Shown: piece by piece, positions 1-25,166 of the stretch | Layout of the letters: each line of letters begins with the position of its first letter | Position numbering within the stretch: the stretch's first letter is position 1 | Source: Candidatus Heimdallarchaeota archaeon | Lineage (GTDB): Archaea > Asgardarchaeota > Heimdallarchaeia > Heimdallarchaeales > Heimdallarchaeaceae | Length of the DNA: 25,166 nt | Reading direction: 5' to 3' | Assembly: GCA_030668825.1 (NCBI GenBank) | Contig: DAOVET010000035.1 | Coordinates: 1 to 25,166 of the forward strand | Made by a program: the position numbers and the translations under genes | Notes under the pieces: generated by a model | What the model was told of the DNA's origin: nothing | Database searches by the model: none | Seen by the model: only the letters and a program-made list of their open reading frames with translations

Positions 1-921
1 ATTCATTCAGGTATGCCAATATCACAAGCACTAAGATTATGTCCGCATCTAACAATGGTTAGAGGGTCATATAAGCTGTATAGTGAAGTTTCAAAGAGTA
101 TTATGAATATAGTAAAATATTATTCCCCTAGTATGAAAGTAGCAGGTAATGATGAAGCTTATCTTGATTTAACTGAAATTGCATCCGATTATGAAGAAGC
201 TAGAAGATTAGCTGTGGAATTAAAGGATGACATTTTTGCGACAGAACGTTTAACTTGTTCAATTGGTATTGCTCCTACTAGAATACTGGCAAAAATCGCT
301 TCTGAAACAGATAAACCTGATGGATTAGTTGTTGTCAAACCTCTAGAGATTAAAGAATTTATGGAACCTTTAAAAATTTCCATCATACCTGGAGTAGGAA
401 AAAAAAGTGCAGAATCTTTCAGCAGGAAAAATATTTACACTTGTGGTGATTTAGCCAAATTATCATACCATTTAGTCTACCAGAAATTTGGAAAATATGG
501 ACTTAAAACATGGAAACTGGTAAGTGGTTTCAATACAGAAAATACTCAAGAAAAATTCTTATCCAATGAAAGGAAATCAATTAGTGAAGAGAGAACCTTC
601 TTTGATAGATACCAAAAATGGGAAAATATTTGGGTACAAATTGATTCTTCTATTGACACAATTATTGCAAGAATGAGAGTTAAAAACATGAGTTTTAAAA
701 CCATAACTCTTAAAATTCGTTTTAAAAACTTCGAAACCTATACTAGATCACATTCTCTATCCAGTTACAATATCACAGAAAAACTTGTTAGGACTGTCGT
801 TCAGAAACTTTTAGAAGAATTTGAAAACAAAAAACCTGAAGATATAAGACTGATAGGGGTCAAAATATCAAATTTAAGAAAAATTGATAGTAATCAAAAA
901 ACTTTAACACAATTTTTTTAA
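1..921 (+). CDS. dinB: Y-family DNA polymerase IV (DinB/Dpo4-like), 5'-truncated by the window edge
   Basis: The frame is open from base 1 (IHSGMP). Motifs DEAYLD, TCSIGIAPTRILAKIASETDKPDG and IPGVGKK, plus a little-finger domain (RKSISEERTF, TITLKIRF, IRLIGVKISNL). C-terminal QKTLTQFF PIP box. Confidence 0.95.
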   Translation: MHSGMPISQALRLCPHLTMVRGSYKLYSEVSKSIMNIVKYYSPSMKVAGNDEAYLDLTEIASDYEEARRLAVELKDDIFATERLTCSIGIAPTRILAKIASETDKPDGLVVVKPLEIKEFMEPLKISIIPGVGKKSAESFSRKNIYTCGDLAKLSYHLVYQKFGKYGLKTWKLVSGFNTENTQEKFLSNERKSISEERTFFDRYQKWENIWVQIDSSIDTIIARMRVKNMSFKTITLKIRFKNFETYTRSHSLSSYNITEKLVRTVVQKLLEEFENKKPEDIRLIGVKISNLRKIDSNQKTLTQFF

Positions 922-955
922 TACTGTTATGTAAGTATTAAAGAAAGGAAAAATC

Positions 956-2308
956 ATGTCGACTGAAATTCCTGACTGGTTTGTTTTAAAAGATCCTGGA
1001 GACATATCTTTAGATGTTGAAAGTTGGAATAGGTATGCTAATACACGCTTAGACCGTCTTATTTCGGAAGATCTATGGATAATAACTCAACCTTCATGGA
1101 TGTCTGAAGATGAATGGTTTCAGTCGAAAGTAGAGGAATTTGGGGGACATACTTCACTTAAACTTGCAGTTTCCCAAGATCCAAGATTAACATCTTGGTT
1201 GATAGAAGTAGAGGGAGATCTATTTGAATTTCGTTTTATCAGCAGTCCAAGTTTTAAACAAAAAATAAGTGTGTTAAAAGAACTTTATTCTCAAGAAAAT
1301 GTTAAATTAATCAGTGAAATTAATAGCATGTTTAGTGTAGATATTTTCAGAAGATTCAATATCGCGGAAGTTGATACAAGATCTGTAAAATACGCTAAAA
1401 GCAAATATGGAACGAGCGCTACTGACCTTAACAGAAAAGTAGCCATTCATTACACAAAAATCCCCTCAATAGTATCAGCAAAAAGAGTACTTCTCTACAA
1501 AGGATGGGGTATTGTCACACTTGCGGACATACGCCTTGCTGTTAAAAGAGAGTTTGAGAAACAACTGAGAGAGGTTATTGAGAGATCCAAAGAACTTGTT
1601 GAACAAGATGAAGGATTAAAAAATGCCATTAAACCTATATTTGACAGAGTAGCAGAAATTGCAAGATCCACAAGATTATCAAAAGATTTCCTAAGTTTAG
1701 GTTTAGATGAGGGAGTTGATATCCTTTCTAAACCTGAATTATTTCCACCATGTATTCAGGAACTAATTGGAATTCTTAAATCAGAAGGTCATCTTGCTCA
1801 TTTAGAAAATTGGCAGTTAGGAACTTTTTTGAAAAGAGCTGGCATGGCTGTTGAAGAACAACAGAGATTTTGGTATGAAAGCTCAATAGACAATATTGGA
1901 ATTTCTTTTGAGGAATTTAAACAGAAGGTAAGCTATCAGATTCTACATATTTATGGTAAAGTTGGTCGCGAAGTCGATTACAACCCTCCAAGTTGTAAAA
2001 CTTGTATCAACAATTATTATTGTTACTGGGCACATAAAGAAAGTGCAAAAATTATAGAAGACATAAAAACCCGTTTTGAAGACAGAAAGGGAGAAGTTGT
2101 TGAAACAGCAATAGAAGATATTTCTAAATTATTAAATGGTCAACAGTATCAAAGAGCATGTGCGAGATATTTCACATTATTAACAGGTTGGACTGTTCGA
2201 GGAAATCACATTAATCAGATGATAAGTTTCACCAGACAAGCCTACAAGAGATTCTATGCAAAGAAAGAGGAAGAAAAAGAAGTAAAGGAGAGTAATGAAG
2301 ATGAGTGA
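956..2308 (+). CDS. priL: DNA primase large subunit, eukaryotic p58/Pri2-like, with Fe-S domain
   Basis: FPPC, Y-x-I-x-H-x-YG, DYNPPSC, YCYW and YQRACARYF align by eye to the eukaryotic p58 C-terminal domain. GHTSLKLAVSQDPRLTSWLIEVEGDLFEFRF matches the p58 N-terminal domain. Overlaps priS. Confidence 0.92.
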   Translation: MSTEIPDWFVLKDPGDISLDVESWNRYANTRLDRLISEDLWIITQPSWMSEDEWFQSKVEEFGGHTSLKLAVSQDPRLTSWLIEVEGDLFEFRFISSPSFKQKISVLKELYSQENVKLISEINSMFSVDIFRRFNIAEVDTRSVKYAKSKYGTSATDLNRKVAIHYTKIPSIVSAKRVLLYKGWGIVTLADIRLAVKREFEKQLREVIERSKELVEQDEGLKNAIKPIFDRVAEIARSTRLSKDFLSLGLDEGVDILSKPELFPPCIQELIGILKSEGHLAHLENWQLGTFLKRAGMAVEEQQRFWYESSIDNIGISFEEFKQKVSYQILHIYGKVGREVDYNPPSCKTCINNYYCYWAHKESAKIIEDIKTRFEDRKGEVVETAIEDISKLLNGQQYQRACARYFTLLTGWTVRGNHINQMISFTRQAYKRFYAKKEEEKEVKESNEDE

Positions 2309-3461
2309 GGAAGTTACATCAGAATTACTGTCTGAATATTATGAAAAGAAATTTCCTATAGAAAGTTTCATGTCTTATCTAGGTTTGTCTGATTTTCAAA
2401 ATAGAGAATTTGGCTTTGTCATTAATGAAAGATTTACGAGAAACATATCTTTTGAAAATACAAAGAAATTAAGAGAGTTTATGGTTTCTAATTCAGTTCA
2501 ACATGCTTATGTAGGTTCAGTTTATGAAAAACCACCTTCCAGAGATAATAGAATACATTCTATCAAGTGGAAGTACAGAGAATTTATTTTTGACATTGAT
2601 ATTAATGAATATGATCTAGTAAGATCATGTGAATGCGGCAAATACGATTATTGTAAAATCTGCTGGCCTTTAGTTCAAGATGCAGTTGGATTTATTGAAG
2701 AAACTATGAAAGAAGATTTTGGTTTTATGGAAATGAAATGGTTTTTTTCAGGTAGAAGAGGAGTACATGGATGGGTAGTGGATAAAGAATCAAAGTTTCT
2801 AAATAATGAACAAAGAGTTTCAATTTTGAACTATTTAACCTTCATTCATGACGAAACTAGATCTCAATCTATAGAAGAAATTCCTAATGAAGCAAAACCT
2901 CTCAGAAACAGAATTTTTTCTCTTTTAGTAAAACCTTACATTGAGTACTCTTTTCTTGTTGATTTGGATGACCCTATCTTACAATGTCAAAGCTGTAAGT
3001 CAAAATTTAGAGCTTATGAATTAATAGAAGAAGTAACGGGAAGAAAAACAGAAGGTTTAAGGTTTAGTGCACTAAACAAAAGAATTCAAAAAAGCAATAT
3101 CAAATGCAAATACTGTTCAGGTGAACTAGAAAATGTAACGAAATTAGAAGTTGAAGATTTTGGTTTAACAGAACTTAAGGCAAAAAAAATAATAACTCAA
3201 GTTAAGGAAACTACTTCTTTTGATCATAATCAATATAATATTATAATGCCAAATGATTGGAAAGTAAGAAGGAAAATGTCAAATGACATAATCTTGAACA
3301 GATACCCTAGAATTGATAGAGCTGTATCCACAGACATTAAAAGAGTAAGCAGAATACCTTATTCAATTCATGGGAATACTGGAAAAATAGTTATTGAAAT
3401 AAAAGATATAAATAGTTTTTATCCTGATTCTACACCAAATATTTGGGAAGCTTTAATGTAA
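2295..3461 (+). CDS. priS: DNA primase small (catalytic) subunit; start may be 2301
   Basis: Motifs NREFGF, FDID (catalytic), Zn site CEC..CKIC, FSGRRGVH, PRID and RIPYSIHGNTG. SD-like AAGGAG at 2285-2290. Confidence 0.95.
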   Translation: MKMSEEVTSELLSEYYEKKFPIESFMSYLGLSDFQNREFGFVINERFTRNISFENTKKLREFMVSNSVQHAYVGSVYEKPPSRDNRIHSIKWKYREFIFDIDINEYDLVRSCECGKYDYCKICWPLVQDAVGFIEETMKEDFGFMEMKWFFSGRRGVHGWVVDKESKFLNNEQRVSILNYLTFIHDETRSQSIEEIPNEAKPLRNRIFSLLVKPYIEYSFLVDLDDPILQCQSCKSKFRAYELIEEVTGRKTEGLRFSALNKRIQKSNIKCKYCSGELENVTKLEVEDFGLTELKAKKIITQVKETTSFDHNQYNIIMPNDWKVRRKMSNDIILNRYPRIDRAVSTDIKRVSRIPYSIHGNTGKIVIEIKDINSFYPDSTPNIWEALM

Positions 3462-3478
3462 AAAAAGAAGATATCGAA

Positions 3479-4669
3479 TTAAAAATCTGCATGTAAATAT
3501 GGTAATTTTTGTGGAAAGAGTTTCTTTAGTATTAGTTTATTTTCTTCTGTTAAATTACCCCATTTCTTAAATTGGAAGTCATCCAGATTATAACATCCAT
3601 AGATTATAGCAGATAATCCTTGTATTGTTAATTCACAATTATAATTCTCTGTTTCAACTACATTCAGAATACCATCTTTGCTTTCAAACATGTAGGTTTT
3701 GTTATTCCAGTCACATTGTTCATCTTTGATTTTCATTGAGATAGAACCTTCTCCAACATGAATTCCAGAAATTTGATCAACAATTACAACACGACTCATA
3801 CAAGATGGAACCCACTCTCTGCTGACTATTTTTCCCTTAGACCCCCAAAATGTATCATTGAACCATATTTCAGGAAAATCTCCAGGAAGAACGGGGAGAT
3901 GAATTTCGTTAACTTGGTCGGCATGGTGAGCTAACCATTGCAGTAACAAATATTTGCCTTGAGAATTATCAAAGTAAAAATGTCTAATTTTAATATCCTT
4001 CCAAAATCCAGTGATTTTATAGGTCATGATTCCTATAACTCCCCCATCATTCTTTTTTGCAATAGCAAGCCAGTAAGTAGCTTCATCTTTCATCCTAGCT
4101 TGTTCAGTGTCGTGTTTTACTCCCATTCCATGGGTTTTAAGCTGAAATTTCTTAATGTAATCAAGATATACATCCATTCCTTCTTTGATGTTGATTCTCT
4201 CTACGGTACCACCTAGATCCTCTTTGATTAAAGGAACCAAAGATTGAGGAGAGAAAACAGCTGTTCTTAATTGAGGAAAACTAACATATCCTAATCTTTC
4301 ATAAAACTCCTCTTTGAAAGGATATAAGGTAGAAAATACTTGTTCTTTTTCTTTCATTTTTTTGAATGAAAGATCCATTAGTTTTTTTGCGTATCCTTTT
4401 CTTCTAGCTTCAGGATTTGTAACGACCTCTGCGACTCCACACATTTTTTTAATTGTTCCCCGAACATTTTGCAATATAGGTTTGAGCATTAATCCCGAAA
4501 CTGGCTTATCATCCTCATAAATTGCGTAGCATAAATCCTCTTTGAAGTAGTGCTTGTTCTTAAGTAATCTTTCAATGTCCCCAGGAGTTGAAAAAAAAGC
4601 ATAGAAAACCATTTCGAGCAATGGATCTATTTCATCCCCCGATACTTCCTTAATTTCGACATCTTTCAT
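3479..4669 (-). CDS. Eis-like tandem GNAT acetyltransferase with C-terminal SCP2-like domain (ORF track start 4693; ATG 4669 more likely)
   Basis: Acetyl-CoA motif VVTNPEARRKGYAKKLM, LYPF..FYERLGY, DEQCDWNNKTY and terminal Phe (ADF), all typical of the Eis family. Confidence 0.85.
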   Translation of the reverse strand: MKDVEIKEVSGDEIDPLLEMVFYAFFSTPGDIERLLKNKHYFKEDLCYAIYEDDKPVSGLMLKPILQNVRGTIKKMCGVAEVVTNPEARRKGYAKKLMDLSFKKMKEKEQVFSTLYPFKEEFYERLGYVSFPQLRTAVFSPQSLVPLIKEDLGGTVERINIKEGMDVYLDYIKKFQLKTHGMGVKHDTEQARMKDEATYWLAIAKKNDGGVIGIMTYKITGFWKDIKIRHFYFDNSQGKYLLLQWLAHHADQVNEIHLPVLPGDFPEIWFNDTFWGSKGKIVSREWVPSCMSRVVIVDQISGIHVGEGSISMKIKDEQCDWNNKTYMFESKDGILNVVETENYNCELTIQGLSAIIYGCYNLDDFQFKKWGNLTEENKLILKKLFPQKLPYLHADF

Positions 4670-4789
4670 AATAGAAGGCTGGAAAAGGCGCATAAAAGAG
4701 TTTTGCAGTCGATATGATTAGTATAGAAAAATTTCCTATTGATACAAAATTTTATTATATTTGGGTTGGTTTTGGCATTTAGAGTAATA

Positions 4790-7561
4790 ATGTCCATATC
4801 AAAAGATCAACTCAAAGAGAGATTCAAGAAGGAGAACTACGAAGTTAACCTATTCAAAGAAAAAGGATTTATCAGAAAGGAATGCCCTCACTGTAAGCAC
4901 CATTTCTGGACATTAATTCCAGATCAAGAAAACTGTGGAGATACCAGATGTTCTGGAGGGTATAAGTTCATTGGCAAAAAAGGAAAGAACATGGACTTTG
5001 ATCAAACAATTAAAAGTTTGACAGATTTCTTTGTAAAAAATGGTCATACCGCAATAAAGGATTATCCAGTTGTATCAAGATGGAGAGCTGATATGGACTT
5101 TACAATAGCCTCTATAGCTGATTTTCAACCATGGGTTTTAGAAGGGGTTGTTGATCCCCCAGCAAATCCTCTAGTTGTACCCCAAATGTGTATTAGAACA
5201 GGTGGAGAATTCTCAGATATAGATAACATTGGAAAAACAGCTAGACATTTAACTAGTTTCGTTATGTTTGGACAACATTCTTTCAATTCTAAAACACTAA
5301 CTGATGGGTACTGGATCGATAGATGCTTAGATTTGAACTTTCAATATCTAACTGACGAATTAGGACTTAAACCTGAAGAAATATCTTATGTGGAGGGCAT
5401 TTGGGCAGGTGGAGGTAACTTTGGACCTAATTTGGAAGCTATGGCTTACGGAATAGAAGTTGTGAATAATGTATTTATTGCTTATGGATTCGATAATGGA
5501 AAAGTAAAGGATCTTGATATGCAAGTAATAGATGTAGGTTGGGGTTTGGATAGAGTATCATGGTTCTCCCAAGGAACACCATCAATATACGAAGCAATAT
5601 TTCCAAAGGCCATTAACTATTTACAAAAAGAAAATGATTACAAACCAGACCATAAATTACTAGTAGAATACAATATACTTGCAGGTCTTTTAGCAGTGGA
5701 AGAAGTCAAAGATTTGAGAGAAGAAAGAAAACAAATGGCTAAGAAACTAGGGATGACATATGATGAAATGCTAAAAGTTCTTGGCCCACAAGAAGCAATA
5801 TATGCAATTGCAGACCATGCAAGAACACTATCTATGACAATTGCTGACGGAGCAATTCCTTCAAATGTAGGTGGTGGATACAACCTAAGAGTTCTTTTGC
5901 GAAGAATAGAAGCTCTCAGAAGTTTATATGGGTTACAATTCTCATTTGAGAAACTATTTGATCTTCAAATTAATCAACTATCTGTCTCTTATCCTAGAGT
6001 AAAGGAACATAGAGAGGATATACTCAAAATAGTTGATATAGAACTTAAACGATATGAAGAAACTAAGAAATCAGGAAAAAGAATTGTTAATCAACTAATC
6101 CAAAAGAAAAAGGAATTTGATTTTAAAACACTCGTAGATTTGTATCAAAACAATGGAATCAATCCTTTAATGATCAAGGAACTAGCTAAAGAAAGCAAAG
6201 TGGATGTTGAAGTCCCCGACGATTTTTATAGTAAATTGGAAGAGTATCTTGCACAGCAAAAAGCAAAGCAAAAAATAGCTAAGGATGAACTCGTTTTAGA
6301 ATTAGAAGAAGAATACATTACTCAAGCTTTATACTATGAAGATGCCTATAAGACGAAGTTTGAAGCTAAGGTAGAATCAGTACTAAAAGGTAAATATCTT
6401 GTACTAGATAAAACACTATTCTACCCTACAGGTGGAGGACAGATTCACGACATTGGCACTATTATTGCAGATGGAAAAGAATTTCATGTCACTGACGTTT
6501 TCAAAAAAGGACCGACAATCATTCATAAGCTAGGGGAAAAATGTGACCTCAAGAAAGGTCAATCTGTTAAAGGAGAAATTGATGGAAAAAGACGTATGGA
6601 TATTATGCGTCATCATACAGCTGTTCATGTTGTAAATGCCGCAGCAAAAGAAATTCTAGGAGATCATGTTTGGCAAGCAGGTGCAGATAAAACTGAACAT
6701 AAAGCTCGATTAGATATAACACATTACAACTCAGTAAAAGCAGAAGAATTGCAAAGGATAGAATATTTGGCTAACCAAGTAGTATTTGAGAATCGATTAA
6801 TTTCAAAAACTGATTTAGATAGAGATGAAGCCGAAAGGAATTATGGTTTCCAAATTTATCAAGGCGGTGTTGTTCCAGGAAAAACACTTCACATTGTGTC
6901 CATTAATGAATGGGATATAGAAGCATGTGGTGGTACACATCTAGATAGCACTAGTGACATTGGAATCATTAAGCTTGTTAGTAGTGAAAGAATCCAAGAT
7001 GGAATAGTGAGACTGGAAATTCTTGCAGGTAATCCAGCCCTGAAATACATTCAAGAACAAGAAAATATACTCAAAGAATCTTCAAATATTCTTAGTGTGG
7101 AACCTAAAATACTTCCTAAAACTGTAAATAGGTTCTTTAAGGAATGGAAGGAGCAGAAGAAAGAGATTGAAAATCTAAACCAAAAAATTGCTGAGTTGCG
7201 ATTTTCTCCAACTCAAATAAAAACTAAGAAGATCAAGAATGTTGATGTTTTAGTTCAAGAAACAACAGGAAATCAAAAAGAGCTAATTGTTCAAGCTACT
7301 CAAGCAGTCAAGAATTTTGAGAATGGAATAAGTATTTTGATTTCTTCAGATGAGGACAAAGTAATTCTAGTTGGAGCTAGGAGCAAAAATTCCAATGTTG
7401 ATATTTTTTCAATGATTAAGGAATTGTCAGAATTAGTTGGTGGTTCAGGTGGAGGAAGAGGAGAACTTGCAATTGGTGGAGGACCACAAAAAGAGAAATT
7501 AGCCGATTTAATATCAAATGTGGATAAGATTATTGAATTGAAAATTACTCAAACTAAATAA
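4790..7561 (+). CDS. alaS: Alanine--tRNA ligase, archaeal type
   Basis: N-terminal Zn finger (CPHC..CGD..C), FTIASIADFQP, IDVGWGLDR, AIADHARTL, editing motifs HHTAVH and ACGGTH, C-terminal GGSGGG. ATG at 4790 preferred over TTG at 4739. Confidence 0.97.
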   Translation: MSISKDQLKERFKKENYEVNLFKEKGFIRKECPHCKHHFWTLIPDQENCGDTRCSGGYKFIGKKGKNMDFDQTIKSLTDFFVKNGHTAIKDYPVVSRWRADMDFTIASIADFQPWVLEGVVDPPANPLVVPQMCIRTGGEFSDIDNIGKTARHLTSFVMFGQHSFNSKTLTDGYWIDRCLDLNFQYLTDELGLKPEEISYVEGIWAGGGNFGPNLEAMAYGIEVVNNVFIAYGFDNGKVKDLDMQVIDVGWGLDRVSWFSQGTPSIYEAIFPKAINYLQKENDYKPDHKLLVEYNILAGLLAVEEVKDLREERKQMAKKLGMTYDEMLKVLGPQEAIYAIADHARTLSMTIADGAIPSNVGGGYNLRVLLRRIEALRSLYGLQFSFEKLFDLQINQLSVSYPRVKEHREDILKIVDIELKRYEETKKSGKRIVNQLIQKKKEFDFKTLVDLYQNNGINPLMIKELAKESKVDVEVPDDFYSKLEEYLAQQKAKQKIAKDELVLELEEEYITQALYYEDAYKTKFEAKVESVLKGKYLVLDKTLFYPTGGGQIHDIGTIIADGKEFHVTDVFKKGPTIIHKLGEKCDLKKGQSVKGEIDGKRRMDIMRHHTAVHVVNAAAKEILGDHVWQAGADKTEHKARLDITHYNSVKAEELQRIEYLANQVVFENRLISKTDLDRDEAERNYGFQIYQGGVVPGKTLHIVSINEWDIEACGGTHLDSTSDIGIIKLVSSERIQDGIVRLEILAGNPALKYIQEQENILKESSNILSVEPKILPKTVNRFFKEWKEQKKEIENLNQKIAELRFSPTQIKTKKIKNVDVLVQETTGNQKELIVQATQAVKNFENGISILISSDEDKVILVGARSKNSNVDIFSMIKELSELVGGSGGGRGELAIGGGPQKEKLADLISNVDKIIELKITQTK

Positions 7562-7585
7562 GAATCTAATATGACTACCTTCTTT

Positions 7586-7945
7586 TTATTCCTTGGAGTT
7601 AAATTTGATATTTCTTAATCCAGTTGGGGACAAAGATCTTATCTCAACAGGAACAGTAGATGGTGCAATCATTAGTGTTTCATTGGATACCATCTTCAAG
7701 GTAGCATGAAGTTCAGCTGAGGTTTTCTTCAGAGACTGTAGAAATTCATTTTTCCTCTCAGGACATGCTGAAATTCTATTTATATTTAGGAAAATTAAAT
7801 TTCCTTCTTTAACTTCATCCATAATACGATCAGTTTTAACAATATCAATTAGAGAGTAAAATTTCACTCCAGGAGGTTGTGAATTGACTTGAGTATCTTC
7901 TGGTTTAATTTTAGAATCTTTTAGAATCTTTTTCTTAATACCCAT
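7586..7945 (-). CDS. sepF: Archaeal SepF-like cell-division protein
   Basis: 119 aa with a basic/amphipathic N-terminus. The pattern IMDEVKEGNLIFLNI...LKK...LMIAPSTV fits the archaeal SepF family. Confidence 0.7.
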   Translation of the reverse strand: MGIKKKILKDSKIKPEDTQVNSQPPGVKFYSLIDIVKTDRIMDEVKEGNLIFLNINRISACPERKNEFLQSLKKTSAELHATLKMVSNETLMIAPSTVPVEIRSLSPTGLRNIKFNSKE

Positions 7946-8019
7946 AGAGTTTAACCCATTTAATGAGAAGTTTACACTTAATAAAACCAGATTAATACAG
8001 TAATAACATTAGGGTAATA

Positions 8020-8038
8020 CTAGAAAAAGAAAGAAGTA
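8020..8038 (-). terminator. Oligo-U/pyrimidine tract immediately after the orphan tfb 3'-end copy
   Basis: The minus strand reads TACTTCTTTCTTTTTCTAG directly after TAA. Archaeal intrinsic terminators are U-tracts. Confidence 0.5.
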
Positions 8039-8068
8039 TTAGAACTTCCATGGATCACGAACATAAAC
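8039..8068 (-). repeat. Displaced direct copy of the last 10 codons of tfb (VYVRDPWKF*)
   Basis: ttagaacttccatggatcacgaacataaac versus 8441-8470 ctaaaatttccatggatcgcgaacataaac: 26/30 identical, and all 4 differences are at third codon positions. Confidence 0.92.
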
Positions 8069-8098
8069 TATTTCATCAAACATAGGAATTATGAGGGA

Positions 8099-8332
8099 TT
8101 ATTTGTATCTGGAGAGTATCTGTTCCAAATCTGAACCATATTCTTCTAGATATAATCTCTTTATATCTACGCAAGGAAAACAAAGTGAACCTTTAGTCTT
8201 ATAACACCAATTACAAAAAAAAGTTAAAATTCTTTTATCCTTGTTAATAGATGCATTAAACTCATCACAAAGTTGTTTTAATGTATCGTATAATTCTGTA
8301 GGATACTTGTTCCTAGCACCTTCCCATTTCAT
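8099..8332 (-). CDS. Small hypothetical protein with CxxC-x7-CxxC (putative Zn-binding); cargo between the tfb repeats
   Basis: 77-aa ATG ORF in otherwise free space, containing CNWC..CFPC, with a BRE/TATA-like element 25-32 nt upstream. Confidence 0.7.
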   Translation of the reverse strand: MKWEGARNKYPTELYDTLKQLCDEFNASINKDKRILTFFCNWCYKTKGSLCFPCVDIKRLYLEEYGSDLEQILSRYK

Positions 8333-8356
8333 TCTGTAAACAGTATGAAATTAAAC

Positions 8357-8371
8357 TAATAAAAGTTTTTC
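8357..8371 (-). promoter_or_regulatory. BRE + TATA box of the 77-aa gene (probably leaderless)
   Basis: Minus strand GAAAAAC-TTTTATTA, with the TATA 25-32 nt upstream of the ATG at 8332. Confidence 0.55.
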
Positions 8372-8440
8372 AAATAGAAGTTAAATCTGAAGGAGTAAAT
8401 AAATATCTAATATATTAAGAATTTGTGTATATTTAATTAA

Positions 8441-9403
8441 CTAAAATTTCCATGGATCGCGAACATAAACAGGTGCTGATGCTGCTCCTCTTTTTACGAT
8501 TACGTTAGCTAATTCTAAAGAGTCTACTATTTCTCGGAATCGATTTCGTAATGTAACTGGAGTTGTTTTTGCTACTTTAGCGACTTGTTGTTGAGTTCTT
8601 CTTTCACCAGTTCTGATTCCCGCGATATATATTGCGGCGGCGGCGACACTTAACGGATTCTTACCCATATCAAGTCTTCTTGATTTGCTCTCTTCTAGAA
8701 TTTTCAAAGCTTCATTCTGTGTAGCAGTTGTTAATTCAAGTTCATTACATAACTTAGTGAGTAAAACTGCAGGATCAATAGGTGTTGGTTTAATGTGTAA
8801 TTCCTGAACATATAATCTGAAACATCGAGCGATAACTTTCTTGTCTGCTCTGACATGTTTTTCAATATCTTTAAGTGTGGTCGGATTGTTATATTGACGA
8901 GCTGCAATGTATATTGCGGCAGCAACCATAGATTCAATGCTTCTTCCACGAATTAAATCCGCTTTCAAAGCTTTTCTATAAGTAGTAGCTGATGCTTCTG
9001 CTATCTCATCACTTAACTCAAGTTGACTTACTATTCTTTTCAGCTCTCTCAAAGCAATTCTCAGGTTTCGGATTTGGGATCGAGAATCTCTTCTATTAAG
9101 CCATCTCAATCTTCTCATCTTTGCCACAACATTTGGATCTAGTTTCTTACCAAAGATATCCATGTTACCAAAACTAATTTGAGATGAAACACCATAATCA
9201 GATTTTAGGGGTGATATTGGTGAACCAGTTCTACTCCGAGCAGCTTTTTCTTCTCCTGTAAATGCTCTCCATTCAGGAGTTGTATCAATTAATTTAGAAA
9301 CCACTAACCCACAATTACTGCAAATAGACTCACCACGAGTGTAGTCATCAATAATTTCCTCGGAGTTACAATTTGGGCAGCGCTCTTCACTCATTCCAGA
9401 CAC
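8441..9403 (-). CDS. tfb: Transcription initiation factor IIB (TFB); start GTG 9403 or ATG 9394
   Basis: Zn ribbon CPNC..CSNC, B-reader PEWRAF..RSRTGSP, and two cyclin repeats (LIRGRSIE..AAAIYIAAR; GKNPLSVAAAAIYIA; RTQQQVAKVAKTTPVTLRNRFREI). Confidence 0.97.
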   Translation of the reverse strand: MSGMSEERCPNCNSEEIIDDYTRGESICSNCGLVVSKLIDTTPEWRAFTGEEKAARSRTGSPISPLKSDYGVSSQISFGNMDIFGKKLDPNVVAKMRRLRWLNRRDSRSQIRNLRIALRELKRIVSQLELSDEIAEASATTYRKALKADLIRGRSIESMVAAAIYIAARQYNNPTTLKDIEKHVRADKKVIARCFRLYVQELHIKPTPIDPAVLLTKLCNELELTTATQNEALKILEESKSRRLDMGKNPLSVAAAAIYIAGIRTGERRTQQQVAKVAKTTPVTLRNRFREIVDSLELANVIVKRGAASAPVYVRDPWKF

Positions 9404-9427
9404 TCTAATTAAACATGCACATGAGAT

Positions 9428-9437
9428 TATATAAAGC
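9428..9437 (-). promoter_or_regulatory. TATA box of tfb
   Basis: Minus strand CTTTATATAA, about 25-34 nt upstream of 9403. Confidence 0.55.
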
Positions 9438-9622
9438 TAACTAAACAAAGGACGATAGAAGGCCCCTAACACCATAATTCAAATATGTGATGGGTGTTTG
9501 ATTAAATATCGGATTATCTGTTTAAATAGTCAAAGCATAATTCATATAGCTGTTTGTTGTATATTAAAACGAATGTACGATCCACAGAAAGACATTTTAA
9601 TAACAGTGAGACTGATTTCAAG

Positions 9623-11518
9623 ATGACAGTTTATTTGTCTGCACATTATAATCTGTCTTGCTTTAGGGGTGTAGTTACCAAAGATCACGCTGACAGATAT
9701 CAACAGATTATAGATTGGTTCGCAAGAGAACCACAGTTTAAAGGAACCATTTCCTTCAATACTCTTTTTCTCCAATCAATAATCTGGGAGAATGAATCTA
9801 TTGTAAAAGATATTTCCAAACTGTGTCTAGCAGAACAATTAGAGCTGTCAGCATCAATGTTTTCGAATTATGTTCCTTTTTCGTTAGATTTCGAAAATGA
9901 GATTCTTGAACACCAAATCAAATATGCGTCTAAAGAACTAAAAGACACTTATCCTGATAAGTATATTAAGGGGTTTTATCCACCCTTCAGTGTTTTTGAT
10001 GATCGAAATGTTGGTCACCTTGTTGACGAATCGTACAAGTATATAATAGTAGACTGGAGCATTTTAGATCGAACAATTAATGAAAAACCTATTGGAAGAA
10101 TAGATCCTAGTTTCTCCAGAGTCTTTAAACTGAAAGATAAAGACATTTATGTTCTTCCATCATATAATTTAAGAAGTGTTTATAGACTATATCCTGAATT
10201 TTATAAACAATACCTCAGTTCAGGTATTATTGACAGAGTATCAGAAGCTATCAGAAATGGAGATGAAATATCGGAGAAAGAAGGGATAGATTTATTCGGC
10301 ATATTAACTATTGATCTTAATGATTTAAAATTTCCAACCTTTAGATCTGATTTTGACTTTGATAGCTATTTCATTGAAAGTAAAAAATTACTTGATCAAC
10401 CTGTAAATTATGTTAGACCATCGGAAATCATAGAAAAATTCGATATCAAAGAAATCGATTTGAAGTATTCATTGCCTTATGAGATGATATTATCTTCTGA
10501 ATCTATACCGCTTATAGAAATATCTCCATGTTGTGAAAAACTAATTGAAATAGTAAAAGTGAATTTAAATAGAATCAAAAGGATAGAAAAAGCTGCAAGT
10601 TCGGTTGAAAGTGATCAAAAGAGTGCATTAGAAAATCTGATTAAGAATTCTTGGAATTATCTTCTAACAAATTTACATAATACCTACTTTTCACAATTTA
10701 ATGAACCAATTAAAGGAGTAGATGTTCTTGACTTTAGGAATATATGGAATAGCATTAATCATATTAACTTAGCAGAATTTATAGCAAACTCTTACAAAAC
10801 AGACAAAGTAACCAAAAAAGGCTTTGATATAATTGACCCAATTTGTGGAGATATGGTTTATTTCAATAACAAATTTCTCTGCAGTTTTCTACATAGGGGG
10901 GGTGTAATTAACAATCTAGTTAATCTCGAAAACGGAGAGTTTATAGCTTCTTCTCCATCGCCTAGCTTGATTGTAAACTCTGTAACCCAAGAACCCAATT
11001 TTGGTTTAATGTTTGATATAGTTTCTAAGAAGTACAGTGGCCAATATAATCTATTCAACGAAGGTTATGTAGCTAGTAGAAAAGATTTGACTGATGGAGT
11101 TGAAATCACTTTAAGTGTTTATGCAACGAGTGACATAGTTCTGAAGAAAATTTTTACAATCATAAACGATTCTAACAAAATTGACATTAAATACAGTTTT
11201 CAAAATAGAGGGATAGGCAAAGAAGAATTCATTCTTTATAGTCTCTCTAAATTTAATATGGGAGATTATATAGCACCAATATTTTCACAAGAGAATCTCG
11301 TCCTAGAAAACATATCAAGTTCAAAAGATTTTGTAATTCTGGAGTTAAATAATGAAAAAACAAACTCAAAGGTAAAAATAACTCTACCTGAAGAGATTAG
11401 ATATGATAGTAAGAAGCGTTTTCGTAATTTAGAATTAACTCTGAGAATGAAAGTACCAATCTTAGAATTACATGAGACAAAAAATTTTGTTTTTAACATA
11501 GAGATTGAGAAAAAATAG
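9623..11518 (+). CDS. GH57-like (amylase/4-alpha-glucanotransferase fold) protein, divergent, with C-terminal beta-sandwich
   Basis: The order and spacing of GH57 conserved regions are recognisable: LSAHYNL, QLELSASMF, IKGFYPPFSVFD, YKYIIVD, LTIDLND. The C-terminal part is beta-rich (HRGGVINNL...KKIFTI..IDIKYSFQN). ATG at 9623 preferred over TTG at 9554. Confidence 0.6.
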   Translation: MTVYLSAHYNLSCFRGVVTKDHADRYQQIIDWFAREPQFKGTISFNTLFLQSIIWENESIVKDISKLCLAEQLELSASMFSNYVPFSLDFENEILEHQIKYASKELKDTYPDKYIKGFYPPFSVFDDRNVGHLVDESYKYIIVDWSILDRTINEKPIGRIDPSFSRVFKLKDKDIYVLPSYNLRSVYRLYPEFYKQYLSSGIIDRVSEAIRNGDEISEKEGIDLFGILTIDLNDLKFPTFRSDFDFDSYFIESKKLLDQPVNYVRPSEIIEKFDIKEIDLKYSLPYEMILSSESIPLIEISPCCEKLIEIVKVNLNRIKRIEKAASSVESDQKSALENLIKNSWNYLLTNLHNTYFSQFNEPIKGVDVLDFRNIWNSINHINLAEFIANSYKTDKVTKKGFDIIDPICGDMVYFNNKFLCSFLHRGGVINNLVNLENGEFIASSPSPSLIVNSVTQEPNFGLMFDIVSKKYSGQYNLFNEGYVASRKDLTDGVEITLSVYATSDIVLKKIFTIINDSNKIDIKYSFQNRGIGKEEFILYSLSKFNMGDYIAPIFSQENLVLENISSSKDFVILELNNEKTNSKVKITLPEEIRYDSKKRFRNLELTLRMKVPILELHETKNFVFNIEIEKK

Positions 11519-11539
11519 AATAATGAGAAAGTAAGGATT

Positions 11540-13426
11540 TTACTTTCGATTTGTTTTATTCTTTTTGTTAATCGCGTAACCTGTTACTAGGAGAGAAAAT
11601 AGAATTGATAAAGTTGCATAAGGAGATGTTGATGTTGGTGTCTCAACTTCAAGCACGACGTTAAATAGTATGGTTGAATTAAACTGATTTCCAGCTTTAT
11701 CTTCCACCATCATAATTACAGTATAATTTCCATCTTCTACATAATTGTGGAACGCAAAATGATCATCAGTAACATTCTGAACTACACCATCGTCCCAAAA
11801 AATCCAGACTCTTTCTATTCCTGCATACGTATCAGAATAGTCAAAATAAACTTCAACATAACCATCAGTTATTGCTGTATCATTTGAAGTATGACTAGTG
11901 ATTTCCAATGTAGGATTTTCGAAGTCAAGATAGATAATTGTAGAAACTGTGGCATTTACTAATACAGGAGCATCATTAACTCTTGTAATGTTAATTGTAA
12001 CATATAATGTCGCGTTATATTCTCCTGTAACTTGGGGATAATAATGAACACTTGTATTTGTTTCAACATCCATAATATCAGTGATTGGTGTTCCATCATC
12101 AAAATCCATTTCAACACTATAAAGCGACCCTCGAGAAGTATCAATTTCGTAGTAAAAAGTCACATTATAGTCGTTTGTGTAGGTGTTATTCACAGGATAT
12201 AAACTAATCTCTGGAACTGAATCGTAGATGTACAACAATTTCATTGTTCCGCCTGTTTCATTGTAAAACGCACCATAATAGAGATTGTACGCTTCATAAT
12301 GCAAAATATTCCCTTTGGAGAATGAACCAATAGAAACAAAGTATTCTCTTATTGTATCAGTGTGCCCATCTTCGTTTTCTACTGTATAATTTCGATTAAG
12401 TGTTGCTTCGACTTCAGTAAACGGAATTATTTCTGTATCATTATCTAGACCTTGTGTTACAAAATATCTGATTCCATATTTTTCTACATCTGTTGAATTG
12501 TGAGTAGTAATATTAAACTCTAAGTCATCTAAATCGGTTATTTTTCCTTCTTGTAATGGATTTGATTCAAAGTAAAATCCATTGTAAATCATATACACAT
12601 TTAGCTGAGTTCTGACTTCATTTATACCGCCCCAAGTATCCCAACCATATGAATTGTTCGCGCTGAAGAAAATCGTTCTATCCGTAAATTCTAACGTTGT
12701 GTTGAAAATAACAGAAGTTGTAGTTATATTTCCTTCTTGCCAATCCATTTCAATAAATGATACATCACCATTAAATGTGCCTAAAGCGACATCAGTAATC
12801 GGATCTCTGTACTTCGACAATGCTAAAGTCACTGTATCATTTTCTGTTCCACCATAGATTTCGTAGCGGATCGCTATTGTATTATTTGTTTGATTAGAAG
12901 GAGTATAGTAGATGAAATTGTTTTGTGTCACAGTTGCATTATCAATACTATGAAAAGCAGGAGGTGTCCCTTCTTCTGTAACATAGAGATAGTGCCATGG
13001 TCCTAAATGATTAAAATTTTCTAATACTTCATAGGTTCCATTAGTGATATCACCAATCCAAGCATAACCCTTGAATGAGGTTAAACCAGTTAAACTGAAA
13101 TTTCCGTTATAATATGAACGGTCAACTAGAGAGTAGGAGAAATTTAATGCTAAGCTGGTTTCGGGGGTTAGACTCAGGTTTGAACCAGAACCTACTATTA
13201 ATATTCCACTGATACCTACGAAACGGTCTACGGAATACTCAACTGTTATAAAAGTGAGATTTGGGAAATTGATTCCTTGAAAATCTTCGAGCCCTTCAGC
13301 TACTAGGCTTTCTAAAATCGGTTCTGTAGGACTAGCAGCATGCATTTTCGGATCGAATGATCCAAGTCCCAATGAAAGTGTTATCAGTATTATAACTACA
13401 AAGGTATATGTCTTTTTAATGTTCAT
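11540..13426 (-). CDS. Secreted/cell-surface glycoprotein with PKD/Ig-like domains and C-terminal membrane anchor
   Basis: Signal peptide MNIKKTYTFVVIILITL and many N-x-S/T sequons. PKD-like segments DFDDGT..HYY..GEYNATL and WDDG..HNYVEDGNYTV..VEDKAGN. Ends with a Thr/Ser/Pro linker, TM helix and basic tail. Confidence 0.8.
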   Translation of the reverse strand: MNIKKTYTFVVIILITLSLGLGSFDPKMHAASPTEPILESLVAEGLEDFQGINFPNLTFITVEYSVDRFVGISGILIVGSGSNLSLTPETSLALNFSYSLVDRSYYNGNFSLTGLTSFKGYAWIGDITNGTYEVLENFNHLGPWHYLYVTEEGTPPAFHSIDNATVTQNNFIYYTPSNQTNNTIAIRYEIYGGTENDTVTLALSKYRDPITDVALGTFNGDVSFIEMDWQEGNITTTSVIFNTTLEFTDRTIFFSANNSYGWDTWGGINEVRTQLNVYMIYNGFYFESNPLQEGKITDLDDLEFNITTHNSTDVEKYGIRYFVTQGLDNDTEIIPFTEVEATLNRNYTVENEDGHTDTIREYFVSIGSFSKGNILHYEAYNLYYGAFYNETGGTMKLLYIYDSVPEISLYPVNNTYTNDYNVTFYYEIDTSRGSLYSVEMDFDDGTPITDIMDVETNTSVHYYPQVTGEYNATLYVTINITRVNDAPVLVNATVSTIIYLDFENPTLEITSHTSNDTAITDGYVEVYFDYSDTYAGIERVWIFWDDGVVQNVTDDHFAFHNYVEDGNYTVIMMVEDKAGNQFNSTILFNVVLEVETPTSTSPYATLSILFSLLVTGYAINKKNKTNRK

Positions 13427-13513
13427 ATCTCTTCACTTCAGCCTTGCTTGGTTGTGGTATTTAAAAGCTATTTTTATGCTTTATGTATTATGTTTTTTGT
13501 TTTAGAGTCCTTT

Positions 13514-14071
13514 TCATTCATTCTGGTATGTAAATGGATCAAAGACAACAAATGAAACTGAGCACCCAAAATTATTAGTGATTTCCAAAGATGAACTTAT
13601 AGTTTTAAAGCCAGATAAACCCCAAGAAGAATCAATTTTTGCTCTTCTTTCTTGAATCATTGATTTCACACCCTCTATAGCCATAGTTTCAGTTTTATCT
13701 AAAGTCTCACCTTTGCTTTCAAAAGCTAACATACATGGGATTTGTTCCTCTTTGATTTCTACAAAGACTTTTGCTAAAGCAATGCATGTTGCATGTTTTT
13801 GCCCAACAGACCCTCTAGAGAGAGATTTAACAACATGAATATTTGTACTAAATGGAATCATTATTCGTTTATCATCAACGTCTATGAATGTAATTCCCTT
13901 CGCTCTATCTATTTCAAGTATTATCTCTATAACAGGAGGAATAGAGGACACAGTAATATGGTTTTGATAACCTAATCCTGAATTCATGAGTGCTTTGTCA
14001 ATTGCATCTAGTTCAGATGTATCAGATTCACCTATACCGGATGTAAGCCAGAATCTCGTAGGGTTGTTCAT
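13514..14071 (-). CDS. pdaD: Pyruvoyl-dependent arginine decarboxylase-like protein
   Basis: P..F.LTSGIGE...L.A.D.AL...G....N...VSSIPP, with the Ser-Ser autocleavage site. Size 185 aa. Confidence 0.8.
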   Translation of the reverse strand: MNNPTRFWLTSGIGESDTSELDAIDKALMNSGLGYQNHITVSSIPPVIEIILEIDRAKGITFIDVDDKRIMIPFSTNIHVVKSLSRGSVGQKHATCIALAKVFVEIKEEQIPCMLAFESKGETLDKTETMAIEGVKSMIQERRAKIDSSWGLSGFKTISSSLEITNNFGCSVSFVVFDPFTYQNE

Positions 14072-14096
14072 TTTTCAATGAAAAAGTCTTTGCGGA

Positions 14097-14106
14097 TTAT
14101 ATATAA
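14097..14106. promoter_or_regulatory. Palindromic TATA element (TTATATATAA) in the pdaD/glnA divergent intergenic region
   Basis: Located 26-35 nt upstream of the pdaD ATG on the minus strand. Confidence 0.5.
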
Positions 14107-14217
14107 TTGTCGAACAAGCATACATTATACAGAAATCTACCGAATAAATACTTTCACAAAAACATATATATTAATCTGGATTTTTCTTTTTTACAGCCAA
14201 ATGGTATGATATATCTC

Positions 14218-15513
14218 ATGGATGAACTGGAAGAGTTTTTCAGAAAAAATAACATTGAGTTTATTCAATTTCAATTTACAACTATATTTGGAGATTTAAA
14301 GTCAGTCGAATTTCCTTCAAATATCTGGGAGGAAATGAAAGATGGAACCGGAGTGGATGGATCTTCCTTAGGATTCTTAAAAACTGAACAGAGCGACATG
14401 AAGATAGTTCCTGATCTATCAACTTTAGCTGTTTTTCCCTGGGAACCAAGAATGGCAAGATTCATTTGTGATGTTTATGGGAATGATGGAAACCCCCATC
14501 CAACTGATCCTCGGAGTATTTTGAAAAAAGTAATTAAACATGCTAATAGTTTAGGGTATGAATTCAAGACACGACCTGAACTTGAATGGTACTTCTTAGA
14601 CTTAGATTTTGAACCATATGAATCTGGTGGATACATGGATACTCTCCCTTATGATGAATTAGGGTATCTTCGACGAAATATTGCAAGCGATATGCAAAAA
14701 ATGGGTATTGCAGTTAAAACAATTCACCATGAAGTTGGTAATGGTCAACAAGAGATTGAATTCGCTGCTTTAGAGGTGTTAAAGCAGGCAGATGACACAC
14801 AAACTGCGAAAATGATTGTCAAAGCAGATTCTCTTTTTAATGAAATTTTTAGTACTTTCATGCCAAAACCTTTTGCTGATCAAGCTGGAAGTGGAATGCA
14901 TGTTCATCAATATCTTACCAAAGATGGAAAGAATATCTTTGCAGATGAAGAAAAAGGCATCAGTGATACATTACGCTATTTTGTTGGAGGAATTTTGAAA
15001 CATGTAGATGCAATGACTGCACTCTTCAATCCAACAACAAATTCTTACAAAAGATTGGTTCCTGGTCATGAAGCTCCTGTTTACAAATCTTGGGGAGTTG
15101 CAAATAGAACAGCTTTGATTCGAGTTCCGGGATACGAAAAGAAAGCAAGAATCGAATTTCGTGCAACAGATGCTGCTTCAAACATCTATCTGGCTTCAGC
15201 TTTGCTTCTAGCTTCAGGTTTGGATGGGATCAAGGATATGATCGAACCAATTCCTTCTACAACTAAAAATGTTGAAACTTTATCTGTTGAGGAAAGGAAA
15301 AGTATGGGGATTGTTCAGTTACCTAGTAGTTTATCTGAAGCTCTGGACTTTTTGGAAAAAAGCTCTTTCGTAAAAGAAACCCTTGGTCAAGACATTCTCG
15401 ATATATTTCTAGCTGTTAAAAGAATGGAATGTAAGGAACATGCTAAAGCTAAAAATAAAGGCGAAGAAGAAGAATGGGAATGGGAGCATGAAACCTATCT
15501 TGACAGAACTTAA
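14218..15513 (+). CDS. glnA: Glutamine synthetase type I family (start 14218 or 14206; TTG 14107 unlikely)
   Basis: Motifs DGSS, PELEWY, HHEVGNGQQEI, TFMPKP..GSGMHVH, NSYKRLVPGHEAP, NRTALIRVP and RIEFR. Confidence 0.93.
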   Translation: MDELEEFFRKNNIEFIQFQFTTIFGDLKSVEFPSNIWEEMKDGTGVDGSSLGFLKTEQSDMKIVPDLSTLAVFPWEPRMARFICDVYGNDGNPHPTDPRSILKKVIKHANSLGYEFKTRPELEWYFLDLDFEPYESGGYMDTLPYDELGYLRRNIASDMQKMGIAVKTIHHEVGNGQQEIEFAALEVLKQADDTQTAKMIVKADSLFNEIFSTFMPKPFADQAGSGMHVHQYLTKDGKNIFADEEKGISDTLRYFVGGILKHVDAMTALFNPTTNSYKRLVPGHEAPVYKSWGVANRTALIRVPGYEKKARIEFRATDAASNIYLASALLLASGLDGIKDMIEPIPSTTKNVETLSVEERKSMGIVQLPSSLSEALDFLEKSSFVKETLGQDILDIFLAVKRMECKEHAKAKNKGEEEEWEWEHETYLDRT

Positions 15514-15620
15514 CTAAATGAGCTGTTCTTTATCCTATCTGCCAAATTGTTGTTTTTAATAAGGTAACTTTAATAAGTCATGTAATGCTAAATAGAAGTA
15601 ATTGGCCGGGGTAGATTCAA

Positions 15621-17687
15621 CTGAGTTATGAACGTGAAGATATTGTCGAATTAGACTTCCAAGAATTGGATCTTCCTGAAGTAACTCTATCAAAAACAAG
15701 AAAATCACAAATAATTTCACAACTCTATCTATATAGAGAAATTAACTTAAAATCGTTTTCTGAGCAGACTGGCGTTCCCATCGTAGCAATAAAAGACTAT
15801 ATACAGTTACTCATTCAAGCTCTTATTCTGAGGGGGTACTACAGAAAAAACAGATTTGTTCTAGTATCTGCATACAGATATCCAAGGGTGAATCCAGGAA
15901 AATTAAGCAATCTTAGAAGAAATTTGTTAGGAGTACTAGTAAGCAATCAAAAAATCGATATCCATTTTCTCCGCAAAATTTTGAACATTTCTTCTGATGA
16001 ACTAATATCACATCTTCTATTCCTCACTGTCAGAGGGTTATTCATTGGAAGTCTGAGAAATCAAGAGATATTAGTTCAAAAAACATGGATGCCTTTCGAG
16101 AAAGTAAAAATCAGTTCTGATGATACATTTATCATAGGAACATGTATGCTTTTGCGAGATGCAGATTTAAGCAAAGTAGCAAAACTAACAGGTTTCACTA
16201 GAGATGGAGTATTTAACACAATTGCTAAGCTTATGTTGTATAACAAATTGGAAGCTTCATTTGAAGTTTCTGGAGGAATTGTTGGTTCTAGTAAAATTTC
16301 CGTAAACGTTAAAAAGTACCTGATTGCTCCGCGCACTTTACCCATGGAAGCTCTTCAAGGTGATGAAAGATCTGTAGTTGGGTATACTATATTGAAGAAA
16401 GAAGTAGATATAGAGGAATTAGCAAAATACCTTGATAAAAAAGAAAAAGAAGTAGTCAAAATTATTGCCTTCTTAACTGCAAGGGGTACTTTTCAATTTA
16501 TATTTAATGAGAAAAACAAGATAGTACCAGTTATCATTCCTGATACACAACCAAATCAAACAATAGAAGAAATGGCTACTTTATCATTTTTCAATTACGA
16601 AGCGTTGTTTGGTTTATTATCAACTCAAGAGCGAATTCCTCTCAGGAAACTTGCTACTTTGATGAATAGAGAAGTTGACGAAGTCTTAGAAGGTGTAATG
16701 AATCTATACCTAGAGGGATTTGTTACTTGTACATTAAAGGGTGCCACAATTCATGTAGATAGCCTCAAAAGGTATAGCAGAACTCAAGAAGGAACACTTG
16801 AAAGATGGGAAAAAATTGTACTGGGCATGATAATTGCAAAAACATCTATCACTACTAAAGACATCGAAGACGCATTAGGAATTGACAAAAATCATGCTAA
16901 AGAAAGAATGTATGGATTTTATGGAAAGGGTTTAATCAAAGGCAATATCACGGGAAATAAACTTGAACCTGAAGAAATTCCTATATTTCCTCCTTTGGTT
17001 CAACTAGATGATCTTCCAATTCATTATCAGGAAATTTTTGGTTACATTATTTCAAACTCTAGAGTTTCATTTAAGAATATAATGAAATTCTGGGAAAAAA
17101 CACTTGTTGCATCAAAGAACATTGTTTACGAATTAACAGGTTCTGGTCTGATGAATATATCTTCACGTGGAAGTACTGTAACATTAGTTTCAAGCCAAAA
17201 ATTCCTACCAAATAAACAGTTGAACGAACTAGGTGAAATTTACACAAGAGTTGTAAATGAGATTGAAAAATCAAGAAGAAAAAGGATTAAGTTAACAACA
17301 ATTGCAAATTCTGTTAGAATGGAATCTTTAGATTTGTTCAAGATGTTATGCCAGCTACTCTCCCATGGGTATTATAAAGGAGTATTAACTTCAGCTTATT
17401 TTGAAAGAGTTGGCAAAATATTATTACCAGTGGGCAAAAATTATTGCCTTAATTGTGGGCATGTAATAAAATCTTCTACTGAACCATGCAGTAATTGTAT
17501 GCTGTTGCATCAAAAATGTATGGTTTGTCAAGGATTAATTAAGAAGGGTGATAAAGTGAAGGAATGCCCAACTTGTAACAATGTTGCTCATGATGATCAT
17601 TTGGAACAATGGATGAAGATAAAGCAAGAATGTCCGATATGTAAAACTAGAATTTCGAAAAGAAATCTAAAAAAATATTCAGTATAA
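15621..17687 (+). CDS. Protein with about 8 tandem winged-helix (PCI-like) repeats + Zn ribbon + RING-variant finger; start uncertain (CTG 15621 or TTG 15666)
   Basis: A unit of about 75 aa (h-G-hh...I.h..LA..h......h...h..L...G.h.G.h) repeats 8 times. C-terminus CLNC..CSNC, then CMVC..CPTC..HDDH..W..CPIC. Confidence 0.75.
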   Translation: MSYEREDIVELDFQELDLPEVTLSKTRKSQIISQLYLYREINLKSFSEQTGVPIVAIKDYIQLLIQALILRGYYRKNRFVLVSAYRYPRVNPGKLSNLRRNLLGVLVSNQKIDIHFLRKILNISSDELISHLLFLTVRGLFIGSLRNQEILVQKTWMPFEKVKISSDDTFIIGTCMLLRDADLSKVAKLTGFTRDGVFNTIAKLMLYNKLEASFEVSGGIVGSSKISVNVKKYLIAPRTLPMEALQGDERSVVGYTILKKEVDIEELAKYLDKKEKEVVKIIAFLTARGTFQFIFNEKNKIVPVIIPDTQPNQTIEEMATLSFFNYEALFGLLSTQERIPLRKLATLMNREVDEVLEGVMNLYLEGFVTCTLKGATIHVDSLKRYSRTQEGTLERWEKIVLGMIIAKTSITTKDIEDALGIDKNHAKERMYGFYGKGLIKGNITGNKLEPEEIPIFPPLVQLDDLPIHYQEIFGYIISNSRVSFKNIMKFWEKTLVASKNIVYELTGSGLMNISSRGSTVTLVSSQKFLPNKQLNELGEIYTRVVNEIEKSRRKRIKLTTIANSVRMESLDLFKMLCQLLSHGYYKGVLTSAYFERVGKILLPVGKNYCLNCGHVIKSSTEPCSNCMLLHQKCMVCQGLIKKGDKVKECPTCNNVAHDDHLEQWMKIKQECPICKTRISKRNLKKYSV

Positions 17688-17699
17688 TGGTAGATTTTG

Positions 17700-18011
17700 A
17701 TGGAACTTCATAAAATACAAGACGAAGTGTATAATTTTCTAAAGGAAAGAGATTGGTTTAAATATTCTCCAAATGATGTTCTTATTCATCTGTACGAGGA
17801 ATTAAGTGAAATCGGAAAACACCTGCTGTTCAAATCAAAGTATAAAGAAGAAAGTGGTCATTCAAAGCCAGATGAAGAAGAATTACCAAGGGAATTTGCT
17901 CAAGCATTTTCGTTGTTCTTACAACTCTGTATTCTGCTAGATGTTGATTTAGAACAAGCTTGGAAAAATGAGATAAAAATAATGAGAGAAAGATTTCCAA
18001 TAGATAAATAA
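17700..18011 (+). CDS. MazG-like all-alpha NTP pyrophosphohydrolase
   Basis: F.KERDW, LYEELSE, EFAQ, LDVDLEQA and ERFP resemble the dCTPase/MazG-like family. Confidence 0.75.
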   Translation: MELHKIQDEVYNFLKERDWFKYSPNDVLIHLYEELSEIGKHLLFKSKYKEESGHSKPDEEELPREFAQAFSLFLQLCILLDVDLEQAWKNEIKIMRERFPIDK

Positions 18012-18038
18012 AAATATCAATTAGGGAGAAGTTAGTAA

Positions 18039-18773
18039 ATGAGTGACAAAAAGAAGAGTAAACCTCGAACGAAGAAGACCACAAAAAAAATCTTTGTTGA
18101 TGTTAAAGGAGTATCAAAAAGCTATCAAATGGGTGAGATAGAGGTTCAAGCTCTAAAAAATGTGTCACTTGTTTTAGGTTTAGGAGAAATAATTTCAATT
18201 GTTGGACCTTCAGGAAGCGGTAAGACGACCCTATTGAATGTTATTGGAGCTTTGGACTATGTTGATTCTGGATCCATTAGCATTAATCGAAAGAAATTAA
18301 GTTCAATGAGTGATAAAGAACTAAGCTTTCTTCGAAGAGATACCATAGGGTATATTTTCCAAAATTTTAACTTACTAGAGGAAATTAATGCTGAAAAAAA
18401 TATTGAAATGCCTTTAATTCTAGCGAAGCTAGAAAAAGAAGATCGTAAAAAGAGGGTAGAGGAACTGTTAGAATGCGTTGATCTTATCGAGAGAAGAACA
18501 CATAATCCTGATCAACTATCAGGAGGAGAACAACAAAGAGTTGCAATAGCAAGAGCTTTAGCTAACAACCCAAAATTACTCCTTGCTGATGAACCCACAG
18601 GAAATCTAGATTCTATAACAGGAGAAAAAGTTCTAAAATTACTCATAGACCTGAGTAAAAATCAAAATAAAACACTAATTTATGTTACTCACGACGTCGA
18701 ATCAGCCACTTTGGCTGATAGACAACTATATATGAGTGATGGCAAAATTGTAAAAGATATTTCCTCTAAATAG
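18039..18773 (+). CDS. ABC ATP-binding protein, LolD/MacB/FtsE-like family
   Basis: Walker [19 protein letters not shown], signature [24 protein letters not shown] and VTHD. Confidence 0.93.
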
Positions 18774-18885
18774 AGATAGGGTGCCTTTTTACAATTAGAA
18801 ATAACTTTTAAAGTTGTTACTTGATAAAATTATAAAAATAAATTTTATTTTAAAGAAGCAGAGATTTGAAAGTTAGTGAAAAAAA

Positions 18886-20640
18886 ATGGGTTATAAACGC
18901 TGGTTTCTGAAACATCTACTAAAAGAGAAATTACTATCCACAATATTGCTAGCATTTCTCTTAGTATTTATTGGAACAGTCTCTATAACTCCATTATTTA
19001 TAGGGAATATTTTTAATGAATTAGCTAGTGAAAGTAGCTCATTTAAAACAATAATGAGTATTGCTTTATTTATCGCAGGAGCGGGAGTAATCAGAGCAGT
19101 TGCAGATTTTACACAGAGTTATGCAAATGAGGTTTTAGCTCATAAAATTACCAAAAATGTTACTGAAGAATTCTATGAAGATATGTTAGAGAAGAGTCAA
19201 GAATTTCATGATAGAATTAGAATAGGAGATGTGATGGCAAGAGCTACATATGATACACGTCAAATGAACATTTTCATTTCTCCTGGAATAAAATTTCTAT
19301 TTGAAGCATTTTTTACACTACTCTTTTCGGTTTCTCTAATGATTTGGATCAGTCCAAAATTAACACTTCTTCTAGTAGCAGCTCTGCCTTTCTATATAAT
19401 AGCAATGTATGAGTATAATAAAAAATTGCGTCCAATTTCTAAAGCTCAAATGGAACAGAATAGTCTTTTGAATGCCAGATTACAAGAAAGTGTTACAGGA
19501 ATCAGAGTGATTAGGGCTTTTGTGAAAGAAGAGAAAGAGATAAATGAGTTTGATGATGAAACAGATAAATTACGAGATATAAATACTCGAAGAGGAATTC
19601 TTAGTGCTCGTTATTATGGAGTTGTGGTAACAGTGTTGATCATCGCTTTCAGCTTCTTATGGGGATCATATGAAGTAATTAACGGAGATTTAGCTCTTGG
19701 TTATTTGATTACCTATGTCTTTCTAATGATGACTTTGATGATGCCTACTTGGCAAATTGGTTGGGGGATCACACAATTTCAAATAGGAATGGCAGCTGCA
19801 AAAAGAATTTTTGAAATGAAAGAGAGAGAGGAGTACGTCCCAGAATCTTCATCACCTATAGAATGGCAAAGTAAACAAGGAACAATCAGTTTCATGAATG
19901 TCTCTTTCTCTTATAATAGAGGAAGCAGTAGAAAAGAAGCGCTTAGCAATATCAATCTAGAAGTCCCTGGAGGATCCACTGTAGCAATCATTGGTAATCC
20001 AGGATCAGGTAAATCCACACTAATAAAGTTACTAATGAGACTTTATGATCCTACACAAGGGAGTATATTCATTGATGGGGTTAATATTAAGGACATGCGT
20101 CTATCCAATCTCAGAGATCACATAGGTGTTATTGAACAAGAAGTATTTCTTTTCAGCAAATCAATTAGGGACAATATAGCATATGGAAAACCAAATGCAA
20201 CTAAGGAAGAAATAGAAGAAGCTTCTGAATTAGCACAAGCTCATGAATTCATAATGGGTTTTGAAAAAGGATATAATACAATTATCGGAGAAAGAGGAGT
20301 TACCCTTTCGGGGGGACAAAAACAAAGAATTGCAATTGCTAGAGCATTGCTAGTTGATCCTTCATTTTTAATTCTTGATGATGCAAGCAGTGCCATAGAT
20401 GCAGAAACGGAAAGAAAAATCCAAACAGCAATAGCTAATGTATTAAAAAATCGAACTACATTTATTATCACACACAGGTTAGCCACAATTAAGCATGCAG
20501 ACATTATCATAGTTTTGAGAAATGGTTTACTTAAGGACAGCGGATCCCATGATGAACTTATTCTAAGAAATATCGATTACAGAAGATTGTTTGAAAGGTT
20601 TTCTGAGCTTCCACCAATGACAACAATGGAGGAGAACTAG
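18886..20640 (+). CDS. Type IV ABC exporter half-transporter (TMD+NBD), subunit with non-canonical Walker B
   Basis: About 6 TM helices, GNPGSGKST, LSGGQKQR and LILDDASSAID (catalytic Glu replaced by Asp). Confidence 0.93.
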   Translation: MGYKRWFLKHLLKEKLLSTILLAFLLVFIGTVSITPLFIGNIFNELASESSSFKTIMSIALFIAGAGVIRAVADFTQSYANEVLAHKITKNVTEEFYEDMLEKSQEFHDRIRIGDVMARATYDTRQMNIFISPGIKFLFEAFFTLLFSVSLMIWISPKLTLLLVAALPFYIIAMYEYNKKLRPISKAQMEQNSLLNARLQESVTGIRVIRAFVKEEKEINEFDDETDKLRDINTRRGILSARYYGVVVTVLIIAFSFLWGSYEVINGDLALGYLITYVFLMMTLMMPTWQIGWGITQFQIGMAAAKRIFEMKEREEYVPESSSPIEWQSKQGTISFMNVSFSYNRGSSRKEALSNINLEVPGGSTVAIIGNPGSGKSTLIKLLMRLYDPTQGSIFIDGVNIKDMRLSNLRDHIGVIEQEVFLFSKSIRDNIAYGKPNATKEEIEEASELAQAHEFIMGFEKGYNTIIGERGVTLSGGQKQRIAIARALLVDPSFLILDDASSAIDAETERKIQTAIANVLKNRTTFIITHRLATIKHADIIIVLRNGLLKDSGSHDELILRNIDYRRLFERFSELPPMTTMEEN

Positions 20641-20641
20641 T

Positions 20642-22519
20642 ATGTCAAAAGAAGATGAATTCAAGAAGTCATATGATAGACAATATTCTGATATTGAACT
20701 ATTAAAACGATTTTGGAGATATCTGAAAGTATACAAAAAATATCTTCTCTTTATAATAGTAGGTATTTTAGCAACAGCTGTTGTTACTATCCTCCCACCA
20801 TCTATGGTTCAAAGTGCTTTTGAAGCTTTGGCAGATAGAACTAACCCTTTCCCTCAAGCAATCGATTTTATGCCAACATCACTTTTCTTATGGAAATTTC
20901 AAATAAACTTGTGGAGAGCTGTTTACCCCTATGCAATTGGATATGTTCTTCTATCATTATTCTTATGGCTAGCCCAAGTACTTCTAGGGATCATTGTAAC
21001 CATTGTTTCACAAAAGATAATCAAACGCATTCAAATGGAAACCTATGAGAGTTTACAAGAACATGATTTGAGGTATTTTGACACGCAGTCAACAGGTCAA
21101 ATAATGAGCAGAATAACAAATGATTCCCAAGAACTGAATGATATGATCAACGTTGTTTCACAGTTTGTAGCTAATTTCTTCATATTATTTGCAGTACTGA
21201 TATGGATGTTCGTTGTAAATTGGAGACTGACATTTATCACACTTGGAATGGCTCCTTTTGTCTTTATTGTTGCTTTTTTCTTCAGAAGAATAACAAGATT
21301 AACCACTGGAAAATGGAGAGCATCAATTGGAGAGGTAAATGCTTCTTTCCAAGAGAGTGTAGCGGGGATTTCAGTAGCTAAAGCATTTGGAAGAGAAAAG
21401 AAATCTAAAGAAGAATTCGAAGTAATAAATCAAGCCACTTTCTATCACGCGAAAAAGAGAGCTTTTGCTGTGATGGGTATTTGGCCTTTGATGGATGGTA
21501 TAAGTACTATTGGTGTGTTTGGAATCACTCTCTACGGTAGTTGGTTATTCTTTGGAAGTCTGGCTTCGTCAGATGTTATTTTACTGTTCCTCCTACTTCT
21601 CAATAGATTCTTATATCCTCTTGTAAGAGTAGCATCACAGTTTTCAATTATACAAAGTGGTTTTGCAGCCATGGAACGCATTTTTAGTATAGTTGATGCT
21701 AAAAAGGAAATCACTAATCCAGCTAATCCAGTCAGTAAAGAGTTGCAAGGACAAATCACTTTCGAGGATGTTTTTCATCAATATGTTCAAGGAGAACTCG
21801 TATTAAATAATATCAATCTTAAGATTCAACCAGGAGAATCTGTAGCCGTGGTGGGCCATACAGGAGCCGGGAAGACAACCATTGCTTCCCTGTTGATGAG
21901 ATTTTATGATATCTTCAAAGGTTCCATCAAAATTGATGGTGTTGACATTCGAGATTATGACTTACATAATTTAAGATCACAGATAGGATTGGTAAGTCAA
22001 GATGTTTTCCTATTTAGTGGAACTGTTCTAGATAATATTAGATATGGAAGTCCTGAAGCAAGCTTATCACAAGTTCAAGAAGTTATCAACATAGTTTCAG
22101 CTCAGGAATTCATAGACGCTTTACCTGATGGTTTAGAGACTGAATTAGGAGAACGAGGTAAGGGTCTTTCAGCTGGACAGCGTCAAATGGTTTCATTTGC
22201 TAGAACATTATTAACTGATCCTAAGATATTAATTTTGGATGAAGCTACAGCTGCAGTGGATGCTTATACTGAATGGAAAATCCAAGAAGCACTCGATAAG
22301 CTTCTAGCTGACAGAACTTCGATAGTAATAGCTCATCGTTTAACAACTATAAAGAATTCAGACAGAATCATAGTTCTTGATCAAGGTAAAATAGTTGAAG
22401 AAGGAGATCATGAAGGCCTAATGAAAGAGAAAGGATTATATTCAGAGCTTTATGAGACTTACTTTAAACATCAATCTGCAGAATGGATAGCAGAAATAAG
22501 TGATGTATTTACTGATTAA
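20642..22519 (+). CDS. Type IV ABC exporter half-transporter (TMD+NBD), partner subunit
   Basis: TM domain, GHTGAGKTT, degenerate signature LSAGQRQ, LILDEATAAVD and IAHRL. Starts after a 1-nt gap following the partner gene, with SD GGAGGAG. Confidence 0.93.
   Translation: MSKEDEFKKSYDRQYSDIELLKRFWRYLKVYKKYLLFIIVGILATAVVTILPPSMVQSAFEALADRTNPFPQAIDFMPTSLFLWKFQINLWRAVYPYAIGYVLLSLFLWLAQVLLGIIVTIVSQKIIKRIQMETYESLQEHDLRYFDTQSTGQIMSRITNDSQELNDMINVVSQFVANFFILFAVLIWMFVVNWRLTFITLGMAPFVFIVAFFFRRITRLTTGKWRASIGEVNASFQESVAGISVAKAFGREKKSKEEFEVINQATFYHAKKRAFAVMGIWPLMDGISTIGVFGITLYGSWLFFGSLASSDVILLFLLLLNRFLYPLVRVASQFSIIQSGFAAMERIFSIVDAKKEITNPANPVSKELQGQITFEDVFHQYVQGELVLNNINLKIQPGESVAVVGHTGAGKTTIASLLMRFYDIFKGSIKIDGVDIRDYDLHNLRSQIGLVSQDVFLFSGTVLDNIRYGSPEASLSQVQEVINIVSAQEFIDALPDGLETELGERGKGLSAGQRQMVSFARTLLTDPKILILDEATAAVDAYTEWKIQEALDKLLADRTSIVIAHRLTTIKNSDRIIVLDQGKIVEEGDHEGLMKEKGLYSELYETYFKHQSAEWIAEISDVFTD
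22348..22519 (+). repeat. Direct repeat copy 1 (functional 3' end of the ABC gene)
   Basis: Matches 23841-24012 at 168/172 nt. Looser similarity (ATTACAAAA-ACTGCAA) continues about 21 nt past the stop. Confidence 0.95.
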
Positions 22520-22610
22520 ATTTTATTACAAAAACTGCAAGTTTTAGAATATCTCGGTAGTATGAACATCTATAAAATTAGAATACCGACCTTTATAAAA
22601 TTAACTTAGA

Positions 22611-23810
22611 TTACCGAATTTTATGTTTTTTTGCAGAATCTATTGCAGTAGCTATTGTCACTTGACATACTTTTTTAATGAAATTAAAGTCTAGCTTATC
22701 AATTGTATCTGCTTCTGTATGGTAAAATGGATATCTGAAATTTGCTGAATCAGTTATCATTAATGCAGGAATTCCTTCAAGCCAAAAAGGTGCATGATCT
22801 GATCTCAATAGATCAAAAAATCTCTTAGCTATTGTTTCAAAACTCAATGGTATTCTTATTCTTATATAAGGTAGTTGAATGGAATCATTTTTACATTGTT
22901 TGCTGAATGATTTTGCTAGCATTTTTGATTTTTTATCACTCACTACTGTGATGAAATTACCAATTGCTTTAAACTGTTTAACTTTGTAGCTGGGAAATAG
23001 AATTGGATGCATTAATGGTGGATAAATTTGAGAGTTTTTTCTTTTTGCGGTATAGCCTACAGTTTCATTATTTATAACTCCAATTATTTCTCTCTTATCT
23101 CTCATAGCTTTTGCAACCCATTCACTGCTCCCAACCATTCCTGCCTTTCCTATCCAAGATGTATAAGTGTCCTTAGAATATAGCTGACTTATAAATTCAA
23201 AATACTTCTTCTCTTGATCTGTAAGCTCATTCATAATCTCTTTTAATGCAAGTTCCCATGACTCTGCTAATGTTCTTCCCTTTGCTACATTTCTATAAAC
23301 GAAATTAAAACACTCTTTATACATTTTTTGTGTATGATAAGTTAAAAACCTATAATTCTCATCCATTAATTCTAATTCCTGTGCCAACTTTAGCTGTTTT
23401 AATTCTCTTGAAGGATTAAATTCTTCTAAAGTAAAACTTACAAAACGAATATTGTTAGTTTCCTTTTCTTTCGCTAAAATTCTAGCTGCTTCCAGCATTA
23501 TTGCAATAGCAGATCCATTATCATTTGCTCCAGGTGCATTTATGACCGTATCATAATGACTAGTAATCAATACTTCTGGACCAGAACTATTTTCAAAATA
23601 TCCTTCAATATTTCTAAAAGACTGATCAAAATCTTCAATTTTGAATACTTGTTCTTGAACTTGTAATCCATATTTCATGAATTTATTTTTTATATAATCT
23701 GCTGTTTCATCCAATTTTTTTTGTGCCAATATTGGATGTTTAATTCCCTCAACATTCAAGATATGTTGGTATAATCTCTCTATATCAACCTGTTCAATAA
23801 TGTCCTTCAT
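22611..23810 (-). CDS. M28-family zinc metallopeptidase (start ATG 23810 preferred; 23864 lies inside the repeat)
   Basis: Motifs SHYDT, PGANDNGSA, FTLEE, NNETVG, RSDHAPFW and FYHTEADT. Confidence 0.9.
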   Translation of the reverse strand: MKDIIEQVDIERLYQHILNVEGIKHPILAQKKLDETADYIKNKFMKYGLQVQEQVFKIEDFDQSFRNIEGYFENSSGPEVLITSHYDTVINAPGANDNGSAIAIMLEAARILAKEKETNNIRFVSFTLEEFNPSRELKQLKLAQELELMDENYRFLTYHTQKMYKECFNFVYRNVAKGRTLAESWELALKEIMNELTDQEKKYFEFISQLYSKDTYTSWIGKAGMVGSSEWVAKAMRDKREIIGVINNETVGYTAKRKNSQIYPPLMHPILFPSYKVKQFKAIGNFITVVSDKKSKMLAKSFSKQCKNDSIQLPYIRIRIPLSFETIAKRFFDLLRSDHAPFWLEGIPALMITDSANFRYPFYHTEADTIDKLDFNFIKKVCQVTIATAIDSAKKHKIR

Positions 23811-23840
23811 CTGTAACATTAACATAAAGTTATACATGTT

Positions 23841-24012
23841 TATAAAGAATTCAGACAGAATCATAGTTCTTGATTAAGGTAAAATAGTTGAAGAAGGAGA
23901 TCATGAAAGCCTAATGAAAGAAAAAGGATTATATTCAGAGCTTTATGAGACTTACTTTAAACATCAATCTGCAGAATGGATAGCAGAAATAAGTGATGTA
24001 TTTACAGATTAA
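23841..24012 (+). pseudogene. Direct repeat copy 2: orphan 3' fragment of the ABC exporter gene with a nonsense change
   Basis: Differences from copy 1: CAA->TAA (23875), GGC->AGC, GAG->GAA and ACT->ACA. Confidence 0.92.
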
Positions 24013-24092
24013 TTCGATTACAAAACACTGCAAAGGACATCACCTTCTTGTTTATTCCAGATTTCTGAAAGGAGAGCTTGAAACAGCAGATA

Positions 24093-24413
24093 TCATGAAA
24101 AGACCCCCTTATTAGAAGACCGTCTATTTGCTTCATCTGATGTGAGTAGGTCTAGAATTTGTAAGAGCTGTTCATAAGGAATTAATTTTGGTGGATAATG
24201 GCATATGATCTTTAATCCAGTTGTACGATGTTGAAAAATAATAGAATGGTTGTTTTTGATAACTTTATCTATTTCAAAAAGCTGTCTTAAGAAACTAATT
24301 ACTTGGATAAATTCCTTTATTTTGTTTTTCTTCCGTGTTGCTTGTTCTAGATGATAATCAGCAGCAATGTCTACTAATTTATCTAAATGATTGTTAGAAC
24401 TAATTATCCTCAT
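24093..24413 (-). CDS. Hypothetical protein, C-terminal part resembling the HicA toxin fold
   Basis: Overlaps the recombinase stop by 14 nt. FEIDKVIKNNHSIIFQH..GLKIICHYPPKLIPYEQLLQIL loosely follows the HicA pattern. Confidence 0.5.
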   Translation of the reverse strand: MRIISSNNHLDKLVDIAADYHLEQATRKKNKIKEFIQVISFLRQLFEIDKVIKNNHSIIFQHRTTGLKIICHYPPKLIPYEQLLQILDLLTSDEANRRSSNKGVFS

Positions 24414-25137
24414 CCTCCTGTGTTTTGATTATTGGTTCAACTCTGTAAGCTACCTTCCCCCTGAAGAGATATTCCCCTGTTCGATAAATTGGATTTCTTA
24501 CCATGTAGGATAATGTACTGGTAGGGAGCTTGACTTTATGACTAATTCTAGAGTAAGAATAATTATTATCAAACATACGAAAAATTTCAATGATTAAAGG
24601 TCTAAGCTCTTCATCAACAACTAATTTACCATCAATTATTTTATAACCATAAGGAGCTCGAGACATTACTTTTTCTTCTTTAAGCCTTCTTTCTATACCT
24701 TGCTCACTTTTTAATCGGGTTTTTCTTAGTTCTTCCTCTCCCATAAGATCGTAGATCCTTTTCTTAAGATTAGAATCATTGTCTTCAGTAGAATGAATTT
24801 CAACACACAGTTTCCTAAGCAAAATAGTAGCATAACCTAGATAATCTACATCTCTAGCTATACGATCCCGAGTTTGTACCCAGACTTCTTTAATAGGACC
24901 ACTAGGATTCTGCAGGTTGAAGTCTTTTGTAAATTTTAGTAGTTCTTTAAAAGCTGGTCGCTCTTCAGGTGAAATGTCTCCTGAAACACCTTCATCAGTA
25001 AAAGTCTTGATAATAGATCTATAACCTAGAGATTCTATTTTCTTAGTAACAACATTTATTTGTGTGCTGATTCCTGATTCTTGGTCATTAGTACTAGTTC
25101 GAGAATAAACAAGAACAGGAATAGGGATATGTTTCAA
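24400..25137 (-). CDS. Serine recombinase (resolvase catalytic domain + short recombinase-type DNA-binding region)
   Basis: VYSRTST..Q (catalytic Ser), FTDEGVSG..ERPAF, TRDRIARD, RAPYGY and NPIY..G. TTG start preceded by AAAGGAG. Confidence 0.92.
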   Translation of the reverse strand: MKHIPIPVLVYSRTSTNDQESGISTQINVVTKKIESLGYRSIIKTFTDEGVSGDISPEERPAFKELLKFTKDFNLQNPSGPIKEVWVQTRDRIARDVDYLGYATILLRKLCVEIHSTEDNDSNLKKRIYDLMGEEELRKTRLKSEQGIERRLKEEKVMSRAPYGYKIIDGKLVVDEELRPLIIEIFRMFDNNYSYSRISHKVKLPTSTLSYMVRNPIYRTGEYLFRGKVAYRVEPIIKTQEDEDN

Positions 25138-25166
25138 ACCGACTCCTTTAATCTCGTTAATATCTA

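Follow-up and report, generated by a model that had tools for sequence, protein, structure and literature searches.

The window analysed here, the whole 25,166-nt stretch of the Candidatus Heimdallarchaeota archaeon contig DAOVET010000035.1, raises the question of how an intact gene comes to be followed by a cargo gene and then by a second, diverged copy of its own 3' end, and whether a mobile element, the cell's own recombination or an assembly error is responsible. The preliminary description had seen this layout at two loci, tfb (transcription factor B) and an ABC exporter, and both repeats proved to be real, with periods of 402 and 1493 nt (Table 1). The tfb repeat comprises 29 nt (8040-8068 and 8442-8470, 26/29 identical), with at most 11 consecutive identical bases between the tail copies; together with the first stop-codon base it covers 30 nt and four differences (CGC/CGT, AAA/AAG, TTT/TTC, TAG/TAA), all of them synonymous or stop-to-stop. 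The repeat search of the window gave 193 nt for the ABC repeat; its copies A and B are 95.9% identical over 194 columns (blastn), with a longest identical run of 83 nt and four differing coding sites, and copy B carries a private in-frame CAA>TAA at repeat offset 35. No further copy of either repeat was found in the 2.76-Mb assembly (blastn). The tfb cargo encodes a 77-aa protein (ORF77, no Pfam family) with 22 homologue clusters of about 77 aa, of which the named ones are Heimdallarchaeota. The ABC cargo is an M28 peptidase gene, listed as an ORF at 22611-23864 (minus strand), whose native ATG is the 10th codon (about 23835-23837) according to the alignment with G021 (G numbers denote genomes, G000 being the assembly under study). 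The joint lies about 3 nt from this start codon, so that no promoter was brought along and the TATA-like element proposed for M28 has to be abandoned.

Table 1 Features of the two loci and their surroundings (window positions).
Feature	Position	Strand	Basis or remark
sepF	7586-7945	-	Pfam SepF; old downstream neighbour of tfb; directly before the tfb end in 10 relatives
Displaced native tfb 3' end (last 9 codons + TAA), now non-coding	8039-8068	-	Sister comparison
Imported cargo segment with ORF77 (8099-8332) and its 108-nt upstream region	8069-8440	-	Absent from 10 empty-site relatives
Putative imported 3' part of tfb: attached repeat copy (8442-8470) and donor-type tract	8441-8672	-	Private sites
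tfb, intact	8441-9403	-	Pfam TFIIB repeats and Zn ribbon
ABC exporter, intact	20642-22519	+	Pfam
Copy A, attached to the ABC gene: 172 coding nt including stop, and 21 nt	22348-22540	+	
Cargo segment, M28 peptidase gene (stop 22611, native ATG about 23837)	22541-23840	-	Pfam Peptidase_M28
Copy B, displaced native ABC 3' end, decaying	23841-24033	+	Match to G009
Old sequence downstream of ABC	24034-24059	+	Uninterrupted in G009 and, in G000, from C14:1371 onward (contig C14)
Separate inserted element, left end: orf106 (24093-24413) and small serine recombinase (24400-25137; gene as described 24400-25164)	24060-25166	-	Runs off the contig

G000 is a MAG of an uncultured Asgard archaeon, 2.76 Mb in 138 contigs, 90.6% complete and with 4.67% contamination, a source in which co-occurring strains or species might be collapsed into a chimeric contig; such a mis-assembly had been named beforehand among the things that would refute the loci. 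The whole tfb cassette is bridged by single Logan contigs in 3/4 runs (3 studies; contigs 7000-10384 with 0 differences, 7290-8630 and 7290-8620), both junctions thus being crossed by non-branching contigs, and the 11 consecutive identical bases shared by the tfb copies are too few for a graph join. At the ABC locus, a 1388-nt Logan contig (22483-23870) links the end of copy A through the cargo to the start of copy B in 4/4 runs. The Logan contigs stop within the 193-nt repeat and taken alone leave the link between the ABC gene and copy A unproven; however, the 83-base run identical in both copies is shorter than an ordinary read, the four differing coding sites tell the copies apart, and G013, an independent MAG of a second species, has the complete layout of ABC, M28, copy B and recombinase at 94.7% identity. 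We regard an artefact as highly improbable.

Empty sites, which the preliminary description had predicted in relatives, are present at tfb, at ABC and at the C22 and C48 loci found elsewhere in the assembly. The tfb region aligns to 10/60 relatives (G009, G012, G013, G018, G024, G006, G010, G001, G020, G023) as two pieces overlapping by exactly 29 nt. The ABC site of G009 has a single tail followed by the sequence found 3' of copy B, and M28 is absent from this site in G009, G012 and G006. G009 is also empty at C22 (203-nt overlap); C48 is empty in 4/5 sisters (436-456-nt overlap), and the same four-gene cargo is present in G009. Donor-like layouts were found in more distant congeners: G003 and G019 have the order sepF-ORF77-tfb and only one tfb end, and in G021 ORF77 adjoins sepF, with no duplicate. 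Relatives of M28 in G015 and G021 have other neighbours or lie at contig ends; the search among the relatives for a donor in which ABC and M28 are native neighbours was negative, which counts against the reading preferred below.

At both loci, comparison with these genomes shows the gene-attached copy to be of foreign type and the displaced copy to be native in type (sister-like), the foreign-type sequence exceeding the repeats and covering about 230 nt in tfb and about 1 kb in ABC. G009, G018 and G024 have one tfb end each, which the displaced copy matches at 30/30 positions, and the 40 nt downstream of this copy are identical to G013, G018 and G024; the attached copy ends in TTT TAG, the sequence being TTC TAA in 5/5 sisters. 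Nine of the 13 coding sites private to G000 fall within the 3'-terminal 231 of 962 nt (8442-8672; binomial P=7e-4, the tract statistics resting on five sister MAGs related to each other), and variability among the sisters is not raised in this stretch. None of these nine alleles occurs in the five sisters, four recur singly in more distant relatives (G006, G014, G019, G010), and five are in none of 14 relatives; the putative donor lineage of the tfb tract is unsampled. The post-stop stretch of ABC copy B and the next 26 nt match the single copy of G009, whereas the post-stop stretch of copy A matches copy A of G013 only. The sites shared by G000 and G013 against G009 and G012 number 64, with 56 in 21250-22250 and 7 in 19000-21250, so that the 3' kb of ABC (about 21250-22250) is a haplotype common only to G000 and the cassette-bearing G013; a later homologous exchange between those two species could be an alternative source of this tract. 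Within G000 and within G013, copies A and B resemble each other more than they resemble their counterparts in the other species; gene conversion between the two copies may have followed the insertion.

The expectation that more loci of this kind exist genome-wide was borne out. For each of 2353 ORFs, the 6 kb downstream were scanned with the final 30 nt of the ORF as probe, giving 13 ORFs with at most six mismatches in 30, compared with 0 and 0 for the reversed and reverse-complemented control probes; nine fragment-type loci remain after removing three tandem paralogue pairs and counting C48 once. Beyond the nine there are three further candidate loci and two to three mirror-image duplications of 5' ends (at C4 and C90). 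The excess of 3' over 5' ends (9 versus 2-3), which is not significant at these numbers, is not predicted by a purely neutral recombination model and counts against the reading preferred below. Repeat lengths in G000 are between 29 and 457 nt (tfb 29, ABC 193, C22 203, C48 457), the inserts measure 0.4-5.9 kb, and the cargo includes the 77-aa protein, the M28 peptidase, YbjQ/DUF2085, PAP2, radical SAM, TetR and patatin genes, among others. For one and the same cargo, the displaced fragment has 590 nt in G013 and 47 or 73-77 nt in G000. Gene ends are reused, as in the FTHFS arrays (at C27, copies 8608-8866, 14229-14300 and 14841-14913) and at the C33 locus, used in three species. The C74 locus, the only one with a multi-copy hairpin repeat, was set aside.

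The cassettes had been described as integrase-less and without a core motif common to their junctions, and the nine loci agree with this. Recombinase families (Pfam) have 0 matches among the cargo scanned, that is, 15 ORFs at the seven loci outside the window, ORF77 and M28; the tyrosine recombinase family PF00589 has 0 matches in the assembly (controls 14/14), an absence that is not proven at 90.6% completeness. The longest words shared by the junctions have 8 and 10 nt, lengths reached in 192/200 and 46/200 shuffles and hence within expectation. The assembly has only three Resolvase genes (in C29, C80 and C90, the C90 one at least 15 kb from the C90 loci), and 8/9 loci have no recombinase in or beside them, the ABC locus being the sole one with such a neighbour. 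This neighbour, the serine-recombinase element, is a separate element present in only part of the population: its right end is in C14:1-1370, where about 33 nt of the target recur in diverged form; in runs X7 and X8 the contigs join 24059 straight to C14 sequence, and depth drops after 24059. The same element occurs in G022, beside a NosD-like gene. A role for the adjacent serine recombinase, proposed previously, therefore finds no backing, since the element is separate and separately polymorphic and no recombinase lies near the other cassette loci.

The most probable origin of these loci is a gain of genes through homologous recombination that used the conserved gene as its anchor, the other side being closed by an illegitimate joint or by the single crossover of a circle. 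They look like scars of additive gain from related Heimdallarchaeota through the cell's own recombination and not through a site-specific integrase; among the routes listed in the preliminary description, homology-facilitated uptake of, or single crossover with, DNA of relatives is the one that fits the evidence best. A piece of a relative's chromosome carrying the 3' part of the conserved gene (tfb, ABC exporter) and the adjoining donor gene would pair and recombine with the recipient copy of that gene, the homologous anchor, and its non-homologous end would be joined to the recipient within the tail of the same gene. As this joint would lie inside the tail, the recipient's own tail (29 nt, 193 nt) would end up as a dead fragment on the far side of the cargo, and donor sequence would form the new end of the gene. 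A circularised donor fragment might alternatively enter by a single crossover, followed by trimming of the displaced copy, with the same product; linear and circular donors are indistinguishable because displaced copies shrink with time. RadA-type recombination proteins would presumably be the machinery. At the M28 joint, the upstream sequence of G021 resembles the ABC tail in a loose match, ATAAAGA..GACA, suggestive, for M28 only, of microhomology at the illegitimate joint.

The loci might instead be non-autonomous integrative cassettes (CIME-like or decayed elements) with the gene tail within their attachment site and a recombinase acting in trans, for example one of the three small serine recombinases. 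This would agree with the precise restoration of the genes, as by attP-borne replacement ends, and with the reuse of hot spots and the formation of arrays (FTHFS copies, C27); the repeated use of the same gene ends also fits a targeted process and in this respect counts against anchored homologous recombination. A recombinase-bearing element with its own diverged direct copy of an approximately 33-nt target lies just 26 nt from copy B and, being polymorphic in the population, moved recently; however, it has borders of its own and another locus in G022. Integrative cassettes are further at odds with the donor-type tracts, which extend 230 nt and about 1 kb past the repeats or lie outside them, with the place of ORF77 next to tfb in G003 and G019 as a normal part of the chromosome, with repeats ranging from 29 to 590 nt at junctions sharing no common motif, and with the scarcity of recombinases (none in or beside 8/9 loci, no tyrosine recombinase match in the assembly), and we consider them unlikely. 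A true long target duplication, in which distant staggered breaks of the recipient are filled in around the incoming DNA, would make both copies the recipient's own, diverging later. Its outcome is that of the class described for bacterial restriction-modification genes (repeats >30 bp, no mobility genes, some repeats over gene 3' ends; PMC2853133), and the ABC copies being more alike within G000 and within G013 than between species would agree with it, a likeness for which gene conversion between the copies accounts equally well. At exactly the positions where the attached tfb copy departs from the sister consensus, however, the displaced copy agrees with it, private or foreign sites go on past the repeat, and the post-stop stretch of copy A is of another type than those of copy B and G009, all of which makes this duplication quite improbable.

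There is also a small chance that the duplicated ends are working parts of an integrase-free pop-in/pop-out traffic of cassettes in Heimdallarchaeota, in which recombination between the copies would free small circles (402 nt, 1.5 kb and others) that would be exchanged between species and integrate again at the end of the same conserved gene. If true, this traffic would build FTHFS-type arrays and explain why 3' ends predominate, why hot spots are reused and why the ABC copies evolve in concert, and it would mean that the archaea most closely related to eukaryotes gain genes in this way across the lineage.

Several known systems resemble the loci in part. Integrative elements targeting the 3' ends of genes or tRNA genes, and CIMEs, restore the target with a replacement end and leave the displaced end at the far border; tandem arrays reportedly lie beside tycheposons. 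The replacement 3' end, the displaced end at the far border, the hot-spot arrays and the cargo-only units are features in common. The differences from integrative elements and CIMEs are the 8/9 loci without an integrase in or near them, the donor tracts outside the repeat and a tfb cargo that is native chromosomal content in other species; a cognate integrase acting on the repeats was not found in the 90.6% complete assembly, nor a conserved crossover core across the nine loci. Integron gene cassettes and CALINs, with an attC-type site at each border and an IntI-type tyrosine recombinase, are likewise single promoterless genes stacked at one site, but the assembly has no PF00589 match and the borders of the window cassettes are gene tails instead of a shared attC-like site, with no common motif in the word comparison (C74 hairpin family set aside). 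In the Campbell-type single crossover of a non-replicating circle (insertion-duplication, pop-in), the homology segment is duplicated directly around the insert. As here, a gene whose end lies within the segment remains intact, and the repeats permit pop-out and gene conversion; in contrast, donor sequence is predicted within the duplicated segment only, whereas the tracts found here are longer than the present repeats, so that later trimming of the displaced copy must be assumed, which is plausible given that one cargo has displaced fragments of 590 and 47 nt in the two species.

Insertion with long target duplication has been described in bacteria for restriction-modification genes (Furuta et al. 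2010, PMC2853133), with no archaeal case surviving the screen of that study. As in the cases presented there, genes are inserted relative to a close relative, the flanking repeats of tens to hundreds of bp both correspond to a single copy in the genome that lacks the insert, neither a transposase nor an integrase is encoded by the insert, and the repeats are unique in the genome, some of them over a gene 3' end. By the measures of that study, inserts missing from a close relative with both flanks aligning were found at tfb, ABC, C22 and C48; the repeats are longer than 30 bp at ABC (193 nt), C22 (203 nt) and C48 (457 nt), with tfb (29-30 nt) on the threshold; and the inserts are free of mobility genes and, at 0.4-5.9 kb, below 20 kb. 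The cargo consists of ordinary genes of an Asgard archaeon instead of bacterial restriction-modification genes, whose presence is a requirement of that screen and not of the mechanism. The attached copy is here of donor type and inside a longer donor tract, which points to anchored homologous exchange and not to a filled-in staggered cut.

Displacement ascribed to homology-facilitated illegitimate recombination (HFIR) has been described for the T6SS effector-immunity arrays of Vibrio cholerae and for rhs loci, whose 3' regions are left as orphans (Kirchberger et al. 2017, PMC5361080). The two situations share a conserved anchor, new counterpart-less genes behind it, an old 3' end orphaned downstream, arrays built by repeated events and no involvement of an integrase; a donor-type anchor on one side was found at both tfb (8442-8672, P=7e-4) and ABC (56/64 sites). 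There, the incoming 3' end is another toxin tip and the orphan keeps its immunity gene; here, in an archaeon and as a candidate case of HFIR, the incoming tail replaces the old one with nearly the same sequence, and the orphan is a dead fragment. We found no description of such insertions in Asgard archaea in the literature searched, but the same outcome is described in both bacterial studies (PMC2853133, PMC5361080), and the earlier suggestion of an undescribed route is in general not supported. The proposal of cassettes captured by 3'-end replacement is supported for its layout, empty sites and recurrence, and not for the recombinase role, the M28 promoter and this novelty: what the loci record looks like a kind of event already described in bacteria, and not like a new mobile element.

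The window, 25,166 nt long, is the entire contig C29. Annotation identifies in it sepF, a 77-aa ORF (ORF77), tfb, two ABC exporters, an M28 peptidase, an ORF of 106 aa and a gene for a small serine recombinase. The two direct repeats are as the preliminary description had them (repeat search, blastn), and no additional copy of either was found in the 2.76-Mb source assembly, G000. This is a metagenome-assembled genome (MAG) of 138 contigs (33% G+C, 90.6% complete, 4.67% contaminated), and the window sequence is present in 20 runs from 12 studies of cold-seep and marine-sediment metagenomes. The compared genomes are MAGs except two, ORF calls were crude (longest ORF, greedy overlap removal), and the evidence on junctions comes from assembled contigs of four public runs, not reads. 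The window also encodes a 673-aa protein combining a PCI-domain match with a C-terminal RING finger, a eukaryote-like pairing.

Coordinates and sizes of duplicated gene ends and associated features (window positions unless a contig or genome is named)
Locus	Feature	Coordinates	Size, spacing or identity
tfb	29-nt direct repeat	8040-8068 and 8442-8470	spacing 402; 26/29 identical
ABC/M28	193-nt direct repeat	22348-22540 and 23841-24033	spacing 1493; 95.9% identical (blastn)
ABC/M28	open M28 frame in displaced ABC fragment	23838-23864; upstream ATG at 23864	9 codons
Behind ABC/M28	serine recombinase element	starts 24060; ends in C14:1-1370	
PCI/RING protein	coding region	15666-17687	
C22	M20 peptidase anchor		203-nt repeat, 95%
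C116	radical SAM anchor		132 nt
C33	607-aa protein anchor		47 nt
C48	GDPD and PHP genes		457 nt
C27	FTHFS anchor		three to four copies
C90	GH1 anchor		75 nt
C4	5'-end duplication	21598-21662 and 26450-26512	4.8 kb of inserted genes between
C90	5'-end duplication	6138-6277 and 6892-7031	0.75 kb of inserted genes between
C74	hairpin repeat	C74:1796-1842 and 3037-3083; C60:14188-14236	~47-68 nt
G027	fragment-type case	549352-549648 / 552622-552920	

Relatives lacking the cargo, predicted in the preliminary description, were seen at both loci of the window. Among 60 relatives searched with window 7400-9500, ten have an empty tfb site, in which two alignment pieces overlap by exactly 29 nt and the sepF region lies directly 3' of tfb with a single copy of the 29-mer (identity 94-97% in the five sister genomes G009, G012, G013, G018 and G024, lower in G006, G010, G001, G020 and G023). 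Eight additional relatives have the flanks 40-60 nt apart without cargo, and the G000 layout occurs in 0/60. Alignments of G003 and G019 are continuous across the cargo, with ORF77 between sepF and a single tfb end; ORF77 also lies beside sepF in G021. Judged by its sequences, ORF77 is a genuine gene family of 22 clusters (62-99% identical, nearly all 77 aa, the named ones from Heimdallarchaeota).

The displaced tfb copy, beyond the cargo, is 30/30 identical to G009, G018 and G024, and its downstream flank is also of the sister type. The attached copy, in the intact gene, ends in TTT TAG versus TTC TAA in 5/5 sisters; all four differences between the copies are silent. Of the 13 tfb coding substitutions private to G000, nine lie within the 231 nt (of 962) nearest the 3' end (binomial P=7e-4; the sisters are interrelated, so independence is overstated here and in the ABC tract statistics); positions that vary between sisters show an even spread. 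None of the nine clustered alleles occurs in the five sisters, four recur singly in distant relatives and five were found in 0/14. The sister-type displaced copy, the foreign attached end and the private substitutions piled at the 3' end suggest that the cargo was imported in one piece with some 230 nt of tfb, about 600 nt in all, from an unsampled donor lineage; the recipient's old tfb tail would have been left as 29 nt behind the cargo.

At the ABC locus, G013, which is another species, has the same layout across window 16478-25166 (94.7% identity). The predicted site without M28 is that of G009 (94%), where a single ABC tail is followed by the same 26 nt that follow the displaced copy (copy B) in G000, and then by sequence continuing into G000 contig C14 from base 1371; in G012 and G006 the ABC homology ends at the stop codon and M28 is absent. 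Copy B, which has a private in-frame stop, belongs with its flank to the G009 type, and the post-stop stretch of the attached copy (copy A) is common only to copy A of G013. Sites at which G000 and G013 agree against G009 and G012 lie mostly in 21250-22250 (56/64), with seven in the 2250 nt upstream; inside the 193-nt repeat, G000 sides with G009 at seven sites. In our reading, about 1 kb was imported here and copy B subsequently converted copy A; such gene conversion would also explain the likeness of the two copies within each genome.

The homology of M28 to its G021 relative ends at the copy B border, about 3 nt from the native ATG, so M28 arrived without a promoter; the TATA-like element of its own that the preliminary description gave this gene does not fit a joint at that position. 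Nine codons 5' of the native ATG, inside the displaced ABC fragment, the open M28 frame has another ATG; the protein may thus have a longer N-terminus, or transcription may start within the fragment. As native ABC-M28 donors we rejected G015, in which M28 has a different convergent neighbour and the contig ends, and G021, in which it lies on a 2.6-kb contig with other neighbours; the native donor layout was not found, the search for related loci giving just two, in G013 and G021.

The genome-wide scan envisaged in the preliminary description revealed further loci. The last 30 nt of each of 2353 ORFs (>=90 aa) were searched in the downstream 6 kb, and with <=6 mismatches 13 ORFs matched, versus none in either control (reversed or reverse-complemented probes). 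Once three full-length tandem paralogue pairs (C20, C9, C96) were dropped and C48 was counted once, nine loci remained in which an intact gene is accompanied by cargo and a fragment of its tail: the two of the window, C22, C116, C33, C48, C27, C90 and C74, the last afterwards set aside. BLAST adds C39, C127 and C5, where the repeat ends a few bases before the stop codon. Mirror-image duplications of 5' ends were found in C4 and C90, and another site in C116 may be a further case; those in C4 and C90 comprise the first 60-140 nt of the gene from the ATG, with or without upstream sequence. Tails are commoner than 5' ends (9 vs 2-3), a difference that is not significant.

In the sisters, the C22 site is empty in G009 and the C48 site in 4/5, G009 having the C48 cargo too; the donor-tract test at C48 gave no informative pattern (flanks 83-92% identical, G009 contigs breaking there). 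At C33 and C27, G013 has the same cargo as G000 with displaced fragments of 590 nt, and G012 and G024 have other fragment lengths. The C116 cargo is in no sister and its borders are not clean; its radical SAM anchor gene is degraded in G012 to three short pieces (C177:2598-3001). C5 gave only paralogue matches at 68-69% in the sisters, with no information on insertion. In the first 1.2 Mb of G027, a closed genome of the same family, there is one clear fragment-type case. Most perfect 30-nt matches there were rejected as such cases, being exact tandem segmental duplications; five were seen (721, 3810, 3350, 5432 and 3000 nt, 99.9-100% identical), which arose very recently or else are artefacts of assembly.

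The C74 repeat was set aside: its sequence, a hairpin with a T-run, occurs again in C60 and many times in G012, G013 and G018, and it may be a different phenomenon. It flanks a PAPS-reductase gene, a small RING-finger ORF adjoins the locus, and in G012 this site is occupied by another insert of about the same size. In G013 (contig C45) the same type of repeat stands between successive small inserts, resembling a cassette array.

The serine recombinase beside the ABC locus, proposed earlier as a trans-acting route, belongs to an insertion of its own, 26 nt beyond copy B. At its C14 end, roughly 33 nt of target recur as a diverged direct copy before the chromosome resumes. The element encodes the small serine recombinase (about 245-262 aa), the 106-aa ORF and genes of no assigned function. 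Contigs in two of the four runs (X7, X8) join 24059 directly to C14 sequence and depth drops after 24059; the element is therefore missing from part of the population. It recurs in G022 (96%) beside a NosD-like gene, as two modules in tandem, and in G016 at another locus. Neither a tRNA (ARAGORN, 0 genes in the window, C14 and the G009, G022 and G016 loci) nor a known RNA (Rfam, 0 matches) was found as its target.

These data argue for recombination anchored in a conserved gene rather than site-specific integration. The attached copy is foreign, foreign tracts exceed the repeat length, donor-like chromosomal layouts exist in other species and repeat lengths range from 29 to 590 nt. No border motif is common to the loci, as the preliminary description had already remarked for its two junctions, and no recombinase family was matched by the window's two cargoes, described there as integrase-less, or by 15 scanned cargo ORFs of seven loci outside the window. 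The 2.76-Mb, 90.6%-complete assembly has three Resolvase genes; for the tyrosine recombinase family PF00589 it gave no match, not even a Xer-type one (controls 14/14, including four archaea). Contigs of the four runs contain neither a joint that bypasses 8069-8441 or 22541-24033 nor a back-joint, such as excised, circular or empty forms would give; contigs cannot show absence. Under anchored recombination, incoming DNA would recombine within the conserved gene on one side; the other side could be an illegitimate joint inside the recipient's tail, as in homology-facilitated illegitimate recombination (HFIR), or else a circularised fragment could enter by single crossover, the displaced copy being trimmed afterwards. 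The donors are unsampled lineages.

The loci give base-level before/after views of single genes entering a Heimdall-group Asgard chromosome without mobile-element machinery, and indicate that DNA exchange by homologous recombination persists between species that differ by about 5%, as well as between more distant ones. That such insertion may be common is suggested by the dozen or so loci of the 2.76-Mb assembly, by fragments that sisters have at the same hot spots and by the closed genome, with at least one clear case in 1.2 Mb. If so, part of the variable gene content needs no viruses, transposons or tRNA-integrating elements, and displaced gene tails could be simple markers for detecting and dating gene gains in MAGs.

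Asgard gene-flow work, in the excerpts available of PMC8813620, centres on viruses, transposons and tRNA-integrating elements; a term search of this Heimdallarchaeum genome paper gave neither 'direct repeat' nor 'att site', and our literature search found no account of such insertions in Asgard archaea. The preliminary description spoke of a route undescribed in this lineage, should it prove genome-wide; as a general claim this is not supported, the mechanism class being already known from bacteria. According to the available excerpts, the outcome in G000 matches the 'insertion with long target duplication' of PMC2853133, in whose screen no archaeal case survived, and the HFIR model for displaced 3' ends in T6SS and rhs arrays (PMC5361080). 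Given this known bacterial class, the G000 loci are a solid and useful example of it, not a surprising one.

Follow-up and report, generated by a model that had tools for sequence, protein, structure and literature searches.

The end of the gene for transcription factor B (tfb; TFB/TFIIB) is encoded twice in the DNA analysed here, a 25,166-nt stretch of a Candidatus Heimdallarchaeota contig (DAOVET010000035.1) that we refer to as the window. One copy is in use by tfb, and the other, which lies on the far side of a small gene that we call zf, is most likely the displaced original end of tfb, judging from comparison with related genomes. With modest confidence, we favour a single recombination between related lineages of the genus, combining a homologous crossover inside tfb with an illegitimate join at 8068|8069. 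The event appears to resemble homology-facilitated illegitimate recombination (HFIR), a form of recombination with one homologous and one illegitimate end, accompanied by displacement of the gene's tail, rather than the arrival of a cassette that targets tfb.

Both copies are on the minus strand and encode VYVRDPWKF*. The proximal copy (8470-8441; GTT TAT GTT CGC GAT CCA TGG AAA TTT TAG) supplies the last nine codons and the stop that tfb uses now, and the distal copy (8068-8039; GTT TAT GTT CGT GAT CCA TGG AAG TTC TAA) is untranslated. Rereading the sequence confirmed what the earlier note had described: the copies are identical at 26 of 30 nt, and the four differences (CGC/CGT, AAA/AAG, TTT/TTC, TAG/TAA) are all at third positions and all silent. 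A repeat search placed the two copies in the same orientation with a spacing of 402. This was the sole direct pair of 30-mers with at least 26 of 30 matches within 1 kb in the real window, and no such pair was generated in 40 first-order Markov simulations of the window. The longest identical runs between the copies were 11 nt and occurred twice (repeat positions 1-11 and 13-23); such runs would suit a short att core and would also be seen between the tails of two orthologous genes.

Two explanations would involve no transfer at all: slippage or unequal exchange could have duplicated the tfb end locally, with later divergence of the copies, or two haplotypes could have been joined by an assembly artefact. 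The closeness and shared orientation of the copies are consistent with such an origin, as is the state of the source genome, a metagenome-assembled draft of 138 contigs. However, single contigs that span both copies in tandem were found in runs X1, X8, and X12 (0, 0, and 1 differences, respectively) and in run X14 (about 96% identical), representing four studies. These contigs, one of them from a lineage about 4% diverged, rule out an assembly artefact and show that the copies are not alternative haplotypes of one locus. A duplication is also contradicted by zf orthologs that occupy the corresponding position in other species and by the distal copy itself, which has not diverged from the functional tails of relatives. 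In addition, an untranslated duplicate would not have kept all of its differences silent. The identity of the distal copy and the bridging assemblies effectively refute an origin without transfer, which we regard as highly improbable. In the X14 lineage, the distal copy carries two changes, 8045 C>T and 8057 A>G. Two RNA runs contained just 0.12 of the sampled words from the window.

The tfb gene (8441-9403, minus strand) is an intact ORF of 320 aa that ends in VYVRDPWKF*. Pfam identified an N-terminal Zn ribbon (PF08271, E 4.1e-15) and two cyclin-like TFIIB repeats (PF00382, two stretches, E 6.8e-35), as expected of a TFB. The protein also matched NCBIfam NF001658 (E 1.4e-97), with a score of 326.6 bits that falls under the 384-bit cut-off of that model. 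Orthologs were detected in 22 of the 24 other genomes of the genus. Two TFB paralogs lack the C-terminal tail (aa 300-320), and their matches end near aa 299.

Alignment of six genomes revealed a single block, 8069-8470 (minus strand, 402 bases), that is present in the source genome and absent from its five closest species. These relatives have an empty target site that lacks exactly these positions, in agreement with the earlier observation that similarity between the copies ends sharply upstream of the Val codon. Most relatives do not share the arrangement, the opposite of what would have overturned the initial reading. The block comprises a second tfb tail, a promoter, and zf, and is present in one copy in the genome. 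The only ORF of at least 60 aa within it is zf, which is overlapped by a few shorter ORFs. Searches of Pfam, PHROGs, and NCBIfam detected no recombinase or integrase in or beside the insert, whose flanking genes are tfb and a sepF-like gene; the sole recombinase ORF in the window is located at 24400-25137, 16 kb from the insert.

The relatives also indicate which copy is the older resident. Together with its downstream flank, the distal copy is identical to the tfb end of two genomes without zf (G024 and G018) and differs by one base from that of G009. In the proximal copy, TTT and TAG are private to the source genome within its six-species clade, and CGC and AAA also occur in the functional tfb tails of G012 and G013. 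Taken with the silence of all four differences, these findings support two earlier proposals, namely that the copies represent the coding ends of tfb from two lineages and that the distal one was probably the original end.

The product of zf (8099-8332, minus strand) is a 77-aa Cys-rich protein of no known family. We found 22 homologs with 62-99% identity, 20 of which are also 77 aa long; the closest lineages with zf are represented by the X14 contig and by homolog P0002 (84-92% identical). The cysteines C22, C40, C43, C51, and C54 are invariant, and the pattern C40-x2-C43-x7-C51-x2-C54 is present in all 23 sequences. No family match was obtained in Pfam, PHROGs, NCBIfam, PDB sequences, the protein atlas, or a fold search. 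The best hit in a PDB profile search had an E value of only 0.11, to a designed protein, and Foldseek with an AlphaFold2 model of poor quality (mean pLDDT 66) returned nothing below E 7 from the PDB. Viral contigs contained no relatives of zf. In summary, zf encodes a conserved, genus-restricted small Cys-rich protein that probably binds zinc. An RNA gene was also considered as the true target of insertion and rejected, as Rfam returned only a chance-level DapZ match inside zf (E 1) and the window contains no tRNA.

The spacer between tfb and zf (8333-8440, minus strand) contains a BRE-like element, GAAAAA (8366-8371), and a TATA-like element, CTTTTATTA (8357-8365), 25-39 nt upstream of the zf ATG. 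A purine-rich plus T/A-rich motif upstream of zf was retained in the eight loci with enough upstream sequence, and the T-rich part was visible in L063, for which only 30 nt were available. Based on this position and conservation, the elements probably constitute the zf promoter. Downstream, a 30-nt untranslated stretch (8069-8098, minus strand) follows zf and would represent the last donor-type bases before the junction.

The distribution of zf in the genus is patchy. All five relatives in the 100/99-supported clade of the source genome lack it, and 17 of the 19 loci from other genomes with both tfb and sepF consist of tfb, a short spacer, and sepF. In G003, G019, L062, L064, and L065, zf lies directly downstream of tfb, indicating that the donor-type arrangement exists. 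Four of these five loci have no tail repeat, L064 being the exception. Loci with tfb and zf but no repeat are expected from ordinary exchange with homology at both ends, and the source genome would therefore be an exceptional outcome. Wherever tfb is present, the interval between tfb and sepF holds either zf or nothing. The possibility raised earlier that various cargo genes might occupy this slot thus found no support among the relatives. G021 falls outside this count, as its zf is preceded by 218 nt that do not belong to tfb.

If the proximal end of tfb was imported, donor-type sequence might be expected in tfb beyond the inserted DNA. Differences per 150 nt showed no sharp divergence step across tfb relative to any of the five relatives, and sites private to the source genome were used instead to judge the direction of transfer. 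The source genome differs from all five relatives at 14 tfb sites, and 10 of the 14 are in the last 232 nt of the gene (nt 732-963; window 8441-8672, minus strand), a clustering with a binomial P of 2.5e-4 and a scan-statistic P of about 5e-4. At each of these 10 sites, the five relatives agree on one state, and 6 of the 10 states of the source genome are absent from the other 23 tfb 3' ends compared. Past the right junction, 365 nt could be aligned and contained no private site. Because the private sites cluster in this way and stop there, the foreign-looking tract appears to begin well upstream of the 30-nt repeat, extending at least 200 nt into tfb, and to end at the junction. The cluster is suggestive but not proof, because clusters of similar size occur in the same alignment in G013 (14 in one 200-column bin) and G024 (10). 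Alternatively, it could reflect homogenisation among the five relatives.

In the reading that we prefer, a related lineage carrying zf would have contributed about 0.6-0.85 kb of DNA to the resident chromosome. This piece would have begun within tfb, taking in at least the last ~230 nt of the gene, and continued through the spacer with its zf promoter and through zf itself to 30 nt of 3' untranslated sequence. Its left end would have been incorporated by homologous recombination within tfb, between nt 483 and 732 (window 8672 to 8921). Its right end would have been joined illegitimately, without extended homology, at 8068|8069, where the block private to the source genome ends, 30 nt upstream of the resident tfb stop. 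The last nine resident codons, the stop, and the oligo-T tract would thereby have moved 402 bp downstream and ceased to be translated. The event leaves the sequence of the TFB protein unaltered, since a tfb end arrived with the donor piece.

Transcripts of zf, and any that read through from tfb, probably now have their 3' end and terminator in the displaced sequence. Transcription in archaea terminates at oligo-T tracts. A pyrimidine-rich tract (8020-8038, minus strand), the first such tract downstream of tfb and zf, contains a T5 run at 8024-8028 that is the first five-T run downstream of tfb, 11-15 nt past the distal stop. The longest T run in the tfb-zf spacer is four, and there is no T5 tract between the proximal stop and the zf start, which upholds the claim that a U-tract terminator follows the distal copy only. 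The same tract is the terminator-like tract of tfb in relatives without zf, and by analogy we assign it a probable terminator role here. The flank beyond it also appears to be resident. A strongly conserved motif of about 35 nt, tagtattaccctaatgttattactgtattaatctg (7988-8022, minus strand), lies upstream of sepF and was recovered by pattern in 21 of 22 loci of the genus, with no match to Rfam and no tRNA. The sepF-like gene itself (7586-7945, minus strand; PF04472, E 1.3e-07) is located downstream of tfb in 19 of the 22 loci from other genomes of the genus.

No donor locus was found that combines the proximal tail variant with the absence of a relic, and for this reason the direction of transfer rests on parsimony and the substitution pattern. 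The polarity could be reversed: the lineage of the source genome would natively have had tfb followed by zf, and a fragment from a relative without zf (tfb tail, spacer, sepF, and beyond) would have been imported. In that case, sepF/alaS would mark the side of the homologous crossover and the illegitimate join would lie 30 nt past the zf stop, making the distal copy the import and the current tail native. This would make an unsampled donor unnecessary. Sampled species without zf (G024 and G018) match the distal copy and its flank exactly. Over the first 150 nt on the sepF side, the source genome has 0 differences from G009 and 1 from G013, and SepF is 99% identical to that of G009, compared with 94-97% for the other four relatives. 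Moreover, X14 differs from the source genome by about 1.6-1.7% in zf and the tfb 3' part versus about 3.9% in sepF, based on the 39 of 47 differences listed. However, 150-nt stretches of low divergence also occur inside tfb, so that the sepF signal is not distinctive. An import of this polarity would also need loss of zf in five sister species plus G006 and G010, and an extra exchange, as nt 1-731 of tfb resemble the relatives and nt 732-963 do not. We therefore consider the reversed direction quite unlikely.

The earlier note had suggested that the current TFB tail is cassette-derived and that tfb is an integration target. A small circular cassette with a mimic of the tfb tail as attachment sequence plus zf, inserted with a recombinase acting in trans, either site-specifically or by a Campbell-type single crossover, would explain why direct repeats bound the insert exactly and why the incoming copy restores the reading frame. 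A crossover within the first 11 identical bases would give the observed placement of all four differences. Two further loci point the same way. In L064, a relic of the tfb tail lies about 32 nt past the zf stop, a distance similar to that in the source genome, and in L061, zf and its promoter have unrelated surroundings, with an adjacent ORF that matches phrog_12985. Elsewhere in the window there is another tail duplication, of 193 nt (ABC transporter, M28 peptidase), and a serine-recombinase ORF lies about 370 nt past it.

Several observations contradict this proposal: the insert is a single genomic copy with no recombinase in or next to it, a second tail is found in none of the 24 other genomes of the genus (one tail in 22, none assembled in two), and the repeat-free loci and absence of zf from viral contigs described above do not fit a mobile cassette. 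The repeats are unequal in length (30 nt in the source genome, at least 60 nt in L064, with a different boundary), and the divergent tract reaches at least 200 nt upstream of the repeat. None of the contigs of the four runs was reported to join 8068 to 8471, as an empty site or excision would, although this is a weak point because contigs drop rare variants. A site-specific cassette is accordingly rather unlikely in our estimation, and tfb is more likely a homology anchor than an attachment site. Two variants were also rejected. A fixed cassette end is not apparent, as nine loci share only about 8-15 nt past the zf stop, including the first ~8 nt (tccctca) common to the source genome and L061; an integron-like cassette would call for an integrase and a recurring recombination site, neither of which was found.

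The relic in L064 and the unrelated locus of L061 are nevertheless easier to reconcile with a discrete mobile module than with a one-off accident, which counts against the single import that we favour. The similar spacing from the zf stop to the relic (30 nt in the source genome, 32 nt in L064) may be a coincidence. We think it improbable, but worth stating, that a module consisting of the tfb tail, the promoter, and zf spreads without a recombinase, using the conserved tfb 3' end as a homing sequence. There would then have been at least two independent tail-displacing insertions (the source genome and L064), and the 193-nt duplication at the ABC transporter and M28 peptidase genes would have arisen by the same route.

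HFIR has been described for Acinetobacter, Streptococcus pneumoniae, and Pseudomonas stutzeri undergoing natural transformation and for E. coli conjugation (PMC3240628, PMC5361080), and it has been put forward as the origin of the displaced remnants found downstream at T6SS and Rhs loci (PMC5361080). Among the papers listed in a literature search, none dealt with an archaeal case, as judged by titles and abstracts. The non-homologous join in HFIR usually falls at a microhomology. As in HFIR, homology (here in tfb) would anchor one end, the other end would be joined without homology with foreign DNA (zf) trapped between them, and donor-type substitutions appear in the anchor. Unlike those cases, the present one rests on comparative sequence only, from an uncultured archaeon without a known DNA-uptake route, and the join falls upstream of the end of the anchor gene, resulting in a 30-nt duplication rather than a deletion.

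The displacement of C-terminal parts in Rhs/CDI/T6SS loci offers a second likeness: an incoming module that has the conserved upstream part in common with the resident gene replaces its 3' end, and the old end is left untranslated downstream, as set out in parts of PMC5361080 (citing Jackson et al. 2009 for rhs), which also describe 'orphan' 3' ends and immunity genes at these loci. In contrast to Rhs/CDI, the old and new ends of tfb encode the same nine residues, so that function is unchanged. The locus has neither a toxin/immunity logic nor a series of successive remnants, and its payload, zf, is a small gene in its own right that matches no toxin or immunity family. The likeness would thus be one of mechanism only. 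Integrative elements flanked by att sites share with this locus the direct repeats of the target gene's 3' end, the intact target, and the empty site in relatives. As portrayed in main-text passages, however, such elements are kilobases long, encode an integrase or casposase, and have recurring att sequences, whereas the insert here is 402 bp, has no recombinase, occurs once among 25 genomes of the genus, and is accompanied by a divergent tract beyond the repeat. The target genes named in these passages do not include tfb.

The event is an informative and fairly ordinary trace of gene exchange, not a new kind of mobile element. It provides a clean, datable footprint of interspecies DNA exchange in an uncultured Asgard-type genus, in which the displaced end reveals the resident lineage. 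It also cautions that a repeat of a gene's 3' end is not always the attachment site of a mobile element. If the less probable spread of a module were true, these Asgard archaea would regularly acquire accessory genes through tail-carrying insertions at conserved gene ends, and zf, always beside tfb, would be a lineage-specific TFB partner or modulator. Apart from this, zf, which nearly always adjoins the basal transcription factor gene, is a reasonable candidate for a small transcription-related protein. More broadly, the locus suggests that archaeal genomes, too, are shaped by recombination that is homologous at one end and illegitimate at the other, a process described until now in bacteria, and tail relics of this kind could be counted genome-wide as its trace.

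The tfb gene (8441-9403, minus strand; 320 aa, with TFIIB repeats and a Zn ribbon) is followed on the same strand by a 77-aa Cys-rich ORF, here called zf (8099-8332), and by a sepF-like gene (7586-7945; PF04472); alaS (4739-7561) is convergent with all three. The last nine tfb codons and the stop codon (8470-8441, proximal copy) recur on the minus strand beyond zf (8068-8039, distal copy). The copies share 26 of their 30 nt and differ by four changes, every one of them silent (CGC/CGT, AAA/AAG, TTT/TTC, and TAG/TAA). No direct pair of this kind within 1 kb arose in 40 Markov simulations of the window; the real window contained exactly one. Reading from the window sequence, no T5 run was present between the tfb stop codon and zf, the earliest one 3' of tfb on its own strand lying past the distal copy (8024-8028). 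The earlier note had described this pair correctly in every detail, including the degree of match, the silent differences, and the T tract after the distal copy only. Approximately 55-60 nt upstream of sepF, a noncoding motif of about 35 nt (7988-8022; tagtattaccctaatgttattactgtattaatctg) was present in 21 of 22 genus loci and was more conserved than the adjoining coding sequence; it had no Rfam match and is probably a promoter or operator of sepF.

The window is contig 29 of a draft genome (G000; 2.76 Mb, 138 contigs), and homologs originate from metagenomes of cold seeps and marine sediment. The 701 bases over both junctions were found in full in 11 sequencing runs from 4 studies. Contigs were checked in four runs, each from a different study, and a single contig spanned both copies in X1 (7400-8615, 0 differences), X8 (7400-8620, 0 differences), X12 (7944-9259, 1 difference), and X14 (7400-8653, 47 differences and 5 gaps, about 96% identity). 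The two-tail arrangement therefore exists in the DNA and is not an assembly artefact; it is also present in the X14 lineage, which is about as diverged as a sister species. Because single contigs bridge both copies, these are not the alternative haplotypes that the earlier note had allowed for, and an explanation by duplication or artefact is very improbable. Among the 39 of 47 X14 differences listed by position, two lie in the distal copy, where C>T at 8045 (AAG to AAA) and A>G at 8057 (CGT to CGC) produced the states of the proximal copy, a possible sign of conversion involving the other copy or a relative's tfb.

Of the 24 other species in the genus, 22 yielded an orthologous tfb locus, and 19 of these loci also had sepF downstream; 17 of the 19 consisted of tfb, a short spacer, and sepF, without zf. 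Four of 25 genus genomes (G000, G003, G019, and G021) carried zf, as did none of 22 genomes from the remainder of the order. A tfb tree with 22 rows needed three changes to account for its three zf carriers, and G000 grouped with five species that all lack zf (clade support 100/99). The only G000-specific block in a six-genome alignment was the 402 bp at 8470-8069. The distal copy and its downstream flank were identical to the tfb end of two close relatives (G024 and G018) and one base off in a third (G009); the distal copy therefore looks like the displaced resident tfb end, in agreement with the earlier note, which had taken it for the probable original. The proximal copy differed by 2-4 bases from the tails of the five closest relatives. 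A search with a degenerate tail pattern detected two copies in G000 alone; 22 of the 24 other genomes had a single copy, and the remaining 2, in which the tfb ortholog was not assembled, had none. The tfb ortholog was missing from the assemblies of G021 and G015; the G021 contig begins 218 nt 5' of zf with sequence that is not tfb (L034/L037 1-220), and G017 has its tfb split across contigs C90 and C116 near aa 299. The neighborhood of the tfb 3' end seems to be a place where assemblies break, which polymorphism of the populations at this site would explain.

By comparison with relatives, the tract that looks foreign extends beyond the repeat. At 14 tfb sites, G000 had a state found in none of the five relatives, and 10 of these sites lay in the last 232 nt (nt 732-963). 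At these 10 sites the five relatives shared one common state; eight were upstream of the repeat, and six of the G000 states occurred in none of 23 other tfb 3' ends compared. The clustering gave a binomial P of 2.5e-4 (5e-4 when any 232-nt window was allowed), with the caveats that private-site clusters of similar size occurred elsewhere in other genomes of the alignment and that divergence per 150 nt showed no sharp step. Past the right junction, there were no G000-private sites in 365 aligned bases. The simplest reading, which we consider moderately probable, is a one-time import from a zf-carrying relative. A donor piece of about 0.6-0.85 kb would have entered by a homologous crossover in tfb, between nt 483 and 732, at its left end, and its right end would have been joined illegitimately to resident DNA, 30 nt short of the resident stop codon. 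No donor was found among the sequences searched.

The earlier note had instead suggested that the current tail is cassette-derived and that tfb served as an integration target. We regard a true cassette as unlikely. Donor substitutions 200 nt upstream cannot be placed by a crossover within a 30-nt attachment site, whereas a homologous crossover inside tfb can place them. The 402-bp insert carries no recombinase and occurs once in G000, a second tail was found in none of the 24 other genus genomes, and zf directly follows tfb without a repeat at four loci (G003, G019, L062, and L065). Moreover, zf was missing from the viral contig collection, and no RNA gene or tRNA was present at the site. Two metagenomic loci do favor a mobile module. 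In L064, the order is tfb, zf, and, 32 nt past the zf stop codon, a decayed tfb-tail relic (1612-1671; VTVKREVVSAPVSIRNPWKF versus VIVKRGAASAPVYVRDPWKFD plus stop, 65% over 20 aa; tblastn E 2e-4 and 4e-5, in small sets searched), followed by a convergent M29 peptidase in place of sepF. Judging from this relic, L064 is a tail displacement that is independent or much older, with a boundary unlike that of G000. In L061 (1-1681), zf and its conserved promoter occupy an unrelated locus, between a partial ORF matching phrog_12985 (E 1.8e-5) and downstream ORFs whose genus homologs are only 46-50% identical. However, the relic boundaries are unequal (30 nt in G000 versus at least 60 nt in L064) and sequences 3' of zf are common only for the first 8-15 nt; a fixed cassette end is therefore not established.

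The import could also have run in the opposite direction, G000 being natively zf-positive and receiving the tail relic and the sepF side from a relative that lacks zf. Over its first 150 nt, the sepF side showed 0 differences to G009, but equally low-divergence 150-nt windows also occurred inside tfb, and we consider this history quite unlikely.

The zf product is a real and conserved small protein restricted to the genus. Its 22 homologs (62-99% identity) include 20 of 77 aa and an 84-aa variant with a divergent C-terminus; the closest nonidentical homolog, P0002 (85 aa), has an internal 8-aa tandem duplication (CVDIKRLY twice) spanning the second CxxC half-site. Invariant residues include C22, C40, C43, C51, and C54, forming C40-x2-C43-x7-C51-x2-C54, and the protein probably binds metal. 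Pfam, PHROGs, NCBIfam, PDB, a protein atlas, and a fold search with the predicted model all failed to connect it to a known family, structure, or fold, and the near-constant position after tfb is the sole hint of function. At eight loci with enough upstream sequence, a purine-rich element and then a T/A-rich box lay 25-39 nt 5' of the zf ATG; in a ninth (L063), with 30 nt of upstream sequence, just the T-rich part was visible. This is consistent with a BRE/TATA promoter belonging to zf and a short or absent leader. The zf coding strand contains a T8 run (8216-8223, codons for T-F-F), whereas T runs in the G003 and G019 orthologs do not exceed four; in an archaeon, such a run could make part of the transcripts terminate early.

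Elsewhere in the window, a second tail duplication was observed, a 193-nt direct repeat of 93% identity (22348-22540 and 23841-24033). An ABC-transporter ORF (20642-22519, plus strand) has the first copy as its true 3' end; the second contains an in-frame CAA>TAA and therefore resembles a relic. Between the two copies lies an M28 peptidase gene (22611-23864, minus strand). The full arrangement was common only to G013 (95%); G009 and G012 matched up to the end of the ABC gene only, G018 to the same point from query position 141, and G024 over the first 452 bases only, where its contig seems to end. In the flank of the distal copy, the G009 match went on for about 26 nt. About 370 nt past this copy, the window's end (24093-25166) holds a serine-recombinase ORF (24400-25137, minus strand; PF00239; phrog_95 "integrase", E 4.7e-27) and a 106-aa ORF with no known family in Pfam, PHROGs, or NCBIfam, and is possibly part of a mobile element; G022 matched 24066-24450 at 94%, covering the 106-aa ORF and the 3' end of the recombinase ORF. 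A 673-aa ORF (15666-17687) combines a PCI-domain match (E 1.9e-07) with a RING finger at its C-terminus (PF13639, E 3.5e-06); such eukaryote-like pairings of domains are typical of Asgard genomes.

With a homologous left end and an illegitimate right end, the proposed import corresponds in outline to homology-facilitated illegitimate recombination, a process defined in bacteria (PMC3240628). It also fits the "displacement" model put forward for T6SS and Rhs loci, in which the former 3' parts end up farther downstream (PMC5361080). In Thaumarchaeota, 14 of 68 integrated elements lie in 3'-distal parts of protein-coding genes; such elements carry integrases and are much larger, unlike the 402-bp tfb insert, and tfb is not among the targets named in the main-text passages compared (PMC6563490). 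Among the papers listed by literature searches, none, judged by title and abstract, described an archaeal case of homology-facilitated illegitimate recombination or dealt with integration at tfb.

The TFB protein sequence is unaffected by the event. Because tfb is without its immediate oligo-T tract, read-through from tfb into zf is plausible, and the displaced tail with the old T tract would form the present 3' end of the zf transcription unit. The locus represents an ordinary outcome of recombination, unusually well preserved, in an interesting lineage.

Follow-up and report, generated by a model that had tools for sequence, protein, structure and literature searches.

A probable RING-type ubiquitin ligase carrying eight tandem PCI-like winged helices in a single chain, from a Heimdallarchaeota archaeon

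The stretch of DNA analysed here (the window, 25,166 nucleotides from a Candidatus Heimdallarchaeota archaeon) holds at 15621..17687 on the + strand, stop codon included, a gene for a protein of about 688 amino acids when read from a CTG at 15621, as delimited using the list of open reading frames, the translation, 44 full-length homologues and a comparison of starts over 15 loci. The first canonical start is a TTG at 15666, giving an open reading frame of 673 amino acids (15666-17687, +), and the translation shows the frame to be open from 15615, the position that we use as residue 1 in all residue numbers below. At 15612..15614 (+), where relatives have their start codon, the comparison across 15 loci revealed a TAG, found in six genomes including the present one, with GTG in four relatives and ATG in two. 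The acidic segment encoded at 15621..15683 (+; residues 3-23, net charge -7), which begins 5' of the canonical start, is kept in the alignment of relatives, differs from the corresponding segment of locus L023 by six synonymous and two conservative changes, and was modelled by AlphaFold2 with a strand (residues 6-8) and a helix (residues 15-18) at a pLDDT of 67-83. The CTG at 15621 is probably the true start codon. Two runs labelled 'METAGENOMIC RNA-Seq', which probably represent DNA, contained five short contigs of 88-192 bases within the gene and are evidence for expression neither way.

Nine bases 3' of this gene lies another, encoding 104 amino acids of no known family (17697..18011, +), for which no Pfam match was found at E 0.01. 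Its homologues overlap the stop codon of the RING gene at loci L029 and L030 and are displaced at L028, and it is likely an operon partner of the RING gene within Heimdallarchaeaceae, where the gene order is glutamine synthetase, the winged-helix (WH) array RING gene, the 104-residue gene and an ABC ATPase. In a sister family the downstream neighbours are instead a PKD protein and a subtilase of about 1200 amino acids, and PdxS/PdxT lie upstream. Since the PKD protein has a signal or anchor at its N-terminus, an anchor at its C-terminus and numerous N-x-S/T sites, we read it as a surface protein and its linkage to the RING gene as inherited synteny. These neighbourhoods pointed to no functional partner. 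No gene of the ubiquitin system was found adjacent to the gene in the loci of 10 relatives, nor anywhere in the window.

Of 46 other genomes belonging to the order, 44 were found to have the gene at full length, in most cases as one copy, and an hmmsearch of the present genome at E 0.01 returned no paralogue of the array. Names on seven of the 44 homologues are Heimdallarchaeaceae/Heimdallarchaeota or 'Asgard group', and among those of more distant relatives are Kariarchaeaceae and Hodarchaeales. One such relative, the Hodarchaeales protein P0074, has a Mrr-type nuclease in place of the RING on the array, and the array is thus not tied to ubiquitylation. A defence-system reading, prompted by that relative, was rejected for the present gene on the grounds that it occurs once per genome in almost the entire order and has housekeeping genes as neighbours.

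AlphaFold2, run on an alignment of 45 sequences (mean pLDDT 88.1, pTM 0.70), gave eight winged-helix units, each with the order helix-(strand)-helix-helix-strand-strand, followed by a CxxC-x10-CxxC element and then the RING, with the units joined by short linkers throughout and with no helical-repeat region in the model. All on the + strand, these are WH1 at 15693..15872 (residues 27-86, defined by predicted secondary structure and by hhalign against WH2, probability 80.8%), the PCI-like WH2 at 15909..16085 (residues 99-157), WH3 at 16116..16319 (residues 168-235), the wing of which is a long beta-hairpin, WH4 at 16359..16529 (residues 249-305), WH5 at 16563..16766 (residues 317-384), WH6 at 16803..16970 (residues 397-452), which is the best-conserved unit, WH7 at 17019..17195 (residues 469-527; hhalign against WH5, 94.0%) and WH8 at 17220..17411 (residues 536-599). 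Model and alignment also placed a highly conserved linker, TIEEMATLSFFNYEAL, just before WH5 (linker conservation 0.80, with invariant alignment columns 313-337), and a second conserved linker, EIPIFPPLxQLDDLP (residues 454-468), before WH7. The initial annotation had described eight tandem winged-helix repeats, quoting two peptides that we find in the translation within WH2 (residues 103-144) and WH5 (residues 331-372), and profile-profile comparison of eight sub-alignments bears this out: 12 of the 28 pairs of units reached a probability of at least 80%, all in register, compared with none of 28 when the targets were column-reversed, and WH2 matched each of the seven other units at 80.8-96.5%. 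The eight units are true repeats, beyond chance.

By sequence and by modelled fold, the units are PCI-like, resembling those of CSN2 and DDRGK1. Pfam PCI scored 31.6 bits against a cut-off of 22, a sum over the repeats with no single stretch passing, and its matches fell within the winged-helix part of PCI (profile positions of about 15-82); by Pfam, the units were PCI-like in 31 of the 45 family sequences and, among 35 distant relatives, in 29. With a wider-family profile, CSN2 was matched at 1.6e-5 and DDRGK1 at 3.2e-5 to 8.4e-5, whereas generic wHTH regulators reached just 0.003-0.03. The analogy with PCI domains drawn in the initial annotation is in agreement with these matches, while those with Nse1 and ESCRT-II were weak, with Foldseek ranks of 30 and 35-45 at E 0.02-0.04. 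Foldseek placed first, for the full model, the UFL1-DDRGK1 UFM1 ligase (E 7.9e-7), a WH-repeat enzyme and the nearest analogue, which the initial annotation had missed. TM-scores to UFL1 were 0.09-0.22 at an rmsd of 14-15 A, so that only the serial order of winged helices matches UFL1 and not their arrangement. No multi-domain match to the protein was found among 48,161 representative solved chains, and a search of the ESM Atlas with the array gave just generic wHTH clusters with scores of at most 0.83, which was uninformative. Even with E allowed to reach 1, Pfam E3_UFM1_ligase (PF09743) gave no match to the protein, and DDRGK matched at E 0.23 only; among the 35 distant relatives DDRGK matched six and E3_UFM1_ligase two, as summed repeat scores. 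A separate protein of 255 amino acids on contig C100 that matches E3_UFM1_ligase turned out to be unrelated to the present family (hhalign probability 3.8%).

C-terminal to the array follows a zinc ribbon at 17445..17498 (+), CxxC-x10-CxxC with C611, C614, C625 and C628, which are invariant in 22 of 22 and in 44 of 45 sequences, and then a RING-H2 variant at 17517..17645 (+; C635 to K677), as assigned from Pfam zf-RING_2, sequence matches in the PDB, RING/U-box fold matches, conservation and the predicted E2 interface. It reads C635-x2-C638-x12-C651-x2-C654-x4-H659-x2-H662-x3-W666-x6-C673-P674-x-C676, with C635, C638, C651, C654, H659, H662, C673 and C676 as the ligands. The canonical His at ligand 4 is replaced by an invariant Asn (N656), the ligand role falls to an additional Cys, C651, placed three residues upstream, and ligand 6 is His. 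The pattern is thus as the initial annotation had it, CxxC-CxxC from 17445 onwards and then C2-C2-HxxH-W-CPxC, and all zinc ligands together with W666 and P674 are present in 44 of the 45 aligned members, the 45th sequence being truncated; the same Cys/His/Trp/Pro set occurs in all 21 relatives from other genomes, except for a Tyr in place of Trp in one. Pfam zf-RING_2 was barely over its cut-off in the protein search (27.6 bits against 27.3), scored 33.9 bits in a six-frame search of the genome and matched 44 of the 45 members at E up to 0.1, and an NCBIfam search with the protein gave nothing below E 0.05. A RING/U-box fold was supported by fold matches, which would imply a cross-brace pairing of the zinc ligands. 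The C-terminal profile of the family matched ARK2C, RNF165 and Arkadia in the PDB at E 3e-8 to 9e-8, as well as RNF24, RNF126, EL5, listerin and synoviolin. What we take to be the E2 contacts of RING ligases, namely V or I at two residues after the first Cys, the Trp, the Pro that follows ligand 7 and the basic residue that follows ligand 8, correspond here to V/I637, W666, P674 and K677, and these are kept in 44 of the 45 family members.

The Asgard ubiquitin system that the initial annotation had presumed is present in the genome, which encodes two ThiF-type E1-like proteins, two E2s with HxN and a catalytic Cys, two UEV-type proteins, ubiquitin (78 amino acids when mature) and a JAB protease. 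An operon on contig C96 contains a ThiF-type E1 of 416 amino acids, a ubiquitin-like gene, a RING protein, JAB and an E2 of 176 amino acids; on C2, ubiquitin and an E1-like gene (334 amino acids) adjoin ESCRT genes; and C133 carries a stand-alone canonical E2 of 155 amino acids. The RING module of the present protein was found in 12 further open reading frames of the genome, one of them in the ubiquitin operon, on varied N-termini, as would be expected of a repertoire of ligases. Of 47 genomes searched for the E2, G000 included, 46 have it. Co-occurrence across genomes, which had been proposed as a check, was uninformative, since UQ_con (E2) is present throughout the class (83 of 83 genomes) and its pairing with the RING gene is therefore not specific.

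We also co-folded the zinc ribbon and RING with the C133 E2 (P0194), as the initial annotation had suggested, and a canonical interface was predicted, with an ipSAE of 0.64 compared with 0.00 for the best of three controls. Among solved complexes 116 of 157 reached this ipSAE mark, as did 2 of 215 mismatched pairs, counts that are only rough because our own alignments were used. At least 95% of the contacts agreed between runs, and the pLDDT of the partner was at least 92. The predicted interface involved residues 636-640, 662, 665-666, 669-670, 672, 674-675 and 677 of the RING side, and helix 1 (residues 1-13), P61-F62 and T93-P94-A95/N97 of the E2. This shows a likeness to RING-E2 complexes and supports the predicted binding, and the pass may reflect the model's memory of the many solved complexes of that kind.

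Taken together, the findings make it fairly probable that the product of the gene is a cytosolic RING-type E3 ubiquitin ligase, in which a single chain of eight PCI-like winged helices would be the part that docks substrates or partners. The C-terminal RING would recruit and activate a ubiquitin-charged E2, for which the 155-residue stand-alone enzyme on C133 is the best candidate and the 176-residue E2 of the C96 ubiquitin operon the alternative, making contact through the canonical surface of V637, W666, P674/I675 and the 'linchpin' Lys677. A rigid array, with WH5-WH6 as its conserved core, would then hold the target, a protein or complex, within reach, with the zinc ribbon as a putative spacer or stabiliser between array and RING. 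Ligase activity and a scaffold role are thus what we infer, in line with the candidate scaffold E3 ligase of the initial annotation; the winged-helix fold and the C-terminal finger on which that proposal depended are supported by the model and by fold matches, and E2 and ubiquitin were found in the genome. Weighing against a ligase are the departure of the RING from the canonical ligand pattern, its narrow pass of the Pfam cut-off, the equally good alignment of zinc ribbon plus RING with WDR19/IFT144 and GATOR2 proteins, the absence of ubiquitin-system genes next to the gene, the non-specific co-occurrence with E2s and the relative with a nuclease in place of the RING.

Rather less probable, and the foremost of the other explanations, is that the protein is a non-catalytic assembly scaffold, with eight winged helices that build or nucleate a larger complex, after the model of the PCI winged helices in the proteasome lid, CSN and eIF3, and with the zinc ribbon and RING serving as protein glue, as in GATOR2 and IFT-A, without any transfer of ubiquitin. 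Indeed, the whole unit of 80 residues comprising zinc ribbon and RING aligned as one with the C-terminus of WDR19/IFT144 (E 6.4e-8, profile positions 6-86), and also with a Tetrahymena IFT-A chain (3.2e-6), WDR59 (7.3e-5), MIOS (1e-4; 3.2e-7 with the wider-family profile) and WDR24 (1.3e-4). The zinc and RING domains of IFT-A and GATOR2 proteins mainly hold complexes together. Moreover, no ubiquitin gene is near, and the units are of the PCI type, such domains being described as drivers of oligomerisation (PMC10936438). However, the matches of the RING by itself to active ligases were at least as good (E 3e-8), 44 of the 45 family sequences retain the E2-contact residues, the linchpin Lys among them, the predicted E2 complex passed its controls, and the 12 further open reading frames with the RING module include the one in the ubiquitin operon.

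Alternatively, the array could read DNA or RNA, in the manner of SelB, TFIIIC tau138 or RPC82/62, with the RING either accessory or ubiquitylating proteins bound to chromatin, transcription complexes or ribosomes. Foldseek also listed TFIIIC tauB (E 1.2e-5), the four winged helices of SelB (1.3e-4) and RPC82/RPC62, and, unit by unit, WH3 resembled TFE-alpha and WH4 the winged helices of the MarR/ArsR/BirA type. The protein is basic overall, with 98 Lys and Arg compared with 75 Asp and Glu, notably in WH1 (+8), WH2 (+5) and WH8 (+5); the Hodarchaeales relative joins the array to its Mrr-type nuclease, and one source labels homologues as 'TFIIE alpha'. Against this, the best-conserved units, WH5 and WH6, are near neutral, and the third or 'recognition' helix has an acidic start in WH2, WH4, WH5 and WH8 (SSDELIS, KEKEVVK, EVDEVLE and ESLDLFK), which we judged unfavourable for contact with DNA. 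As the E-values for CSN2 and DDRGK1, both of protein-binding PCI types, were also 100- to 1000-fold better than those for DNA-binding wHTH proteins, we find a function in nucleic acid binding improbable. That the protein is a UFL1-like, scaffold-type ligase for a modifier other than ubiquitin, with the array and not the RING activating the E2, is very improbable indeed, given that the 90.6%-complete genome yielded no match to Ufm1 or to UFC1 (the latter a weak negative, as the same search was blank in all 14 control genomes), that PF09743 and the superpositions with UFL1 failed as described above, and that the invariance of the RING argues for it being the E2-binding part.

The order and the lineages of the more distant relatives are generally placed near the archaeal ancestor of eukaryotes. 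One could conjecture, with little expectation of being right, that the ancestor of the UFM1 ligase scaffold survives in archaea as this family, a single-chain array of PCI/DDRGK1-type winged helices that kept its RING, that UFL1/DDRGK1 descended from it by loss of the RING, a split into two chains and re-use for UFM1, and that its zinc ribbon and RING represent the archaeal source of the zinc modules in IFT-A and GATOR2. 'Asgard homologues of UFL1 and DDRGK1' have been reported (PMC10183829) and could be members of the present family; the supplementary spreadsheet, as one part of that source, has no entry for Heimdall, Asgard, archaeon or Lokiarch. Full-text literature searches returned no description of a ligase with a body of eight PCI-like winged helices in one chain, which agrees with the initial annotation not having recognised the architecture as characterised. 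RING ligases and winged helices are each ordinary, and it is the combination of eight PCI-like winged helices with a RING that appears to be new, in a nearly universal and mostly single-copy gene of one Heimdallarchaeial order. As a probable E3 ligase of the RING type on a PCI-like scaffold, the protein would offer a tractable single-polypeptide model for the positioning of E2s by winged-helix arrays, a question still open for UFL1, and a concrete candidate for the function that Asgard UFL1/DDRGK1-like proteins had before UFM1. It would also connect the zinc modules of IFT-A and GATOR2 by sequence with the RING modules of archaea, and if found to be inactive it would still be a new kind of archaeal PCI-like scaffold.

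With regards to known systems, the protein shares a tandem array of PCI-like winged helices with UFL1/DDRGK1, and the UFM1 ligase is described as such repeats acting as a scaffold-type E3 (PMC9627666). However, UFL1 is without a RING, has a composite winged helix completed by a second chain and works with UFM1 and UFC1, whereas the Heimdall protein has eight complete winged helices in one chain together with a zinc ribbon and a RING, and rigid-body superposition of the two fails (rmsd 14 A). In the PCI subunits of the COP9 signalosome, proteasome lid and eIF3, a winged helix of the shared type occurs once per chain, after a helical-repeat region, and the separate chains form a horseshoe, compared with eight in one chain and no helical-repeat parts here. 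Nse1 of SMC5/6 also has winged helices followed by a variant RING, the C4HC3-like ligand spacing of which is presumably similar to that of the Heimdall RING, but it has just two of them, and the Heimdall gene lacks a MAGE or kleisin context; in the Foldseek search Nse1 was a weak match (5hvq_C, rank 30, E 0.024), and no Nse1 family was among the Pfam matches listed.

For the C-terminal part, IFT144/WDR19, IFT122 and the GATOR2 proteins MIOS, WDR24 and WDR59 have a comparable module of zinc finger and RING, carried on beta-propeller and alpha-solenoid N-termini without a winged-helix array, unlike the Heimdall protein, the N-terminal part of which consists wholly of its eight winged helices. 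The RING itself resembles those of the RING-H2 ligases Arkadia/RNF111, ARK2C/RNF165, RNF38 and RNF24, aligning over 52 residues (E 3e-8) and sharing the hydrophobic, Trp, CPxC and basic-linchpin positions, with a predicted E2 interface that is canonical, and differs in its ligands, C-x2-C-x12-C-x2-C-x4-H-x2-H-x10-C-x2-C as compared with C-x2-C-xn-C-x-H-x2-H-x2-C-xn-C-x2-C. Asgard and Caldiarchaeum cascades of E1, E2 and RING have been reconstituted in vitro (bioRxiv 10.1101/2023.07.25.550441; PMC5654768), and an operon of the type that encodes the small RING E3s of Caldiarchaeum and Helarchaeia, E1-Ubl-RING-JAB-E2, is found on C96 of the present genome, where its RING is a relative of the Heimdall RING with the same CPxC-x4-H variant (E 1.4e-7). 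The operon E3s of archaeal ubiquitin systems have short or other N-termini and lie inside their operon, whereas the gene described here is distant from the operon and places its RING at the end of an array of eight winged helices.

The best-supported account of the protein encoded by the RING gene, and one that we consider fairly probable, is that it is a putative RING E3 ligase with a PCI-like array of winged-helix (WH) units as its docking body. The open reading frame lies on the plus strand, begins with TTG 15666 and ends with its stop at 17687 (673 aa), in a frame open already from 15615, which is residue 1 in the numbering used throughout. Searching 5.8 billion proteins by word index gave 44 homologues of 537–691 aa with 43–94% identity; organism names accompany seven (Heimdallarchaeaceae, Heimdallarchaeota or 'Asgard group'), while two are labeled 'RING finger domain-containing protein' or 'E3 ubiquitin protein ligase'. 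Judged from nucleotide comparisons, the ancestral start codon is lost in this genome (window 15612–15668): the start-codon site holds GTG in four relatives and ATG in two, with a TAG, having arisen via a one-base insertion, here and in five other genomes of the genus. The next 17 codons after the TAG are kept at the protein level (6 synonymous versus 2 conservative changes against locus L023). Two of the six TAG-bearing genomes have CTG or CTT in place of TTG 15666, a CTG at 15621 is common to all six, and this CTG is likely the non-canonical start.

The AlphaFold2 model, based on a 45-row alignment (mean pLDDT 88.1, pTM 0.70), showed eight helix-(strand)-helix-helix-hairpin units in its secondary structure, at residues 27–86 (WH1), 99–157 (WH2), 168–235 (WH3), 249–305 (WH4), 317–384 (WH5), 397–452 (WH6), 469–527 (WH7) and 536–599 (WH8). 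These units are related to one another in sequence, with 12/28 profile–profile pairs at a probability of at least 80%, all in register, compared to 0/28 in a reversed-column control; WH2 paired with every one of the other seven. When single units were compared with solved WH domains using VIA-align, WH4 was placed on domains of the Csa3/MarR/BirA type. A structural search of 48,161 representative chains gave single-domain matches only, apart from one loose 121-residue alignment to a UFL1–DDRGK1 chimera (rmsd 14 Å), and the overall WH arrangement is therefore without a solved counterpart among those chains. An HMM search for a paralogue of the array in the genome found none.

The C-terminus (window 17445–17645) holds a zinc ribbon (C611, C614, C625 and C628; CxxC-x10-CxxC) and a RING (C635-x2-C638-x12-C651-x2-C654-x4-H659-x2-H662-x10-C673-x2-C676). 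The ligands of both were kept together with V/I637, N656, W666, P674 and K677 in 44 of 45 members, the 45th being truncated, and 14 Cys/His/Pro positions were invariant in all 22 sequences from the whole order and one distant lineage. Compared with Arkadia/RNF165 and the canonical paralogues of the same genome, the canonical ligand-4 His is replaced by an invariant Asn, with the ligand supplied instead by a Cys three residues upstream and with His as ligand 6. An HMM search found 12 further ORFs with the module in the genome (contigs C4, C18, C21, C42, C62, C74, C96, C102 and C135), always C-terminal, including the RING protein of the ubiquitin operon (E 1.4e-7), three paralogues in tandem, a protein of 907 aa and a fusion with an SF1 helicase. 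In terms of sequence, the zinc ribbon and RING together make up a mobile module carried at C-termini. The 715-aa protein encoded on contig C21 (74–2218) combines an SF1 helicase (Upf1-like, AAA_11/AAA_12) with a RING at its C-terminus. Outside this genome, the module sits on large Ig-, beta-helix- and propeller-containing proteins. Proteins of about 1000 aa in a sister family (P0109, P0114 and frames of 1004–1022 aa in genomes G082–G090) matched over a single stretch that begins in the latter half of WH8 and takes in the zinc ribbon and RING (profile positions 559–678), and no Pfam match was found in the ~900 residues before it.

When 400 genomes of the phylum were scanned in six frames, 54 had matches with an E-value of 1e-20 or better, with full-length matches in all four families of the order (30/30, 1/1, 3/3 and 10/12 genomes), mostly in one copy, and none among 22 genomes of a sister family. 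Elsewhere in the phylum the C-terminal module alone matched, except in two genomes of one distant family having ~700-aa frames that matched from about position 420 onward. Against 1.84 billion representatives, a full HMMER scan retrieved 43 proteins with an E-value of 1e-30 or better, listing full-length relatives at 250–420 bits and variants of 796–942 aa, with Kariarchaeaceae and Hodarchaeales/Hodarchaeota among the named relatives.

The RING gene has genes for housekeeping or surface proteins as neighbours, and neither in the window nor in the loci of the 10 relatives examined did a ubiquitin gene adjoin it. A PKD-domain protein (11540–13426, minus strand, 628 aa), which carries a signal or anchor at its N-terminus, an anchor at its C-terminus and numerous N-x-S/T sites, remains near the gene in two of the order's families; in the sister one of these two it is the next gene downstream, followed by a ~1200-aa subtilase. 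A 104-aa gene (17697–18011) without a Pfam match starts 9 bases after the RING gene, and in two further genera of this family the homologous gene overlaps the stop of the RING gene.

The genome assembly (2.76 Mb, 138 contigs, 90.6% complete) contains four UQ_con, two ubiquitin and twelve zf-RING_2 matches, with two separate ubiquitin loci. The classic operon on contig C96 (L038, 3018–8564) encodes an E1 (ThiF, 416 aa), a ubiquitin-like protein, a 367-aa RING protein, a JAB protease and a 176-aa E2, and the locus on C2 (L039, 1602–5646), adjoining ESCRT genes, encodes ubiquitin (78 aa), an E1-like protein, a UEV-Vps23-Vps28 fusion and an EAP30 protein. A stand-alone 155-aa E2 is found on C133; like the E2 of the operon, it has the HxN motif and a Cys at the catalytic position. 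Searches of this assembly for Ufm1 and UFC1 found neither. A 255-aa protein on C100 (16792–17220; L015 1399–2166, minus strand) matched Pfam E3_UFM1_ligase at 24.2 bits versus a cut-off of 23.2, and its kinship to the WH-array family was rejected (hhalign probability 3.8%). The sole other PCI-domain match (33.5 bits) lies within an 878-aa open frame on C116 (18716–18895).

All 83 of the class's 83 genomes had UQ_con, 46/47 of those in the order had the C133-type E2, and co-occurrence with the RING gene is therefore not discriminating. Co-folding of the zinc ribbon and RING (22-row alignment) with the C133 E2 (15 rows), one of the two E2s, gave an ipSAE of 0.64, the best of three controls giving 0.00; the mark is reached by 116/157 solved complexes and 2/215 mismatched pairs, counts that are rough because our own alignments were used. 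Contacts agreed by at least 95% between runs, with partner pLDDT of at least 92. The predicted interface comprises RING residues 636–640, 662, 665–666, 669–670, 672, 674–675 and 677, and helix 1, P61-F62 and T93-P94-A95/N97 of the E2. This is the textbook RING–E2 interface, and the good score may therefore stem from solved complexes already familiar to the model; as a modeling result it shows likeness to RING–E2 complexes, not binding.

The Pfam PCI score of the protein (31.6 bits versus a cut-off of 22) adds up several weak repeats, none of which passes the cut-off by itself, and PCI matched in 31/45 close members and 29/35 distant relatives. A profile built from those 35 relatives, one of which (P0078) aligns to the close family with 99.9% probability, was run against PDB sequences; its WH region matched CSN2 (E 1.6e-5) and DDRGK1 (3.2e-5 to 8.4e-5), with generic DNA-binding wHTH proteins only at 0.003–0.03. 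This PCI nature would also suit the main rival explanation, a non-catalytic assembly scaffold, as would the resemblance of the zinc ribbon and RING to IFT-A/GATOR2 proteins, since the two as one unit can be aligned to the C-terminal ends of eukaryotic IFT144/WDR19 and of GATOR2 MIOS, WDR24 and WDR59; we find that explanation unlikely. In Foldseek, the whole model ranked the UFL1–DDRGK1 chimera first (E 7.9e-7), followed by TFIIIC tauB, UFL1 on the 60S subunit, SelB and RPC82/62, with Nse1–MAGE and ESCRT-II at ranks 30–45 (E 0.02–0.04). The TFIIIC, SelB and RPC82 matches, the basic charge (+23) and a nuclease fusion in Hodarchaeales speak for a nucleic-acid-binding role, the PCI-type affinities and acidic third helices in four WH units speak against it, and we hold it to be improbable. 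In that fusion (P0074, 942 aa), WH2–WH8 (profile positions 89–595) are joined to an Mrr-type nuclease in place of the zinc ribbon and RING; in one source this relative bears the name of a Hodarchaeales restriction endonuclease. A RING-independent, UFL1-like mechanism is the least likely reading and in our view very improbable.

For the putative RING ligase, full-text literature searches found no description of an eight-WH, zinc ribbon and RING architecture, and no Asgard terms occur in the supplementary spreadsheet of PMC10183829, which reports Asgard homologues of UFL1 and DDRGK1. The portion of PMC9627666 consulted describes UFL1/UFBP1 as PCI-like WH repeats making a scaffold-type E3. Foldseek TM-scores were low throughout (0.06–0.26), and the match is therefore to a series of WH units and not to their packing; the protein studied here is like UFL1–DDRGK1 in the former and unlike it in the latter.
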